This document shows, piece by piece, positions 1-64,000 of a stretch of 64,000 nucleotides of DNA. Source of the stretch: Candidatus Bathyarchaeota archaeon (lineage in GTDB: Archaea; Thermoproteota; Bathyarchaeia; 40CM-2-53-6; RBG-13-38-9); NCBI GenBank assembly GCA_963807605.1, contig CAWECG010000001.1, positions 480,001 to 544,000 on the forward strand, written 5' to 3'. The notes under the pieces were generated by a model. The model worked only from the letters and a program-made list of their open reading frames with translations, was not told the DNA's origin and did no database searches. How positions within the stretch are numbered: the stretch's first letter is position 1; each line of letters opens with the position of its first letter. The position numbers and the translations under genes are program-made.

Positions 1-451
1 TCCAGATTTGAGTATCCAACAGACCAAGACATTGGAAGGTACAAATATCCCAAGCAGGTTGATAGATGGCGACCAAAATACAGCTGGGAGTACGGAGAAA
101 AAAGAAGAATAATCACATCAATAGAGGAGTAGATCTCTTCTAATCAGGACTGTCTCGCATAACCGCGAACTCCTACATCCGCTTTTCCGTAATGCGCGTT
201 TACGATCCTGCGATAAGGCGAGGGTTTAACTGATGTCGCTATGCTCTCCCTGCGAATACTCGCGCACTATCTTTGACACTCGTGGTTTGTATGCGGCTAT
301 GTCTCAGCCTGCTTTTTCTTAAGATCGAGAGCGCTCCGATGAGTCTTCGAGCATGATGATGAATATCAGAGACTAGCTGCGCGGTCATGAGTAGGGAATT
401 TTGAACTCGAGACATATTAATAGTATGCAAACTTAACTTAGGTTTAGTGCG

Positions 452-483
452 GGGAGTGGGATTCGCGCACCAGTTTACCAGTA
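452..483 (+). repeat. 14-bp tRNA-Leu duplication (GGGAGTGGGATTCG, 452-465) plus left terminal repeat CGCACCAGTTTACCAGTA (466-483)
   Basis: Identical to 7175-7206 and 7851-7882; the 14-mer matches tRNA-Leu at 10652-10665. Confidence 0.9.
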
Positions 484-669
484 AAAAAGCCTCCCTTGGT
501 GACAGCCCCGCACCGTTTTCGCTTCTAATCGGGCACAAAATTCGCGCAGGTTCGTACCTTGAACGGTTTGAACTTGATTCGCGAAATGCAACGCACATAT
601 AGAGACACGAGGATTGGCGGTTCATTCTATGTATGGTTAGCGCTCACTCGGAAAGATTATCAGTTCTAG

Positions 670-1167
670 CTAGACCATTATGTCCGTGCTTTCCTTAGAT
701 GTCTCAAAGACTATGCATGTCAAGGTCTTCTCAACCCCATCCATAGTTCTCAAATCATTCATCACAAAATTGCTGAGCTCATCCACATCTTTTCCTTTGA
801 GTTTGATCAGCATGTCCCAATCACCTGTGATTATATGTACTTCTTGGACTTCCGGGTGTTTCGCGACTTCCTTAGCTATTCTCCTATGAGATGTCAGTCC
901 TTCTTTGCTAGCGGGGTATGCGAATGAAGCGAAGACAAAGGCGGTTGCAGACCTATCCAAACTCTTTGGGTCTAGAATGGCCTTGTATCCCTTGATTATT
1001 CCGAGTTCCTCCATCTTCCTAACTCTGGCATACGCCGTGGTTACTGGGCCCCCTGTTTCTTCTGCGATATCTTTTGATGATAGGCGCCCATTTGATTGGA
1101 GTAATCTCAATATTGCCCTTTGTTTATCGTCAAGATGCATGATTGTATATTTTACATATTCTATCAT
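670..1167 (-). CDS. Lrp/AsnC family transcriptional regulator (start possibly 1140)
   Basis: LDDKQRAILRLLQSNGRLS HTH; EVHIITGDWDMLIK RAM domain; divergent from the dehydrogenase operon. Confidence 0.92.
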   Translation of the reverse strand: MIEYVKYTIMHLDDKQRAILRLLQSNGRLSSKDIAEETGGPVTTAYARVRKMEELGIIKGYKAILDPKSLDRSATAFVFASFAYPASKEGLTSHRRIAKEVAKHPEVQEVHIITGDWDMLIKLKGKDVDELSNFVMNDLRTMDGVEKTLTCIVFETSKESTDIMV

Positions 1168-1247
1168 AATATTCTTACGTTTTTTGATTTTTTGTTAATT
1201 TTTTTGAAATATTGTTTAAGAGTCACGTCCAATCATAGAGAGAGAAC

Positions 1248-3215
1248 ATGACGGCCCAATGTCTCGGTAACGATACAGATCTTGTTAGGCTCTTTGAGAC
1301 GATGCTGAAGATACGGTGTTTCGAGGAGAAAGTTGCCAAATTATATCTTCAAGGAGATTCCATTGTTGGGCCCCTTCATCTATATGCTGGACAGGAAGCT
1401 GTAGCTGTCGGCGTGTGTTCTAACCTGAGAAGATCTGACTATATAGTCAGCAACCATCGGGGACACGGACATTGCATCGCCAAAGGCGCCAGACTAGACA
1501 AAATGATGGCTGAACTTCTCGGAAAAGAGACGGGCTATAACAAGGGCAGAAGCTCCTCAATGCACGTGATGTCCGCGGATCTCGGGATACTTGGGACAAG
1601 TAGCGTAGTGGCCGCGGGTATGCCAATCGCTGCGGGTATCGGCCTATCGATAAAATTGAGAAGAACTGACCAAGTAGTTGTCTCATTCTTTGGTGACGGT
1701 GCTTCAAACAACGGAAATTTCCATGAAAGTCTAAACCTCGCCGCAATTTGGAAACTGCCAACAATCTTTGTTTGCGAGAACAATATGTACGCAGTTTCTA
1801 CACCAACATACAACTCGACCTCTGTCAAAGACATCAGTGTTAGAGCCTCTGCATACAATATTCCAGGTTTTACTGTAAACGGAATGGACGTTCTTGAGGT
1901 CGCCAAGGTTGTAGGCGAGGCGGTTGAGCGGGCTAGAAAAGACGGCGGACCAACTTTGATCGAGTGCAAAACCTATCGTTTCAGAGCTCACGGTGAGGGG
2001 GAGACACTCAAATACAGAGCCGATAATGAAATCCAAAAATGGAAAGAACGATGTCCTATCCGTACTCTGAGAGAAAGACTTCTTAACGAAAAAAACCTCA
2101 GTGAAGAAAAAGCAAATCATATTGAACAAGAGATCAGGGCACAAGTCGATGATGCAGTTCGATTCGCCGAAGAAAGTCCTTTTCCACAAATCTCTATTGA
2201 AGAAGTTGAAAAGATATCACAGGCCAATCCGGAATTTCAGACTACGAGAGAGATTACGTTTATCGAGGCTTTACGTGAGGCTCTTCGTGAAGAGATGAGA
2301 CGGGACGAAGCCGTCTTCTTATTGGGCGAAGATATTAGGTACGCTCTTTGGGGAGTAACGAAAGGCCTTGTAGACGAATTTGGGAAAGAAAGAGTCCGAG
2401 ACACTCCAATATCTGAGAATACGATAATAGGTGTTGCTTTAGGTTCGGCAATGACCGGAATGCGCCCAGTCGCAGAAATTATGTTTGTGGACTTTTTGCC
2501 TTTATGCATGGATCAAATAGTGAATCAAGCAGCAAAGGTCAGATTTCTATCAGCAAATCAGCTCAATGCACCAATGGTTATAAGATCACCAATCGGTCTA
2601 GGCAGATCAGCTGGACCACAGCACTCTCAAAGCTTCCTATCATGGTTCATGCATGTTCCCGGTATCAAAATTGTAGCACCATCAACTCCACGCGATGCAA
2701 AAGGCCTACTGAAGACAGCGATTAGACAGAATGACCCAGTACTTTTTGTCGAAGCACTATCGCTCTATGGAGTTAGAGGCCCTGTTCCCGAAGAAGAGTA
2801 CACGATTCCCTTCGGCAAAGCAGATGTCAAGAAAGTCGGTGAAGATGTGACTCTCATCGGCATCTCTACAATGATCCCAAAAGCTATCGCGGCCTGCGAA
2901 AAATTGACAAAGAAAGGCATCAACGTCGAGCTGATTGATCCGCGAACCTTATCACCGCTTGATAAGCGAACCATGATAGATTCTGTTAAGAAGACGGGCA
3001 GACTCGTAGTGGCGGAACCTGAATGCAAAATTTGTGGTGTTGGTTCCGAAATTGCAGCTATCATGTCTGAAGAAGCGATCGATTATTTAGACGCACCTAT
3101 AAAACGAGTTGCAGTTCGTGATTCACCGATACCTTGCAGCCCTTCACTGGAGAGATACATCATTCCAAATGAAAATGACATAATGAAGGCGGTTGTTGAA
3201 ATAACCCACAGTTAG
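1248..3215 (+). CDS. 2-oxoacid/acetoin dehydrogenase E1, fused alpha+beta subunits
   Basis: HLYAGQEA, TPP motif GDGA..NN, TYRFRAH; beta part GEDI, DTPISE, GPQHSQ. Confidence 0.95.
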   Translation: MTAQCLGNDTDLVRLFETMLKIRCFEEKVAKLYLQGDSIVGPLHLYAGQEAVAVGVCSNLRRSDYIVSNHRGHGHCIAKGARLDKMMAELLGKETGYNKGRSSSMHVMSADLGILGTSSVVAAGMPIAAGIGLSIKLRRTDQVVVSFFGDGASNNGNFHESLNLAAIWKLPTIFVCENNMYAVSTPTYNSTSVKDISVRASAYNIPGFTVNGMDVLEVAKVVGEAVERARKDGGPTLIECKTYRFRAHGEGETLKYRADNEIQKWKERCPIRTLRERLLNEKNLSEEKANHIEQEIRAQVDDAVRFAEESPFPQISIEEVEKISQANPEFQTTREITFIEALREALREEMRRDEAVFLLGEDIRYALWGVTKGLVDEFGKERVRDTPISENTIIGVALGSAMTGMRPVAEIMFVDFLPLCMDQIVNQAAKVRFLSANQLNAPMVIRSPIGLGRSAGPQHSQSFLSWFMHVPGIKIVAPSTPRDAKGLLKTAIRQNDPVLFVEALSLYGVRGPVPEEEYTIPFGKADVKKVGEDVTLIGISTMIPKAIAACEKLTKKGINVELIDPRTLSPLDKRTMIDSVKKTGRLVVAEPECKICGVGSEIAAIMSEEAIDYLDAPIKRVAVRDSPIPCSPSLERYIIPNENDIMKAVVEITHS

Positions 3216-3291
3216 TGTTTGTTCCGAGTAACTCACACCAATCATAGCATTAAGATGATGACATTCCGCACGCGCTTGGAGGACAAGAAGA

Positions 3292-4494
3292 ATGGTGACA
3301 GAAATAAAAATGCCAAGATATGGTTGGACGATGACCGAAGGTAAGATTGTTAGGTGGTTGAAGAGAGAGGGCGACCCAATAAAAAGTGGGGAGGCCATAT
3401 TCGAGATAGAAACTGAAAAGGTTGAGACAGAGGTTGAAGCCGTAGCCTCGGGAATACTCTCCAAGATTCTGGTATCAGAGGGGACTGTAGTTTCAGTCGG
3501 TCAACCGATCGGGATAATTTCTGAATCTGGAGAGGAACTGCCTTCGATATCTCCCACTATGGGAGATTTGGAAGTTGAACCGAGAACAACAGAAGCAGCA
3601 CCCTCACACGAGTGTGATACAAAACCCCAACCAAAAAGGGAACTAAGAGTATCGCCGCTAGCCAAGCGACTCGCAGAACAGCATGGCATAGACATTAATA
3701 TGATCAATGGATCGGGGCCCGAAGGAAGAATAGTTAAAGAAGACATCTTGAAAGCAGCTGAACTTCAAAAGAAAGGCTTGGAAATTGGACCGAAACAGGA
3801 ACTTCGTGAGAAGATAATACCTCTGACAGGTACTAGAAAGGTAATCGCAGATCGAATGGCGCAAAGTGCAAAGGCTACGGCACGTGTTTTATACACTATA
3901 GAAGTCGACATGTCCAGAACCGTAAAGCTCCGCCAATCTCTCTTGGAAGAAATTGAAGAAAAAGCGAAGGTACACCTGTCGTTAACAGACATAATTGTAA
4001 AAGCAGTCGCCAAGGCCCTAGAGCAACATCCGATAATGAACTCTATCCTTCTAGAAGATGGGATACATCTAATCGAAGACATCAACATAGGAGTTGCCGT
4101 AGCCTTAGAAGATAACCTGCTGGTGCCCGTAGTGCATAACGCAAGCAAGAAATCACTACTTGAGATCGCCACCCAGTTGACTACTTTGGTTGAGCAAGCA
4201 GAAAAAGGGGAACTTAGTGCTAAAGAGACTACTAGAGGAACATTCACGATTACTAACCCGGGCATGCTTGGAATCGATATACAAATGCCTGTGATCAATA
4301 CGCCTGAAAACTCAATACTCGGCATTGGGACCTTGTGGGATAAACCTGTGGCCGAAAATGACCGAATAGTCATCAGACCAATGATGAGGTTGAATCTAGT
4401 CTTCGACCATCGAGTTATCGACGGTGCCCCCGCAGCCAAATTCCTTCAAACACTGAAGAGCATCCTTGAGAACCCTGACAACCTGCTTCAATGA
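3292..4494 (+). CDS. Dihydrolipoamide acyltransferase E2
   Basis: Lipoyl domain EIETEKV, E3-binding SPLAKRLA..GSGPEGRI, catalytic DHRVIDG. Confidence 0.95.
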   Translation: MVTEIKMPRYGWTMTEGKIVRWLKREGDPIKSGEAIFEIETEKVETEVEAVASGILSKILVSEGTVVSVGQPIGIISESGEELPSISPTMGDLEVEPRTTEAAPSHECDTKPQPKRELRVSPLAKRLAEQHGIDINMINGSGPEGRIVKEDILKAAELQKKGLEIGPKQELREKIIPLTGTRKVIADRMAQSAKATARVLYTIEVDMSRTVKLRQSLLEEIEEKAKVHLSLTDIIVKAVAKALEQHPIMNSILLEDGIHLIEDINIGVAVALEDNLLVPVVHNASKKSLLEIATQLTTLVEQAEKGELSAKETTRGTFTITNPGMLGIDIQMPVINTPENSILGIGTLWDKPVAENDRIVIRPMMRLNLVFDHRVIDGAPAAKFLQTLKSILENPDNLLQ

Positions 4495-4537
4495 CATCGG
4501 ACTTTCAATACGTATCTAAGGTAGTTGACATTCAGGG

Positions 4538-5296
4538 TTGGAAATTTGGCGTTTGCTAGATCAAGAGTATGATGACCCTTTCATGAACATGGCTGTCGAA
4601 GAAGCGATTCCAAGAACAGTTGGGAGGGGGATAGTGCCCTGCACATTGAGACTTTGGAGGAATTCGAACGCGGTAGTCGTTGGAAATTTTCAGTCGGTCA
4701 ATCTTGAGGTCAATCTTGACGCTTGTAAGAGATACGACACTCAGATAGTCAGGCGATTCACAGGCGGGGGATCGGTGTATCAGGATCGCGGAAACCTAAA
4801 TTATGCCATCTCAATACCTGCGGATCACAGACTAGTGCCACCAACGGATCCTATTAGAGCATTCAGACACTTCTCAGAGGGGGTTCTTCAGAGCTTAAGA
4901 ATCTTAGGGCTGAGTCCCAAAATCAAATCTCTCAATAGTATAGAGGTTAACGAGAAGAAGCTATGTGGTGCAGCAGGGTCGATAAGATGGGGAACATTGT
5001 TCCATCATTCGTCAATAATCGTGTGCTCTAACCTTGATATCCTTAACCACATCCTGAGATCAGACGATTATGCATTCACACAATATGTCAAAAGTTCTAG
5101 AAAGCCTGTAACTACGATTTCAAAAGAGATTAACAGGCCTATTGCCACTGGTGAGGTTTCGGACATATTGGTCAGATGCTTTGGAGAGATCTTTGGTGTC
5201 AAACTGTGGCATGGAGCTTTGACGAAGAAAGAAAAGAAACTAGCTGATGAACTCTATGAGCGTTGTTCAAGTCATCGGTGGAATTTCAAGATGTAG
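4538..5296 (+). CDS. lplA: Lipoate-protein ligase A family
   Basis: NMAVEEAI, VRRFTGGGSVYQD, KKLCG motifs; operon context. Confidence 0.88.
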   Translation: MEIWRLLDQEYDDPFMNMAVEEAIPRTVGRGIVPCTLRLWRNSNAVVVGNFQSVNLEVNLDACKRYDTQIVRRFTGGGSVYQDRGNLNYAISIPADHRLVPPTDPIRAFRHFSEGVLQSLRILGLSPKIKSLNSIEVNEKKLCGAAGSIRWGTLFHHSSIIVCSNLDILNHILRSDDYAFTQYVKSSRKPVTTISKEINRPIATGEVSDILVRCFGEIFGVKLWHGALTKKEKKLADELYERCSSHRWNFKM

Positions 5297-5376
5297 TCCA
5301 AAAAATTAGGGAATAGAAAGCATAGGAAGGCACTGAATTCATGATTCATCTATCCGAAGGAGTTACCTGATAAGTT

Positions 5377-6795
5377 ATGCGGCCAATTCTTGGACCTTAC
5401 GACGTAGCGGTGATCGGCGCTGGACCAGGAGGATACACAGCTGCGATCAGAGCAGCCCAATTCAAAGCGAAAGTCATTCTGATAGAGGAGAAGAAGATCG
5501 GAGGGATCTGCACTAATACTGGATGTATTCCAACCAAGACACTCTTGAATTTTGTTGAATTACTATCTGAAATAAGAAAGGCTGAGAGCTTAGGTCTACC
5601 AAATGACAAAATAGCTGTAGATCTGTCGTCGCTTATTCGCAGAAAAAATGAAGTTGTGACGAGACTTATCCAAGGAATTGAGTTTCTTCTGCAAAGTAAT
5701 GGTATCAAGACAATCTTCGGACGAGGATCCTTAACCAGCGACAGGAGGATAGAGGTTAAACAAAGCGATGGTAACAAACTGACGATAGATGCTCACAAAA
5801 TAATCATAGCTACAGGCTCCAAACCGGCAAGACCTCTTATCCCGGGACTGGAGGACAAGGCCATAGTTTTTGATGAAGATGCATTAAATTTCGGTGAGAT
5901 TCCGTCAAAGCTTGCGATAGCGGGAGGAGGTCCTGAAGGCATCGAATTTGCCCACATATATTCCCAGCTAGGATCAGAGGTCACCATATTTGAGATGATG
6001 CCGCATATACTGCCAAGAGAGGATCGTGAGATTGCTGAATATATTCAACGTAAGATGGTGCAAGAGGGCTTCAAAGTGGAAACCGACACCGAAGTCGTAA
6101 AAGTAGAGGATTCAGCAGGGCTCAAAAGGATTCATGTTCAAACTAGAGGACAAAAGAAGACTATAGAGGCTGAGAAATTCTTGGTTACACTTGGCAGAAT
6201 ACCATTCATAGAGAATCTTGGATTAGAGGAACTAGGAGTGAGAATTGTCGATGGCAAGATTGCAGTCAACGAGAAAATGGAGACGAATATTACAGATGTC
6301 TATGCCATTGGTGATGCCTCCGGAGGAGCTTACGCCCACGAAGCAATGGAAGGAGGAATCGTCGCAGCAGAGAACGCTGTGAAAAAGGAAAACGATTCAA
6401 AGACGAATTGGAGCATTATCCCAAGATGTCTTTACACCGTACCCCAAATTGCGGCGGTAGGCTTAACAGAGGAAGAGGCTAAGAAGCTGGGAGTTAATGT
6501 CAAAGTTGGGCGATTCTACTTTGCTGCCAACGCCAGAGCACTGACAATGAATAACACCGAAGGCTTGGTGAAAATGGTGACCGACGCTGAATCACAAGAA
6601 ATACTTGGAGTGCACATAGTCGGACCAAATGCTTCAGAAATCATCGCTGAAGCAGCACTTGCAATGAAGCTCGAAGCAACCCCTAAAGATATTGCGGAGA
6701 CGATGCATGCTCATCCAACTCTCTCTGAGGCACTCAGAGAAGCCGCAATGGATGTTAACGGAGATTCAATACATAAATTTAAGAGACATTCTTAG
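5377..6795 (+). CDS. lpdA: Dihydrolipoyl dehydrogenase E3
   Basis: GAGPGG, GGICTNTGCIPTK redox disulfide, HAHPTLSE. Confidence 0.95.
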   Translation: MRPILGPYDVAVIGAGPGGYTAAIRAAQFKAKVILIEEKKIGGICTNTGCIPTKTLLNFVELLSEIRKAESLGLPNDKIAVDLSSLIRRKNEVVTRLIQGIEFLLQSNGIKTIFGRGSLTSDRRIEVKQSDGNKLTIDAHKIIIATGSKPARPLIPGLEDKAIVFDEDALNFGEIPSKLAIAGGGPEGIEFAHIYSQLGSEVTIFEMMPHILPREDREIAEYIQRKMVQEGFKVETDTEVVKVEDSAGLKRIHVQTRGQKKTIEAEKFLVTLGRIPFIENLGLEELGVRIVDGKIAVNEKMETNITDVYAIGDASGGAYAHEAMEGGIVAAENAVKKENDSKTNWSIIPRCLYTVPQIAAVGLTEEEAKKLGVNVKVGRFYFAANARALTMNNTEGLVKMVTDAESQEILGVHIVGPNASEIIAEAALAMKLEATPKDIAETMHAHPTLSEALREAAMDVNGDSIHKFKRHS

Positions 6796-7025
6796 ATCAA
6801 AGTACAAGAACTATTTTGCATATTCGATCCCACTGGTAAACTGGGATACAAACAGAATCACCGACCAGACTCAGCCTCAACTGGTTTCATCTCTAGCAAG
6901 ACATGCAGACTGATGACTCCAAGAGATTAGGGGGCTCTTTCCCTAAACGATAGCGCACGCTTGAGATTATGGGTATTATTAAGCGTGCCCACAAGTTTTG
7001 TCGATACGCGTTTTTTGATAATTAA

Positions 7026-7136
7026 GAGGTTGCTGAATAAATGATCAACGATGATGAAGACCGTGTCTTTGTGACAGACGGGAAAGGAAAGCTTCTCGGA
7101 GTAATTGCGAGCATCGATGTGTCTAGGAAATATTAG
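7026..7136 (+). pseudogene. CBS-domain remnant
   Basis: Manual translation EVAE*MINDDEDRVFVTDGKGKLLGVIASIDVSRKY*, with an internal stop; lies just inside the right end of E1. Confidence 0.55.
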
Positions 7137-7161
7137 AACTCTCTTCATAAAGCCCGTGCCA

Positions 7162-7206
7162 GTAAATTGGTGCGGGGAGTGGGATTCGCGCACCAGTTTA
7201 CCAGTA
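7162..7206 (+). repeat. Cassette junction: right TIR (7162-7174) + 14-bp duplication (7175-7188) + left TIR (7189-7206)
   Basis: GTAAATTGGTGCG-GGGAGTGGGATTCG-CGCACCAGTTTACCAGTA, identical to 7838-7882. Confidence 0.92.
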
Positions 7207-7362
7207 CATATAAATAAATTTCGGACTATAAACCATTCTAGCTGTCAAGGCTTTGCAACCACTGTGATGACGATGCGGTAGAACTGCGAAATCTCCAACC
7301 AGCCTAACTCGTCTAATCAACGTTTACAAGTTAGCATGAGGCCCTATTGTCATCAACGTTGA

Positions 7363-7443
7363 TTGTCTACCGCTCATAGAACAGGATGTGTCATTTGCGG
7401 CGAAGAATTGACATACGAAATAGATTACAGTCAGCTAGAGTGA
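7363..7443 (+). pseudogene. Short Cys-motif gene fragment (resembles the N-terminus of DUF5714-type proteins)
   Basis: HRTGCVICGEELTYEIDYSQLE* by manual translation. Confidence 0.35.
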
Positions 7444-7452
7444 GGGTGAAGC

Positions 7453-7779
7453 TTGTTGGATAGTGCTTTGTCGAATGATGTAGAAGCTCGTCAATTGGAT
7501 GTTACCGTCTATACAAAAAAGAATTGTTCAAGATGTGAGGCGCTGAAAGCTTTTCTTGATAAGCATAACATTCCATACAAAGAGAAAGACATACTCAACG
7601 ACGAGGTTGCTAGGGAACTTCTCGGATCAGAGTACATACGAAAAAATTTCTGTGATGAGAAAGGCTGCATAGCGATAACGCCCATCGTTAAGTTAGATGG
7701 AAGCTGGATGTACAAGGAATTCTTCGATGTTGGGGGATTCTCTGAAAAAAGAGCTATGAAGATCTTCAATCTCGTTTGA
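7453..7779 (+). CDS. Glutaredoxin-domain protein
   Basis: VTVYTKKNCSRC..LKAFLDKHNIPYKE, cis-Pro motif TP. Confidence 0.85.
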   Translation: MLDSALSNDVEARQLDVTVYTKKNCSRCEALKAFLDKHNIPYKEKDILNDEVARELLGSEYIRKNFCDEKGCIAITPIVKLDGSWMYKEFFDVGGFSEKRAMKIFNLV

Positions 7780-7837
7780 ACTTATGGCCATACTTGAGGA
7801 AGAAGGGTTAGGTTAAATGATGGTTAAATGATTGTGA

Positions 7838-7882
7838 GTAAATTGGTGCGGGGAGTGGGATTCGCGCACCAGTTTACCAGTA
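7838..7882 (+). repeat. Cassette junction: right TIR + 14-bp duplication + left TIR
   Basis: Exact copy of 7162-7206. Confidence 0.92.
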
Positions 7883-7942
7883 CAACCAACTTACCAGTTT
7901 AATCCTCGCCTCATAACGGGAGCTCGTTTACCAAAAGGATTT

Positions 7943-7963
7943 GCGGGTTCGAATCCCGCCCGG
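7943..7963 (+). repeat. tRNA T-arm/acceptor fragment (GCGGGTTCGAATCCCGCCCGG)
   Basis: 20/21 match to the 3' part of the tRNA-Glu at 53464-53586. Confidence 0.6.
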
Positions 7964-8160
7964 TCATATTCATCATTTCAAGTTTATGGATTATTTGGTC
8001 TAGAATAAATTCAATATTATTTTAGAAGTTCTTCAAAGTAGAGACTCATTTCATTCTGCGATCTTCTAGATTTGCTCATTCCTAAAGGAATATATAACGC
8101 AGTTATATATTAATAGTACCTGGGATATTTGAGCGGCAAAAAGGACGTTGGAAAGAATCA

Positions 8161-10448
<2,288 letters not shown>

Positions 10449-10510
10449 AAATCCCCTATGAGATCAGTGAAGTACTGTACTTCTGGGAAGCTGACATACT
10501 TCTTTTTCTG

Positions 10511-10642
10511 TTGTGTGTATATGCCCTAATAGTCATAGGTTTCGGCAACGTCGGTAGATCATTTCTGACCATGATAACAGAGGAGAAGGAGAAAATCGCC
10601 AAGAAATTCAATTCTGAACTGAAAACCGTGGCGCGCTGGTAA
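10511..10642 (+). pseudogene. hom: Homoserine dehydrogenase N-terminal fragment
   Basis: ALIVIGFGNVGRSFLTMITEEKEKIAKKFNSELKTVA, then GCGCGC, the TIR and a stop; follows metY as expected. Confidence 0.75.
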
Positions 10643-10644
10643 AT

Positions 10645-10781
10645 TGGTGCGGGGAGTGGGATTCGAACCCACGAAGGCCTACGCCACAGGGTATCCTAGG
10701 TATATCTTGATACCCCCTAAGCTTGACACATCGCGTCATCCGCGATGCCCTGCCCCTTAGGCCAGACTCGGGTATCCCCGC
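10645..10781 (-). tRNA. tRNA-Leu(UAG) with two introns (~26 nt in the anticodon stem 5' strand; 23 nt at 37/38)
   Basis: Acceptor stem GCGGGGA/TCCCCGC-ACCA, T-arm GTGGG TTCGAAT CCCAC, long variable arm; spliced anticodon arm CAGGG CT TAG GA CCCTG; BHB fold for the 37/38 intron. Confidence 0.9.
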
Positions 10782-10938
10782 CCGTGCCAATCGATCTAAC
10801 TGACAGCAATCACGTTATATCTTTATCCCGCAATCGAAGACGGTCGCAAGATCATATTTCCGATAAGTTTGATTAGTTGCTTCTAGATTAATTCTACCAC
10901 CTAAGCCTTCCCAGAAACCGGAAAGAGCCTATGTTGAG

Positions 10939-11235
10939 GTGAGAGTCTTGAGCCGAACCCGCAATGAGGACAGGTTTGAGAGCAATTATCTCACTGCCTT
11001 CAGCAACGTGGTAGCCTCGGACATCAAGATCAGAATTGTCTTGTGCCTGAACAAGACGGAGAAAGGCTCATCCAAGGAGGAGTTTCTTAAGACCTCTCTC
11101 GCTGGAAACGAAGGGATCTTTGAATACAATATCAACGAACTTATCAGATCAGGAGTCGTATCATCCGATTCGCCTTACATGCTGACAAAACTTGGAGAAG
11201 TTGTAGCCAAGAATCTACGACAGGTAATACCGTAA
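10939..11235 (+). CDS. Winged-helix (ArsR-like) domain protein
   Basis: IKIRIVLCL...YNINELIRSGVV...YMLTKLG wHTH pattern. Confidence 0.65.
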   Translation: MRVLSRTRNEDRFESNYLTAFSNVVASDIKIRIVLCLNKTEKGSSKEEFLKTSLAGNEGIFEYNINELIRSGVVSSDSPYMLTKLGEVVAKNLRQVIP

Positions 11236-11314
11236 GACAAAACGTTTGCAATCTGTATTACATTTTTACCGTAGAGCATTTATCACTCTGGTATGCAGGG
11301 CGCACGCGTTGCCC

Positions 11315-11956
11315 TCACCTTACCTTGAATTCGCAACCTAGCTTCTCAGCAATTCTCTCACATTTGGAAATGCCTACGCCCTCAACCTCTACAACTGTCA
11401 ATATGACTTCAGACAGGACTATCTTGCAGTCTCTAGCGAAGTCAAGGACAGCTTGATAGACTCCTGCCAGTGAAGGACTGCAAATCACATCGTATTTCTC
11501 TGAACTTTCGGCATTAAGACTTATCGAGACCGAGTCGATACCAGCATCCTTCAGTTCCGCTGCCACATTCCTCTCCTTATTGATTAGTTGGCCCAGCCCG
11601 TTTGTATTCAAACGGACTTTCAGGCGCGGATATTTCGATCTTATCCTTCGAGTAACCTCAAGGACTATGTCCAATCTTATTGTCGGCTCTCCAAATCCAC
11701 ACCAAACCACTTCCTTATCTGACTCTTTCACCTCATCTTGGAGACCTTTCCAAACCTCATCAACCATCGGTTCCCTGTCGAGTCGCAATCTATAGCCAGA
11801 TAGACCGTCAGAGTGGTTCTTGACACAAAAGGAACATCTGTTTGTGCAACGATTTGTTATGTTCAGATAGATAGTGTCAGGCTTGGGGTCATATCTGTAT
11901 ACGATGCAACCGCCAAGGATGCTTGATTCGTTGGAATTCATTGAACGGATAGTCAT
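11315..11956 (-). CDS. TatD-associated radical SAM protein
   Basis: YLNITNRCTNRCSFC, VVWCGFGEPTIRL, VRLNTNG. Confidence 0.9.
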   Translation of the reverse strand: MTIRSMNSNESSILGGCIVYRYDPKPDTIYLNITNRCTNRCSFCVKNHSDGLSGYRLRLDREPMVDEVWKGLQDEVKESDKEVVWCGFGEPTIRLDIVLEVTRRIRSKYPRLKVRLNTNGLGQLINKERNVAAELKDAGIDSVSISLNAESSEKYDVICSPSLAGVYQAVLDFARDCKIVLSEVILTVVEVEGVGISKCERIAEKLGCEFKVR

Positions 11957-12052
11957 CTGATCTCTTAACCATCTCGTAGGAAAAGAACTGACTAAAGAAA
12001 AAGGATATTCATAGCCCGTCCTTACAGTCTGGATTCGCGCGCGCTAGTGTGC

Positions 12053-12613
12053 TCATTTGCTCAGTTTCTTAGTCCAGTCTACCAGCGTCTGCAGAAGATT
12101 CCTAATTCTTTCCTTTTCTTCCGCATTTTTCAGATTGCCGTTTTCGTCAAATTTCGCCGGGGCGTAGGGAATCATCACTTCGGGGGTATTTATTGGAAGC
12201 ATGTTCAGGAATACAAAGCACTGACGAAGATGATATTGAGCTCTTGCAGTGCCAAGCATGCCTGTTGAAGCGCCCATCACAGCAACAGGTTTGCCTTCAA
12301 AAGCATTATCGCCGTACGGTCTTGAAGCACAATCGATGGCATTTTTCAGGACACCAGGAATCGAATAGTTGTATTCGGGGGTTACAATCAGAATCGCATC
12401 AGCTCTCCTAATCCTCTCCTTAAATTCTACCACTTTTGGTCCTGGATTTTGTTCTAGATCCTGGTTGAAGGTGGGCATTCCTTCTAGATCGAAGATTTCT
12501 ACCTCTGCGTCTGTTGGAACCAGTTTCGCCGCAACCTTAAGGGCCATTTTGTTATAGGACCCTTTCCTAAGACTCCCGGCAAAGCCAAGAATTCTGATTT
12601 TTTTATCAGTCAT
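12053..12613 (-). CDS. NADPH-dependent FMN reductase (start at MTDKK)
   Basis: GSLRKGSYN, TPEYNYSIPGVLKNAID, GTARAQYHLRQ. Confidence 0.93.
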   Translation of the reverse strand: MTDKKIRILGFAGSLRKGSYNKMALKVAAKLVPTDAEVEIFDLEGMPTFNQDLEQNPGPKVVEFKERIRRADAILIVTPEYNYSIPGVLKNAIDCASRPYGDNAFEGKPVAVMGASTGMLGTARAQYHLRQCFVFLNMLPINTPEVMIPYAPAKFDENGNLKNAEEKERIRNLLQTLVDWTKKLSK

Positions 12614-12711
12614 ACTTTCTAAATCTTCTTGAAAAACTAACAGGCTTATCTCTGCAACCAATATTGTACTAGATGTTCTAAGTTCTTTTTGCTTTTCGCT
12701 ATACACGCACC

Positions 12712-12900
12712 TTATCCATGCGCTGGCTCTGACCCCTCTCGGTGTTTCCTCCAAAGTTCAGACATTTCTTCAGCCAAATCTTTGTGGCGAAACTCCCAAG
12801 ACATATGGGCGTCGTGACATTCTGCGCAGAATTTTTTTCCGCAAAACTCGCAGCTTTTCAGTTTTGAGAAATTCTTTCCACATTCATCACATTTCGGCAT
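12712..12900 (-). CDS. Small AN1-like zinc-finger protein
   Basis: CDECG..CEFCGKKFCAECH. Confidence 0.65.
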   Translation of the reverse strand: MPKCDECGKNFSKLKSCEFCGKKFCAECHDAHMSWEFRHKDLAEEMSELWRKHREGSEPAHG

Positions 12901-13131
12901 AGTAACTAATCACCCCGGACGTGGTTTATGAAAGTATGAATTGTCTCAAATTGAGGGTTAGTCTCCTTGATCTTATTAGCGTTACCGGCAGGCGTGTGCT
13001 ATTAAGAATGCATACTTGCCCTTGATGGATATCGACAAAACACTCTTGTCTAACATATCCCACAGTAAATCTCAGTACCCAACTCTTGAACTCCACTCGA
13101 ACAATTTCGAAATCGCTCTGTGACATTCAGG

Positions 13132-13302
13132 ATGACGGCTAAGGGCAAATCGATCAACGCTACCATGAAGATATTCGTGTTATACATCGGGATACTCCTT
13201 ACAAGGGCGGGTTTTGGTTCAATACTTCTTCTCTTCCCGTTGTACCTGAATGTAGGCAGTGTCGAACTGGAGCAGCGTTATCGGGTATCCAATCGCTGAG
13301 TT
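13132..13302 (+). pseudogene. MFS transporter N-terminal fragment
   Basis: IFVLYIGILLTRAGFGSILLLFPLYL.../YPIAEF, cut off at a (GC)n motif at 13303. Confidence 0.5.
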
Positions 13303-13759
13303 CGCGCGCGCTACCGTGAAACCAGAGAAAAACGAGAGATCACACCTAAACCAACTGCGTCATTCAGATCAGCTCTCTCTGAAGTACTAGTTGTCATTTA
13401 TCTCGCTATTGCACGTTTATCTTCAGATAAATCAAGAAATCCTATTGTTTTCTCATTAGCTGAAATTCTTCATACTCTGCATTGACATAATGTGCTCAAA
13501 GGTATTACGAGAAAGGATTAAATGTATTACTTTGGTATACGTAAACCAAGATGTTGGGTAATGATGGAGCTATTAGTCTGTCCACACTGCAGCGAAACCC
13601 TTCGTAATGACGACTACTACCTCCACATCCACCTATGCGCTGCTTGCGCACAAGAATCCGAGACTTGACCGTAGGCGTGCCGCACAAATCATGTGACTGA
13701 AGATCTTTCTCTTAGAACGTTATCTATTTTACGTCTAACTCGTGTGAAGTGTGTAATAG

Positions 13760-14821
13760 GTGGCAGCGGGCAATATCGTTCATGTAGTTGGAACAGGGAC
13801 GATAGGTGAACCGCTGATAGGTCTGCTAGCAGATTTGCGGAAGGATTTAGGCATCGATGAAGTGACCTTCTCTAAGCGCACTCCGTTACTAGTTGATCGA
13901 ACGAAGGTGCAGAATTTAATCAAGCGAGGAGCTAAGCTCTGTATCGAAAAGGAGAAGGTTGACGATTTCAAGAAGTTGGATCTAGACGCAGATTATGAAT
14001 ATGAGGAAGCTATCTCGAGGGCCTCAGTGGTCGTAGACTGCACGCCAGCCGGCTTGAAGAACAAGGATCAGTACTATAGGAGGTTTGAAGACCGGGTCAG
14101 ATGTTTTGCAGCTCAAGGTTCAGAGTTTGGGTTTGGAAAGATGTACGCACTGGGGATAAATGATGAGGCTCTTACCCCAGACGACAGATACATCCAAGTG
14201 ATGAGCTGTAACACACACAACATAGCAGTCATAGTCAAGACCTTAGCTACCGATGGGCAGTCCTCTAAGCTCGCTGAGGGCAGATTTCTGTGCTTAAGAA
14301 GAGCTAACGACCTCAGCCAAGATGGAGGTTACATCCCATCACCCCAAGTTGATGAGCATAGCGATCCTCGTTTTGGAACACATCACGCCCGCGATGTCTA
14401 CTGGCTTTACAGGACCGTTGGGCTCGAGTTAAACCTCTTCTCAAGTTCAATCAAATTGAACACACAGTATATGCACGCAATCTGGTTTGATCTGCACTTA
14501 ACTGATAAGATCGATAAGGATGAGGCTGAGGAACGGTTTAGACGTAACCCTAGAGTTGCAGTTACCTACAAGAATTTGGCTAGCCTAGTCTTCTCTTTTG
14601 GACGCGACTATGGGTATTATGGTCGAATCCTGAATCAAACGGTGGTCGTGCTTCCTACTTTAACTGTTAGAAACGGAAGAGAGGTTATAGGATTCTGCTT
14701 CACTCCTCAAGACGGGAATAGCCTGTTGAGCAGCATAGCCGTTATCGAGCATGCGCTATACCAAGACTCTTGGGAGGAGAATATGAGAAAGCTCGATTCT
14801 TACCTCTTCAGTGAAGTATGA
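13760..14821 (+). CDS. Archaeal type II GAPDH-like dehydrogenase (divergent)
   Basis: VHVVGTGTIG, VVDCTP, catalytic VMSCNTH, RRAND. Confidence 0.75.
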   Translation: MAAGNIVHVVGTGTIGEPLIGLLADLRKDLGIDEVTFSKRTPLLVDRTKVQNLIKRGAKLCIEKEKVDDFKKLDLDADYEYEEAISRASVVVDCTPAGLKNKDQYYRRFEDRVRCFAAQGSEFGFGKMYALGINDEALTPDDRYIQVMSCNTHNIAVIVKTLATDGQSSKLAEGRFLCLRRANDLSQDGGYIPSPQVDEHSDPRFGTHHARDVYWLYRTVGLELNLFSSSIKLNTQYMHAIWFDLHLTDKIDKDEAEERFRRNPRVAVTYKNLASLVFSFGRDYGYYGRILNQTVVVLPTLTVRNGREVIGFCFTPQDGNSLLSSIAVIEHALYQDSWEENMRKLDSYLFSEV

Positions 14822-14876
14822 TCTCCACGCGGATCCTTAGAGTAGATAACCCATCATTGTAAATATCCGCAGGTTG

Positions 14877-15470
14877 TTAGGCAAATCGTTCTAGTGTCGT
14901 CTTTATTCTCTGAAAATCCTCTTCAAGGAAGGTTCTGTACTTGGCGTTGTACAAAGCTGAAGCGGGATGAAACGTGGGCATTATCGTTACTGGAACACTT
15001 AGGACTGCCTTTTCATAGATTTGTCCTCGAGTCTGAGTCATGCCGGGAAAGTCGATATTCACTTTCGATAAAATGTAACGTGTTGAGTGTCTGCCCAAGG
15101 GTGCTATGAGCTTTGGACTTATTATCTGAATCTGGCGATCAAGATAGGGCACACAGGCCATTATCTCATCTGGCCGCGGGTCCCTGTTCTCAGGAGGCCT
15201 GTGCTTAACCACATTTCCTATGTAGACATCAGTTCTCTTGAGCGCAATACTAGCAAGCAGTTTATCGAGTAGTCTGCCTGCGGTCCCGACGAAGGGTCTA
15301 CCCTCGATATCTTCACGATAACCAGGGGCTTCTCCTATTAGCATGAGAGAAGCGTCTAGGTTTCCCTCGCCCGGGACAGAGTTCTTAGCGCTCCTCCAAA
15401 GCTCACACTTTCGACAGACCCTTGTCTCAGCAACTAACCTATCCATAGGTTCCTGCTTCGACATATTCAC
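14877..15470 (-). CDS. udg: Uracil-DNA glycosylase family 4
   Basis: CRKC, GEAPG..ED..GRPFVG, RPPENRDP, TFHPA. Confidence 0.95.
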   Translation of the reverse strand: MNMSKQEPMDRLVAETRVCRKCELWRSAKNSVPGEGNLDASLMLIGEAPGYREDIEGRPFVGTAGRLLDKLLASIALKRTDVYIGNVVKHRPPENRDPRPDEIMACVPYLDRQIQIISPKLIAPLGRHSTRYILSKVNIDFPGMTQTRGQIYEKAVLSVPVTIMPTFHPASALYNAKYRTFLEEDFQRIKTTLERFA

Positions 15471-15531
15471 AAGAGTCGCCCCAAATAGAGCAAGTCAAAG
15501 TAACAGCGCGCGCTAGTCTCAGTGCGTACAC

Positions 15532-16158
15532 TTATTCAGGGATTTGGTATTTCTTAACCTCTTGCTCGTAGAGGCTCCTGCCATGAGAGTCTATCGCTAC
15601 GATGCAAGGGAAGTCCTCCACATATAATTCTCTAATGCCTTCTGGCCCTAGGTCATCATATGCGATAATCTTCGAGGTCTTGATGGTCTTTGCGAGGAGA
15701 GCTCCTGCTCCACCTGTCGCAGCAAAATAGACTGATTTGTTTCTTATGATAGCTTCTATGACGGCCCTGCTGCGCTGACCCTTGCCGATGGTGCCCTTGA
15801 TTCCAGCATCCAATAGCTGAGGTGTGTATGGATCCATTCGGCCGCTTGTGGTAGGCCCGGCGGAACCAATTACTCCTCCGGGCTTTTCTGGTGTTGGTCC
15901 TACGTAGTAAACCACTTGACCCTTAACCTCAAAGGGCAGGTGCTTTCCCTCCTTGATCAATGGGACGAGTCTTTTGTGGGTAGCATCTCTTGCGGTGTAA
16001 ATCTTGCCTGTAAGAAGGACTTTGTCACCAGCTTCCAGTTTCTCCACATCCTCCGCCTTCAAAGGTGTGTGAAGAACAATCTGTTTAGTCAGACAATTCC
16101 CTCTTTCAAATGATTGCTGTCTTGTGACGTTGAGCATGGCATTGAAGGTTGACTGCAA
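15532..16158 (-). CDS. Fumarate hydratase / Fe-S hydro-lyase beta subunit (true start probably ~16095)
   Basis: TARDATHKR, GSAGPTTSGRMD, IGKG, GGAGALL. Confidence 0.93.
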   Translation of the reverse strand: MQSTFNAMLNVTRQQSFERGNCLTKQIVLHTPLKAEDVEKLEAGDKVLLTGKIYTARDATHKRLVPLIKEGKHLPFEVKGQVVYYVGPTPEKPGGVIGSAGPTTSGRMDPYTPQLLDAGIKGTIGKGQRSRAVIEAIIRNKSVYFAATGGAGALLAKTIKTSKIIAYDDLGPEGIRELYVEDFPCIVAIDSHGRSLYEQEVKKYQIPE

Positions 16159-16964
16159 CAGGCATACTGGCGATATGGCAAGGCATAGTTATGATATGGA
16201 CTGCTAATGCTGTTGTTCTGCCCCCCAAACCTAGGGGTCCTATCCCAAGTCTATTGATCCTTGCCAATAGTTCCTCTTCAACGGCATTCCATCTTGGATC
16301 AGGGTTCTTCATGTCGAGCGGCCTTAGGAGAGCCTTCTTTGACAGGTAGGCGCATTGCTCAAAATTGCCTCCGATGCCTACACCCACCACAACTGGAGGA
16401 CATGGCATTCCGCCAGATCTCCTTACGCGGTCGATGACGAAATCCTTGATCCCCTCAATGCCGTCGGCAGGTTTCATCATCCTGACTTCACTCATATTCT
16501 CTGAGCCAGCCCCTTTTGGAGCCACGGTGATCTTGACATAACTTCCTGGATCAATCTCTGTGTGAATGATGGCGGGGGTATTGGTTTTCGTATTCTTTCG
16601 TTCGAAGACCAGGGTCGTCCACAATCGATTTTCTCAGATAGCCATCCCGATAGCCCTGCCTAACACCCTCATTGATTGCTTCAGTGAAGTCTCCCCCGAT
16701 AATATGCAAATCTTGTCCCAACTCAACGAAAACAACGGCGACCCCTGTGTCCTGACACATAGGCATCTGCTCATTGGCGGCCAATAGAGCATTTACCAAC
16801 AACTGTTCTAAGATCTCTTTTCCGATTGGAGAATCTTCCATCCTCGCGAATTCTTCCATCTTCTCTGTGACGTCTTTATTGAGATAGGTGTTGGCATCCA
16901 TGCATAGCCTTCTAACGACTGAAGTGATTTCGGAAACGTTGATTTCCCTCATATGTTTCCCCAA
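16106..16964 (-). pseudogene. Fumarate hydratase alpha subunit, frameshifted near 16610
   Basis: PMCQDTG...LRKSIVDDP continues as VFERKNTKTNTPAIIH...KGAGSEN...CHAQRH in another frame (one extra G). Confidence 0.85.
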
Positions 16965-17012
16965 TTCTGTAGTCTCAGTGAGTTGGCGATTAACACTAGG
17001 GATCGCTCCTCT

Positions 17013-17837
17013 CTAAGCTAGTCTGGACAAGATCTCTTCTCGTCTGAAGAGCCTTACCCCCATCCGGAATACTAGCAAATCGACTATTGCGAGTAGTACT
17101 ATCAGCCCCGCAACCACCACGGATCCAAAGACTACGACTCCAGCCATCTGGCCAAATACCAACATGAGAATTGGAATCAGCAGGAGACCACTAATTTGCT
17201 GGGCCTCCTTGAAGCCCTTTACTCTGGCGGAGACGATAACCGTCAAACCGATGGCGACAAGCGCGATAGTTGGAGCAAGCCCAAGAATCAACATAATCCA
17301 GACTATATTTGGAAGCAAGAACTTTCCCTGAAGGAGGATTACGGAAACAATGTCCACAACAGTCGAGTAAACCAAGAAAGAGACCAACGTCACTACCATA
17401 GATGGAATGAAAGACACCAATACTTTGCCCAGAAGTAGTTCGCTGTCCGTTATAGGTGTCGCCAAAAGAGCTTCAATCGTTTTCCTTTCTTTCTCTCCGG
17501 CGAAGCTATCTGACGCTATTACGCTTGAGGCCATGACTGGAATAATGAGAAAGAAAGGAGCAAAGTAATACAGAGTCATAACAGATAGCAAGACTTGTTG
17601 AGCCGTCATTCCCTCAAGTTCTTCTTTCACTTGGGTGGGTAAATTAGCAATCATCGCCTCAGTGTTGTTTAACGACGACCCAGGCACGGTAGCTAGGCCA
17701 GGCATAAGCACGACGATTAATGGAAGCACTATCGAAAACATGAACGGTACGAATAGTACTGGAAATATTATCTGCCAGTTTCTGCTGATCTCACGCCAAT
17801 CTTTTCTGAAGACGAGCAAAGCTTTGCGATATCTCAA
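17013..17837 (-). CDS. ABC-2 type transporter permease
   Basis: DSFAGEKERKTIEALLATP, multiple TM helices. Confidence 0.92.
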   Translation of the reverse strand: MRYRKALLVFRKDWREISRNWQIIFPVLFVPFMFSIVLPLIVVLMPGLATVPGSSLNNTEAMIANLPTQVKEELEGMTAQQVLLSVMTLYYFAPFFLIIPVMASSVIASDSFAGEKERKTIEALLATPITDSELLLGKVLVSFIPSMVVTLVSFLVYSTVVDIVSVILLQGKFLLPNIVWIMLILGLAPTIALVAIGLTVIVSARVKGFKEAQQISGLLLIPILMLVFGQMAGVVVFGSVVVAGLIVLLAIVDLLVFRMGVRLFRREEILSRLA

Positions 17838-18778
17838 TTTTGTTCCCCATTAACCAGTCTTAGGTAGGCTTCTTCGAGGGATGGCCGAACGATGTTCGCC
17901 GAGAGAATCATTCCGTCAGCATAGACGACGTTCTTGATTACTTCTGGGGTGACCGAATCAATATCATCGACAGTAATCATCAGCTTGGTCCCAGAGGGAT
18001 CTACGCTGACTTCTCTCACGTGTTTGACGGTTCTAACAACTTCAATGATCTTCTCATCCAATTTCCTCAGTGTGAGTTGCAGAATCGGTTGACCGGCTAT
18101 CCTATTCTGAAGTCCTTCGGGTGTTCCTATAACGACACTTTTGCCTTTGTTTATGATCATAACTCTGCTACACAGTTTCTCGGCGTCTTCAAGTCGGTGA
18201 GTACAAAGCAGAATAGTATGCTTCTCTTCCCGAGTCAGCCTTTTCATCAGGTCTCTGATTCCCTTCGCCGATTCCGGGTCAAGACCCGAGGTCGGCTCGT
18301 CCAACAAGAGGATGGGGGGGTTGTGCACTAGCGCTCTCGCAGTTGCGAGTTTCTGTCTCATACCCTTCGAAAAAGCCGCTACTCTATCATTTCTCCGCTC
18401 CCACAGCTCGAATAAATCAAGCAACTCCCTAACCCTCTTCGCTTTCCCTCCTTCATCTGAAAGCCCGTAGGCTTCTGCGAAGAAATCCATATTCTCGTAG
18501 GCCGTCAGCCTATCGTACAGGCATGGGTTTTCAGTCAGGATCCCGACCGTCTGTCTAATCTTCAGCGCATCCCGACCGATCTCGAATCCACCTACGCTAG
18601 CAAAGCCCTCTGAAGGTGAAATAAGGCACGCAAGCAGTCGTACGGTAGTTGTTTTGCCAGCACCATTTGGACCCAAGAGTCCAAAGATCTCCCCCTCCCT
18701 CACCTTGAAGCTTAGGTGGTCTACTGCAGTGAGAGGCCCGAATCTTCTTGTTAGACCCTCAGTTTCGATGCTTGACAT
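17834..18778 (-). CDS. ABC transporter ATP-binding protein
   Basis: GPNGAGKTT, FSKGMRQK, LLLDEPT. Confidence 0.95.
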   Translation of the reverse strand: MSSIETEGLTRRFGPLTAVDHLSFKVREGEIFGLLGPNGAGKTTTVRLLACLISPSEGFASVGGFEIGRDALKIRQTVGILTENPCLYDRLTAYENMDFFAEAYGLSDEGGKAKRVRELLDLFELWERRNDRVAAFSKGMRQKLATARALVHNPPILLLDEPTSGLDPESAKGIRDLMKRLTREEKHTILLCTHRLEDAEKLCSRVMIINKGKSVVIGTPEGLQNRIAGQPILQLTLRKLDEKIIEVVRTVKHVREVSVDPSGTKLMITVDDIDSVTPEVIKNVVYADGMILSANIVRPSLEEAYLRLVNGEQN

Positions 18779-19162
18779 TCTGATTGTTCTCGCACATTTG
18801 ACAAGGCCGCATCCGCATTACCTGCTTGTCCCAAATTTAACGTCTTCTTGTTATGAGCCATAAGATTAATTCACACGCGCCTTTAAGCTGCTCGAACAGA
18901 CGAAGCAAAGCACGACTTTGTTAGTCTCTAAGCCCCCCACAACGACGTCTTTGAAATCTCCAATTTCCCTGAGCATCAGGTCTTTTCCATGATGTTGAAG
19001 TTCTACACGAGCAACATCACGCAAATGAGAAATGTTCGCGTTGGTTCTAGTCATGGCTGTCAAGCAACAGCGTATATCAGCCAACAAAGTAGAGGGGGTG
19101 CGTGGGTACGCCAACGGTCATTACACATAAAAGTTACGAGCAGGTATTGAGAAGCGATTCTC

Positions 19163-19393
19163 ATGACTTGCTATTTTAGACATCTCAAAGGCATCTTCAA
19201 TGAAGCCGGAATTGAAATCACGAGCGAGAACAAGAAAGAGGTTGACCGAGTCATACACACTCTCGTGGGTGTAGACTATAAGAATTGTCCAGAGGCTTGG
19301 AGAGAAATAAAGAAAAGAATTGCAGAGGATAGAGAAGCCTTCGTTTCTAAACTGAAGAAAGAGCTCAAGACAACTCAAACAATGCGTGCGTAA
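19163..19393 (+). CDS. Small conserved hypothetical protein
   Basis: Clean ORF MTCYFRHLK...KNCPEAW with protein-like composition. Confidence 0.7.
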   Translation: MTCYFRHLKGIFNEAGIEITSENKKEVDRVIHTLVGVDYKNCPEAWREIKKRIAEDREAFVSKLKKELKTTQTMRA

Positions 19394-19423
19394 GGCACGC
19401 GCTCGGATATCCAGTTTTAGATT

Positions 19424-19828
19424 TCAGCGGTGGCGTACATAGTCCGTGCTCTGAAATAGTTGACTTGAGATTATTAGATCTGCTGTAGATCTGTTGCAGG
19501 CAGTGGGCACGTTATACAATACCGATATTCTGAGAAGGGCTTTAACATCGACGTCATGGGGATGCGATGAGAGCGGATCCCAGAAGAAGATTAGGTAGTC
19601 CAGTTTCTCATTGGCGATCATGGCTCCGAGTTCCATGTCTCCGCCGTAGGGGCCGCCTTTGAGCAAAGTAACTTTCAAACCTATTTTCTCCATAATTCTC
19701 TTGCCGGTTTCTCCAGTGGCGTACAGGTTGTGAAATCCCAGCGTTCCCTTATTGAAATTCACCCATTCTACCAAATCGTCTTTCTTGTTGTCATGCGCGA
19801 CTAGGGCGATGTTTCTCTTAGGGATCAA
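19424..19828 (-). CDS. mgsA: Methylglyoxal synthase
   Basis: IALVAHDNKK, ATGETG, GGD, HPHDVDVKAL. Confidence 0.95.
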   Translation of the reverse strand: MIPKRNIALVAHDNKKDDLVEWVNFNKGTLGFHNLYATGETGKRIMEKIGLKVTLLKGGPYGGDMELGAMIANEKLDYLIFFWDPLSSHPHDVDVKALLRISVLYNVPTACNRSTADLIISSQLFQSTDYVRHR

Positions 19829-19947
19829 AATCTCACCGTTTCCAAATTGGTCTGGACACCCGAATATAACCGTTCGTCTCTTAAACTAGGGTAACGCGAG
19901 CTTGGACGACGGTAAATGCAACTGCTATGGAAGGTTGAAGGAGTGAT

Positions 19948-20538
19948 TTACGCGCGGTTATTCTGATCTGTGTCTTTGACCTTCCTGATGAGCCAGACCA
20001 TTTTCTTCCCGAAGTTCTTTGCAGTCAGTAGACCCTCCTCGTCTTTGGTTACTTCCCCTTTTTCTCTGCCAAAGGCTACATTCCAGTAGGTGGAGCCTGG
20101 AACGATCATCCCCTGATGAAGAAGGAAAAACAAAAGTTGGGCAAAGGTAAAGTTGTGTCCTGCTCTCCTCGCGACAACCACCGCCCCACCGATTTTGTTT
20201 TCGAAGACTCTGTTTCTGGCTCCTGACAGTTCTCCAGCTCTGTCGATTAGTGCCTTTATTTGAGGTGTCGCCGAACCGAAGTAAACGGGAGAGGATAAGA
20301 TTATGCCGTCTGCCTCGACCATCTTGTCAAAGATAGGCCTAAAGTCGTCCTTTATTTTGCATTCACCTGTCTTTTTGCAGGATAGGCAAGCATCGCACGG
20401 CTTGATCTCTCTGTTCGCTAAGCTGATCAGTTCTGTTTCAGCACCATCCTCTTTCGCTGCTTTCAGTGTCTCAGCGACTAGACGTTCGGTGTTTCCCCCC
20501 ACTCGAGGGCTTCCAACGATACCCAGTATGCGGATCAT
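19948..20538 (-). CDS. Iron-sulfur flavoprotein (flavodoxin family)
   Basis: GSPRVGGNT, CDACLSC..C, SPVYFG. Confidence 0.92.
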   Translation of the reverse strand: MIRILGIVGSPRVGGNTERLVAETLKAAKEDGAETELISLANREIKPCDACLSCKKTGECKIKDDFRPIFDKMVEADGIILSSPVYFGSATPQIKALIDRAGELSGARNRVFENKIGGAVVVARRAGHNFTFAQLLFFLLHQGMIVPGSTYWNVAFGREKGEVTKDEEGLLTAKNFGKKMVWLIRKVKDTDQNNRA

Positions 20539-20609
20539 AAATAGAGCACGCTACAAGGTTCATCCTCTTACTATTGAATCCTGCGCCTCCAGCATAGTAT
20601 ATTTACGCG

Positions 20610-21182
20610 CTACCTGCGTGCCCAACAATCCAACGTCTGTTGGGAAGGACTGAAAGCGGCCCTTGTCATGCTATCTGCCCAATAATGCGACTGGAATTCC
20701 CGCTCAACATGTTTCCTATTAGCAGGGTTTGGGCTTTGGAGTCTTGGCTTGACTATCTCTTTGATATCATATCTTCTTTGGGATCGATTCCTAGAGGCGA
20801 TCCAGATCCCTGTACCGAGACGGATAATATCGTAGATTCTCTTTCCCCTTGAGTTGAGAGAAACACCAGATCTTCCTTTTCTAGGTATTTCGGCCAGCAA
20901 GATGACGTAGTCGAATGAATTTCTATAGTTCGCAATTTGTTTGACTGCTCTGCTTATAGGATCTCCAGAGCTTTTGTACTCAAATGCATAGAATCTCCCG
21001 TTTCGATAAGCGGCAACATCCACCCAATGATTCTGATCGTGAGGGTTATTGTGATATCCACATCTTAGCTCGGTTGGATAAACGACGTAGCCGATTCTCT
21101 TGAGTTGATCAACGAGAAATCCGTGGTCCGTGACCATAGGAGGACTCAAGAACTGATAATTCTGATAGAATAATAAGATCAT
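20610..21182 (-). CDS. Putative PD-(D/E)XK-family nuclease (start probably ~21137)
   Basis: WVDVAAYR..FYAFEYKS..AVKQIANY..FDYV. Confidence 0.6.
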   Translation of the reverse strand: MILLFYQNYQFLSPPMVTDHGFLVDQLKRIGYVVYPTELRCGYHNNPHDQNHWVDVAAYRNGRFYAFEYKSSGDPISRAVKQIANYRNSFDYVILLAEIPRKGRSGVSLNSRGKRIYDIIRLGTGIWIASRNRSQRRYDIKEIVKPRLQSPNPANRKHVEREFQSHYWADSMTRAAFSPSQQTLDCWARR

Positions 21183-21228
21183 AGATTAGCGAAAGTACGC
21201 CCGCGTTCGCTCCATTCTAGAGTGCAGG

Positions 21229-21579
21229 CTATTCACTTTCTTGGCGAATATTTGGAACCATGCAGAGAAACTTCAAAATCGTATTGCTGGTATTGGTTAT
21301 CTGATGCCTTTCATTGGGTGCTATGAATACTACGTCCCCTTTCCTCAGTGGGTATTCGCCTTCCTCACTCGTTATTGTCCCTTCTCCTTCGAGCAGGTAT
21401 ACTTCATGCTCCCACGGATGATGGTGTAGTGGACTGAAACCTTCGGGGTCGATCTCGAAGAGCCGCATGGCAAAATTTGGTGCACCAATCTTTTCAGTTA
21501 TCAACCACCTGACGTGGACTCCTTCAGCCCCCTCTGCCTCGGTATCTGCAGGGATGCTTTCATAACTGAAGATTTTCAT
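21229..21579 (-). CDS. Cupin domain protein
   Basis: PLHHHPWEHEVY, FIAPNERHQ. Confidence 0.92.
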   Translation of the reverse strand: MKIFSYESIPADTEAEGAEGVHVRWLITEKIGAPNFAMRLFEIDPEGFSPLHHHPWEHEVYLLEGEGTITSEEGEYPLRKGDVVFIAPNERHQITNTSNTILKFLCMVPNIRQESE

Positions 21580-21627
21580 TATAGTCTCCCTTCTACGGGT
21601 ATCAACTCACACGTTCTATTCGCATTA

Positions 21628-22764
21628 TTATAGTTCGAAAACGAAGACTGCTCTGTTGAGAATGTCCCTTATTGGTAGTTGTTGTGGGCAGAGAGTTTCA
21701 CATCTTCCGCATCTGGCACATTTCTTGGCTTGACTCTTGGATGGGATATTCTTCCTGTATTTCTTCTTGATCGCGTCGCCCCTATCTTTAGCATAGTATT
21801 CGTTGTAGAGCGCGATTATCTGGGGGATGTTCACCCCCTCAGGGCAAGGCATACAATACCCGCAGCCTGTGCAACCAATGTATCCAAGTTCTCTGTATCT
21901 CTGTGTGAGTTGATTGACGAGGTTGAGTGCTTTTTTCGATAAAGTGCCCGGTCCGGAATGTTCGGCTGTCTCCAGGTTCTCTATAACCTGCTTCATCGTG
22001 CTCATGCCGCTCAGAACAACTGATACCTCTGGACGATTCCAAACCCATTGAAGGGCTAACCTCGCTGGTGTACTCTTGACTCCCGATTGATCCCAGAGAG
22101 TTTCTATTGCGGAGGGCGGCTTGACCGCCAGGTTTCCGCCAGCTAAGGGTTCCATGACAACGATTCCGAGACCTTTCGAAGCCGCGTATCTGAGCCCTTT
22201 TGTTCCTGCTTGATACTCGGTATCTGTATAGTTGTACTGGATCTGACAGAAAACCCACCTGTCGTAGCTATCTATGATATCCTTGAACACTGGATACTCA
22301 TCATGGAAGCTGAAACCGAGGTGTCTGATCTTGCCCTCGTCAATCTTCTTCTCAGCCCACTCAGTTACTTTGAATTTCTGTAGCTTTGACCAGCTCCCCT
22401 TGTTGAGCCCATGAAGTAGATAAAAATCTACATAGTCCACTTGAAGCCTGCCGAGCTGTTCATTCAAATACTTATCCATGTCTTGTTGAGACTTGATTAA
22501 CCAGCTTGGCATCTTCGTTGCTAACTTGATCTTCTTACGATAACCATCCTGCAATACTTTGCCAACTAAGACTTCACTTGTTCCTCGGTGGTACGGGTAA
22601 GCTGTGTCTATGTAGTTAACGCCATTATCTATAGCGTATCGCATCATCTTGATCGCTAGTGGCTCATTGATCTTTACATCCCCAGCGACGAGGGGCAACC
22701 TCATTGCCCCGAATCCTAGAACAGACACTTTCCAGTTAAGTTTCCCGAATCTTCTGTATCTCAT
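21628..22764 (-). CDS. Aldo/keto reductase with C-terminal 4Fe-4S domain
   Basis: LGFGAMRLP, DTAYPYH, CTGCGYCMPCP, CARCGRCETLCPQ. Confidence 0.93.
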   Translation of the reverse strand: MRYRRFGKLNWKVSVLGFGAMRLPLVAGDVKINEPLAIKMMRYAIDNGVNYIDTAYPYHRGTSEVLVGKVLQDGYRKKIKLATKMPSWLIKSQQDMDKYLNEQLGRLQVDYVDFYLLHGLNKGSWSKLQKFKVTEWAEKKIDEGKIRHLGFSFHDEYPVFKDIIDSYDRWVFCQIQYNYTDTEYQAGTKGLRYAASKGLGIVVMEPLAGGNLAVKPPSAIETLWDQSGVKSTPARLALQWVWNRPEVSVVLSGMSTMKQVIENLETAEHSGPGTLSKKALNLVNQLTQRYRELGYIGCTGCGYCMPCPEGVNIPQIIALYNEYYAKDRGDAIKKKYRKNIPSKSQAKKCARCGRCETLCPQQLPIRDILNRAVFVFEL

Positions 22765-22907
22765 TGCAATACCTTGCAGGACTTGTCAGGACCAGTCAGT
22801 CATCCGGGCGGAATATGCACAAACTGAAATGATGCCAAGGAGATGTAATCGCTATTGATACGCCTTAAAGTTACTATTAGAGCTATGTGAAGCGCGTGTA
22901 TCCGTCA

Positions 22908-23819
22908 CTATGTGTGGCTGAGGCCTGCCATTTCCTTCATTACTTCCATTACCACAGAGTAATCCAGATCGCCTTTTCCTTTTGCCTTCGCTATCGTGTA
23001 TATCTCGTTTACAATACTTGCGGTGGGAGTTGGCACATCTAGATTTCGAGTTTCTTCTTTTACAAGGTTCATATCTTTGCACATGAGTCTTAATGCAAAG
23101 GCAGTCTCATAGTTGCCACTTATCATCGATTTACCTTTTACTTCGCTTCCGCCCGATTTAGCTCCAGTTGAATTTATTATTTCAACCATCAACTCGGGGT
23201 CTAATCCAGCTTTCATGCCAAAGACAAGAGCCTCAGCTAGGGCTTGAAGATTAATGGCATTGAGCATGTTATTAACGAGTTTCATGTACGACCCCATTCC
23301 ATTTTTTCCGACATAGAAGGTTTTTTTGCCCATCGCCATCAGGATTTCCAAATTCTTCTCGTATACCTGTTTCTTACCGCCAACTAGGAAAATCAGAGTT
23401 CCTTCTTCAGCCTGTCTTTTGCTTCCTGTAACTGGAGCGTCGAGCATTCCGATACCTTTCTTTTCTGCTTCATTAGCAATCTTTACTGAAGATCTCGGGG
23501 AGATGGTGCTGCAGTCTATTATGGCAGCACCTTCCATAACTCCTTCCAACACTCCATTATTTCCGAGTATTACATCCTCCACCGCGGGAGAATCACTAAG
23601 CATAGTTACAATCGTGTCAGACTTCGCACCCACTTCTTTAGGTGACTTTGCCACGAACGCACCCATTTTCCTTAACTCCTCGGCCTTTTCTAGAGATCTA
23701 TTGTAAACACTCAGTGAATATCCAGCTTTGATTAAGTTCTTGGCCATTCTGCTTCCCATAATCCCCAAACCGATAAAGCCAATTTTCTTTGACACTTTCG
23801 TTCCCAAAACACCTTTCAC
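22908..23819 (-). CDS. 3-hydroxyisobutyrate dehydrogenase / tartronate semialdehyde reductase family
   Basis: GFIGLGIMG, LDAPVTG, KLVNN. Confidence 0.92.
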   Translation of the reverse strand: MKGVLGTKVSKKIGFIGLGIMGSRMAKNLIKAGYSLSVYNRSLEKAEELRKMGAFVAKSPKEVGAKSDTIVTMLSDSPAVEDVILGNNGVLEGVMEGAAIIDCSTISPRSSVKIANEAEKKGIGMLDAPVTGSKRQAEEGTLIFLVGGKKQVYEKNLEILMAMGKKTFYVGKNGMGSYMKLVNNMLNAINLQALAEALVFGMKAGLDPELMVEIINSTGAKSGGSEVKGKSMISGNYETAFALRLMCKDMNLVKEETRNLDVPTPTASIVNEIYTIAKAKGKGDLDYSVVMEVMKEMAGLSHT

Positions 23820-24042
23820 CTGTTTCGCTTAAGTACCTATCTTTCTTCTAGAGCGCTTGTTCCAAATAATGGGCGGGGATCCTTGGACCTTTGAAACCTA
23901 AAGCTCTCTTTGTGTTCCTGACAGTCACATCTTGACACAACCTCTATACATCTTGCCAGTAAACACACTATAGCGCCCACCGATCATGGTCCACCCTTAT
24001 TCTTTTATATTGACATCAATGAAACTTCGAAGATGACGGACT

Positions 24043-24732
24043 TTGGAAATCATAAAGGGCATACATGAGGTAGACGATGTCAATGGCCACGTCTATCTTG
24101 TAGTTGATGATGCTGAGTTGGTTCTTATTGATACAGGGATGCCACGGAGTGCAAGGAAGATTATCGATTACATTACTAAGATAAATAAAGAGCCCTCAGA
24201 GGTCAAATGGATCGTACTCACCCACTGCCACTTAGATCACATAGGCAGTGTACAGAAGCTTAAAGCTCTTACAGGAGCGGCAGTTGCCGTTCATGAAGGC
24301 GATGCCGAATTTGTCGCGGGAAAGAAGATCATGCCATCCCCAAAAGGTGTTATCGGCATTCTCATTAAAGTCGCCTCATTCTTCTTCAAGACGACACCAG
24401 TTCAGCCGGACATAATCCTACACGAAGGGGACAGAATCGGTAAGCTGACCGTTATTCATACACCTGGCCATACACCCGGGAGCATTTCGCTATATGACTC
24501 TCAGAGGAAAGTAATCTTTGTCGGGGACGCTTTAAGATTCGTCGACGGCAAAATTGAGAGCCCACCGGAGCGATTCACAATCGATATGGATGAAGCTTTG
24601 AAATCTATTGGGAAGATATGTCAGCTGGAGTTTGATGTGATGTTGAGTGGACATGGAGAGCCACTGAAACCAGACGCGTCACATAGGGTGAAAGAGTTCT
24701 ACACATCTGTACAAAATGACTCCCCTGCTTAG
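24043..24732 (+). CDS. MBL-fold metallo-hydrolase
   Basis: THCHLDHIG, TPGHTPG, GD, GHG. Confidence 0.92.
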   Translation: MEIIKGIHEVDDVNGHVYLVVDDAELVLIDTGMPRSARKIIDYITKINKEPSEVKWIVLTHCHLDHIGSVQKLKALTGAAVAVHEGDAEFVAGKKIMPSPKGVIGILIKVASFFFKTTPVQPDIILHEGDRIGKLTVIHTPGHTPGSISLYDSQRKVIFVGDALRFVDGKIESPPERFTIDMDEALKSIGKICQLEFDVMLSGHGEPLKPDASHRVKEFYTSVQNDSPA

Positions 24733-24862
24733 GGCACGGAATTCAGTCACTGCATTGACAGGTATAATTAAGCTACACCTGAGACGTATACTATAGCGCG
24801 CACGCCCCGCGCGCTACATTTTTAAGATTATCTTTTGATCGAAGGCACAGGTTGGACTCGTA

Positions 24863-26131
24863 TTGCCAGTTGATCTTTCAAGTGATATTTGTGGCGTTCA
24901 CTTCACAAACCCGTTCATACTCTCGTCAGCCACGCCCACAAAGACTGCCAAAAACATTCTTAGAGGGATAGAAGCCGGTTGGGGTGGAGCTGTTGTTAAA
25001 GCGCTTTCTCCTCTAGATTATAATAGGCTCTATCCTAGACCAAGATTCAAGATCTATTGGCTTAAAGATCAGGGAGCATACCCCAAGATCCTTCCCAGAG
25101 CACTGACGATAACAGACATTGAGGAATCCTCCCATCTGGCTCCTGAAGATTGGGTGAAAGAGCTGGACGAAGCAAAGAAGCTTGCAGGCGACGAGGCCGT
25201 GATCATCGGGCAAATAACCGCTGGCGACATGGAGACTTGGGAGAGTTACATTGAGCTGGTGAACGGTTCAAGAGCGGACATGTTAGAGCTAAACTTCTCA
25301 TGCCCATATGCTGGAGAGCCTGGAACACAGAAGAAGGGGGAGAAGATCGGATGGCCTCTGATGTACATGGCTGAAGAGGTCATAAGGCTTGCTAAGAGGA
25401 AATGCGCCATACCATTTAGCCCCAAGATCTCCTCCCAAACAGGGGAGGTTGATGAGTGGGCAACAAGATTTGAGAGTGCAGGTGCACCGTGCCTAACTCT
25501 GTCGCATAGAATCTCAACCTTGGACATTGACATAAAGACTGCAAAGCCCGTGCCATTCGGCTGCATCATGGGCTTCGGTGGACCCTACCTAGTCGGATTT
25601 TCACTCAAATGGATCGCGAAAACAGCGCCGAAAGTGAATGTGCCAATAATGTCGAATATGGGGATGCTTGAATGGAGTGATGCGGTGAAGTACATAATGG
25701 TCGGCGCCTCAGCAGTCCAGAGCTGCTCCGCAGTGATGGTTCAAGGCTATGATGTTGTCAAGCCTTGGCTTACAATGCTGAGCAAATTCATGGAAGAGCA
25801 AGGCTATTCATCAATAAAGGAAATGAAAGGTCTAGCTTTGCCCCACATAGTCCCACCGAGCATGGTTGAGAGAGGAAATGAAGGCGTCTACGCCGTTGTA
25901 AATCCGTCCAAGTGCACAGGATGTGGAATATGTAAACGCTGTTGCTTCTACTTTGCCATAGATCTCAAAAGTGGAAAAGCAGATGTTGATCTCAAGAAGT
26001 GTGACGGATGTGGGCTATGTCAAGAAGTCTGCCCAGAAGACGCGATTGAGGCTAAGAAAATAGCGGATAGAGACATCTATCCTAGACCGGACTCAAAACC
26101 ATACCATAGACACTACATACCCGGCGCATAG
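24863..26131 (+). CDS. Dihydropyrimidine dehydrogenase PreA-like flavoprotein with 2x4Fe-4S domain
   Basis: NPFILSS, GWGGAVVK, ELNFSCP, C-terminal CTGCGIC/CDGCGLC. Confidence 0.8.
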   Translation: MPVDLSSDICGVHFTNPFILSSATPTKTAKNILRGIEAGWGGAVVKALSPLDYNRLYPRPRFKIYWLKDQGAYPKILPRALTITDIEESSHLAPEDWVKELDEAKKLAGDEAVIIGQITAGDMETWESYIELVNGSRADMLELNFSCPYAGEPGTQKKGEKIGWPLMYMAEEVIRLAKRKCAIPFSPKISSQTGEVDEWATRFESAGAPCLTLSHRISTLDIDIKTAKPVPFGCIMGFGGPYLVGFSLKWIAKTAPKVNVPIMSNMGMLEWSDAVKYIMVGASAVQSCSAVMVQGYDVVKPWLTMLSKFMEEQGYSSIKEMKGLALPHIVPPSMVERGNEGVYAVVNPSKCTGCGICKRCCFYFAIDLKSGKADVDLKKCDGCGLCQEVCPEDAIEAKKIADRDIYPRPDSKPYHRHYIPGA

Positions 26132-26362
26132 TGAAAACAAGAATACATATGCGTGCGAATTCTGGTGCTCCTTCGCGTGTGAATCTATCGCGGGACGCAT
26201 AAGGGCGAATAAGAGCATATTTCTGTATATAGAAAAAATGATTCCTCGTCTTGCAGTATATAGAAGGATTAGGGAGGCGTCTACATCGACCCGTGGTTCT
26301 TTGGCCGTGATAGCGCGCACTCAGAGACTAAGCTCGCAAAAGAACTGACAGTTTTGCTTGAC

Positions 26363-27008
26363 TCATTGTCCGAGAAAAGATTTCATCATGCTTTGGGCGA
26401 TGAGACCGCCTGACGCCTGACCTGGTGAGGATGCTTGGAGTGGATTTCCCCCCCATCACCGCTCGCATGGCGGCTTGCATTGCCGCTGATGAAGTAGGGG
26501 CGCCTGATGCCTTAGCACTCATGAATGACATGGCGGCCGGTGCCAGTTTACTTACAAGATCATTCCCTCCGGGCGTTGCTTGTTGTGACTTTCCAGAGAG
26601 CCTACCGAGCAGCCCCTGCAAGCCGCCAGCACTTGGTTGTGATCCGGTTTGGCTTTGGGAAGCTGATCCGAGCATGTTGTGCAAAAGTAATCCAACGTCA
26701 TTGTTGCTCAGGTTCTGCTGGCCTTGAAACTGGTTAGCGGCTGCTTGAAGCCCCTGCGCATACTGTGAAGAAGTGCTGCCCTGTCCTTGCTCACTCAATT
26801 TTTGAGCAGCGTAACGCAACGCGTCAGAAGGAGGCTGAGATTGCTGAGATTCCAATGCGCTCTTGACGATTCCCAGATTGTTGGCTACATGGTCTCCGTG
26901 ATCGGGGTGGTTGTCTGCATCCATGCTGTTAAGCGTTTCCCGATTACTGTTGACGGCGTTCATTGCTACACCAAACAGTTTAGCGAGATCTGGAGTTGAT
27001 TGAGACAT
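26363..27008 (-). CDS. Hypothetical protein with DAK2-like N-terminus and Gly/Gln-rich tail; probable +1 slip in a G7 run near 26448-26454
   Basis: LNSMDADNHPDHGDH resembles DhaL; the alternative frame NPLQASSPGQASGGLIAQSMMKSFLGQ* gives a natural end. Confidence 0.55.
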
Positions 27009-27318
27009 ATACCATCATCACTGAATCAATCTACATAGGTGCTATTATTGCTATGGGTAGCGTGGGCTTCGCAATCGTCACCCACGTACAGCACGTGTGG
27101 ACTCCGCGCCCTATAAGATCTTTTGGAAGTAGATGAGACATGTTATGATACCGATGAGGTGATGAGTTCATCATCGTCCCATCGGGTTTGAGGATCTTGT
27201 TTGCGGAGATCTTTGTATCGGAGACATTATGCTATCGATGTCACATCAACGACGCGACGAGTGATTGAGCCCAATACGCGCGCGCGTGAACGTCGATAGC
27301 AGCTTGCACTAAGCATCG

Positions 27319-27726
27319 CTACTCTGTAGTTCGTCCGTCAAAGTGCTCCTCACTCGCCATTGCCTCCATTTTGGTGTGACGCACTACTCCGTCTTGGTGC
27401 TCGGGCGGAGAGTAGATCGTGTAGAGTCTGAGGTTTGCTCGCTTAGAAATGTTGACCACATTATGCCTAGCCCCCGCGGGAACGATGACACCATTCCCGT
27501 CTTTGATACGGTGTTCTACGCCGTCAATAATCACTTTTCCTACTCCTGCTTCAAATCTAAAGAATTGATCAACATCCTCGTGGGTCTCTTCACCTATTTC
27601 TTCTCCAGGCTTAAGGCTCATGAGTACGAGTTGACTGTGCTTCCCTGTATACAGCACCCGACGAAAATCAGTGTTCTTCTTGGTCTCTTTCTCAAGACTG
27701 ATTACGTATCCTTTCATTTTTATCAC
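27319..27726 (-). CDS. Cupin domain protein
   Basis: FRRVLYTG..QLVLMSL..GEEIGEETH..DQFF..YSPPEH. Confidence 0.92.
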   Translation of the reverse strand: MIKMKGYVISLEKETKKNTDFRRVLYTGKHSQLVLMSLKPGEEIGEETHEDVDQFFRFEAGVGKVIIDGVEHRIKDGNGVIVPAGARHNVVNISKRANLRLYTIYSPPEHQDGVVRHTKMEAMASEEHFDGRTTE

Positions 27727-27871
27727 CGTAAGTTAATTCAACATCCGAGTTCTTATCAATTTAGCTCTTGTCAAAGAGAAGGAATTGTATGAGCAGCCTC
27801 ACATGTATGTGGGCTGTCAAGCGAACCAGATATCAAGTTTTGTCGAGTGCGTGTGGAGAACCTGAGTATAA

Positions 27872-29344
27872 TCAATTCAACTGTTCTTCATTTGAATTGA
27901 TTTTAACCCATTTTTCTTTCTGATGTGTAATTCTTCTTTCAAGATAGCCTAGAGCATGAGCGAGGAATCTTCCCTCTTGTCTGTACGCTCTTCTTAACGT
28001 AGAATCTCGGGACAAGAGTACTTCCTTGAGTTCTGTCATCTCTTTCTTCGGAGAATACTTGACGTAGATTGGTACCCCGATAGCAAGAAGGGCTAGTCCT
28101 ATCGCGATCTGGACAATTGTACATTGAGATATCAGGAATAAAGAGAATATTATTCCTAAGCTTGGGACTGCTAAGCCCCCTCGAAGGTGGTACTTGGGTT
28201 TCATACTCTTCTTTAGAGAGAATACGGATGCGCTAGTCGCTGGGTATGCAACTGCCATAAAGAAAACGGAACTTGCTATGAGCATGCTAAGATTTCCTAC
28301 AATTGAGGCTATCAGCGCCGTAACAGCTTGTGCCAAGACTGCGAGGTAGGGCGTTTTAAATTTCGGATGAATCTTTGCAAAGATACGTGGGAAAAGACCA
28401 TCTACAGCAAGGGCATACGCAAGCCTAGACGTTCCAATCATGCCCGATTCATCAGAACCAGCAACCGAAAAGAGTGCTCCAACACCAACTATTGCTGCAC
28501 CGATCAGCATCAAAGTGGCATTTGCGCTTAGCATAGTCGTGGTTGCTGACGCCAAAGGTGCAACGTCCGAGGCGAGTTGACTCCATGGTCGAACTCCGAA
28601 AAGCACAAAGTTCGTCGTCAAGTAAAAAACGGTTACAATAGATATCCCAAGTACTATGGCCCTTGGAATAGTCTTACCTGGCTCTCTTATTTCATCAGCC
28701 GGTATAGTCGAAATCTCAAACCCTGCATAAGCCCAGAATATCAGCACCAATGCTGCTCCGAAATTTCCCGCCCCATAAGGAAAGAATGGCGAGAAATTTG
28801 ATATGGTGCCAATAGGATGTAGAAGCATATAGATCAATCCGGCTCCTACAAAGAAAACGAGAGGAGTGAGTTTGATAACTGTTAGAACATCGTTGGTTTT
28901 GCCTGCAGCCCTCACTCCTATAATGTTTGAAATTGCCAGAAAAGCCACAAAAAGCACCTTGACTATAGTCTGGACGGTCCATCCAAGATCTGGGTAGAAG
29001 AACATCAAATAGCGGGTAAAGGCAACTGGAAAAACTGCTAGCGAAATCCACTCAGCAAGCCAAAGTGACCAACCAACAATGAACCCGGCAAAAGGACCCT
29101 ATGCCTCCTTAGCGTATGCATATGGTCCTCCAACCTTAGGAAGCATGGCCGCACATTGAGAGAAACTCAATGCGATCACGATGGTCATTATGCCGGCTAT
29201 TATCCAAACAATTAGTGAAGATGGACCAAGGTACCCTGCTCCAAAAGAAGAGGCCACATAGATATCTGCTCCTATTATGGCTCCTACCACAAGATTTGTC
29301 ACGTCAAAGAGTGAAAGCTCTGACCGAAGATCGATCTTCGTCAT
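27872..29344 (-). pseudogene. APC-family amino acid permease interrupted by one in-frame TAG (29099-29101)
   Basis: GGPYAYAKEA*GPFAGFIVGWSLWLAEW reads through in frame into the 27872-29008 ORF. Confidence 0.88.
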
Positions 29345-29532
29345 TTGCCATCACCGTCTTCGTCTAGGTATCATAGGACTGTCAATCTTTATCTTGCCTG
29401 CGATCCTTTTCTGACATGACCTACGTTAGTTGTATCCGAGTTCAATCTCGCTAAGATCGGTCCGCTCAATAGGAGTGGTTTGATCCTAAGAGGACTCGCT
29501 TATGGAGTGTTGTGTGTCATCGGTTTCGAAGT

Positions 29533-30873
29533 TTAATGTCTTGCTAATGAGCCCAGCGGGTCCCAAAAGGGCAGGACCACCGGCTTGGTGTCAAGGATTT
29601 TCAGGAGTTCTGGAGCGAGATACTCTTTCCTTACTACTACCTCGTAGACGTATTGGTCGAACCATTCATCTATCATATACATGTATCCCTGATCTCCTAT
29701 CGTAGCTCCCCAACTGTTTTCAACGCGCCATTTCTGGGGATTGCCTTTCTCATCGAGGTCAACCCCCGTGATTACCATGGCGTGAGTCATCTCACTATCT
29801 TCATACTCCAATCTTGAAGCCTTATCAAGTTGGAACTTTGTGCTGTAGACTAGTTCATAGTCGTAGATGCTTAGATCCATTGCGCCCATGTCCGTCTGCA
29901 GCATTTTGGCTACGTCACATCCGAACCATACCGCATGATTACCTTTTATCATGTCGACGGTTGCTTTCTTCAGTGTTATCAAGTCGACATTTAGGTAAAG
30001 AGTATCTTGCCCACCGATTACGTTGCCAAGATACTGGACGGTATATGATTTGTCGAAGGGTTTGTCTTTTGTTGGGGCATTGATTAGACTAACATAATTA
30101 TTAAGATCTAATCCTACATATTCATTGTAGAATTCGACTGGCGTAATGTTTCCCCTTCTGTGGAAATTGCCGTCTTTGTCCCGCCACTCCCAGTAAAATG
30201 TCTCTGGAGGGATGCCAAGGTTGATGCACAGTAACCTATAGAATTCTTCCATTAATTCTCTTTTTTTCTTTCTTAGTTCAGTCGTGGAAGCCCTTTCCTG
30301 GTTCATCTCTCGGAGTACTTTGGCATATTCTCTTAGTTTCGTATTGAGCAGAGCATTCATTGGTTCGGAATAGTTGCTATTGGCTGTTTCCGGCATGAAC
30401 GTTTTTGGCATAACGCCGTACTTTTTCAGTAGGTTCACAAACATGTTCCATTGGCCGCCATCTGACATTGGGTCTGAGAGAAGCGCCCCAACTAGCCTGC
30501 CATTCAAGGGCTCTTCCTTCGTTTCAATCACATTTTCCAGGAGGTAGTTGGCTTTCTCCAGTTTGTCCCAAAACATCTGGTATATTTCAGAGAGCTCAAA
30601 TGTTCTCAGATTCAATTTTTTCATGGCTTCAAGAGCCAGTATACTTAGTCCAGAAAATAGCCAGCATCTTCCTGATCTTTCTTGGTTCGTAGCATCTGGC
30701 GACTCGATGAGATCGCTAAAGGTGAAGTTTTGTCTGTCCACTTCTTTTCTACTTAAGGCAACCGCGGCTATACCATTTTCTGTGACGGCATTCATGGAGA
30801 GTATGTTTCTTGGGTCTTTGTTGAAGGATCGTGAAAAAAGTCTCAAATCTTCAATGCATAAACATTTTTCCAA
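29533..30873 (-). CDS. pepC: Aminopeptidase C / bleomycin hydrolase (peptidase C1B); TTG start inferred
   Basis: NQERSGRCWLF, DGGQW, THAM, VENSWG. Confidence 0.93.
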   Translation of the reverse strand: MEKCLCIEDLRLFSRSFNKDPRNILSMNAVTENGIAAVALSRKEVDRQNFTFSDLIESPDATNQERSGRCWLFSGLSILALEAMKKLNLRTFELSEIYQMFWDKLEKANYLLENVIETKEEPLNGRLVGALLSDPMSDGGQWNMFVNLLKKYGVMPKTFMPETANSNYSEPMNALLNTKLREYAKVLREMNQERASTTELRKKKRELMEEFYRLLCINLGIPPETFYWEWRDKDGNFHRRGNITPVEFYNEYVGLDLNNYVSLINAPTKDKPFDKSYTVQYLGNVIGGQDTLYLNVDLITLKKATVDMIKGNHAVWFGCDVAKMLQTDMGAMDLSIYDYELVYSTKFQLDKASRLEYEDSEMTHAMVITGVDLDEKGNPQKWRVENSWGATIGDQGYMYMIDEWFDQYVYEVVVRKEYLAPELLKILDTKPVVLPFWDPLGSLARH

Positions 30874-31173
30874 AAGATACCCTCTGAATATCTTTTTCTT
30901 GTTATAAGATATAAGATAGCTATAAGATGTTGCAAGTCGTTGAAGCATCACATCATTTGTTTCATTGCTAACGGAACGAATTACAGCTGAGGAACACTCA
31001 TTATTCAGATCATTTTGCCACATGATCTCGAAGAGGGAGGCCAGTTCAGCCAGCCCATACCTAGATGGGGACTAGTATATTGAAGAGAAGAAATTACCTA
31101 CGATTAAAGTGTAGGCATAGGACGCTATCTTGCCATCTGATCATTCTCTCTGTAATATCTGGACGCGTCTTAG

Positions 31174-31438
31174 TCATCTTTCCTTGAATAGGAAAAATAT
31201 TATCGAGATTGCCAAAACAGTGGCCGCCACTATCTTGAGTTGAAAACTCGTTTTACGGGTCTTGTGATGAAATGCAAACATCCCCAACAACTCCGCCAAA
31301 GCCTCCTGCCAGAGAGATCAAGAAGAACCACATTTCTGGCACTCTTTCAGAGTCCATCTTTGCACTGAACTTATCGAAACCCATCAGGAGAAGACTGCCG
31401 ACGTTTACAATGAGTAGATAGATCCAGATTAGGTCCAA
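31174..31438 (-). pseudogene. DUF1294-family membrane protein, frameshifted
   Basis: MGFDKFSAK..RVPE..GG, then GMFAFHHKTRK in another frame. Confidence 0.75.
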
Positions 31439-31481
31439 GTTTGGGATCGGCTCACCTTAGTGGAGAAGTGACTACGCCCAC

Positions 31482-31868
31482 CGCGCGCTTAGTAAGGCTT
31501 GTTAAGGCTTGTCGAAGCTTACCAACATGCTTCTCTAGCATTCACCAGAACTGTATACAAATACAGCACATAAGCCTAGTAAGCTTCAGAAGGCTTTGGT
31601 AAGCTTATGATAAGGCTTGTTTGATACGCTTTTGTAGCTTCAGTATGCTAATGTGTACCACTGAAGTATACACTTTGAGACACTTGAACACTGTATCCTT
31701 AGGCATTGAAGACACACTAATCATCATCTGCAAGCACTATCTCAGGCTCAAGTATGTGTACATATGTACGCCTAGCGACCATGACCATAGGATAGAGATG
31801 AACCATAGTAGAATGTACTATGTACTAAGTACCTCGTTGCCGGCCAGAAAGTACAGCACGCGCGCGCG
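31482..31868. repeat. Non-coding block with ~10-bp phased AAG(G)CTT repeats, bounded by (GC)n motifs
   Basis: GCTT at 31487, 31497, 31507, 31517, 31529, 31583, 31593, 31603, 31615, 31628, 31637. Confidence 0.65.
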
Positions 31869-31883
31869 TAAAAAGATGCACGA

Positions 31884-34610
31884 GTGACGGAGTGTAGGAT
31901 GGCCATGTCTAGCCATGAATCACTCTTGGCTCAGTTGCAACGAGCCATACCGAAAAGGCCGTTTGTTCCCACGGTTCTTGAGGTTGCGGGCGCCGCAATT
32001 TGCCCGCGCAGTGCGCTTCTTAAATTGATCTATGGGGCTTCTGGTGAAAGTGATGCAAGGTTTGCTATCGGGACTGTAACGCACTCCGTGCTCGCTGAGC
32101 TTGGGCGCGTTGAGGCTACCATTGTAGATGAAACGGATCCCGCCTTGCCTGTCGATGTTGTTGCTCAGCAGGTCTATCAGCAATGGTTGGAGGCCGCAGA
32201 GGCCAAGATCGCGGACTCCTGGCGACTCTTCGCAGATGCTCGTATAAGCGTGCGGGAGGGCAAGAACGCTGTTCTTGAGAGGCTCAACGGTTTCTCACGT
32301 CACCTAGCCGAAGAGATCCTCGCAGGATATCGTAGGCCGGACAGAATCGTTACTGGTCATCACATTACGAATCTCGATCTACCGCTTCAAGGAATCCCTG
32401 ATGAATATAGAGTGTACAGCAATCCGTTGCATATTGAGATTCGCGAATTCAAGAGCTATGGAGGCTCTGCAGTCAGTGAGACGAATAAGTTGCAAGCTTG
32501 TGGATATCAGCTTCTGTTGGAACAGATCTATCCTGATGCTGATTTTACAATTAGAGTGCTTTCCACAGACGACATTGTCAATGTCCGAATGACTGACAGC
32601 AGACGTAACAAGCTTCATCAAGGTATTGCTGCTTTGCAGGAGATCTACGAGACCGCTCGAGGATCTGCACGACCGATTCCTCAACTTTGCGAAGTCTGTT
32701 CAGTCAATAACGCCTGCAAATATTACTTCAATGATAATCTGCCAAAGCATATCAGGAGGTACCTGTGGCGGCTACGGATGGAGACCTTGGAAGACAAAGG
32801 ACAAGATCAAGAATGGAGGTGGAGGAGCAAGATTCTCCCTCTAAACGTGAGAGTCGAGTTAGGATACTCTGATGGCGGTTACAGCATATCTGAGAAACAA
32901 CCACGCAGCGTCCGCCTCTCGAAGGTTGAACCCGTCAACAACTTCCTACCTGGAGATACAGTAATCGTTAGTGGCGGCGACCCGCTGGCGACACCAAACT
33001 TCACAGGCGAAGTCTCAGATTTGGAGGAGAAGTTCATAACAATCACACCATATGGCGATCTGCCTCTAGGTCTACCCGATGAAGGATTGACAATAGACCA
33101 TTATGATGTCGATCTAACACGCCGTCAGCTCAGATCCATAGACATAGTCCATCGGTCAACCGGTCGAGCTGGTGAACTTGTAAGGCGAATCCTAGGGATT
33201 GAGAGCCCAAGAAGCGCAACGACATCGGGGGTTATTGGTTTTCTTGGAGATCTCAATCAAGAACAACAACAGGCTGTGAGATTATCCATGAATGCCCCGG
33301 ATTTCGCGGTAGTCCTTGGGCCTCCAGGAACAGGTAAGACAGCTGTGATAGTAGAAATACTAGCGCAGCTTGCAAGAGAAGGAAAACGAGCTCTGGCCGT
33401 TTCGGTTACCAACACAGCGGTCGATAATATTGTTGAGAGGCTCCTCGATCAAGGACATAAGTTCGGTATTAGATTCGGAAACTGGTACAAGATCAGAGAG
33501 CGTGCACTTCAAGTTGCTCTGATAAACATAGTCACGAATGAGGAAGATCGTGCACTCGCAGCCGTTGAAAAGATGGGCACTGCAGCGGCAGTCCTGACCA
33601 CCTGCAGTAGCGCTTCGCTGGATCTTGTTAAAGCAGGGCGATTTGACGTAGTTCTATTCGAGGAGTCCAGTCAGATCAGAATGCAAGACGCTTTTGCAGC
33701 ACTTGTCCAAGGTGAAAAGGTAATCATAATAGGTGATGACAAACAGCTTTCCCCTGTCTCCCGACTTCACAAACAAGTGAGCAGCCTTCTCGAGATAGCT
33801 TTAGAGACATTGGAAAGGCATAATCTCAGTCAAGAGCTAGTAACTCAACTTAAGGTTCAATATAGGATGCAGAAACAGATTTGCGAACTTATAAATCGCA
33901 AATTCTATGGGGACACACTCCTATCATCGCCCACCATTGAAAAAAGACCCTCGCTCCCAACGCCAACTCAACTCACTGGCCTGCTGCAACTGGACAATGC
34001 TCTAGATCCAGATATTGCCGTCGCAGTAATCAATGTCGAGGGAATAGAGGAGTACCGTGGGCTTAGCGTCTTGAATCGTGCAAATCTCGAGGTTGATACA
34101 CGCCTTGTCAATTCTCTCAGGTCAGCTGGATTGACTTCGAGTCAGATAGGTTTGATTACCCCCTACAAGGAACAACAGCGACTACTCTCAGCGAATCTTG
34201 CTGATGTAGTCGATATTGGAACTGTTGACAGTTTCCAAGGCCAGGAAAGAGCTGTTGTGATTCTTGATCTTGTGAGGGCTAACCCTGAAAGGAATGTTGG
34301 ATTCACACTTGATCCTAATAGGCTGAACGTCGCTCTAAGTCGCGTGCGTGAGAAACTTATCATTGTAACCAATCTGCCGACCTTTCAGGGTCACGAACAA
34401 TTTGACCAGGTGATGGAGATAATCAGGTCACTGCCAGGCACATGCATGGAAGGAATAACAGCCAGGCAAATTGGAATACAACTACCAGAGTACCGAAGAA
34501 GAATCGAGATGCAAGTCACACCCAGAATGGTAGATGTCGTGAATGAACCAGAAGAGTTGCCTCCAACAGCACCCATTTCCCCAGCAGGAAACTACATCGA
34601 TGTCTACTAA
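31884..34610 (+). CDS. Dna2-like protein: Cas4/RecB-type Fe-S nuclease fused to Upf1-like SF1 helicase
   Basis: N-terminal CPR + CEVC..C iron staple, GIPD..EFKS..Q...Y; GPPGTGKT, GDDKQL, QYRM, TPY, TVDSFQG, RLNVALSR. Confidence 0.88.
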   Translation: MTECRMAMSSHESLLAQLQRAIPKRPFVPTVLEVAGAAICPRSALLKLIYGASGESDARFAIGTVTHSVLAELGRVEATIVDETDPALPVDVVAQQVYQQWLEAAEAKIADSWRLFADARISVREGKNAVLERLNGFSRHLAEEILAGYRRPDRIVTGHHITNLDLPLQGIPDEYRVYSNPLHIEIREFKSYGGSAVSETNKLQACGYQLLLEQIYPDADFTIRVLSTDDIVNVRMTDSRRNKLHQGIAALQEIYETARGSARPIPQLCEVCSVNNACKYYFNDNLPKHIRRYLWRLRMETLEDKGQDQEWRWRSKILPLNVRVELGYSDGGYSISEKQPRSVRLSKVEPVNNFLPGDTVIVSGGDPLATPNFTGEVSDLEEKFITITPYGDLPLGLPDEGLTIDHYDVDLTRRQLRSIDIVHRSTGRAGELVRRILGIESPRSATTSGVIGFLGDLNQEQQQAVRLSMNAPDFAVVLGPPGTGKTAVIVEILAQLAREGKRALAVSVTNTAVDNIVERLLDQGHKFGIRFGNWYKIRERALQVALINIVTNEEDRALAAVEKMGTAAAVLTTCSSASLDLVKAGRFDVVLFEESSQIRMQDAFAALVQGEKVIIIGDDKQLSPVSRLHKQVSSLLEIALETLERHNLSQELVTQLKVQYRMQKQICELINRKFYGDTLLSSPTIEKRPSLPTPTQLTGLLQLDNALDPDIAVAVINVEGIEEYRGLSVLNRANLEVDTRLVNSLRSAGLTSSQIGLITPYKEQQRLLSANLADVVDIGTVDSFQGQERAVVILDLVRANPERNVGFTLDPNRLNVALSRVREKLIIVTNLPTFQGHEQFDQVMEIIRSLPGTCMEGITARQIGIQLPEYRRRIEMQVTPRMVDVVNEPEELPPTAPISPAGNYIDVY

Positions 34611-35883
34611 CAGCGCAAAACCTGATTTCAAATTCATCCATCTTGCTGATACACATTTGGGGCTTAATTGGCCCGCGATCGGAAGACACGAAAAGATCCA
34701 GATTCCTGTCTACGGAAAAGCCTTCGCAACGATAGTGGATGCTGCAATAGAGCAGCATGTTGACTTTGTCGTCCACGCGGGAGACCTCGTCGACCGACCT
34801 CGCCCCCCAACAACTGCTTGGAACAGACTCCTCCAAGAACTTCCAAGACTAAAAGAAGCTGAAATTCCCTTTATCATAACGGTTGGATCGCACGATAAAC
34901 CAGAATCGTACTTTGATAGAGCAGGCGGAGACGTCCTTCATCTGCTTGATTCAAGACTGGGTCTGGTGAGAAGGGTTGACACGGATCAGGATCCATTTGT
35001 AAACATCAACACGAAGGGCGGCAAGAAGGTCACAGTCTACGGTCTAGGTGATCATGGTCGAGAACAGGTGGAACACTTACAACAGCTAAGCAAGCACATG
35101 AATGAAGAAAACGATTTTAGCGTTCTTCTCATGCACGGATCAGTATCTTCAATATCGCCAGTAATCGGCCCCATTATCGAGACTGAGACAATTAGCCAAC
35201 TTCTATCCAAGAGATATGTAGACTATGTTGCACTAGGACACAATCACAAGAGATGGGAGCACAAAGACCTGCATATCTATAATCCAGGTTCTCCCGAGTA
35301 CACGAGTTTTGCCGATGCTCCGACAATAACATACGTGATAGATGGAACAACCCTGAAAGAAGATAGCCGAGAGCCAGCCGAACATGGCTACTACCTTGTA
35401 GAGGTTACAGGAGAAATTGTCAAAGCACAATTCAATACGCTGCCAACTAGAGATGTAAAGAATATCCAAGTGAGATTCAACAGGGCTTCACCTTCTCAAG
35501 TGATTGAAGGATCCAAAAAGGCAATCTCCCAGAATATGTCCGATTCAAGTATTATACGCCCTATCCTAAGAGGTACACTACATCCTTCCGCGTCCAGAAG
35601 TGAGATCGACATTCGCGAGATTCTAGCACTCAGGGAGAAAATACTATTCCTCGATTACCCACTAATCGATCTTGACGATGCCCCGGTTAAGATTCAGGCC
35701 GCGGAAGGATCCATTCAGCGGCTTTTCAATCAATATTTAGAATCTAAGCTAGGACAAAATGCTAAAGAAATCTCGGATATCGCGGTGAAGCTTCTAGAAC
35801 TCTACGCCCATAAGAGCAGGACAACGAATCAAGAAGCACTGAGCCTTATTGATGGGTGGCATCCAAATGATAAGAAGGCTTGA
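34600..35883 (+). CDS. Mre11/SbcD-family metallophosphoesterase nuclease
   Basis: HLADTHLG, HAGDLVD, GSHD, MHG, YVALGHNH, YNPGSPE; overlaps the upstream stop. Confidence 0.9.
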   Translation: MSTNSAKPDFKFIHLADTHLGLNWPAIGRHEKIQIPVYGKAFATIVDAAIEQHVDFVVHAGDLVDRPRPPTTAWNRLLQELPRLKEAEIPFIITVGSHDKPESYFDRAGGDVLHLLDSRLGLVRRVDTDQDPFVNINTKGGKKVTVYGLGDHGREQVEHLQQLSKHMNEENDFSVLLMHGSVSSISPVIGPIIETETISQLLSKRYVDYVALGHNHKRWEHKDLHIYNPGSPEYTSFADAPTITYVIDGTTLKEDSREPAEHGYYLVEVTGEIVKAQFNTLPTRDVKNIQVRFNRASPSQVIEGSKKAISQNMSDSSIIRPILRGTLHPSASRSEIDIREILALREKILFLDYPLIDLDDAPVKIQAAEGSIQRLFNQYLESKLGQNAKEISDIAVKLLELYAHKSRTTNQEALSLIDGWHPNDKKA

Positions 35884-37969
35884 GCTGCGCAACTTCGCTA
35901 CACATCAAGATACGGAGATAGAGTTTGGAGGCGGAAAGAACGTCATCATTGGTGCGACAGGCTCAGGCAAGACAAATCTTCTGCAGGCATTGGACTTTGC
36001 CTTCATGGGTGAGGTGCCAGGAGCCAGCTTAGCAGAACTGGTTGCAGATAATTCTGATACAGCAGAAGTGATACTTGATTATGTCGAACCAAGAACAGGC
36101 CAGAACTATAGAATACACCGAATCTTGACTCGCGAAGCGGACGGAAAACTCAGCCATGAGTGCTCGCTGACAAATATCGATACTAACGAAACAGTCAAGA
36201 AACCGATACCTGTTCAGACGATGCTGGAAACACTTGGAGTCGTACCATCCGTATTTAGACATGTTATCCATGTCGCACAAGGAAGCTTCTCTGAGCTACT
36301 CGAAGAGACTCAAGAACGCAAGAATACTATGGATAGACTCTTCGAGATATCACAGCTTGAGATAGCTTATCAAGAACTGGGCCACCAAGGCGGCCCTATA
36401 AACCAGATAGATTTAAGAAAACACGGCAATCTCCAGAAGAAAAGCGGACTTGAAGCAATTGCCTCCACACTAGACAATGAGAGAACACTCCTTGGAAGAC
36501 TACTCAAGGAACGAAACGAAAAACAGTCAAATCTGCACGAAATCACGAAGGAACACGATAGACTCGAACAGACATCCAAAAAGAACTTGGAAACACTATC
36601 AGCACTTCAGCATCTCGAACAAAAAATTAGATTTGCAGGCGCCATCTTTGCAAGTAGCTTGGAACAAGAAAAAAGACTGACCTCAAAACTGCGTCAATTA
36701 CTCGCGGAGGAGATTTGCAACACAATAGAGAAGCAGACATCAACCGAAACCATGGCCTATCTTGGAACTGTCAAAGCAAATCTCAACAAACTACAAGCGG
36801 AAGTCAATTCTCTTAACGAAACCCATAGGCGGATTGTTGAACAGGTCGCCTCCAATCTATCACAAACTAATCTCACCTTAGAAGAGAAGACAAATGCCTC
36901 TAACCAGATAACTGTAATTCAGACATATCTGGAGGGTAAAGGCGAACAGCCGCAAATCGAATGTGACAAATGTGGCAGCCTACTCACCAAGAAACAATGG
37001 GAGAGGCACATCAAGGACAAACAGAAGGAATTGGATAGCCTCAAGAAGAAGATCACTGAACTCCGCGAGAAAAATGAGACAGACAAGAGCCTTGCTGACA
37101 ATTGCCTGAAGAAGCTGGAGGAAACTGACTCCAACGTTAGAAACCTTACGAATGTAGCTCTTTTGTTGGAACAACTTATCACACCACGTAAAGAACTCGA
37201 GAAAGCCTCAGTTTCTCAGACGCAACTAGAGTTAGACAGAGCCAAACTTGTTAATGAATTGAGGATCATGTTGCAAGCCGAACCCACAGCAGCCGATCAA
37301 GAGATCATGGATCAAGCCCTTACGCTTCGGCACAGGATTGAGACATTAACCAGACAAGTTTCCGACTTAACTAACGACTTGCAACGGTATGATGAGAATC
37401 ATCTGAAACCTCAAGAGAAGCGTGTCGCAGACGCACAGGAAGCAGTGGTTCAACTTAGGAAACTCGAACCTGAGATCAAACTAGATGAACAAAGAATATC
37501 ATTGCTGCAGATGATAAGAGCCGCTTTGAGAGAGATCCAACCTGCCGTACGAAGGAACTTCGTCTCAAGGATTACTCAAAGTGCGAATGATTACCTTGCA
37601 CGGCTTTATGGTGGTTCTGAGATACGGAACTTTGAACTTATGGATGACTATGAATTCTTTGTAACGAGGGCAGGATACAGGCGACACGCCAACAGGCTAA
37701 GCGGAGGTCAACAAGTCCTTGCAAGCATGGCATTCCTCCTAGCTCTGAGCGAAGTACTGAGCCAGCTAGATTTCCTCATTCTTGACGAACCAACAACACA
37801 CCTTGACACAAACAGAAGAATAGAGCTTGTAACAGTTCTCGAGAACCTGCGGCGCGTTCCCCAGCTCATAATAGTCGATCATCACCCAGAACTATTTGAG
37901 GCAGCGGACACGCGTTTTCGAATCTCACTTACCCCAGAGGGGCATAGTCAACTAGATCAGCTTAACTAG
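35867..37969 (+). CDS. Rad50/SbcC-family SMC ATPase
   Basis: LELRNF, GATGSGKT, Q-loop AQG, zinc hook CDKC, LSGGQ, LILDEPT, H-loop. Confidence 0.92.
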   Translation: MIRRLELRNFATHQDTEIEFGGGKNVIIGATGSGKTNLLQALDFAFMGEVPGASLAELVADNSDTAEVILDYVEPRTGQNYRIHRILTREADGKLSHECSLTNIDTNETVKKPIPVQTMLETLGVVPSVFRHVIHVAQGSFSELLEETQERKNTMDRLFEISQLEIAYQELGHQGGPINQIDLRKHGNLQKKSGLEAIASTLDNERTLLGRLLKERNEKQSNLHEITKEHDRLEQTSKKNLETLSALQHLEQKIRFAGAIFASSLEQEKRLTSKLRQLLAEEICNTIEKQTSTETMAYLGTVKANLNKLQAEVNSLNETHRRIVEQVASNLSQTNLTLEEKTNASNQITVIQTYLEGKGEQPQIECDKCGSLLTKKQWERHIKDKQKELDSLKKKITELREKNETDKSLADNCLKKLEETDSNVRNLTNVALLLEQLITPRKELEKASVSQTQLELDRAKLVNELRIMLQAEPTAADQEIMDQALTLRHRIETLTRQVSDLTNDLQRYDENHLKPQEKRVADAQEAVVQLRKLEPEIKLDEQRISLLQMIRAALREIQPAVRRNFVSRITQSANDYLARLYGGSEIRNFELMDDYEFFVTRAGYRRHANRLSGGQQVLASMAFLLALSEVLSQLDFLILDEPTTHLDTNRRIELVTVLENLRRVPQLIIVDHHPELFEAADTRFRISLTPEGHSQLDQLN

Positions 37970-38000
37970 CCTAACGTACTATTTTCCCGCGTGCGCAGAA

Positions 38001-38023
38001 TGGTGCGGGGAGTGGGATTTGAA
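38001..38023 (-). repeat. tRNA-Leu 3'-end copy (att-like remnant)
   Basis: TGGTGCGGGGAGTGGGATTTGAA, 22/23 identical to 10645-10667. Confidence 0.8.
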
Positions 38024-38299
38024 GCGAGTACGCCTTAGAGCAAGCATGGTAACTGTGAGCGAGGCCACGAGTGGGAAGATGTATATGGGATACTCTGGAA
38101 TCGGCGTTGAGCCCGCAAACGCATACACCTTACCATCATATGAGCCTACGTATACAACGGTTCCTGAAACAGCAGGAGAAGAATTGACGTTGTTGCCTGT
38201 TGTGTAACTCCATACCTTGGCTCCTGTAGTAGCATTCAACGCATACACATTATCATCCACTGAGCCTACGTACACGATACCTCCTGAAACAGCAGGAGA
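38024..38299 (-). pseudogene. C-terminal fragment of a PQQ-like beta-propeller surface protein with PEF-type anchor
   Basis: SPAVSGGIVYVGS..VYALNATTGAKVW repeats, IPEY + TM + RR; 5' end cut at (GC)n 38300. Confidence 0.8.
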
Positions 38300-38376
38300 C
38301 GCGCGCGCGTTCATGCATCGAAAATACAGCCGAATGTTACCTGACGAGCTATCATGATCACTCCTGTAAGCTAGCG

Positions 38377-38480
38377 GCGAGCGTAGCGAGCCGGTACTAA
38401 AAGAAAGAGAGGGTTTGGGAGATTCTTCTCCCAAATTGAGGGGGGAAGAGATTGTGTTTGTGCTCACCAAGGGGCACACA
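38377..38480 (+). repeat. ~105-bp repeat unit, inverted copy of 40623-40790
   Basis: GCGAGCGTAGCGAGCC..AGAGGGTTTGGGAGATTCTTCTCCCAA..TGTGCTCACCA. Confidence 0.85.
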
Positions 38481-38516
38481 ACTGTAATGGCTAGCTAAGG
38501 TTAAGGACGTTCGTAA

Positions 38517-39062
38517 CTATGGCAGTCCTGGCTGACTCGGTGGTAAGGCGAATTTTATGAATGGAAAGCCTGTAGCCACATGACAGTTATTGCATCCTTC
38601 TATTCCATTGTTGTATGCTGTCTCGAACTGATTCCAATCCTTCGCGTCTATAGCCTTGTCCAGAGGGTCGAGGTAGGCACTTTCGAAAGCCTTGAGTAAA
38701 GGCGCTCTCCCCGGCCTCGTAGTCTCCCCCACCTCCTGTATCTCCCTAGCTTCTGTCAACTGGTATTTTGCAAGATCCCAATTACCAGCCTTAGCTGCAT
38801 AGTAGATTTCATAATATCTCTGGCCGTACTCGATCATTACAGTGCCCAACCCAGGCTGAAGTTCAGCAATCTGGCCCAATGTCAGATTACCATGCGAAGT
38901 TTTCAACGTAACGTTTTCAGCTCCACTGTAGGGTAGCTGCGAAACTTGAGCAGCTCGAAAGTTCAAGACCAAAGATGTGGTTGCAACTCCGAGAGCCACA
39001 AACGCAATGATTATTGCAACAGCAATACTACGTTGCATAATAGATTGATTTTTCAATGGCAA
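38517..39062 (-). CDS. Membrane-anchored putative c-type cytochrome (helical, C-terminal CxxCH)
   Basis: N-terminal TM helix; GCNNCH near the C-terminus. Confidence 0.65.
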   Translation of the reverse strand: MPLKNQSIMQRSIAVAIIIAFVALGVATTSLVLNFRAAQVSQLPYSGAENVTLKTSHGNLTLGQIAELQPGLGTVMIEYGQRYYEIYYAAKAGNWDLAKYQLTEAREIQEVGETTRPGRAPLLKAFESAYLDPLDKAIDAKDWNQFETAYNNGIEGCNNCHVATGFPFIKFALPPSQPGLP

Positions 39063-39167
39063 ATTTAAGCTTGGTGTGCACTTAACACAGCGTGTGCGCT
39101 AGAAACCATAAACTATCAAACTTTCAACAATTACAGCCATACATTATGTTTGTTGCCTGTGTGTTCT

Positions 39168-39316
39168 GCGAGCGTGGCGAGCAGTCATCATTGGTGGGTT
39201 GTGTGGCCTTATCTGGTGAGCACACACCACACAGCGAAAGCAACCCTCACGGACTTAACAGGACCATGGCTTGATGTATGTGTGGGTCTACTGGTGCGGG
39301 CACTGTAATTGAACCG
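39168..39316 (-). repeat. Degenerate repeat-family copies (GCGAGCGTGGCGAGC; CTGGTGAGCACACAC; TGGTGCGGGCACTGTAATTGAACCG)
   Basis: Share motifs with 38377, 40597, 42332 and 45538. Confidence 0.7.
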
Positions 39317-39367
39317 AATGACGGAAAGCATATTACGAGCACAGGTGTAGGAGGAGTAAGATGTGTC

Positions 39368-39655
39368 ATGAAATTCCTACTACGATTGCATATGCCAACA
39401 GAACACGGAAACAAAATGCTACAAGACCCCAACTTTCCAAAGAAACTAGAAGGCGTCCTCAACCAGATCAAACCTGAGGCAGTATACTTCACCCCAATCG
39501 AAGGCGAACGGGGCATCTACATGATAGTCAACCTGCCCAGCGCCGACATGATCGCAACAATAACCGAACCACTCTGGATGACCTTCAACTGCAAACTAGA
39601 TATTCAACCAGTCATGGAGCTAAAGGACCTACAACTAGGACTGCAAAAGAAGTAA
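39368..39655 (+). CDS. Small ferredoxin-fold hypothetical protein (GYD/DUF3303-like)
   Basis: MKFLL...KPEAVYF...G.RG.YMIV...IQPVM; preceded by a GGAGG RBS-like sequence. Confidence 0.75.
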   Translation: MKFLLRLHMPTEHGNKMLQDPNFPKKLEGVLNQIKPEAVYFTPIEGERGIYMIVNLPSADMIATITEPLWMTFNCKLDIQPVMELKDLQLGLQKK

Positions 39656-39715
39656 ACTTACAGTGGGCTGTGCCCCACTCTCCCCTTTTTCCTTCATCAT
39701 TATTACAAAGACGTC

Positions 39716-39814
39716 TGTGATTTGAACCGCCGTTTCAGGCGTTTTTCGTGTGTGTGCTCACCAAGGGACACACACAACCTGGTCTAACGGTTCAAATTCT
39801 AAACGCCCTCACCA
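39716..39814 (+). repeat. Repeat-family copy (ATTTGAACCG..TGTGTGTGCTCACCAAGGGACACACACA..CTAACGGTTCAAAT)
   Basis: Direct sequence match to the other copies; internally palindromic. Confidence 0.85.
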
Positions 39815-39872
39815 TCTGTTGCACATGTTTTTTTTAAGGAAGTTGCTTGTCCCTATTCTAGGGAAGTCTGCA

Positions 39873-40553
39873 ATGGAACTTGATTTGGATTCATGGGAAC
39901 AACGAGTCGCGAATCCAAAGGCGTTGGGTGATGCAGGGAAGACTCTGTGGAAGAAAATACAACCTGTTCTCAACGACGTTTTGGATGAGATAAAAAAGAA
40001 CGGGAGAATTGAAACAATTTACGTAAAAGCTGAGATGGACAGACTCAGTGGCCCAATCAAAATGCTTGAAGAAATAACCGCAACTTACAACACGGTAATC
40101 CATATCTTTGAGAGACCGCAGGAAGAGCGGTTGCGATTCTTCCAGGCAATCCAACCATTCGGTTTCGAAGAAGCTAGTGTGACCCACATGCATCTAACGT
40201 TGGCGGTAGCGATCACTGTTCTTTCAACAGAACTCTTCAAGCTAGTCCTGCTATTTCATATGAAAGATGTAAGCCCTGATGTCTCAAAATTCAATATCAC
40301 AATGCAAAGTTCTGCTCCCAAAACTTGGCCGCTGCTCAAGCTTTTCGTTGACAATGATTTTCGCAACGCCTTAGCGCACGGTACGTACGCTATTGTCAAC
40401 AAGAAGATTGTCCTCTACAGGGATACAACGCTGATTCCATTTGAGGAAATGGAGCTTCACGAGTTCATGATGAGGAGCAAAGATCAGAATGTGCTGTTTC
40501 ACTGCCTCTTCCATGTCTTAGCGGCTAAGAAAAGATTGGGCTTCTTCACTTGA
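39873..40553 (+). CDS. Hypothetical protein (FRNALAH resembles a HEPN RxxxxH motif)
   Basis: Long ORF; RNALAH near the C-terminus. Confidence 0.65.
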   Translation: MELDLDSWEQRVANPKALGDAGKTLWKKIQPVLNDVLDEIKKNGRIETIYVKAEMDRLSGPIKMLEEITATYNTVIHIFERPQEERLRFFQAIQPFGFEEASVTHMHLTLAVAITVLSTELFKLVLLFHMKDVSPDVSKFNITMQSSAPKTWPLLKLFVDNDFRNALAHGTYAIVNKKIVLYRDTTLIPFEEMELHEFMMRSKDQNVLFHCLFHVLAAKKRLGFFT

Positions 40554-40596
40554 TCAGTTCGATTAACCAGACTTAGATCCGAAGAATGTGACTTCT

Positions 40597-40790
<194 letters not shown>

Positions 40791-40860
40791 GAGATGCACA
40801 CACAACGACGCGCGCGCTAAAGATCTTTAGACATCAAGTAACAGAAAGGTTGTCTTGCGA

Positions 40861-41250
40861 TTATGTTACTTTGATTGATTTTCGTCCTTCCCAGAGACCG
40901 TGTAGGTTGCAGTATTCCACTGCGTAGATCGTGCCACCTTTGTCGAGTTTCAGGTTCAGTCTGATATCTGGTTCACTGTAGACGGGCACAAGGTTCACTG
41001 CCGTTAGGAGAACTGGATTGAATGATCTGGTCTCTTCGTGGAGGTATATCTCAATTCTCCTTATCGAGTGTTCTACTGTGTTGGGGTGGGGACCGACGGT
41101 GATTCGAACTTCGAATGGTTTTCCAGCTGTGATTGTGTCCGGGGCGGTTATTTTGGGGGTGTGTGACTCGACTTTGCTGATTGCTTCACCTGCCGCGGTC
41201 TCAGGCGTGTATATCATTTTACCAAACGCATCCATCTTGTCCTCACTCAT
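40861..41250 (-). CDS. Superoxide reductase (class II SORL / neelaredoxin-like)
   Basis: ESHTP, PHPNTVEHSI, YCNLHGLW. Confidence 0.92.
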   Translation of the reverse strand: MSEDKMDAFGKMIYTPETAAGEAISKVESHTPKITAPDTITAGKPFEVRITVGPHPNTVEHSIRRIEIYLHEETRSFNPVLLTAVNLVPVYSEPDIRLNLKLDKGGTIYAVEYCNLHGLWEGRKSIKVT

Positions 41251-41409
41251 CTCCTATATTTAGTGTCAATCATCTTATGTAAACCTAGCGTGGACTGGCT
41301 AGTGCGCGCTTTCAGCTTTCATTTAGTTCATTTAGACGTACTTTGATACTAAGGCGAGTATGCCTCTGCATTCAATAATTGGGAAGATCCTCTCCTCCAC
41401 ATCAGGGGG

Positions 41410-41706
41410 ATGTCTCCTCTCTCAGAAATCGATTTGGATCTAGTTGACTGGAAGATACTGAAGATAGTTGAGAACGATAGCTCAATCACTGACACAGCAA
41501 TCGCAGGAAAGGCCCGCCTAGATAGAGGCCCTGTATTGGGCAGACTCAAGACTCTTGAAACTCACGGATACCTGAGGCTTCAGTGGATAACAAATGCTGG
41601 TTTGAGAATTTGTGGGGCCTATCTAACGACCAAAGGAATCGAACTATTGTATAAAAGAGATAGGGATTCAGAAAAGACTCGCTTGGAAAGATCTCGTCTA
41701 GACTAA
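41410..41706 (+). CDS. Winged-helix DNA-binding protein
   Basis: LDLVDWKILK...IAGKA...RLKTLE..GYL...LTTKG. Confidence 0.7.
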   Translation: MSPLSEIDLDLVDWKILKIVENDSSITDTAIAGKARLDRGPVLGRLKTLETHGYLRLQWITNAGLRICGAYLTTKGIELLYKRDRDSEKTRLERSRLD

Positions 41707-41751
41707 ATCATGTTCTTGGTGCTCTCTTCTGATCTATCTAGATCAGGGAAA

Positions 41752-41801
41752 GTGAGAGCATCCAGAATTGAACCGTTAGGTATTGGTGTGTGTGCTCACC
41801 A
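41752..41801 (+). repeat. Degenerate repeat-family copy
   Basis: GTGAGAGC..AATTGAACCGTTAGG..TGTGTGTGCTCACCA. Confidence 0.75.
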
Positions 41802-41895
41802 GCTATGGCCAAGACCGAATCGCTGCACCGAAGTATCACACTCAAATACTCATCATTTGATAGGTCTCAATACAATCTAAACGTAGTGATGCTTT

Positions 41896-42312
41896 GTGAT
41901 AGAAAATGTGAAGCCTGAAATCATAGAGGCTATGCTTGACGCCATGCCAGTTGAGATATCGTTTGTTGATGAGAATGACCAAGTGAGATACTTCAACAAG
42001 AATGGCAACAGAATCTTTCCAAGACCTAGAAGCATAGTAGGTAAGAAAGTTCAGCAATGTCATCCTGGAAAAAGCTTACACATCGTTGAGAAGATACTTC
42101 AGGATTTTAGAAACAAGAGCAGGAAGAGTGCACCTTTCTGGATAGACCTTAAGGGAAGAAAGATACTGATCAGGTACTTTCCAGTTTGGGATAAGGAAGG
42201 AAACTACAAAGGTTGCTTAGAGGTGTCTGAAGATATCACCGACGTGCAGAAGCTGACAGGTGAGAAGATACTTCTGGACGAAGAAACCACTGAAGCTTCC
42301 AGCAAGACCTGA
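41896..42312 (+). CDS. PAS-domain protein (DUF438-associated type)
   Basis: LDAMPVEISFVDENDQVRYFN, RIFPR, QCHP, YKGCLEVS. Confidence 0.88.
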   Translation: MIENVKPEIIEAMLDAMPVEISFVDENDQVRYFNKNGNRIFPRPRSIVGKKVQQCHPGKSLHIVEKILQDFRNKSRKSAPFWIDLKGRKILIRYFPVWDKEGNYKGCLEVSEDITDVQKLTGEKILLDEETTEASSKT

Positions 42313-42331
42313 AGCAGTGATAAATGTCACA

Positions 42332-42436
42332 TGTGTGTGTGGGTCCCTTGGTGAGCACACACACACACACACAACAAAAAAAAATCAACGCCTAACGGTT
42401 CAAATTACAGCGCTCTCACCAAGGGATACACACACA
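42332..42436. repeat. Complete palindromic repeat unit with ~22-bp inverted ends
   Basis: TGTGTGTGTGGGTCCCTTGGTGAG ... CTCACCAAGGGATACACACACA. Confidence 0.88.
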
Positions 42437-43577
42437 TTACCCACTCGACTGAATGCATGAGAAAAGAATACCCTGCAGTTCTTGCACTTTTAGCATCAGG
42501 TTTGCTGTTTCCATTCTTAAAGGATTCTCTCATTTTCTCGATCTCAACGCTCACTTGAGCTGAAAATATTTCTAGGTTTAATTCCATCAATCCATTGACT
42601 TTGCGAACCTCAGCCTCGTACTCCGAGAACTGTGTGTCAAGTTCCATGCTTCGTATCAGGAAGTCAGCTATATCCTTCTTAGTTTCGTATCCCTCATAAG
42701 TTCTTGTCCAGTTGCTCAAGAGATCGTATTTCAAAGGACGATATTCCGGAGAAGTCAGCTCGCTTACACCAAAGAATCTCTTAAAATTCATCTCTAGAGG
42801 CTCATACAGTTCCTTATTAAGATCCTTTTGAATCTCTCCTACTCTTTTTAAAATATAGTCAGGTTCGATATCATCCCATCTTTTCAAACAAGATTGAAAA
42901 TTACCGACCAACTCCTCGTCGATTACTCCTCCATCCAAATTCGGAAAGTTCTTCTTCTCTTTCATAACTATTCGACCTATCCTCTCTCGTATTGTTTGGC
43001 GTGTCCGAATATCGATTCTGCCGATGGGCATTCCTGGTTTCAGTGTGGAGCAGAAATCTGAAAATCGTTTCTTGTTTTGCTGATCTGCTTGACATAACAC
43101 GTCCTTTATTCGATCTGGCTTCACAGGTTTGAAATCAAAGTTCTTCTTCCAGTCGCAAAATTTCAAAGATGAGTTAACCTCGACTATCAAGCACTCTTTA
43201 TCTCTAATTGGAACGTACGTCGTTTTTTCTAATTGTTTGCCATCAATCTTGAGGGAATAATCGTGCATTTTGAAAAAGGGTCTGAACTCCTTTGAGCAAT
43301 TAAACTCTATATTAGGCCTGAAGGCGCCAGTACGAGGACCATGATTGAGGTATACAAGTCTAGTTGGGGTAAACCCAAATCTGTCTGGAATGAAGTGGTT
43401 GAAGTAATCTTGGGGAATTCTGTCCAGTACAAATTCTGGTTTCTCACAGATCTTTATGTCGGGACCCCTAAGCCTCTGACTGAGCTCAAAGAAAGCGATG
43501 ATCACCGTAAATGCCGTAAAGATAGCGATAATGGCATTCGAGTATTGATTCAAGATATCAAGGAGAGTTTGGACCAC
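42405..43577 (-). CDS. Hypothetical membrane-anchored protein (3' end possibly frameshifted; alternative stop at 42437)
   Basis: 390-aa ORF with an N-terminal TM helix. Confidence 0.7.
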   Translation of the reverse strand: MVQTLLDILNQYSNAIIAIFTAFTVIIAFFELSQRLRGPDIKICEKPEFVLDRIPQDYFNHFIPDRFGFTPTRLVYLNHGPRTGAFRPNIEFNCSKEFRPFFKMHDYSLKIDGKQLEKTTYVPIRDKECLIVEVNSSLKFCDWKKNFDFKPVKPDRIKDVLCQADQQNKKRFSDFCSTLKPGMPIGRIDIRTRQTIRERIGRIVMKEKKNFPNLDGGVIDEELVGNFQSCLKRWDDIEPDYILKRVGEIQKDLNKELYEPLEMNFKRFFGVSELTSPEYRPLKYDLLSNWTRTYEGYETKKDIADFLIRSMELDTQFSEYEAEVRKVNGLMELNLEIFSAQVSVEIEKMRESFKNGNSKPDAKSARTAGYSFLMHSVEWVMCVYPLVRAL

Positions 43578-43800
43578 GGTTTTTCTCCGTCTTCACAAGT
43601 TTTGTGCCCAGATGTGTTCCGAGGCCCTTGATTATGTTGTTGCAGATGGGACATCGGGAACCTTTGTAGAAATAGTGAGCCGCGCCGACGGCTAACCCCC
43701 GTAGACCATCTACAGCACCGCCCAGAACTAGATCTGAGGTGCCTTTCTTCGGTTCAACCCATCTTTGGCAATATGGACAGTATTCCAATGTTGGGAACAT
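43558..43800 (-). CDS. Small zinc-ribbon protein
   Basis: YCPYCQRWV ... RCPICN flanking a glycine-rich segment. Confidence 0.6.
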   Translation of the reverse strand: MFPTLEYCPYCQRWVEPKKGTSDLVLGGAVDGLRGLAVGAAHYFYKGSRCPICNNIIKGLGTHLGTKLVKTEKNRGPNSP

Positions 43801-43891
43801 CTCCGCTAGGGTTCTTCAAATATTGACATATTCGGACTAAGGGATAATCAGCATTTTGTTGATGGTCCGGGCGCAAACGCAGATTCATATT

Positions 43892-44578
43892 CTACGCCTT
43901 CTCCGCCTGTTCCATGAACTTCTTAGCCAGTTCCTTGTCTCCCTGATCAAGCGCTTTCATTGCGCTTCGCAGAAGTTCATCTTTAGTCAATGGAACTGTT
44001 TCAGATTTGGCCTTGCCTAAAGGTTTAAACTCAAGAATTCGACCTTTCAATTTCTGAATGAACTCACTGGAATCCTCATCCCGCAAAAGTAACTCTAATC
44101 TTTGAGACCGTGTTACTAAGATCAGTCTTGTCTTTTGCTGGACATCTTTCTCAACCTCTACATCATCAATGTCTTTGTAGCCTATTCGCCAAGACTGGTC
44201 ACCGAAAAGGGAAGATCCACATTCAAACCATATTGCATCTCTGCCTAGACTAGCAGACCCATGAAAGACTCCTCTTTCGTGAGGACGCTCTGCCACAATT
44301 GTCATATCTCTCTTCTCCTTCTCCTTGCCTGACGTACCTGTAGTACTGATTACATCTTTGGTCAGTGACGGTCTCAAAGTTGGCTGAGCTTTTGGACGCG
44401 CAGCGGCAGCATATATGAGGGCACCTAACAATCCTGTGAAGAAGGTCAGAGCTATCCATGCTTCTCTATTCTCCTTATCTTCACTGCCCTTAATGACGGC
44501 TATCAGGGGTAGAAGCCAGAGAATAAAAGCAATGGCGCCCCAAAGAAGTGTGATTCCAGAATAATTGTATAAGGGCAA
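43892..44578 (-). CDS. PLDc_N-like membrane protein, paralog 1
   Basis: AWIALTFFTGLLGALIY hairpin; C-terminal ELLRSAMKALDQGDKELAK. Confidence 0.75.
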   Translation of the reverse strand: MPLYNYSGITLLWGAIAFILWLLPLIAVIKGSEDKENREAWIALTFFTGLLGALIYAAAARPKAQPTLRPSLTKDVISTTGTSGKEKEKRDMTIVAERPHERGVFHGSASLGRDAIWFECGSSLFGDQSWRIGYKDIDDVEVEKDVQQKTRLILVTRSQRLELLLRDEDSSEFIQKLKGRILEFKPLGKAKSETVPLTKDELLRSAMKALDQGDKELAKKFMEQAEKA

Positions 44579-44758
44579 TTGTTCTCCAATAACAGTCTAC
44601 CACGAAAGCCGCAGATTTAAGACTTGGTCACTGAAGTTCGCTCTTACCTCCGCTATTATGTCTCCCTGAAAAAGCCGATGTCTATTTGTGATTGAGGCTT
44701 TCGAGTCGAAGATAGCGCGCGCGGGAAGTTAATGACTTGATAGAGTCTAGGCTTTCAA

Positions 44759-45421
44759 CTAGCTAATTGACTCTGCCTGGTCCATGAATCTCTTTGCGAG
44801 CTCTTTGTCTCCTTGGTCTAGTGCTTTCATGGCGCTTCGTATGAGTTCCTCTTTGGTTAACGGTGTTGTTTCACGCTCGTTCATCTCTTGAATTCGAGGC
44901 AGTGCTTTTATTTCCATAATTGTGGACCGCCACTCTTCTGAGTTAAGGCCCAATTCACCCCAAACAGAAAACCCGCCAGCCCAATCATATGTGTAGGCAG
45001 CCCCGTTCTGAAGTTGGATAATCATCCTATTTCCCCCTTTTTTCATTTCGACATTAGAGATTGAGCTGACAGGGTAGGTATGGTGTCCGCTGGTACCTTT
45101 CATTGGATTGAATGCCATTAGGGTGCCGTCAAGAGACAGCCTGCCCAATACATTGGATTCTTGGTTCCTGCATATTGACTTGAGCAAGCGTGCGCTAGAA
45201 GGTGATGGAGTACCCGTAGGTGATGGTGCTACCTCAGCCTTCTGGGGGCGAGACGCGGCCCAATATATGAGAGCGCCTAACAATCCTGTGAAGAAAGTCA
45301 GGGCGATCCATGCCCCTCGATTCTCCGCATCTCTACTGTCCACGATGACATCTACGAGAGGAAGAAGCCAGAGAAAAACCGAACCTATAACACCAAGCAC
45401 AATCATGATGCCATAATCCAT
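44759..45421 (-). CDS. PLDc_N-like membrane protein, paralog 2
   Basis: Same N-terminal hairpin and C-terminal helix as 43892-44578. Confidence 0.75.
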   Translation of the reverse strand: MDYGIMIVLGVIGSVFLWLLPLVDVIVDSRDAENRGAWIALTFFTGLLGALIYWAASRPQKAEVAPSPTGTPSPSSARLLKSICRNQESNVLGRLSLDGTLMAFNPMKGTSGHHTYPVSSISNVEMKKGGNRMIIQLQNGAAYTYDWAGGFSVWGELGLNSEEWRSTIMEIKALPRIQEMNERETTPLTKEELIRSAMKALDQGDKELAKRFMDQAESIS

Positions 45422-45537
45422 TCACAACCCCCTGCCTGGTCGGAGATCCAGTGGTCGTGCGCGCGCGCGTCCGAAGATCAATGCCCACCAATTCAGAATA
45501 TTCCTCTCTTGAGCCCGTCGTCGGTCGTCGTTTTTGG

Positions 45538-45578
45538 TGTGTGTGTGTCCTTTGGTGAGAGCACTCTAATTTGAACCC
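45538..45578 (-). repeat. Repeat-family copy, inverted partner of 42397-42436
   Basis: TGTGTGTGTCCTTTGGTGAGAGCACTCTAATTTGAACC. Confidence 0.82.
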
Positions 45579-45827
45579 ATGAAGGTCTCCACCACAGGAA
45601 GTGAGTGCCAGCGCGCGCTTGCCTTGATAACTCGTCTGACATCCGCGGGACCGCAGAATAGTCCTCTCTCCAAGGAACGGCGCTGACAAATATTACGCAT
45701 ACGCGTAAATACAGCCAGGTGTTCCACTCACCATAATAGATCGCTTTTCTTTAGGTTTCTAGAGTGTGTATTTGCTGGGTTTTGAAGCGTACGTCTCGCA
45801 ATTGATGCCGGTGGAGTTCTGTGGAAG

Positions 45828-47198
45828 CTAGGAAATCCCAGCGCCTCTGTTGATCCTTTTCCAGTAGTAGCGGTAGGGAAGACCAGTCTTCTTTCGGATA
45901 GGAGTCCTCTCTATCTCAATTAACCACTTGGACTCCAGTCTCTGAGCCTCTCCAAATGCTTCCTCTGTAATCTGGGCAAGGATAGCCTTCTTGTCGCTCG
46001 AGAGTTTGTCGGCATCGATGTTTGATCGAGCTTGGAAGACGCGGGTCAAATATTCTATTTCGAAATGTCGTTGGTCTTGTCGTATAATCTTTATCCTAGA
46101 TTGGTAGTCTTCTAGAATCTTCCGATGGAGACGTTCGTGTAACCACCAGAGACTCTTGTCGTCCCAAACTCCTCTAGGTGTTGATCCTAAGTCAGGTAAC
46201 CCATTCTCGATAAAGACAGGTTTGAATAGTGAGGTGCAAGGCGCCGCCGTTCCCGTCAACCAATGAGTCTGAAGCTCAGGGAGGAGATGGCCAACGTATG
46301 AGGAGGTTGTTTGTGTAGGAACAAAAACTGGTCTTGCGTGAATACAGATCGATTCCATACTGCCTTTTGAGGGATCCCATGCCTCCTCCTTTGATGGATC
46401 GTTCAGATTGTGACTGCGAAGAATCCGCATCATCAATAGGACGTCGATTTTCCCCTTATGTTCTGTGAGCTCTCTTGTTGTTAACGTATGTCTTGCGAAT
46501 CCTTTTCCTCCCCATGTTCTCCTGTCAAGTATTCCTGCGGTGAAACACTTTCTGAAGCTAAAATCTGATTTGGATGAACAGTAACCTTTTTTCACAGCGT
46601 GTGAAATCAGGTCAGGATGAATTCTGTCGTAATTTGAACCTATTGTGAGGCAATTGGATATCGTTCGGATCTCCTTGACTCTCTCAGCAATCCAGAATCG
46701 GTCAGCAGTCTCAAGAGCCCAGGCTTCGTTGAGATCAGCTATTAAGAAGCTGTTGTGATACTTCATCTTCTTATCTTCAAAGCCGCAAATTCCGCCCTGA
46801 CCATACCGCTCAACCAGTGAAATGATTGTCTCAAGAGCCTCCGTGGCGGTTTTGGTTCTTTCCAACGCCACACGCATCATATCCATCCCCAGAAGACCGC
46901 TCTCCCTTTCAGGTTCCTTGGTGAATACAGCTTCGTTTCCCATTGCTACACCATATTCATTTGCACCCATCTCACAACCGAACATCCAGTGGGGAGAGCT
47001 GAGAATTACTGCATACGTCTCCTCAACCTGCGGTATCTCAAGATAAGTGCACTTTAGCTTCTCAGTGTCCGGATCGTGTTTCTGTCGGGGGAAGAAGAGT
47101 AAGGTATGGCCTTCATTTGGTTCTCTGTCGGAGTTCTTTGCAAGAATCACCGAACCGTCATCGGTACTATTCTTGAGTGCCACTAGGGTGTCACACAT
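45828..47198 (-). CDS. Peptidase C69 / secernin family
   Basis: N-terminal MCDT nucleophile, AKNSDREPNE, GCEMGANE, GNEAVF. Confidence 0.93.
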   Translation of the reverse strand: MCDTLVALKNSTDDGSVILAKNSDREPNEGHTLLFFPRQKHDPDTEKLKCTYLEIPQVEETYAVILSSPHWMFGCEMGANEYGVAMGNEAVFTKEPERESGLLGMDMMRVALERTKTATEALETIISLVERYGQGGICGFEDKKMKYHNSFLIADLNEAWALETADRFWIAERVKEIRTISNCLTIGSNYDRIHPDLISHAVKKGYCSSKSDFSFRKCFTAGILDRRTWGGKGFARHTLTTRELTEHKGKIDVLLMMRILRSHNLNDPSKEEAWDPSKGSMESICIHARPVFVPTQTTSSYVGHLLPELQTHWLTGTAAPCTSLFKPVFIENGLPDLGSTPRGVWDDKSLWWLHERLHRKILEDYQSRIKIIRQDQRHFEIEYLTRVFQARSNIDADKLSSDKKAILAQITEEAFGEAQRLESKWLIEIERTPIRKKTGLPYRYYWKRINRGAGIS

Positions 47199-47370
47199 GG
47201 AGATATCAAATCCCGATCATAGGCAGAAGACAAAGGATTCTATGCGCGCGCTAGTAGGTTTTCTGGCGAGCCTCTTTAATCCAGAAGCTGGTTTGCTGAG
47301 AGAGTATGGAACCCATCCAGTAGCGCGCGCCCGGGAACCACGAGGAGTCTGTCGTGTATTTTCATCGCGC

Positions 47371-49920
47371 TCAAAGTCCTTCTCGCTTGTAGAAGAGTCG
47401 CTTGGTTTGCTCCGCGCCCAGAACGTATAGTCCAACAATAATCGCAGTGAAGAGAAGGAAAGTAAGCGAGATAGGAACAAATCCAAACAACGTTCCTAGG
47501 GCCGTAAAGGGTAGAAGCACAGTTGCAATTACCACGCATAATGTCGCAAACAGAAGATATTTGCTAGGCTTACTTCTGAAGAACGATTGTTGAGTGCGAA
47601 TTACTAACACAATCAGAGTGGCAGAGGCCACTGATTCAATGAACCAACCTGTTCTGAACTGATCCGTTGTTGCATGCAAAATGAAGAGAAGTACACCGAA
47701 TGTTAGGTAGTCGAAGACCGAACTAAGGAGACCGAAAGTCATCATGAAGTCCCGGATGAATTTTACGTTCCAGCGTCTGGGTTTCTGTACCATGCCACTG
47801 TCAACGCTATCTGTGGGTATGGTCATTTCAGGGAAGTCTGTCATGAGATTTGTAAGCAGAACTTGCGTGGGCAGCAAGGGTAGGAAGGATAAGAAGAGTG
47901 AAGCTCCGGCCATGCTGAACATGTTTCCGAAATTGGCACTCGCAGCCATGAACACGTACTTGAGAGTGTTAGCGAAAGTCTTTCGACCATCTTGCACACC
48001 CTGTACTAGAACACCCAAGTCTTTCTCAAGTAATACGATGTCAGCAGCCTCCTTAGCTACATCTACTGCAGTGTTCACCGAGATTCCGACGTCTGCAGTA
48101 TGGAGTGCTGAGGCGTCATTGATTCCATCTCCGATGAAGCCTACAACATATCCTGCTTTCTTGAACGCTAAGATAATTCGCTCTTTATGGTTGGGATCGA
48201 CTTCGGCGAACACGTCAGTATCTTTGACTCGTTGAAGGAGCGCTTCGTCACTCATAAGATGGATTTCAGGGCCTGTTAGAACACGTGAACTGGTTAGTCC
48301 TACCTGTGTGCTCAGAGATGCCGCGACGAATCTGTTGTCTCCCGTTATGATCTTTAACGCAATTCCAAGGTTCTGTAGGTTTTGTAGAACTGTCTTAATC
48401 ATCGGCTTAGGCGGATCAAACAATAGCAAGAAACCCAAGAAAATCATCTGAGTTTCTTGATCCTTGTCGATGCGGTCAGCAGGAACGTTCTTGTATGCCA
48501 CGCCAAGCAGCCGGAAACCTTGACCGCTTAAGTCTTCGAAGCGTTGCTGGATTTTCTCACGAACATCTGCAATTTGAACGACCCCATTCGGGGTCTCTGC
48601 TTGGGCGCAGGCGTCGAGTACGTTTGGTACCGCGCCCTTTGTCGTCATGATATGCACGTTATCCTTTGACACTAGGATACTGAGCCTCTTCCGCACAAAA
48701 TCGTATGGGACTTCATCAATTTTCTTGTAAGAAGTGAGGTCGAAGGTACTCTTTGCTCGAATTGCTTCGTCTATGGGGTTTGCAAAGCCGCTCTCAAAAT
48801 TGGCGTTCAGACATGCGTATAGGAGAACCTTTTCGCTAGTGTTGCCTTCGATATCAATGGCGGATTGGACCTGTACTTGTCCTTCGGTTAGGGTTCCCGT
48901 CTTGTCCGAACAGAGAAGGTTCATGCTGCCAAAGTTTTCAATTGAGACAAGTCGTTTCACGATAACTTTCTGCTTTGCCATTTCCTTCGCGCCGTGCGCG
49001 AGATTTACGGTTACTATGGCGGGTAGTAGTTGTGGTGTTAAACCAACTGCGAGTGCCACTGAGAAGAGAAAGGATGCAAGGATTGGTCGTCCCAAGTAGG
49101 CGTTTACAGCGAAGATCATGATTGCCATGATTAGAGTGATTTCCATAAGGAGGTAGCCGAATTGCCTGACGCCACGCTCGAATCCAGTCTCTGGCGGTTT
49201 AAGCGCAAGACTTTCAGAGATTTTTCCGAATTCAGTTTTCTTCCCGGTTGTTACGACAAGAGCTTTGCCAGTACCGCTGACAACATGAGTTCCCATGAAC
49301 AGAGTGTTTGAGCGAGCGCTCAAAGGTGCGTCAGGCGTAAGGATCCCGACGGATTTTTCTTCGGGGTAAGTCTCACCCGTAAGCGTCGCTTCATCAACGA
49401 AAAGATCCCTAACTTCGATGAGTGCGCAGTCACCGGGAACCATGTTCCCTGCGTTCAGTATCACAATATCTCCTGGTACGATTTGCTCTAGAGGAATTTG
49501 ACTTGGTTCTCCGTTGCGTAGCGCAGTCGTATTGATCTGTACGATTGAAAGTAACTTCTTCACGGCATCGCTTGCGCCGCGCTCCTGCCAGAACCCGAGT
49601 ATACCGCTGACGAATACGATGACCAAGATAATTGCTGCACTTGCTCGATCCTGCAGAAAGATGGAAAGTATAGCTGCAACGAGCAAGATGAGTACGAGAG
49701 GGCTTCTGAATTGATTAAGAAGAAGTGTGATGACGTCAGTTTTCTTCTTTTCCTTTAACAGATTGTATCCATATAACGAGAGCCGTCGTTGAACTTCATC
49801 ATTAGTCAAACCTTCAGGGGTCGTCTGAAGCTGTTCAAATAGCTCTGCGCTGGGAATGCTCCAGAAAGGTTTCTCATCAGAGCTGATTGTACCCCTCTCC
49901 CAAAATTTGTACCATAACAA
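47371..49920 (-). CDS. mgtA: Mg2+-translocating P-type ATPase
   Basis: LTGE, LAVGLTPQLLP, CSDKTGTLT, GDGIND, SANFGNMFS. Confidence 0.93.
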   Translation of the reverse strand: MLWYKFWERGTISSDEKPFWSIPSAELFEQLQTTPEGLTNDEVQRRLSLYGYNLLKEKKKTDVITLLLNQFRSPLVLILLVAAILSIFLQDRASAAIILVIVFVSGILGFWQERGASDAVKKLLSIVQINTTALRNGEPSQIPLEQIVPGDIVILNAGNMVPGDCALIEVRDLFVDEATLTGETYPEEKSVGILTPDAPLSARSNTLFMGTHVVSGTGKALVVTTGKKTEFGKISESLALKPPETGFERGVRQFGYLLMEITLIMAIMIFAVNAYLGRPILASFLFSVALAVGLTPQLLPAIVTVNLAHGAKEMAKQKVIVKRLVSIENFGSMNLLCSDKTGTLTEGQVQVQSAIDIEGNTSEKVLLYACLNANFESGFANPIDEAIRAKSTFDLTSYKKIDEVPYDFVRKRLSILVSKDNVHIMTTKGAVPNVLDACAQAETPNGVVQIADVREKIQQRFEDLSGQGFRLLGVAYKNVPADRIDKDQETQMIFLGFLLLFDPPKPMIKTVLQNLQNLGIALKIITGDNRFVAASLSTQVGLTSSRVLTGPEIHLMSDEALLQRVKDTDVFAEVDPNHKERIILAFKKAGYVVGFIGDGINDASALHTADVGISVNTAVDVAKEAADIVLLEKDLGVLVQGVQDGRKTFANTLKYVFMAASANFGNMFSMAGASLFLSFLPLLPTQVLLTNLMTDFPEMTIPTDSVDSGMVQKPRRWNVKFIRDFMMTFGLLSSVFDYLTFGVLLFILHATTDQFRTGWFIESVASATLIVLVIRTQQSFFRSKPSKYLLFATLCVVIATVLLPFTALGTLFGFVPISLTFLLFTAIIVGLYVLGAEQTKRLFYKREGL

Positions 49921-50171
49921 TACATCGGCTGGCTATAAGTACACAACGCGGAAGCACTGGAAGGGGCACTTCCATGCAGCCTCTCATGAGATCAGCGCGC
50001 GCTTAGATAAACACCTTGGGCCTGTACATTGTCCCGCACGAGGATTTTGGTGACTATTGATGCTTTCTTCTGGCATGCTTAACTTGGTCATGCTTCAAAG
50101 ATGGGGCAGGGGATTCTGACCCCAATTTACCCGTAGACTCAGCCTTGGGGACACGGATAAGAGGGTCCGTG

Positions 50172-50558
50172 TTAGCCGACTATCTGAGTTATTTCCTTGA
50201 TAATCTCGTTTTCAACGTGGCGGGTCCACAGCATTTCAGGAACATCGATTCCAAGGAAGAGAACGGACAGTAACAATGTTTCGACGGCTGCGACTGCAAG
50301 ATTTTGTATCAATTTTCCGATTCCAACATGCACTGTGAAATCGTTCGGTTGCCCTGAAAGGGTTATTGTGAACGCCCGATCGGCGGTGATAATGTCTCGC
50401 AGTATCCCAGCCTTTTGAGCCTGAATCACTTGTCCTAACGGAGCCGTGGTGGACTGGACCTTGTATCCTTCAACCTGTAGTTGTTTAACTATTTGTTGCG
50501 ATAGTTGGGTCAGATCCTTATTCTTTCCTTGAAAACGCAATACTTTCTCTGAAACCAT
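50172..50558 (-). CDS. Conserved hypothetical protein
   Basis: Clean 128-aa ORF with upstream GGTG RBS-like sequence. Confidence 0.7.
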   Translation of the reverse strand: MVSEKVLRFQGKNKDLTQLSQQIVKQLQVEGYKVQSTTAPLGQVIQAQKAGILRDIITADRAFTITLSGQPNDFTVHVGIGKLIQNLAVAAVETLLLSVLFLGIDVPEMLWTRHVENEIIKEITQIVG

Positions 50559-50648
50559 TTAAAATTCACCACAAATATAACTACGATACCGTCTAATTAA
50601 CGTTTGACGTGGCGAGCCTGAAGGTCAATTCCATCGTACCCTTGGGAT

Positions 50649-50889
50649 TCAAGTTTGGGTCTTCTTCTTGCCTTTTGGTACATAGTCGAAGAAACGTTCT
50701 GTGACACCATCCCCGGTCCATTCTGCACGCAATCTTGTACGGCGTTCCGCTTTACGCATCTCTTACAGTGGCCTGCGGTTGAGATCGCGTGCGCTCCCCC
50801 CGTTCAGCTCAGCTTCAACTTCGAATCCTTCCGCTGTAGCGCGCGCTTCGTTCCAGTTCTTCTTTATCGTTGCTTTTCTTTTCCGTCAT
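50649..50889 (-). pseudogene. Degraded small hypothetical gene with internal (GC)n breakpoint
   Basis: MTEKK..ELER, then GCGCGC at 50839, then another frame GFEVEAELNGGSARDLNR..*..RLRAEWT..ERFFDYVPKG. Confidence 0.55.
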
Positions 50890-50904
50890 GAGTTGAATTT
50901 TGGC

Positions 50905-51189
50905 CTATAGACTTTTGAATGCGCCCTTCAACTCCGTGATAGGCGACTTCAGGTTGAGCGCGTCCTTGATGCTTTCTATCGAAGTGGTTGGAACTCTTCC
51001 CTTTGCATGACGCAGTACAATCATCTTGCCTAGAACCTCTTTTGCCGCCTCTTTCCGGAACTCAACTATAATGTTGGTCACCTTCATTTCGGAAGGGTCG
51101 AATTCCAAGTCCTTAACTTTTCCAAGATTAACCATGTCTTTGCTGTAAACCACGATGTTCTTGATGTTGCTAGCAAACAAACACGACAC
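50905..51189 (-). CDS. PRC-barrel domain protein
   Basis: VVYSKD..LGKVKDLEFD...VP..IESIKD. Confidence 0.8.
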   Translation of the reverse strand: MSCLFASNIKNIVVYSKDMVNLGKVKDLEFDPSEMKVTNIIVEFRKEAAKEVLGKMIVLRHAKGRVPTTSIESIKDALNLKSPITELKGAFKSL

Positions 51190-51284
51190 CTAAGAATCGT
51201 ATTGATATCACAGACCTAAAAGAGTATGCTGAATCTTAGTCTTGCTACGTGGCTTACGCACGCGCTATATCGATGTTCGCGCGC

Positions 51285-52389
51285 AGGGTTGTCCCGATAT
51301 TCTTTGAGTTGACACGGAAAGATCCATAAGGGTTGAGCCCCGCACCCTTCTACTTGGAGGAGATTCCAGATAGAAGGGTACGAGACTCTGGAGTCACTGC
51401 TGAGTAATCTGGATTTATCATTTGTTGAACGTCTAGTTGTTAGTTGCTATCATCAAGAAGGTCCAGGTAAACCTCCACGTAACCCTCTAGGACTCTTCAA
51501 GGCACACCTTGCCAGACGCTACCTCAGAATAAACAGTCTGCGTGAGCTTGAACGTCGCTTATGGATCGATGAGCGGCTACGTGACATATGCGACATAAGA
51601 TATGAGGAGCCAGCCTACGGTAGGACGGTACTCTCAAGATTCAACCAGCGACTAGGAACAAGAAGACTAAGACGCATAGTAAACAAACAGGTCAAGAAAT
51701 TACTGAAGAAGCGCTATGTAACACCAAGAATAGTTGCTATGGACGCCACCTTCATCAAAGCCTACAGCAGACGAAACATAAACAATAGAACAGGCTTCAG
51801 TGACCCTCAAGCACGTGTAGGAAGAGCCTACCGCACATACGGGTTAGGCTACAAACTACACCTAACAGTCGATACAGACACAGCCACACCCCTAACATTC
51901 CTAGTGACACCAGCAAACACTAACGAGAAGAAACCGAGCATACCACTCCTCAAAATGACAGTTAAAACCACAGCAACCAGAATCCGACAGCTAACCGCTG
52001 ACAGTCAATACTCCAGCAACAGACTCAGAGAGACCGCTAAAAAACACAGAATCAAGACCGCGATACCCTACCCAGCCAACCAGAAACCTGAAAGACAAAA
52101 CATCCTCAGAGTAACCAGCGACTTCAAAACACACGGCCCAGAAAACCTCAAACACATCTACAATAAACGCTCCATCATCGAGTTGGTCTTCGCATCACTC
52201 AAAGAACACCTCAACCTCAACAACCACAAGACACGAGGACTAGAAAACATCACCATCCACATCAGCTACTGCATACTATGCCTCCTCTACACCATAGAAG
52301 CCTCACACAACACCAAACAACCCACCAAAACCAGAAGCATAACCTACTGGACAAACCTAACATGAAAACGCTAATAACGGGACAACCCC
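51285..52389 (+). mobile_element. Insertion sequence (DDE, IS4/IS5-like), 1105 bp, ~17-bp TIRs, 6-bp TSD GCGCGC
   Basis: Left AGGGTTGTCCCGATATT; right (reverse complement) GGGGTTGTCCCGTTATT; GCGCGC at 51279-51284 and 52390-52395. Confidence 0.9.
51333..52365 (+). CDS. DDE transposase (frame open from 51337; TTG start at 51333 is out of frame, so possibly frameshifted)
   Basis: MDAT, GYKLH, LTADSQY, YNKRSIIELVF; upstream SLRELERRL in the same frame. Confidence 0.88.
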
Positions 52390-52466
52390 GCGCGCTATTT
52401 GAAGCCGTTCAGATGAAAACACTGCTTTAATAGACGTGACGAATGAAATAATAGAGTGGAAATAAA

Positions 52467-52781
52467 ATGCCGATAGATCCAGACTTCATGAAGAAGTCCA
52501 AGAAGCATGGCCAGCACAATGACCATGACGTTTGGGGCGAAGTGAAGCCGCCTGAAAAACTGGGAATTCACGGTACCAACGTAGCTGTAGACCATGAGGT
52601 GTGTACTGGCGATGCTATCTGCGTTGATGTCTGTCCAGTAAACGTATTCGAAATGATCGACAGCCCCGGACATCCAACCTCAGCCAGCAAATCAGATCCC
52701 GTCAGGGAGCCAGACTGCATCTTCTGCATGGCCTGTGAAACAGCATGTCCAACGAAAGCCATCAAAATAACTCCAAAATAG
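52467..52781 (+). CDS. Dicluster ferredoxin of the zinc-containing archaeal type
   Basis: MPIDP..H..H.VWG..LGIHGT, CTGDAICVDVCP, CIFCMACETACP. Confidence 0.9.
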   Translation: MPIDPDFMKKSKKHGQHNDHDVWGEVKPPEKLGIHGTNVAVDHEVCTGDAICVDVCPVNVFEMIDSPGHPTSASKSDPVREPDCIFCMACETACPTKAIKITPK

Positions 52782-53030
52782 AAAACCAAAATATCAACTG
52801 CAATCTCCTCCAAGCGTCTACCTGAAATTTCAATGATAACTTCTGAAATCCCGAATAAGTTAGAAATAGGGGAAGGCCGCGCGCTCGATATACCTAAGAC
52901 TTGTTGCTGTTCACCAATGAAGAAGGTCGATTAAGGGCATAACTCTAGCCTGTTCACGCGTACCATGTACGTCTTATCACTTCACTTTTTTTTGACTCGT
53001 CCTATGATGAAAAATATGTGGGATATCCTG

Positions 53031-53374
53031 ATGATAAAGACAAAAAGGGTCTATGAAAGGCCATCAAGGGAAGATGGAACTAGAATTTTAGTCGATAGGT
53101 TATGGCCTAGAGGAATTAGTAAAGATGCTGCAAAAGTTGATGAGTGGATGAGGGAGATCGGGCCGTCCGACAAATTAAGAAAATGGTTCGGGCATGATCC
53201 CAAAAAATGGGACGGGTTTAGAAGAAGATACGTGGAAGAGTTGAAGCAGAAGAGCGACTTGACGAACAGATTAAGCTTGATATCGAAGAAAGGAACATTG
53301 ACCTAGTCTATTCAGCCAAGGATGAGCTTTTCAACCAAGCAGTAGCATTGAAACAGTTCTTAGAAGAAGCCTAA
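53031..53374 (+). pseudogene. DUF488/YeaO-family protein, frameshifted near 53302
   Basis: RILVDRLWPRG, LRKWFGHDP; LVYSAKD..NQAVAL lies in another frame. Confidence 0.85.
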
Positions 53375-53463
53375 CTGTTCCAGCCTTGGTTGAGAGTTAG
53401 TTTGAGAATAGGAGCGCGCGCACAGGGTATTTGCAAACACAAAAGAGATTCACACTTGGGTGT

Positions 53464-53586
53464 TGGTGCTCCGGGCGGGATTTGAACCCGCGATCAGCGA
53501 CTCTGAGGAGGCTTTCCCCGCTCTAAGGCACGAAAGGCCGCTATGCTGTCGGCCCTGCCTTGCTAACCGGGCTACACCACCGGAGC
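53464..53586 (-). tRNA. tRNA-Glu(UUC) with D-loop and anticodon-loop introns
   Basis: Acceptor GCTCCGG/CCGGAGC-ACCA, T-arm GCGGG TTCAAAT CCCGC, GCGGC CT TTC G anticodon arm interrupted by extra sequence. Confidence 0.85.
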
Positions 53587-53715
53587 ACCTTAGGAAAGCA
53601 AGCTCTTCAACCTTTAATCTCTTTCGAACTTTCCCGTGGAATAAGAAACTCAGCTTTCTATCTCTTGGAATTATAAGGAACAAAACGCCGATATCTTACA
53701 GCAACAAGGATTTCA

Positions 53716-54006
53716 CTATCTGATGTGGAAGTCTTGAAATTCCCCTTTCCACGACTCCCACTCAATTTCAGCATCCTCAACTTCAGCACCGGGAGGACCC
53801 CTCCTGCAAAACTCCAACATCCCGTCAACCTTTTCCTTATCTCCCTCGAAAACGGCTTCCACCCGCCCGTCTGGCAAGTTTCTAACCCAGCCCGAAACCC
53901 CTAGCAGTGAAGCACCCTTCCTCGTCTCGTGTCTGAAGAAGACACCTTGAACCAACCCACTGACGTAAACGTGCGCCCTAACCTTCAACCAGCCTAGACC
54001 CCACAC
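53716..54006 (-). CDS. acyP: Acylphosphatase
   Basis: VSGLVQGVFFR, GWVRNLPDGRVE. Confidence 0.95.
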   Translation of the reverse strand: MWGLGWLKVRAHVYVSGLVQGVFFRHETRKGASLLGVSGWVRNLPDGRVEAVFEGDKEKVDGMLEFCRRGPPGAEVEDAEIEWESWKGEFQDFHIR

Positions 54007-54105
54007 ACCATTGCGAATTTACGTTAACAGCGCGCGCGCTCTAAGATTTCTGCTAACTAGTTCTAAGACCTGCCCAAATTTATCAGTTAAATATCCTGAC
54101 AAAAA

Positions 54106-54819
54106 CTACGACCGCTCACTCTCTAGGAGTGTAATTTGAGCAAAAAAGCCTGCAAACTCTCCTCTCAGGGCTCTAGAAGCCCCAGTAATCAAGGCGAAAT
54201 ATACTACCTTTGGCATATCCCATCCGGCCTCGTGGTACTCCTTTGCAATATCGATTTCGAAAGTGGACCAGGCATTCAGTTTCGCTTCTACAACCTTAAT
54301 CCTGTGATTGCCAATCATGAAAACGTCTGACTTCTGATCTGAGAAGACCACCCATAACAAATGTTGACCGTCGCTGATCTCTAAGCCAAAAGCAGTGTCA
54401 GGCATTTTCGTGGTCTTATCATAGACATATGGAAAGGTAGGGTAGACGGAGAGTTGCACACGTGAGTTAAAGAGCCTAGAAAGTTTATCAGCCTTGACTT
54501 CCTGTATTACTCGAACCATGGCCCAAACATACTGATCATTCATCCCATCTTGGAAGAGATGTATGCCCAAGCATCTTTGGCGATCCACAACATCCTGCCT
54601 CAAGTAGGCACTATCACCCGGGCCAAGAGATTGTTCAACATCCCAGTAGAGCAGGCCAGTTCTGCCGTTTCCAGAAGTATCAGAATAAATGTACTTCAGG
54701 TCAGTGTTGAGAAGGATCGGTTGCATGTAGACCTGCCCCTGATAGCTGATGAAGGCAAAAGCCAATACTGTGGCTGCTATCAGTATGCTAGCCGCTGAAA
54801 TGTAGCGGTAACCAACCAT
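54106..54819 (-). CDS. Secreted/membrane-anchored hypothetical protein, paralog A
   Basis: N-terminal TM; shares FG.EI.DG..LLW.VFSD and HRI motifs with the neighbour. Confidence 0.75.
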   Translation of the reverse strand: MVGYRYISAASILIAATVLAFAFISYQGQVYMQPILLNTDLKYIYSDTSGNGRTGLLYWDVEQSLGPGDSAYLRQDVVDRQRCLGIHLFQDGMNDQYVWAMVRVIQEVKADKLSRLFNSRVQLSVYPTFPYVYDKTTKMPDTAFGLEISDGQHLLWVVFSDQKSDVFMIGNHRIKVVEAKLNAWSTFEIDIAKEYHEAGWDMPKVVYFALITGASRALRGEFAGFFAQITLLESERS

Positions 54820-54861
54820 GGCGTCTCCCCCCTCAATATTGGTTAGGCCTCATCCTTTATT

Positions 54862-55557
54862 CTAGTCAACTAGAACTTTCGAAAAGTATCCTTGAAATGT
54901 TCCAGGAAGATTCCTCGTTGAACCCATCACAAGGCTGAAAGAGAGCGAATCAGGCTGCTTGCGGGTAAGCTTAGCATATTCTGCTCCAACATCTATCTCC
55001 CTGTATGACCATTGATGCAACGGAGTCTCCACAATAACAATCCTATGACTTGGCAGACTATAAGCTTCAGATTTCGAATCGGAGAAAACAAACCAGAGAA
55101 GGTTGCTACCATCATTAATCTCTACTCCAAACACATTCAGTGGCTGTCTCATCTCCCCAGCATATTTGTAGGAGAAATTAACATATAGCCAGATGCCAAT
55201 CTTAGACTTTAGAAATTCTCTGAGTGCTTGTCCCCTAATGTCCTGTCGGATATGCACGCTTGCCCAGGTATAAGAATCATTCAAGCCATCTTGATATACA
55301 CTGATCTTCATGCATTCTCTACCCGAAATACGGGTGGGTATGAGCGAGATACTGTCGTTGCCTCCTAGAAAGTAGTCGGTAGTCCACATGTACGGCTTTA
55401 ACCCACCTTGGGGTTCGCGCGTCCAATATCGAAAGTCATTATTCAAGAGGATTATGGAGGGTGACTCTTGACCGTAGTAGTTTGCGAAAGCGATGTAAAC
55501 TGATGCTCCACTAAGAATAATCGATGCTAGAAGGAGGGGCGGTCGCCAGTTTATCAT
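54862..55557 (-). CDS. Secreted/membrane-anchored hypothetical protein, paralog B
   Basis: As for paralog A. Confidence 0.75.
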   Translation of the reverse strand: MINWRPPLLLASIILSGASVYIAFANYYGQESPSIILLNNDFRYWTREPQGGLKPYMWTTDYFLGGNDSISLIPTRISGRECMKISVYQDGLNDSYTWASVHIRQDIRGQALREFLKSKIGIWLYVNFSYKYAGEMRQPLNVFGVEINDGSNLLWFVFSDSKSEAYSLPSHRIVIVETPLHQWSYREIDVGAEYAKLTRKQPDSLSFSLVMGSTRNLPGTFQGYFSKVLVD

Positions 55558-56793
55558 CGTTCTTCAGCTGAGATCTGGGTTATAGCAACTATGAGCATTG
55601 GTATCCAGTAAATAAAATATGTCTGTAGTCCTCGGAACGAGAACCATAATATTAATGGTGGAAATGCCCAGAGAGCGAACTTCAATCTGTCAAAGTAGAG
55701 GTAGTAGTTAAGCAAGAGGACAAAAAAAACAGTCAGAGTACAGATCGTGTAGAAGGCTGGGGGCAGAGGTACGCCACTCACTTGGGAGATCATAGACAAC
55801 CCTTGCGAAAGGATAACTAAACCTGCAGATACAGGAGTCAAAACGCCGTCTATCCAGGCGGGTAAGTTCCAGACGATAAAACGGATATTTGGCACTAGGA
55901 AAGCAAGAGATGTGTACGACAAAAACATCAGACAACGTCTCTTACGGAGATTATTAGGTGCTGATCTCCACTGCCAAACAAGAAGGAATGGGAAGGCAAG
56001 CCAAGTAATCTGTTTGATTGCGCATGCTAATCCATAAGCCACGCCTGCTCTCAGAGGTTTATCGATTTCGAATGCAACTATTACAAGTGGTAGAACCCAA
56101 AGGAAGTCTGTTACAGAACCAGCAGTAAAATCAATGGCAAGATCTGACCCTGCAAGGATGGGGAGCAGACCAATAACCTTGAAGTGTGGAGGCAACTTCC
56201 TATACATTAGAAGAAGCGTAGCGAATTCAAATGCCAAAACGACGAAACGCATGTCTCGGGATACCGATCGCGACTGCAGGCACAAATATCAAGAAATGAA
56301 GTGCAGGATAATTCATAGTTGTGATTATCTTTCCAGTAGAGGTGAGTGTAAAAAATTCTGGATCTACCGAGAAGGCTGCAAGACCTTCGTGGAGGTCCGA
56401 ACCGTACGGGTTGTCTCCATGAAGCAGAACTTTGGCTGCTTGATGACTTAGAGCCATAGCATCAGTTCTATAAACGCCTTCGAACTCAACCACTGCTGTT
56501 ACGTATGTGCTGACAACAATTACAAATATTATTGCCAGAAGAGCAACAGTTGAACCCAATCTCAGATTAAGCGGCCTGAGTGTAGCCAAAAAGAATAGTG
56601 TAAAAGCAAACAAATACGTAGTTATAATAAGAATGACAACCTCAGGATGAGTTGTGATTTTGCCTCTTATCCAGTTCTGATGGCCCTCTGCGAGTAATAA
56701 GCCAGCTAGAAAGAGTAATGAAATCCTTACAACAAACTCACCAGACTTGCCGAGAGACATCATTATTGATGACCCTTCTTTGATAGTTCTCAT
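55554..56793 (-). pseudogene. GT-C (GT87-like) membrane glycosyltransferase, frameshifted near 56259
   Basis: TDA..HQAAKVLLHGDNPY, NYPALHF..., then RDMRF, GLACAIKQ in the second ORF. Confidence 0.75.
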
Positions 56794-57153
56794 ATCTCTT
56801 GCGCGCGCTATGAGTAGAATTGGATTTACTGGTACTTGAAGCTTAGTAACACTTTTTCTAGCGCGCGCTAGATACTGATTGCGGATCAGGAAACGATGAC
56901 GAGTGTATGTTTAAAACTCTGGCCTCTGGGGCGAGCACTACGGGACAGGGTCAACGTGGAACCCTGCGCGCGCGTGACCAGACTACTGAGATCATTATCA
57001 TGAGTTTTGGTTTACCGTTGACTCTTCTTAGAAGAGTGTGTGCACCACACTGCTATACTTAGACAAGCGAATCTTTCGGACTCGTAGATTATCTTGAAGA
57101 GGATAATTCTCTCTTAATGAGCTCTTAAAAAATGGGCTCACATTCCACCTGCT

Positions 57154-58272
57154 CTAGGAAACCCAGACCTGTAGCACAAATTGGTACCAGATAAGTAAGC
57201 TCGCTAACATAAAAAATGTGACTGCAACGGCCAAGGCTAACAGGTTTCTCATTCTAACAATCAACCAGACTGGAAAGATGAACGAGAAGAATCTTGGAAG
57301 AGAGTTATAGTTACCAAAGTACAGTAATGACAGATACACTGAGAGACTATAGATTGCAAGTTTACCGTCGATTCTAAAGACACAGAAGACTAGATACCCA
57401 GTGAAAATGATGAACGGCAGTAGGAAAAAATCGAATTTTGGGAATGCCAAGACATTACTGCTAAGGAACGGTGTGATGTAGCGTTGGAACCATCCAAACT
57501 CGAAAGCTTGCTTTATCCAGAATGACTGTTGCGTTGCAAAGGCAAATGCATCTCCAGTTGTAAGGTACAGATAGTACATCCAGCCGAGAAGGGCAGTAAT
57601 AGGCACTGAGATGATCGGAAACTGTTTGAATTTCCTCTTGAGAAGCAGATTAAGAGCTACGGGAATAACTATGGCTACTCCATACGGTCTTGTCAGGGTT
57701 GCGACGGTTGCTGCTAACATTGAAGAGATGAACCTGCCCCGAAGATGGAGATACCACGTGGCGAGTGTAGAAAAGAGGAAGAGGGACTCTGTATAAGAGA
57801 CTGTTGTGAAGAGGAAGACGTAGGGGAAGGTTGCAGTCAACAATGTTGAAGCAGCCGCCTCAGCTCTTGACATGTAATGTTCAGCAACAAGCTGAAGCAA
57901 AGGAATAGAGGCCAAGCCGAGTACAAAAGAGATGATGAAGGCTGAGAGCCAAAAGTCCCCTGTCATCAGTTCAACCGCCTTGCAGAGGACTGGGTAGGCT
58001 GGGAAGAAGACGTACATTGGAGGATAACTATACCACTCCTTGGCCAACTTGATATACCAGCCGGTGTCTTGTGCACTGAAAAGGTAGAGCCACAGTTGGG
58101 TTGGACCTAAAGTACCCCAAATACTCATCCACGGAGTTTTGAAGCTTCCCTGAATGCTGAGACGTTGATAGATAAAGAGTGAACTGAAAAGTTTCAGGAG
58201 ACTAACGATACTAACAGGGAAGATAAGGCGCACCTTCCCCTCAAGCATCTTCGCTGCAGTATCTTGCAACAT
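57154..58272 (-). CDS. PIG-V-like mannosyltransferase (GT-C)
   Basis: QDTGWY..LA, VFFPAYP, YTESLFL, LTRPYG, LPRF. Confidence 0.85.
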   Translation of the reverse strand: MLQDTAAKMLEGKVRLIFPVSIVSLLKLFSSLFIYQRLSIQGSFKTPWMSIWGTLGPTQLWLYLFSAQDTGWYIKLAKEWYSYPPMYVFFPAYPVLCKAVELMTGDFWLSAFIISFVLGLASIPLLQLVAEHYMSRAEAAASTLLTATFPYVFLFTTVSYTESLFLFSTLATWYLHLRGRFISSMLAATVATLTRPYGVAIVIPVALNLLLKRKFKQFPIISVPITALLGWMYYLYLTTGDAFAFATQQSFWIKQAFEFGWFQRYITPFLSSNVLAFPKFDFFLLPFIIFTGYLVFCVFRIDGKLAIYSLSVYLSLLYFGNYNSLPRFFSFIFPVWLIVRMRNLLALAVAVTFFMLASLLIWYQFVLQVWVS

Positions 58273-58559
58273 ACCAAGAGACTCCAGAAGTAACTCAGGT
58301 ATTTCCTGAAGATAACAACTCCTTCTTTATGAGTTCCTTGATTGTGATGCTGAGGGTTCTTGTCGGAGCTTGCTCACGATCCTCGGAAGTGGCGTAGACT
58401 TCGAGCGCTAATAGGCGGGCCATGACCTTGAAGACTCGTTTGTAACCAAAATGCCGACCATAGCGGATCCTGCGCAGAAAGTAGAGGTCTAATCCTGAGA
58501 GCTGAAGGCCCCCTGCAGAACAAATATTCACTTAATGAAGTAAATCCGGACGCGCGCGC

Positions 58560-58830
58560 TTGTTTAGGCAATCCACTCCTTCGATACAAATTGGAACCAT
58601 ATAAGTAAGCTCATCAAAAGGAAAAAGGTAACCGCAACAACCAAAGCAAACAGGTTTCTCACTCTGGCGGCAAACCATACTGGAAAGATGAAGGAGAAGA
58701 ATCGTGGAAGTGAACTGAGGTTACCAAATTACAGTAATAAGAGACACGGTGAAAGACTGTAGACTAGCGCGCGCTAAGCAACCAAATATGAAATATCCAA
58801 GTGGAAACTTAATATGCCAAAAAAATCCAG
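58560..58830 (-). pseudogene. Remnant of a paralog of the 57154-58272 mannosyltransferase 3' end
   Basis: Clear nucleotide similarity to 57170-57400; bounded and interrupted by (GC)n at 58551 and 58767. Confidence 0.8.
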
Positions 58831-58968
58831 CTTGAATAATTAAGCCGGTACCAACGTTTCTCTATGTATTCTTCTCGTTTTTTTGGGCTATTCGATCTTT
58901 TCAAAAATAATAAGCCATCTCGGTCTACGTGAGAGCGCGTAAGGAATTGGCAGGAAAAAGGGGTCTCA

Positions 58969-59388
58969 CTATTCTCCGATGATTGTTATCAGGACTTCTC
59001 TCTCCGCAGGGCCGAGCATTTCAAGAAGATAGGCTGCCTGCCACTCTCCCAGCTGAAGTCTGCCCTTTCGAATGGGAATCTGTAAGCCACTTCCCAGGAC
59101 CATGCCCAACGTGTGGCTACGAACTATCTTAGGATCGAATCCTCGGGTTTCAAGATAATTAAGCCTCGTCTTGTCCAGAAAGTCTATTGAGTCAAAGAGC
59201 CTTGCTATGACAGGCTCCTCGCGCTTAACCCCTGTCGTCAGGAGAGCTGTCGTGTGTTTAGCAGATCCGAATAGAATACCCTCCTTGACACCTGACTCAG
59301 CGACTGCGTTAGCCAGTTGGTCGGTCACTTCAATAACCTGTCTTCCAGTCTCGGTCTTTAACCTCAGATCCTTAGTGAAGATCTTCAT
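58969..59388 (-). CDS. YjbQ/UPF0047 family protein
   Basis: HTTALL, SH, LQLGEWQ..YLLE..GP.ER. Confidence 0.82.
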   Translation of the reverse strand: MKIFTKDLRLKTETGRQVIEVTDQLANAVAESGVKEGILFGSAKHTTALLTTGVKREEPVIARLFDSIDFLDKTRLNYLETRGFDPKIVRSHTLGMVLGSGLQIPIRKGRLQLGEWQAAYLLEMLGPAEREVLITIIGE

Positions 59389-61838
59389 TCAAATGCACTC
59401 TCCTCAGCAGTCTCAGGGCTCTGCCTCTCAACCGACAATCGCGAATGGAGGGCAGACTCCATCAGGACCTTCCGCTCGATCTGAGCCACCATCTGCCGGG
59501 TCTGCACGGCAACATCTTGATTGATGCTTATGCTATCTATCCCGTTACGTATCAGGAACTCTGTAAAGTCCGGAAACTCCGACGGTGCCTGACCGCATAT
59601 CGATACCTTTCCCCCATTCTTGTGGACAACTCTGATGAAGTGTTGAATGGCTCTCAGGACCGCCTCGTCGCGCTCGTCAAAGACCTTCGACAACTTGGAT
59701 GAGTCACGGTCGCATCCTAGAATAAGTTGTGTCAGATCATTACTCCCGATGCTGAAGGCATTCACGAGCTTCGCAAACTGATCTGCAAGGATGACGTTGG
59801 AGGGAACCTCACACATCATCCAGATTTCAAGATCATGACTTCGACTGAGACCCATCTCCGCCATTATCTGAAGGACTCTCCTAAGCTCGTTTGGAGTGCG
59901 GACGAAGGGGATCATAATGTGTAAGTTCTTGAATCCTCGCTCTTCACGGACCTTCTTTATTGCCTCAAGCTCAAGCCTGAAGGCAGGCTCGTAAGCTGGG
60001 TCGACGTATCTGCTTGCGCCCCGCCAGCCGAGCATGGGATTATCCTCTTGAATCTCGTACTTCTCACCGCCCTTCAGCGAACGATACTCATTGGTCTTCA
60101 GATCCGAGAGGCGCACGACGACGGGGCGAGGAGCGAAAGCCTCAGTCACTTTCGAAATCCCGTCAACCAATCCGTCGATGAACTTTTCAGGCCTCCCAGT
60201 CTCAATCAGGTGCATCGGATGTTCTCCAACGTAGGTCGCTAGGATGAATTCCATCCTCATCAGGCCGACACCATCCACTGGGAGCTTACCGGCTTCAGCT
60301 GCACGTTCCGGAACGCCGAGGTTAACATAGATCTTGGTGCCTGTGACAGGAGCCTCGGCCTGCGTGAATGTATATGGAGTGGCTTGTCTCGCCGGTAATG
60401 TCCCCTCCTCAAGTGCGGGCTTGGGCCCTAACGCTTCAGGCAACAACCCTTCGTAGACAGTTCCTCGCGAGGCATCGACGGTGATGTACTGGCCTGTTCG
60501 AAGTTTCTTTGTCCCATCACCGGTGCCGACTACACAAGGTATGCCCATCTCTCGGGAGACTATGGCGGCATGGCAGGTCATTCCACCTTGATCTGTCACT
60601 ATCGCGGCGGCCTTCCGCATGATGGGAACCCAGTCCGGAGTCGTCATATCTGTCACAAGAACCTCGCGGTCCTTGAATTCGGAGGACTTTTCCAAGTCAA
60701 GGATAATGTGAGCTTCACCCGCTGCAGTACCCGGTGATGCTGGAAGTCCAGTCAGAAGTTTTCTACGCTCGGTGGTCGGCTCGACTCTTTCTCTGATCTC
60801 CTTCGTCTCCTTCTTGACTGTGAAGATGTGCTCTTTCATCTTCTCAGTCCAGACCGTCTCCGGTCTACTCTGAACAATATACAACTTATTACTGTCAGCC
60901 TCCAGGGCCCACTCCATATCCTGTGCTATCTTGTAATGCTCTTCCAAGCTCACTGCATATCGGGCAAGTTCCTTGATCTGGTCATCGCTGAGGCAGGGCA
61001 CGTTCTGAAGGTCCGCAGGAACCTGTTTTTCCTCTGTTCCACCTTCAGGCTTTGCCAGGAGCATGGTCTTCTTGACGGCTATCTTCTTGCTTGCAATCTT
61101 GAGGTCTGACTTTGAGATGATATACTCGTCTGGAGTAATCCTGCCTTGGACGATGAATTCTCCCAAACCCCATGAGGCTTCGATGACGACAACCTTCCTA
61201 TCGCCTGTCACTGGATGAAGAGAGAACATTACCCCGCTGGCTTTTGCAGGAACCATCTTCTGCACTCCGACGCTGAGGTAGACCTTCTCATTGTCGAAGC
61301 CCTTCTCTTCTCGGTAAGTCGTTGCTCTGGGTGTGAAGAGGCTTGCAAAGCATTTCTTTACGCTCGTGAGTAATTCCTTGACTCCCTTTACGTTAAGGTA
61401 CGTATCCTGCTGACCTGCAAAACTTGCTCCTGGAAGATCCTCAGCCGTCGCTGAAGATCTGACGGCGACAAGTACCTCTTTCTGCCCCTCTGCGGTGCTG
61501 AGTTTGGTATAGTATGACGATATTTCCTCAGCAAGTCCGTCGGGCATATCGGCTGTCTCCATGATCTCTCTGACCTTTGAAGTCTTCTCGTTAAGTTGCT
61601 TGAGATCCTTTACATCAAGATCTGATAGGAGTGAAAAGACCCTGTCCCTAATGCCGCTCCTCTCAAGGAAGAACCTGTACGCATACGAAGTGACGGCAAA
61701 TCCTGGGGGAACTGGAACCGCTGCCTTAGTTATCATCTCTCCGAGATTGGCACATTTGCCACCGACAAGAGCTGTGTCCTCTTTACCGATCTCAGTGAAC
61801 GGCAGAACAAACCTTTTCTCTTTAGGAGTCTGGCTCAA
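59385..61838 (-). CDS. ppsA: Phosphoenolpyruvate synthase
   Basis: VGGKCANLGE, RSSATAEDLP, GGMTCHAAIVSRE, SIGSNDLTQ. Confidence 0.97.
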   Translation of the reverse strand: MSQTPKEKRFVLPFTEIGKEDTALVGGKCANLGEMITKAAVPVPPGFAVTSYAYRFFLERSGIRDRVFSLLSDLDVKDLKQLNEKTSKVREIMETADMPDGLAEEISSYYTKLSTAEGQKEVLVAVRSSATAEDLPGASFAGQQDTYLNVKGVKELLTSVKKCFASLFTPRATTYREEKGFDNEKVYLSVGVQKMVPAKASGVMFSLHPVTGDRKVVVIEASWGLGEFIVQGRITPDEYIISKSDLKIASKKIAVKKTMLLAKPEGGTEEKQVPADLQNVPCLSDDQIKELARYAVSLEEHYKIAQDMEWALEADSNKLYIVQSRPETVWTEKMKEHIFTVKKETKEIRERVEPTTERRKLLTGLPASPGTAAGEAHIILDLEKSSEFKDREVLVTDMTTPDWVPIMRKAAAIVTDQGGMTCHAAIVSREMGIPCVVGTGDGTKKLRTGQYITVDASRGTVYEGLLPEALGPKPALEEGTLPARQATPYTFTQAEAPVTGTKIYVNLGVPERAAEAGKLPVDGVGLMRMEFILATYVGEHPMHLIETGRPEKFIDGLVDGISKVTEAFAPRPVVVRLSDLKTNEYRSLKGGEKYEIQEDNPMLGWRGASRYVDPAYEPAFRLELEAIKKVREERGFKNLHIMIPFVRTPNELRRVLQIMAEMGLSRSHDLEIWMMCEVPSNVILADQFAKLVNAFSIGSNDLTQLILGCDRDSSKLSKVFDERDEAVLRAIQHFIRVVHKNGGKVSICGQAPSEFPDFTEFLIRNGIDSISINQDVAVQTRQMVAQIERKVLMESALHSRLSVERQSPETAEESAFE

Positions 61839-62012
61839 GACTGATCTAGTTATTATTCTCAGTTTCCCGAATTAAGTCTGATCTCATTATCGCTAAATAT
61901 CATTCAGAACGCGGGACCAGATTTACGAGCTAAGCGCGCGCTTAGAAAAGGATCTTTCAAATCCTTTGCGTTTAAGGGATAATTCCTAATATTGAGAGAG
62001 TGCCTCTAGGGG

Positions 62013-62990
62013 CTATTTCTTCTTTGTCCTTGCAGTCTTCCTTCTTACTCTGTAGACTGCTGCGCTCGCGATTCCAATGGCGATTATGGCAAGTATCAGG
62101 ATGGGATAGACGGTTTCTTGGGCCGAGATCGTAAACCCTGCCTGAGGACTTTGAGTCGTCGGGGGCACGACTCCTGTGGGCGGTGTTTGAGTGGGCGATG
62201 GTGGTCCTGTGGTGGATCCGCTGCCCCATAAGGAGGTTGAGTCCAAAAAGTAGTTGTAGGTTGTTACACGTGCGCCTTTCTCACTCGTAGCCTGTAACTT
62301 GTTTGACGATGATACTAGGAGGCCTGTGGTCCTTTCAAAGTTGAAGGTATAGTCTGCGGTGCCATTAGTGTCCAGCCATGGATCCTTTGCAGATGGACCT
62401 GAGTAGCGGAGTACTATAGCTGGGAGGCTTGACCCTTGAAAGTCTACGTTTCCAAGCGAGACGGTGCAGTTGATCTTTCCAGTGATGCTTTGGTAGGGAA
62501 TGTGCTGGCCTTCTGTGAGGGATGTTGATACGAATTCGATGGCGGGCATTCCAACTATGGCAGGATCCTGTTGCGTACTATTGTCCGTCTCATTCCTTAC
62601 GACGCGAGCTCTGTAGGTGAGGGTATCACTGTCGACCGCGGTTCTTTCAGTGAAGTTATAGAAATTAACTTTTGGTTCTTGTTTGAAATAGCCGGTGCCG
62701 TCTGTTGAGAAATTAGTCTCTTCGCTCTTCTCGATTACGAATGTGGAGGAGTTAAGAGGAACTATAATGGCGCGACCTCTGACCGCGATGGTATTTGTGA
62801 ACACTCCCGTGTAGTTGCCTGCCCCTTGTAGTTCGCTACTTGATGTGACATGATAAGTCCAATATGCATCTTTAGCAAGAGCACCATTCGCCGCACCTGC
62901 ATCTCCCATAACTAGCATGAACATCGATAGGGCTAGGAGAAAGACGAAGATGTTAACGCAGGTGATCTGGCGCAAGCTAATCCTCGACAC
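62013..62990 (-). CDS. Secreted Thr/Pro-rich surface protein with C-terminal membrane anchor
   Basis: Signal peptide, many NxT sequons, P/T linker, TM + basic tail. Confidence 0.78.
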   Translation of the reverse strand: MSRISLRQITCVNIFVFLLALSMFMLVMGDAGAANGALAKDAYWTYHVTSSSELQGAGNYTGVFTNTIAVRGRAIIVPLNSSTFVIEKSEETNFSTDGTGYFKQEPKVNFYNFTERTAVDSDTLTYRARVVRNETDNSTQQDPAIVGMPAIEFVSTSLTEGQHIPYQSITGKINCTVSLGNVDFQGSSLPAIVLRYSGPSAKDPWLDTNGTADYTFNFERTTGLLVSSSNKLQATSEKGARVTTYNYFLDSTSLWGSGSTTGPPSPTQTPPTGVVPPTTQSPQAGFTISAQETVYPILILAIIAIGIASAAVYRVRRKTARTKKK

Positions 62991-63069
62991 AATAGCGCTA
63001 TGACAGTCTCATATCCTCTTGATTGATAGACTGGTTCGCCTCAGCAATTAGCGTTTCTGAATTCTGATC

Positions 63070-63570
63070 TTAGAGAAACATTCGCATCTCTGTCGTGGGT
63101 TTGAAGCCAAAGGACTCGTAGAGTGGTCTGCTAGCCTCGACAGCATGAAGTGTGAGAGTCTTAAACCCATTCTCTTGGCAGTATTGAACAATTGTATTTA
63201 GGATTCTTCTTGCCAGACCGCGGCGTCTGTGCTCAGGCGCTGTGTATATACTATGAACGTAGACGTAGCGTAGGGTGTCGTCTTGGGGTCGGGGAGGTTG
63301 CTCGTATATCGAGATCCCGCCGCCTGCTACGGTTTTGTGGTCACTGGACTCTATCAGCCAAGCTTTCAAGGTTCCTGCCGGTTGAGCTTTCTCTAGGTAT
63401 TTTTTGTAGGCTCTATCCATGGCGTCGAGTGCCTTCTCGTCTTTGGCCCCTGTCGCCTCTATGAACATCGCTCTTCTTTGAAATACAAGAACTGGGATAT
63501 CATTCATCGTTGCTTCGCGGAGGACGTATTCGCCACGATCTTTAGCATCAGTCATTCCCAGCCTCTCCAA
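63070..63570 (-). CDS. GNAT family N-acetyltransferase
   Basis: IYTAPEHRRRGLAR, LHA..RPLYESFGF. Confidence 0.92.
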   Translation of the reverse strand: MERLGMTDAKDRGEYVLREATMNDIPVLVFQRRAMFIEATGAKDEKALDAMDRAYKKYLEKAQPAGTLKAWLIESSDHKTVAGGGISIYEQPPRPQDDTLRYVYVHSIYTAPEHRRRGLARRILNTIVQYCQENGFKTLTLHAVEASRPLYESFGFKPTTEMRMFL

Positions 63571-63841
63571 AGTTGCGATTCTTTGCAGATTGTTTCTTGC
63601 AGTCTCTAAAGGCTTTCCTTTGATAAGAGACCACGCTATTCATGGTTCTGGAGTTCAAAAGAACCGGATAGGCTCAAGCTCAGGAGACTAACCACCACGC
63701 AGTCCTGGCGAAGAACCAGGGAATTACCGAATTCCAACAGTAGTCGTACTGCGAAGCAGAAAACATTATTTCTGCCATATGTTAGGCTCTAAGAATATCA
63801 ACAGGAATGGTATCGGTCATTTCCGACTTCGTGATAAGGAC

Positions 63842-64000
63842 ATGATGAAAAAGCAGCGGATGAAACAGTTAAAAACGAAAGAGAAGAGAAGGACAAGCCA
63901 AAAGCGTCTGCAAATCGCACTTGGAATCTTGTTCTTGGTGATATTATTGGGTGTTTACTTCTACACTTCAAGACCCAATATACTGGGTGTCAACATCCCG
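63842..64000 (+). CDS. Partial membrane protein running off the window
   Basis: MMKKQRMKQLK...IALGILFLVILLGVYFY, open to the window end. Confidence 0.5.
   Translation, partial: MMKKQRMKQLKTKEKRRTSQKRLQIALGILFLVILLGVYFYTSRPNILGVNIP

Follow-up and report, generated by a model that had tools for sequence, protein, structure and literature searches.

The metagenome-assembled genome of a Candidatus Bathyarchaeota archaeon carries a fixed motif, (T)A-(GC)3–5-T(A), where homology stops, at the ends of gene fragments and at both ends of a recent insert, and the unbroken or empty counterpart sequences lack it. The reading that we favour, with slightly better than even confidence, is that these alternating GC runs are filler written de novo as two DNA ends join, by an activity that is heritable; on the best reading they are neither pre-existing sites nor regulatory signals. 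The initial annotation of a 64,000-nt stretch of this genome (the window) had taken the runs for scars of joining and not for regulatory sites, which is supported by breakpoints, run-less partner copies, truncations and comparison with a sister strain. Among the origins it had offered, a linker or filler fits best, a recombination hotspot applies only in that runs serve as targets of insertion sequences (ISs), and a transposon footprint is disfavoured by the analysis of flanks. A search of the literature found no paper on such sealing of DNA.

GC runs in the window and genome

All 31 (GC)n loci previously listed for the window are present, each within 1 base of its listed position (Table 1). 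Overlapping matches to GCGCGC number 55, compared with 6.41 ± 2.61 expected from dinucleotide-preserving shuffles, and 0 of 100 shuffles attained this count. In the window, the exact 12-mer TAGCGCGCGCTA is found twice and the 10-mer AGCGCGCGCT 7 times; the genome as a whole has 106 copies of the latter. None of the 31 sites falls within a confidently called gene, as the initial annotation had asserted; the site at 40809 overlaps solely with a low-scoring 68-codon ORF. Two unlisted CGCGCG hexamers lie at the stop of ORF 19948–20538 (19951) and within ORF 54862–55557 (55416). Alternating G/C runs of at least 6 nt number 768 in the whole genome; they reach up to 15 nt, and about 450 are at least 7 nt long. 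In the comparison of coding with intergenic DNA, 78% of GCGCGC matches lie outside called genes, which occupy 80% of the DNA according to a crude gene finder. For most other CpG-rich control hexamers the share is 14–25%, and for those overlapping the motif (for example, GCGCGT) it is 31–53%.

Table 1. GC runs and associated features, in window coordinates.
Feature	Position	Strand	Remarks
Homoserine dehydrogenase N-terminal fragment	10511..10636	+	53% identity to intact paralog, cut at run
GCGCGC run (gtgGCGCGCtgg)	10631..10636	.	joint between hom fragment of 41 codons and DNA lying 8 nt from tRNA 3′ end
tRNA-like gene	10645..10781	-	CCA end 8 nt from run; read from sequence
Run attCGCGCGCGCtag	12036..12044	.	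9 nt beyond FMN-reductase gene stop
Run gttCGCGCGCGCtac	13303..13311	.	within 1-kb stretch without genes
Run acaGCGCGCGCtag	15506..15513	.	flanked by two minus-strand genes
Paired runs, 7 nt apart (ataGCGCGCacgcccCGCGCGCtac)	24796..24814	.	between genes 24043–24732 and 24863–26131
Run ataGCGCGCact	26313..26318	.	intergenic spacer
Run ataCGCGCGCGCGtga	27277..27286	.	intergenic spacer
Run cacCGCGCGCtta	31482..31488	.	intergenic spacer
Run gcaCGCGCGCGCGtaa	31859..31868	.	16 nt ahead of nuclease-helicase/Mre11/Rad50 operon
Beta-propeller remnant	37982..38299	-	two blades and C-terminal anchor; paralog comparison
Run agaCGCGCGCGCGttc	38300..38309	.	truncation point of PQQ-type beta-propeller fragment
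Run cgaCGCGCGCGCtaa	40809..40817	.	111-bp repeat homology terminates within run
Run agtGCGCGCttt	41304..41309	.	intergenic spacer
Run ataGCGCGCGCGgga	44715..44723	.	intergenic spacer
Run cgtGCGCGCGCGCGtcc	45459..45469	.	11 nt long
Run ccaGCGCGCGCttg	45611..45618	.	71-bp homology to C3:50490–50560 stops 1 nt ahead
Run tatGCGCGCGCtag	47244..47251	.	intergenic spacer
Run gtaGCGCGCGCccg	47323..47330	.	41 nt beyond P-type ATPase gene 3′ end
Run tcaGCGCGCGCtta	49995..50002	.	intergenic spacer
Run gtaGCGCGCGCttc	50839..50846	.	site of alleged small-hypothetical break
Left half-run beside IS	51278..51284	.	
IS, family A	51285..52388	+	DDE_Tnp_1 transposase; 100% identical to two other copies
Right half-run beside IS	52389..52395	.	
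Variable segment	52860..53453	.	runs 52878–52884 and 53414–53421, DUF488 gene; 86 other letters in sister strain
Run acaGCGCGCGCGCtct	54030..54039	.	crossed by sister-strain contigs, there 2 nt shorter
Insertion of 1761 bp relative to sister strain	56798..58558	.	run 56801–56808 at one end, 58551–58559 at the other
Intact 372-aa PMT_2-like mannosyltransferase paralog	57154..58272	-	
Mannosyltransferase pseudogene remnant	58567..58833	-	paralog residues 279–372, 57% identity, two in-frame stops
Run ctaGCGCGCGCtaa	58767..58774	.	inside mannosyltransferase remnant
Run ctaaGCGCGCGCttag (16-bp palindrome)	61934..61941	.	between PEP-synthase gene and next gene

Homology and genes break at runs

Ends of homology between copies in the genome fall within 3 bp of a run 15–18 times as often as the genome expectation and 6–7 times as often as the non-coding baseline; for distinct self-BLAST alignment ends the factors are 17.7 and 7.4. 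Such breakpoints are borne by 120 of the 768 runs, 75 of them in low-copy sequence. The partner copy is free of runs within 8 nt of the matching position for 47 of 55 breakpoints in low-copy sequence, and 19 of these 47 run-less positions fall in called genes; a run with repeated sequence on both its sides is seen in only 12 of the 768 cases. Within the window, homology to C2:44341–44957 begins 2 nt past the run at 12036, and a 68-bp homology to C4:22216–22283 begins 2 nt past that at 15506. Microhomology at the joints is 0–4 nt. Small deletions accompany the joints.

Genes are truncated at the same places. Counting alignments to a paralog that extends at least 30 amino acids past the point where the alignment ends, with the direction of change within each pair inferred, we found 65 truncated fragments at 0–5 nt from a run and 13 at 6–11 nt, over a background of about 5 per 6-nt bin farther away; in total, about 70–78 gene fragments come to an end no more than 11 nt from a run. 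Of the five gene breaks that the initial annotation named, three (hom, beta-propeller and mannosyltransferase) proved sound. Positions 10511–10636 correspond to residues 5–40 of an intact 342-amino-acid homoserine dehydrogenase (C3:916700–917728). From its sequence, the tRNA-like gene beyond this run is probably an intron-containing tRNA-Leu; ARAGORN made no call for it. The PQQ-type fragment begins 1 codon past the run at 38300, and its blades share 84% identity with those of a 703-amino-acid protein (C1:338504–340615). In the mannosyltransferase remnant, the run stands in for about 10 paralog codons (FCVFRIDGKL), in place of which it supplies four (A*RA). The alleged MFS fragment at 13303 gave no significant match in our searches, and no truncation emerged for the small hypothetical gene said to be broken at 50839: the adjacent gene, 50905–51189, aligns nearly full length to its paralog.

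Comparison with a sister strain and a relative

The sister strain is represented by soil-metagenome contigs, 95–97% identical, that come independently from two other studies. These contigs connect 56797 straight to 58559, without the 1761-bp segment, which contains two internal runs (56861–56868 and 56966–56974) and the mannosyltransferase gene. In this one clean empty-site comparison, the site reads catatct-CTTG-tttagg and has no run. Homology to the sister strain also ends at the run at 58767 on either side, and its contigs diverge on either side of the run at 61934. In the relative G001, run-bounded gene modules of the window map to different contigs and neighbours, and the FMN-reductase ortholog carries a separate run at about 85 nt from its stop codon, past which the DNA is unrelated.

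Flanking bases and lineage dialects

The base beside the run is the canonical T at 30 of 41 breakpoints. This T is missing from the partner in 18 of the 30, close to what chance matching predicts for an added T; because they are usually absent from the partner, the flanking A and T belong to the added sequence. A left A (73%) and a right T (73%) occur together 191 times, compared with 191.4 expected, and are therefore independent; no coupling was seen at flank positions 2 and 3.

The filler differs between lineages in dialect: A(GC)nT in this genome, T(GC)nA in other families of the class. Counts of AGCGCGCGCT to TGCGCGCGCA are 106:1 in this genome, 119:1 in G001 and 131:4 in G106, and 11:46 in G229, 1:30 in G207 and 0:15 in G266. 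In G229, T...A is the prevailing flank in the runs sampled; runs make up 0.43% of the DNA there, and 5 of 70 homology ends coincide with them. The trait is patchy to the genus level: copies within genus g16 number 83, 10, 7, 3, 1 and 0, and the motif is absent from sister genera whose gene content is the same.

Insertion sequences and pre-existing runs

A transposase-linked origin, in which the runs are IS termini left by excision or a transposase mobilises (GC)n-bounded segments, would account for the patchy distribution and the dialects through IS invasions, but we consider it unlikely. GC half-runs do bound 7/7 copies of IS family A and 6/7 of family B (DDE_Tnp_1), family A is flanked by GCGCGC likewise in G001 and G012, and (GC)n occurs at each end of the 1761-bp insert, where a 4-nt ambiguity (CTTG) might reflect a target duplication. 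The sister strain, however, lacks the window IS and shows at that position a 9-nt CG run as its empty site, with a 5-bp target duplication. Because the IS copies are 100% identical while the surroundings differ by 3–5% from the sister strain, this insertion is recent, and the 9-nt run is most simply a pre-existing target. Moreover, the 1761-bp insert and the IS ends have only the run in common, families A and B together have about 14 copies against roughly 450 runs of at least 7 nt, and family C makes ordinary 8–9-bp duplications at unrelated sites. The flanks point the same way: direct repeats around adjacent run pairs do not exceed those of random pairs, a duplicated TA target predicts T(−2) = T(+1) whereas 35% versus 73% was seen, and the flank T should occur in the partners that so often lack it.

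It is likewise doubtful that (GC)n arises first, by slippage or selection, and then draws breaks, recombination or a site-specific nuclease or recombinase through Z-DNA or cruciform fragility, so that rearrangements come to end there. The insertion of ISs into existing runs fits this order of events, as do the polymorphic run length and the presence of runs near the same gene ends in both G000 and G001. Yet at the breakpoint the partner copies, like the single empty site, have neither a run nor GCGC, and the joined DNA does not supply the flank base. Mutually exclusive A...T and T...A forms by lineage are not what a generic physical property would produce, and hundreds of identical non-coding 10-mers in some genera, with none in sister genera, would be left unexplained.

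Distribution among spacers and islands

That the palindrome is a selected protein-binding site or boundary element, its place at module borders being a by-product, strikes us as very improbable. About 80% of runs do lie in the 20% of DNA that is non-coding (about 20% are in ORFs of the crude gene finder), many are 10–80 nt from gene ends, and the palindrome is of a kind bound by dimeric proteins. However, convergent, divergent and tandem spacers showed no bias among them, which disfavours a promoter or terminator role. Runs are instead concentrated in accessory islands (variance/mean along the genome, 4.4), and 23 of 129 20-kb bins have none, core regions such as window positions 1–10630 included. 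Their variable length (6–15 nt), their occurrence within pseudogenes and at truncation points, and the run-less sister genera of the same gene content also argue against a signal.

Chimeric joins from sequencing or binning, conceivable for a metagenome-assembled genome in 5 contigs, are effectively refuted, because sister-strain contigs from the two other studies cross several other runs and reproduce them (with one 2-nt length difference), and the motif recurs in dozens of independently assembled genomes and has IS copies inserted in it.

Known systems and candidate enzymes

In eukaryotes, telomerase can add telomeres de novo (chromosome healing), and interstitial telomeric repeats mark repaired breaks; like the runs, telomere repeats vary in sequence between lineages. 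The archaeal product differs as a self-complementary filler that joins ends and is not a protective cap. In bacterial DRT10, a reverse transcriptase and a non-coding RNA synthesize tandem repeats (bioRxiv 10.1101/2025.10.16.682844). Telomere addition and DRT10 share with the runs a fixed, lineage-specific short repeat at broken ends that is kept as an internal scar. By contrast, the archaeal tracts are only 6–15 nt, no template RNA was found for them, and this genome and most motif-rich relatives have no reverse transcriptase, which did not track the motif.

Known end-joining fillers, among them the N- and P-nucleotides of TdT and Pol mu in V(D)J joining, the templated insertions of Pol theta and those of bacterial Ku/LigD NHEJ, either have random sequence, are copies of DNA close by or form a palindrome with the flank. 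They resemble the runs in being nucleotides absent from both parents exactly at the joint, with small deletions and similarly short microhomology, but in the archaeon one and the same filler recurs at hundreds of joints. The Ku/LigD polymerase and PolX (PolX-PHP) are present in this genome, yet neither follows the motif across relatives. Dispersed short palindromes, such as cyanobacterial HIP1 and enterobacterial REP/BIME, are also over-represented, scattered genome-wide and in some cases targeted by ISs. Unlike the runs, HIP1 is abundant within genes, and REPs are longer, structured and conserved as units; to our knowledge, neither HIP1 nor REP is known to mark points where homology breaks or genes are truncated, nor to be lacking in the unbroken allele.

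We know of no primase that writes a defined sequence. Archaeal PriSL is reported, in work on it and on mobile-element primase-polymerases, to be capable of terminal transfer and template-bridging synthesis (PMC3333859, PMC5862659, PMC11724360); enzymes of this superfamily can extend a 3′ end with no continuous template. A stand-alone PriS-like protein tracks the motif weakly, being found in 9/52 motif-rich genomes versus 5/349 others (odds ratio 14, which overstates the association because the genomes are related). Many motif-rich genomes lack it, and two motif-poor genomes have it intact. The gene in this genome (C3:72234–73127) has PriS matches, and a search for a conserved RNA adjoining the PriS-like gene found none.

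Proposed mechanism

We propose that a heritable, patchily distributed activity adds a short tail, an A and then alternating G and C, to the 3′ ends of linear DNA that is broken or free. The tail might be copied from RNA, dictated by a protein or made by reiterative synthesis. Because such tails are self-complementary, any two tailed ends could anneal, be filled in and be ligated, and the product would be an A(GC)nT palindrome with its two flanks set independently. Runs already in place are preferred insertion targets of two IS families, and repeated use of the filler would give rise to mosaic accessory islands.

Form and placement of the runs

The genome that carries the window (2.65 Mb, 47% G+C, 5 contigs; the window spans C1:480001-544000) holds 768 alternating G/C runs of at least 6 nt, whose usual shape is (T)A-(GC)4-T(A). 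An archaeal origin would fit its PriS, which is of the archaeal type, and a tRNA-like gene that carries an apparent intron. All 31 (GC)n loci listed in the initial annotation are present in the window, where GCGCGC has 55 overlapping matches compared with 6.4 ± 2.6 in dinucleotide shuffles. The annotation had seen none inside intact coding sequences, and none of the 31 lies within a confidently called gene (simple hexamer-trained caller, 80% coding). The same preference holds genome-wide: 78% of GCGCGC occurrences are non-coding, compared with 14–25% for most other CpG-rich control hexamers.

Among 360 non-coding runs of at least 7 nt, A precedes the run in 73% and T follows it in 73%. The two flanks are independent (both in 191 runs; 191.4 expected), and no left–right coupling was found at the next two flank positions. 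Along the genome the runs cluster (variance/mean 4.4 in 20-kb bins), leaving long core stretches free, and they occupy convergent, divergent and tandem spacers in proportion to spacer length, as the baseline would have it. Use of spacers by length, together with the clustering, speaks against the runs being promoters or terminators. A regulatory intergenic motif of any of these kinds (promoter, terminator or operator) was rejected on the absence of orientation or position bias and on the uneven spread.

Runs coincide with DNA joints

Self-BLAST of the genome yielded 2879 distinct alignment ends, 6.8% of which fall within 3 bp of a run, compared with 0.38% of genome positions; the enrichment is 17.7-fold relative to the genome and 7.4-fold relative to non-coding DNA only. 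A homology breakpoint was found at 120 runs, 75 of them low-copy, and only 12 of the 768 runs have repeated DNA to both their left and their right. Of 55 low-copy cases, 47 have a partner, the other copy of the homologous DNA in the genome, that lacks the run and continues into unrelated sequence; 19 of these 47 run-free positions fall within called genes. We also compared run flanks with the genome's own proteins (blastx), counting cases in which the paralog goes on for at least 30 amino acids past the point at which the alignment stops. There were 65 such stops at 0–5 nt from a run, 13 at 6–11 nt and about 5 per bin further out. Homology ends, run-free partners and truncated paralogs thus support the proposal, first made from the window, that the motif is a scar of DNA joining. 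A site-specific recombination site, whether integron attC-like or a dispersed palindrome crossover, was rejected because the run is missing from those 47 partners and from the empty site of a 1761-bp insert; that the runs are hotspots is an explanation we regard as improbable.

Three of the five gene breaks that had been named in the window stood up to alignment, those in hom, the beta-propeller gene and the mannosyltransferase remnant, whereas the small hypothetical gene at 50839 and the MFS gene at 13303 could not be verified; for the latter, no significant match was found in a search that included solved structures. The hom fragment corresponds to residues 5–40 of an intact homoserine dehydrogenase (53% identity at E = 7.5e-8; the Pfam family Homoserine_dh was confirmed, and there was no significant match to solved structures). 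It ends at a run, and 8 nt separate this run from the CCA terminus of a tRNA-like gene. One codon past run 38300 starts a PQQ-type beta-propeller fragment, which shares 84% identity with blades of a 703-aa protein encoded elsewhere in the genome. In the mannosyltransferase remnant, the alignment to residues 279–372 of the neighbouring intact paralog spans run 58767, where about ten paralog codons are gone and four run-encoded codons stand in their place, so that the change amounts to filler with a small deletion.

Features in the window and elsewhere in the genome (C1 and C3 are contigs)
Feature	Coordinates	Remarks
hom fragment	window 10511-10636	intact paralog at C3:916700-917728
tRNA-like gene	window 10645-10781	apparent intron; not called by ARAGORN
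Nuclease–helicase operon	window 31884-37969	Cas4-like nuclease fused to SF1 helicase, Mre11-like phosphoesterase, Rad50-like ATPase; bounded by runs
IS family A copy	window 51285-52388	missing from sister strain
IS family C copy (DDE_Tnp_1_5)	C3:532249-533329	one of eight copies, 99.9–100% identity
PolX-PHP	C1:345080-346909	complete family-X polymerase and PHP domain; adjoins an IS in a run-rich island
End-joining operon, bacterial type	C1:590566-592231	LigD primase-polymerase domain, Ku, 91-aa ATP-ligase fragment; in few relatives
Stand-alone PriS-like gene	C3:72234-73127	297 aa
PriS-like core paralog	C3:316905-317681	conserved convergent gene downstream, not RNA
~90-nt intergenic family	C3:578337-578420	
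~90-nt intergenic family	C3:167353-167437	
~90-nt intergenic family	C1:478735-478874	1.1 kb before the window
~90-nt intergenic family		8 more copies
(AC)n-ending repeat family	C3:498265-498425	~100 nt, conserved hairpin; at least 10 copies

A sister strain in independent reads

Logan contigs from four soil or unspecified metagenome runs of two studies contain a sister strain that is 95–97% identical over parts of window 44001-64000. These contigs cross several (GC)n runs, the one at 54030 being 2 nt shorter, which removes the worry that the runs are assembly chimeras. The sister strain joins 56797 to 58559, reading catatct-CTTG-tttagg with no run there, and lacks the 1761-bp segment that has a run at each end in the genome under study. 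Its homology to the window ends at runs 58767 and 61934, where several contigs themselves terminate, and in place of window 52860-53453, which includes two runs, it has 86 other letters.

Evidence that the flanking base is added at the joint

Base-by-base alignment of 41 low-copy breakpoints showed the canonical T adjoining the run in 30; the partner lacks that T in 18 of them. If the T had been inherited, whether with the joined DNA or as part of a duplicated target, it would always match the partner, whereas an added T would match by chance in about 30%; the 12 of 30 seen are close to the latter. Run and partner overlap in sequence by 0–1 nt in most cases, T occupies position −2 in 35% compared with 73% at +1, and direct repeats or target-site duplications around adjacent run pairs do not exceed chance. 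The missing T, the contrast between −2 and +1 and the lack of a direct-repeat excess led us to reject a transposon excision footprint with a duplicated-target flank. Random or flank-templated junction additions of the Ku/LigD type were set aside because hundreds of joints share an identical A(GC)nT. We favour, with moderate confidence, a mechanism in which a self-complementary A(GC)n tail would be added de novo to DNA ends; the tailed ends would then anneal and be sealed.

Insertion sequences

The main rival to such tailing is an origin of the runs linked to transposases. Three IS families in the genome, A, B and C, all carry DDE_Tnp_1 transposases, and the rival draws on the fact that families A and B abut GCGCGC: GC half-runs bound 7/7 copies of A and 6/7 of B, and family A is likewise GC-bounded in the relatives G001 and G012. 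We nevertheless think it unlikely. Two other copies match the family A element in the window at 100% identity, whereas the DNA around that element differs by 3–5% from the sister strain, so the insertion is recent; the 9-nt CG run at the sister strain's empty site (5-bp duplication) is then most simply its target, which suggests that the element inserted into a run that was already there. Families A and B are accordingly read as specialists for runs. Family C contacts a run in 1/8 copies and has 8–9-bp duplications at unrelated sites; judged by these target duplications and the near-identity of its copies, it is evidently active.

Lineage-specific dialects

Across 401 genomes of the class, the filler 10-mer AGCGCGCGCT is patchy down to genus level. 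It is plentiful in some genera of the family (119 in G001, 63 in G003, 44 in G010) and missing or rare in sister genera (0 in g5, 0–4 in g8) as well as in the order's other families. In a 400-kb sample of G229, GC runs are equally enriched and their flanks are T...A; 5/70 homology ends fall at runs there, which make up 0.43% of the DNA. The class-wide ratio of AGCGCGCGCT to TGCGCGCGCA is 106:1 in the genome under study, 131:4 in G106, 11:46 in G229, 1:30 in G207 and 0:15 in G266, so that A(GC)nT and T(GC)nA are nearly mutually exclusive between genomes and the repeat sequence is lineage-specific. In 396 kb of G005, from the motif-poor sister genus g5, no alternative over-represented filler was found, the only deviation being a mild excess of CGTCGACG; nor was any alternative motif found in 400 kb each of G149 and G108, both motif-poor with an intact stand-alone PriS-like gene.

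Gene modules of the window lie on other contigs and beside other neighbours in the congeneric G001. An FMN-reductase ortholog there has its own run at a different distance, followed by unrelated DNA. The G001 copy of the nuclease–helicase/Mre11/Rad50 operon also has other neighbours, namely inverted segments with homology to window 10639-11875. Where two convergent core genes meet in the C3:316905 region and at the orthologous loci L027–L033, seven genera have different CG-rich near-palindromes, including TAGCGCCGAC, TAACGTCGACGT and TAACGCCGGC; these may be old, decayed fillers.

Search for an enzyme and a template

It is conceivable, although on balance doubtful, that a polymerase other than a reverse transcriptase, most plausibly one of the primase superfamily encoded on mobile DNA, extends free 3′ ends by copying a short template in a partner RNA (or on its own protein surface); the template would be lineage-specific (A-GCGC... 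or T-GCGC...), and the self-complementary tails would glue any two ends. The dialects are as an RNA template would predict, and a protein-specified sequence fits them equally.

Besides canonical PriS, the genome encodes three PriS-like proteins: the LigD polymerase domain, the product of a core gene that shows no relation to the motif and a stand-alone protein with PriS catalytic motifs; phmmer with four seeds found no further primase-superfamily members. The stand-alone gene is sporadic, often pseudogenised and sometimes itself truncated at a run. It occurs in 9/52 motif-rich genomes and 5/349 others (odds ratio 14, p = 6e-6, the genomes not being independent). No conserved RNA lies up- or downstream of it in G000 (the genome under study), G001, G229, G149, G108, G150 or G363, and its flanking elements have no second copy in C1:405-475 kb.

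Other candidate enzymes were rejected. The PriS-like core paralog is present in motif-poor genera and was not found in the motif-rich g3 and g4. PolX-PHP is core in family f22 with or without the motif and is missing from most motif-rich genomes of the A type; it is sporadic in the present family, with orthologs of 61–70% identity in G004, G099, G370 and G394. A Ku/LigD operon is present here (C1:590.5-592.2 kb), but LigD_Prim-Pol was not found in the motif-rich G001–G004, G007, G009, G010, G013 and G015; it is present in the motif-poor G016 and G025. RNA-templated synthesis by a reverse transcriptase of the telomerase or DRT10 type fell for want of the catalytic protein: PF00078 has no match in this genome or in 29/30 relatives, the only matches being in G013.

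Two repeat families were considered as candidate template RNAs. Copies of a 100-nt TGGTGAG-box repeat have no common neighbour gene, and the run sits at the family's variable edge. The ~90-nt CGCGCG family has no Rfam match, consistent fold, common neighbour or linked enzyme, the gene adjoining it encoding a C_GCAxxG_C_C redox protein; this dispersed, RNA-like intergenic family combines a T-arm-like GGTTCA motif with a variable hexamer, which is CGCGCG in three copies. Separately, (AC)n/(GT)n runs are strongly over-represented (ACACACACAC, 56 compared with 0.27 expected in the first 400 kb of C3), often as ...GTGTGTGCTCACCA where a ~100-nt repeat family ends.

Discussion

We found no description of the motif, or of a comparable archaeal joining scar, in the searchable literature. 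If DNA ends are sealed by a defined, self-complementary, lineage-specific filler, this would be a mode of DNA joining undescribed for any prokaryote, and it would point to sequence-defined tailing of DNA ends, an enzyme activity with obvious tool uses. The two dialects offer a direct handle on the determinant through comparative genomics. Were the template reading also true, Bathyarchaeia would possess a prokaryotic 'DNA glue' akin to telomerase, driving both the shuffling of genes and the capture of foreign DNA. Joining by such a filler would tag each joint, leaving a readable record of rearrangement from which genome histories could be reconstructed, and would explain how mosaic accessory islands are built in an abundant, uncultured lineage of sediments and soils.

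Follow-up and report, generated by a model that had tools for sequence, protein, structure and literature searches.

An archaeal accessory operon joins the gene for a Dna2-like nuclease-helicase to mre11 and rad50

The window analyzed here, a 64,000-nucleotide stretch of DNA from an uncultured soil archaeon of the Bathyarchaeota (GCA_963807605.1, CAWECG010000001.1:480001-544000), carries three co-directional, overlapping open reading frames on the plus strand, at 31884-34610, 34543-35883, and 35849-37969. They open at GTG 31884, ATG 34543, and TTG 35849, and the true starts likely lie slightly 3′ of these, at ATG 31899, ATG 34600, and ATG 35867; the first of the three is the database gene call, and the other two are supported by gene calls in homologs. 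With these starts, the genes encode a Dna2-like nuclease-helicase of 903 amino acids (31899-34610), an Mre11-family nuclease of 427 amino acids (34600-35883), and a Rad50-family ABC ATPase of 700 amino acids (35867-37969), and the consecutive genes overlap by 11 and 17 nt. Reading frames, domains, and motifs thus confirm a preliminary description of the locus as three overlapping genes for an Fe-S nuclease fused to an SF1 helicase, an Mre11, and a Rad50 of about 700 residues with a zinc hook. A TATA-like box read from the sequence, TAAAAAG (31869-31875, plus strand), stands about 27 nt 5′ of ATG 31899, in agreement with the usual archaeal TATA-to-start spacing, and as a putative promoter it would give rise to a leaderless transcript; a scan for bacterial-type promoters and terminators returned nothing above chance. 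Below, G numbers denote genomes (G000 being that of the window) and L numbers denote loci.

In the product of the first gene, an Fe-S PD-(D/E)XK nuclease makes up the N-terminal part and an SF1B helicase the C-terminal part, with a beta-barrel and stalk between them; Pfam matches are to PDDEXK_1 and Cas_Cas4 at residues 37-279 and to the Upf1-like AAA_11 and AAA_12 at residues 457-830. An alignment of 44 full-length homologs places four iron-staple cysteines and the nuclease catalytic residues in the segment encoded at 32001-32717 (plus strand): C264, C267, and C273 are invariant and C35 is present in 95% of sequences (spacing C-x228-C-x2-C-x5-C), D168, E183, K185, Q199, and Y203 are conserved, and so is every nuclease and SF1B helicase motif. 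Enzymatic activity, 5′→3′ polarity, and binding of an Fe-S cluster are predicted for this protein. The best Foldseek match of its full-length AF2 model (pLDDT 80) is mouse Dna2 (5EAN; E 1e-42, TMq 0.71, 971 columns), which is also the top match of the model of the N-terminal 450 residues (E 1.3e-13, TMq 0.62), followed for that module by Cas4/ACE1 at 4e-5, with AddB far below Dna2 at 2e-3. As modeled, the protein has the architecture of Dna2 along its entire chain, mirroring the Fe-S nuclease, beta-barrel, stalk, and two SF1B motor domains of the eukaryotic enzyme. At the level of sequence, its PDB matches include IGHMBP2 (3.7e-43, 151 bits) and mouse Dna2 (6.4e-40, 140 bits), and the helicase part is as near to the one as to the other. 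The Pfam Dna2 domain (PF08696) finds no match in the protein, and a profile of its N-terminal module retrieved 69 matches, with eukaryotic Dna2 absent among them. The parallel to eukaryotic Dna2 that had been drawn earlier therefore holds for the fold of the whole chain, as a likeness of design rather than a demonstrated orthology. The family itself is narrow, with similarity falling off sharply beyond the members of this three-gene arrangement, which we call the triad.

The second gene product is a Metallophos protein (1.8e-16) whose best named matches are archaeal Mre11 models, the score against Mre11_Sulfo being 110 bits where the NCBIfam equivalog cut-off is 500, and whose best PDB match is Mre11 of Pyrococcus furiosus (1ii7, 1.8e-16). 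Motifs I (DTH), II (GD), IV (H), and V (GHNH) are intact, and GSHD takes the place of GNHD in motif III, a replacement of the metal ligand Asn by Ser that is found throughout the triad clade. A complex prediction for Mre11 with only the helicase half of the nuclease-helicase gave a score of 0.00, which is neutral on binding.

The third product belongs to SMC_N/Rad50 (SMC_N, 2.8e-23; P. furiosus Rad50 head, 1e-32), again short of an equivalog assignment (159 bits against Rad50 PRK03918, cut-off 700). It has the split ABC head that marks membership in the Rad50 family, with Walker A (GATGSGKT), Q-loop, signature (LSGGQ), Walker B (LDEP), D-loop, and H-loop intact and the arms of a short coiled coil in between. 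At the coiled-coil apex lies the CxxC zinc hook CDKC (36962-36973, plus strand), residues 372-375 of the 706-residue open reading frame; a C-[DE]-[KR]-C hook occurs at residues 365-373 in 59 of 59 Rad50 homologs, which also conserve the head motifs. Like the nuclease-helicase, triad Rad50 forms a narrow family with a sharp drop past the triad members. Its compactness, singled out in the preliminary description, is no specialty of the triad, since a Rad50 reading frame from a canonical cluster of the same family measures 643-703 residues.

Downstream of rad50, starting 31 nt past its stop codon, the minus strand carries an att-like copy of a tRNA-Leu 3′ end (38001-38023), which equals, with one mismatch, the last 23 nt of an intron-containing tRNA-Leu at 10645-10781 on the same strand. 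The intact gene was recognized by eye, and neither ARAGORN nor Rfam reported a tRNA in the window. The tRNA-end remnant noted earlier beside the triad is thus real, and it marks the border of a hot spot for integration or for cassettes; in G087, a genome of the same genus, the triad lies 2.2 kb from an intact tRNA-Leu.

A domain scan of the window's open reading frames found neither herA nor nurA at the triad locus. The characterization of the operon as one without HerA and NurA accordingly stands for the locus but not for the genome, where a search for separate loci located a nurA-herA pair on contig C4 (589992-592466) and a second Mre11-Rad50 pair on contig C3 (364973-368651). We had considered that G000 might be devoid of NurA and HerA because the Pfam NurA model came up empty, but the NurA of G087 has a 76%-identical ortholog at C4:591354-592466, beside herA. 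What G000 does lack is the canonical cluster seen in its family relative G022. The triad is not a general substitute for that cluster, given that G071 holds both a triad and a canonical herA-mre11-rad50 cluster and that G291, like G000, has a second Mre11. In G087 and G107, which are 90-95% complete, the triad Mre11 is the sole one detected, and in these two genomes the triad possibly does replace the canonical cluster.

Conservation of the triad is evident from about 15 independent Bathyarchaeia loci (35-97% identity) in which gene order and orientation are the same, so the arrangement is not peculiar to this window; across these loci its genes, mre11 with rad50 included, are adjacent and co-inherited. 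It is nonetheless rare. Orthologs occur in 8 of 301 genomes of the class, as against 234 of 301 for NurA, and 9 loci were found among 185,579 species; all triad sequences come from metagenome-assembled genomes of uncultured Bathyarchaeia, in which binning errors are possible. The triads of G107 and G215, members of one family, are 58% (Mre11) and 48% (Rad50) identical, whereas G107 and G000, from different families, reach 69% and 62%; because G107 is nearer to a genome of another family than to its own family mate, the triad is incongruent with taxonomy. Within the Bathyarchaeia it moves horizontally as a rare accessory module and does not belong to the standard repair kit. A search of 2.9 million viral contigs found no relatives of the triad, and we rejected viral carriage on this ground.

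In the Mre11 phylogeny, the triad sequences form a monophyletic clade (SH-aLRT 86) that is sister, with a joint support of 99, to a clade of operons encoding a 460-residue protein, a HerA of 766 residues, a CARF protein that is Csa3-like, Mre11, and Rad50. Rad50 proteins of the two operons can be aligned over their full length, with 30% identity, and the sister clade accounts for an extra tier of 36-42% identity in the triad Mre11 family. The Asn-to-Ser/Thr change in motif III is common to both clades, the sister clade having Thr. A Lokiarchaeal Mre11 (P0351, 31% identical) falls outside the two. The 460-residue first gene product of the sister operon was a candidate NurA, which we rejected for want of similarity in BLASTP and PDB phmmer searches. 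Since the sister operon carries HerA, the Dna2-like gene fills a HerA-type slot in the triad. Evolutionarily, the triad is one form of the archaeal HerA/Mre11/Rad50 operon, in which a Dna2-like fusion stands where the sister has HerA and neighboring genes.

The surroundings of the triad differ from locus to locus. Directly after rad50, L055 and L069 have a complete type I restriction-modification (R-M) system, with integrases on the flanks; nearby genes at L044 encode a type IIG enzyme and a UvrD plus PD-(D/E)XK pair; and L020 has a D5-type primase, a methyltransferase, and many small open reading frames. At L018 in G071, a prokaryotic Argonaute (pAgo) gene lies 14 nt upstream (PADLOC, 1.7e-44) and an HNH gene 1 nt downstream, and the genes are packed into one tight block in the order pAgo-nuclease-helicase-mre11-rad50-HNH, the gaps between them measuring 14, 3, −17, and 0 nt. 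R-M models dominate the PADLOC matches among 130 neighboring open reading frames, and cas genes were seen beside none of the triads. The window and L022, L045, L046, and L054 have only metabolic or unknown neighbors. Two neighbors were weighed as components and set aside: pAgo occurs in one of three loci of its subclade (it is absent from L067 and L068), and an MBL/beta-CASP, RNase J-like protein is encoded at L044, L055, and L060 and has its G000 homolog about 280 kb from the triad. As for the triad genes themselves, only the helicase parts of MkoA and other PADLOC models matched the first gene product, nothing matched the second, and generic ATPase heads (mad3, LmuB, AriA) matched the third. 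The triad therefore corresponds to no PADLOC system, and a full-text literature search found no publication describing the operon; a match to an already catalogued system, which had been a concern at the outset, did not emerge.

Break processing in archaea is usually taught as the work of HerA-NurA with Mre11-Rad50, and the combination of Mre11-Rad50 with Dna2 as a eukaryotic one. Like the canonical archaeal herA-mre11-rad50-nurA operon (PMC3326311, PMC2288612), the triad couples an archaeal-type Mre11-Rad50 to a helicase and a nuclease; unlike it, the triad is rare and patchy, has GSHD in Mre11 motif III, and replaces the hexameric translocase HerA and NurA by one monomer-type SF1B nuclease-helicase. 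The same three activities as in eukaryotic Mre11-Rad50(-Nbs1/Xrs2) with Dna2 (5EAN; PMC4716839) are predicted in the triad, which has no Nbs1, Sgs1/BLM, or RPA-binding parts of the eukaryotic resection machinery and whose genes are accessory and sit in one operon. Here a prokaryotic operon hard-wires a Dna2-shaped enzyme to Mre11-Rad50, and the occupation of the HerA slot by this enzyme is a clean swap of helicase/nuclease solutions.

In bacteria, the Bacillus subtilis addB-addA-sbcD-sbcC cluster likewise encodes an Fe-S RecB-type helicase-nuclease with the Mre11-Rad50 homologs. AddAB degrades foreign linear DNA, and both RecBCD and AddAB do so as part of bacterial immunity; neither is known from archaea. 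AddAB differs from the triad enzyme in being a two-subunit, UvrD-like SF1A machine regulated by Chi. A comparison with Lamassu (LmuABC/DdmABC) had also been suggested, in which LmuB is a presumed sensor of DNA ends or hairpins; it is a Rad50-like ATPase, short at about 650-700 residues, often with a zinc hook and usually with a Walker B E-to-Q substitution (PMC10586767). Triad Rad50 does match the PADLOC LmuB model (5.9e-25, 86 bits), and this much of the comparison survives as a generic similarity of ATPase heads. The rest does not: archaeal Rad50 is the better match, the Walker B glutamate is kept (LDEP in 59 of 59), the partner is a true Mre11, and neither the LmuA effector nor LmuC has a match in the triad.

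We infer for the three products a physical complex, a target DNA, and a biological role: they would act as one self-contained DNA-end-processing machine. A Rad50 dimer joined through its zinc hook would, with Mre11, recognize and open DNA ends, whether free, hairpin, or blocked; the Dna2-shaped enzyme would then feed the 5′ single strand that this produces through its Fe-S nuclease, driven 5′→3′ by its SF1B motor, and so degrade the strand over long ranges. The likely target would be linear or cleaved foreign DNA, to be destroyed or processed, with repair of the cell's own breaks as a possible side function. That the triad is such a machine, carried as a mobile accessory and probably directed against foreign DNA, is a reading in which our confidence and our doubt are about equal. 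Because the triad is rare, mobile, and often found beside restriction systems, it is likelier to work on foreign or broken DNA than to serve as the standard repair kit of the cell. The preliminary description had left two readings side by side, resection by Mre11-Rad50-Dna2 and a system against mobile elements; the Dna2 architecture and the co-inheritance of the genes bear out what they share, and rarity, taxonomic incongruence, and neighborhoods of restriction systems, Argonaute, and integrases make the evidence lean toward the second without settling the matter. Also counted on this side are the methyltransferase and R-M neighbors of nuclease-helicase relatives outside the triad, the methyltransferase linkage of bacterial Bad (both described below), and the att-like remnant beside the triad in the window. 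Counting against an anti-foreign-DNA role are the homology of all three components to bona fide repair proteins, the sole Mre11 of G087 and G107 (as repair would predict), the loci with only metabolic or unknown neighbors, the presence of pAgo in one of three subclade loci, the failure to find copies on viral contigs, and the fact that no self/non-self discriminator is evident within the window. In a more pointed form, which we offer tentatively, the triad would be a portable immune "end-destroyer" on integrative islands that partners type I or IIG restriction enzymes or Argonaute, with Rad50-Mre11 as the sensor and the Dna2-like motor as the shredder. Were this true, it would shred any restriction-cut DNA or linear invader, possibly yielding guides or spacers, and archaea would repeatedly have arrived at combining Mre11-Rad50 with a Dna2-type enzyme, in the course of genome conflict and not of repair alone.

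A serious rival, though in our estimate a less likely one, is that the triad is instead an accessory or alternative end-resection module for homologous recombination at the cell's own double-strand breaks, its island location being incidental. Such a module would fit three repair-family proteins with their catalytic motifs kept, a sister clade that retains HerA at the same operon position, the lone Mre11 of G087 and G107, the missing canonical cluster of G000, and the several loci without defense neighbors. It sits badly with a distribution so much patchier than that of NurA, with the fact that G071 has the canonical cluster as well and that G000 and G291 have further Mre11-Rad50 pairs, and with an inheritance that departs from taxonomy and repeatedly brings the triad next to R-M systems, pAgo, and integrases.

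We regard it as improbable that the triad mainly helps guide- or spacer-based immunity by turning ends into short single-stranded pieces for Argonaute or CRISPR adaptation, as RecBCD and AddAB supply such pieces to bacterial pAgos. The tight block in G071, the only triad in a pAgo operon, points in this direction. Argonautes with helpers are on record: CbAgo guide production needs RecBCD and breaks, including those made by SbcCD (bioRxiv 10.1101/2020.03.01.971358), and long-A pAgo works with ACE1 as an end-processing helper (PMC12094033), ACE1 being the fold second to Dna2 for the triad nuclease domain. The Csa3-like CARF protein of the sister operon points the same way, given that Sulfolobus Csa3a is an activator of the nurA/herA/mre11/rad50 promoters (PMC5587795). 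Against this, pAgo is confined to that one locus, being missing from the window, from the two other subclade loci, and, as a detectable copy, from all of G000; its identification comes from the PADLOC HMMs only, with no PDB sequence match; and no triad has cas genes beside it. More improbable still is service to a mobile element, an integrated plasmid or virus whose recombination-dependent replication the triad would support or whose ends it would maintain, functions that phage-encoded Mre11-Rad50 homologs do perform. Integrases at L069 and L055, the primase and small open reading frames of L020, and the att-like tRNA-Leu contexts of the window and G087 would suit it; the viral contigs yielded no relative, the surroundings of several loci are ordinary metabolic genes, and the variation of neighbors between loci argues that no single element carries the triad.

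For the reading we prefer, a mobile end-processing machine probably aimed at foreign DNA, the rarity, mobility, and neighbors of the triad suggest that end-resection machinery is traded among archaea as an accessory, probably defensive, cassette. This raises the question of how the restriction and Argonaute systems of archaea complete the destruction of cleaved DNA or take guides from it, and whether the coupling of Mre11-Rad50 to Dna2 is a recurrent solution rather than a eukaryotic invention.

Relatives of the nuclease-helicase also occur without the rest of the triad, as split pairs (L049, L050, and L052) or solo (L061), and these always adjoin methyltransferases or R-M genes. Reading frames are broken at L061 and at L046 and L060, all from MFD metagenome-assembled genomes; decay is possible, and we left them uncounted as pseudogenes. 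Bad of Geobacillus stearothermophilus, which we compared through its published description, is a prokaryotic and sporadic protein of Dna2 architecture with an iron-staple nuclease like that of the triad enzyme; it is unreported with Mre11-Rad50. Its authors suggested that it represents a novel type of restriction enzyme, and it has a methyltransferase neighbor in all Geobacillus genomes that they examined (PMC7430649), a link that resembles that of the split and solo relatives found here.

The triad of nuclease-helicase, Mre11, and Rad50 genes is conserved well beyond the window. We surveyed other genomes and found it colinear in 14 loci (L018, L020, L022, L044, L045, L046, L047, L048, L054, L055, L060, L067, L068, and L069) at 35-79% identity to the window; neither gene order nor orientation varies among the loci that are long enough to display all three genes. 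Identity to the window is 50-79% for the nuclease-helicase, 38-78% for Mre11, and 35-69% for Rad50. Both the nuclease-helicase family and the Rad50 family are narrow, their scores collapsing beyond the triad members, and the Mre11 family has an additional tier at 36-42% identity, its sister clade. All sequences compared come from metagenome bins, and sequencing errors may account for the disrupted reading frames seen in three MFD bins.

In the window, the three genes lie on the plus strand as open reading frames at 31884-34610, 34543-35883, and 35849-37969. By Pfam, NCBIfam, and PDB sequence searches, the first product is a fusion of a PD-(D/E)XK/Cas4-type nuclease with an SF1B Upf1-like helicase, the second a calcineurin-like phosphoesterase with archaeal Mre11 as its best named matches, and the third an SMC_N/Rad50 ATPase. 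The true starts are probably ATG 31899, which is the start in the public gene call for the first gene (903 aa), and ATG 34600 and ATG 35867, which are supported by gene calls of homologues. A TATA-like TAAAAAG lies ~27 nt upstream of ATG 31899, a spacing that would suit a leaderless archaeal mRNA. From these probable starts the overlaps are 11 nt (first and second genes) and 17 nt (second and third), so the preliminary description of the genes as overlapping and translationally coupled holds. The host genome (2.65 Mb, 5 contigs, 94% complete) is archaeal by its SSU rRNA match (1494 bits) and is placed in Bathyarchaeia by the public names of close homologues.

The nuclease-helicase resembles Dna2 most closely in its predicted structure. 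Modelled with AlphaFold2 (pLDDT 79), residues 1-450 match mouse Dna2 (5EAN) in Foldseek with an E-value of 1.3e-13, far ahead of a stand-alone Cas4-family protein (4e-5) and AddB (2e-3), and the full-length model (pLDDT 80) matches Dna2 with an E-value of 1e-42 over 971 alignment columns (query-normalised TM 0.71). The models therefore predict the whole Dna2 layout of nuclease, barrel, stalk, and two motor domains. Alignment of 44 full-length homologues shows the “iron staple” arrangement known from AddB, Cas4, and Dna2: a CxxCx5C near the C-terminal side of the nuclease has three invariant cysteines, and an early cysteine is kept in 95%. Residues D168, E183, K185, Q199, and Y203 of the nuclease (903-aa numbering) are likewise conserved, as are all SF1B motifs, among them Walker A GPPGTGKT and sequences similar to GDxxQLxP, QYRM, and NVALSR. 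Likeness of layout is not matched by a sequence-level tie at the N-terminal module: a Pfam search finds no PF08696 match in the window protein, a profile of that module does not retrieve eukaryotic Dna2 from 1.8 billion representatives, and the motor is about equally close to IGHMBP2 and Dna2 in a PDB sequence search. The term “Dna2-like” thus stands for the architecture, not for demonstrated orthology with eukaryotic Dna2.

Motifs I, II, IV, and V are conserved in the window Mre11. In the alignment, all triad members have GSHD at motif III, where ordinary Mre11 has GNHD/E and the sister clade GTHD. Triad Mre11 is likely active, with some doubt because the changed residue of motif III is a metal ligand. 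The window Rad50 is intact (Walker A, Q-loop, LSGGQ signature, Walker B including its glutamate, and H-loop), and 59/59 homologues checked have the C-[DE]-[KR]-C hook. At 700 aa it is as compact as first described, but its size is not a distinctive trait, since a canonical herA-mre11-rad50-nurA cluster from the same family has a Rad50 reading frame of 643-703 aa.

The triad is rare within Bathyarchaeia: nuclease-helicase orthologues occur in 8 of 301 species genomes, over five families, and NurA in 234 of the same genomes. Scanning one genome per species across 185,579 species yielded nine loci, seven from organisms named Bathyarchaeia or Bathyarchaeota and two with bacterial names. One of the latter, on contig DATKOK010000098.1, shares coordinates with the match in a genome that GTDB places in Bathyarchaeia (G239), and we suspect that the other is also mis-assigned. 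The triads of G107 and G215, both of family f7, are 58% identical in Mre11 and 48% in Rad50, and those of G107 and the window's genome, which belongs to family f1, are 69% and 62% identical. NurA2 and HerA2 follow the opposite pattern, with identities of 76% and 87% within a genus and 50% and 58% across families f7 and f1. The triad does not track taxonomy, a pattern that points to horizontal movement. No relative was found in a search of 2.9 million viral contigs.

The setting of the operon agrees with the tRNA-end remnant noticed ~30 bp past it: a 23-nt sequence located 31 nt beyond the rad50 stop repeats the 3′ end of an intron-containing tRNA-Leu. This 137-nt tRNA gene, on the minus strand at 10645-10781 of the window, is unseen by ARAGORN and Rfam, and its 3′ 23 nt are repeated at 7168, 7844, and 38001; an array of repeat-bounded cassettes starts beyond 38.3 kb. 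G087, a genome of the same genus, carries an intact tRNA-Leu 2.2 kb past its triad, together with a gene that neighbours that tRNA in the window's genome. The triad thus borders a tRNA-Leu integration hot spot in both genomes, in a region rearranged between them.

The preliminary description placed the operon apart from HerA and NurA, which is correct at the locus but not genome-wide. Although the Pfam NurA model has no match in the window's genome, this blank is, by sequence comparison, a problem of model sensitivity and not a real absence, because the NurA of G087 has a 76%-identical orthologue there. A nurA-herA pair lies at C4:589992-592466 (contig C4), with NurA at C4:591354-592466 and herA directly after it; this divergent pair has orthologues in G087, G022, and G107 at 50-87% identity and stands apart from any mre11-rad50. 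A second, SbcCD-leaning pair of Mre11 (391 aa) and Rad50 (837 aa) lies on contig C3 at C3:364973-368651 (L015:6974-10652), adjoined by an ExoIII-like gene. This pair may likewise have been acquired, because no close orthologue was found in 150 other Bathyarchaeia genomes (≤36% identity). The canonical nurA-herA-mre11-rad50 cluster, present in the family relative G022, was not found in the window's genome.

In a quick maximum-likelihood tree, all triad Mre11s, including the most divergent (G071), form one clade (SH-aLRT 86), sister to the 36-42% identity clade; the two are joined with 99% support on a long stem. The canonical Mre11 of G022, the C3 Mre11, and a lokiarchaeal Mre11 (31% identity) fall outside this grouping. 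The two sister operons examined (L064:4623-12434 and L065:892-8694; Mre11 motif III GTHD) encode a 460-aa unknown protein, a 766-aa HerA/DUF87 protein, a 236-aa Csa3-like CARF protein, Mre11, and Rad50, the last aligning with triad Rad50 end to end, hook included, at 30% identity. A CARF sensor within a HerA-Mre11-Rad50 operon is unusual. The simplest reading is that, within an operon of the HerA/Mre11/Rad50 type, HerA and its neighbours were exchanged in place for the Dna2-like fusion, or the reverse. MmeI/Eco57I-type IIG enzymes flank both sister operons, and that of L065 is additionally flanked by Cdc6, a DEAD helicase, and another Metallophos protein.

Several triads keep company with restriction, Argonaute, and integrase genes. 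A complete type I restriction-modification (R-M) system directly follows rad50 in L055, where hsdM starts within about 15 nt, and in L069, where rad50-hsdM is called as a single 1028-aa protein (P0182) ahead of hsdS and hsdR; that fusion could be real or could reflect a frameshift artefact. Both loci have tyrosine-integrase genes at their edges, L069 having two, on both flanks of the island (L069:3851-18907). The G071 locus is a five-gene block (L018:7627-16679, contig CAZQWG010000003.1) with intergenic gaps of 14, 3, -17, and 0 nt, in which a 786-aa prokaryotic Argonaute, called from a single HMM library (PADLOC pAgo 1.7e-44, PIWI half), lies 14 nt upstream of the nuclease-helicase and an HNH gene (187 aa) begins 1 nt after rad50. 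We regard the block as a candidate Argonaute system that brings its own end-processing machine; an XPB-like helicase and an Orc1/Cdc6 gene are found nearby. In L044 the neighbours of the triad include a type IIG Eco57I/MmeI-like enzyme and a UvrD/PD-(D/E)XK pair, and in L020 a D5-type primase and an N6/N4 methyltransferase. In a plain tally of 130 neighbour ORFs from 12 loci, R-M models are the commonest PADLOC matches, with some HamB, BrxH, and PglX-like ones. Not every locus fits this picture: in L022, L045, L046, L054, and on the window's upstream side, the neighbours are metabolic or unknown.

A profile search with the N-terminal module also retrieved relatives without Mre11-Rad50, in which a nuclease-plus-barrel protein of 425-452 aa is followed by a helicase of ~414 aa (L049:3485-7077; L050:134-5012, its helicase gene interrupted by the contig end; L052:7276-12722). 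Each lies in a restriction-rich island beside methyltransferases, one also with an integrase; neighbours include N6 or N4 methyltransferases, type I R-M genes, and HD proteins or an integrase. In L061, a full-length solo nuclease-helicase is followed by an Eco57I/MmeI-type methylase. This linkage matches that of Bad, the DNA2-like helicase-nuclease of Geobacillus stearothermophilus, whose gene adjoins a type III-like methyltransferase in the Geobacillus genomes its authors examined and which they proposed as a new kind of restriction enzyme (PMC7430649). The split relatives look like an uncatalogued restriction-like system of two or three genes, akin to Bad.

The established behaviour of these protein families makes it very probable that Rad50-Mre11 would bind and open DNA ends and that the Dna2-type enzyme would then load on the 5′ strand, degrading it while moving 5′→3′. 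What this activity would serve is less certain. We give about even chances to a role against foreign DNA, in which the triad would finish off or process linear or cut DNA in archaea as RecBCD and AddAB do in bacteria (bioRxiv 10.1101/2020.03.01.971358). This role is favoured by how rare and mobile the triad is, by its redundancy with other Mre11-Rad50 sets, and by the restriction, Argonaute, and integrase genes around it. A less probable alternative is an accessory role in repair, which draws support from two carriers whose only detected Mre11 is that of the triad. Dedication to generating guides or spacers, or service to the mobile element itself, are lesser rivals of the anti-foreign-DNA role.

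The triad as a whole matches no PADLOC system, in keeping with its earlier presentation as possibly undescribed, and full-text literature searches found no description of the operon. Identity with Lamassu was rejected, as the triad has neither LmuA nor LmuC and retains the Walker B glutamate (PMC10586767). We file the triad among Mre11-Rad50 end-processing operons, a kind already known, of which this variant is new.

In L020, a second pair of Metallophos (331 aa) and SMC-like (655 aa) genes directly follows the triad (L020:16263-19491), and past it lie short fragments 72-79% identical to the C terminus of the window Rad50, apparently left over from a copy that was duplicated or recombined. Upstream of the window triad, the non-coding stretch 31482-31868 carries AAGCTT-like repeats with a period of ~10 bp and (GC)n motifs, and is possibly regulatory or a cassette boundary; its motif CGCGCGCGCGT is present again at 45460.
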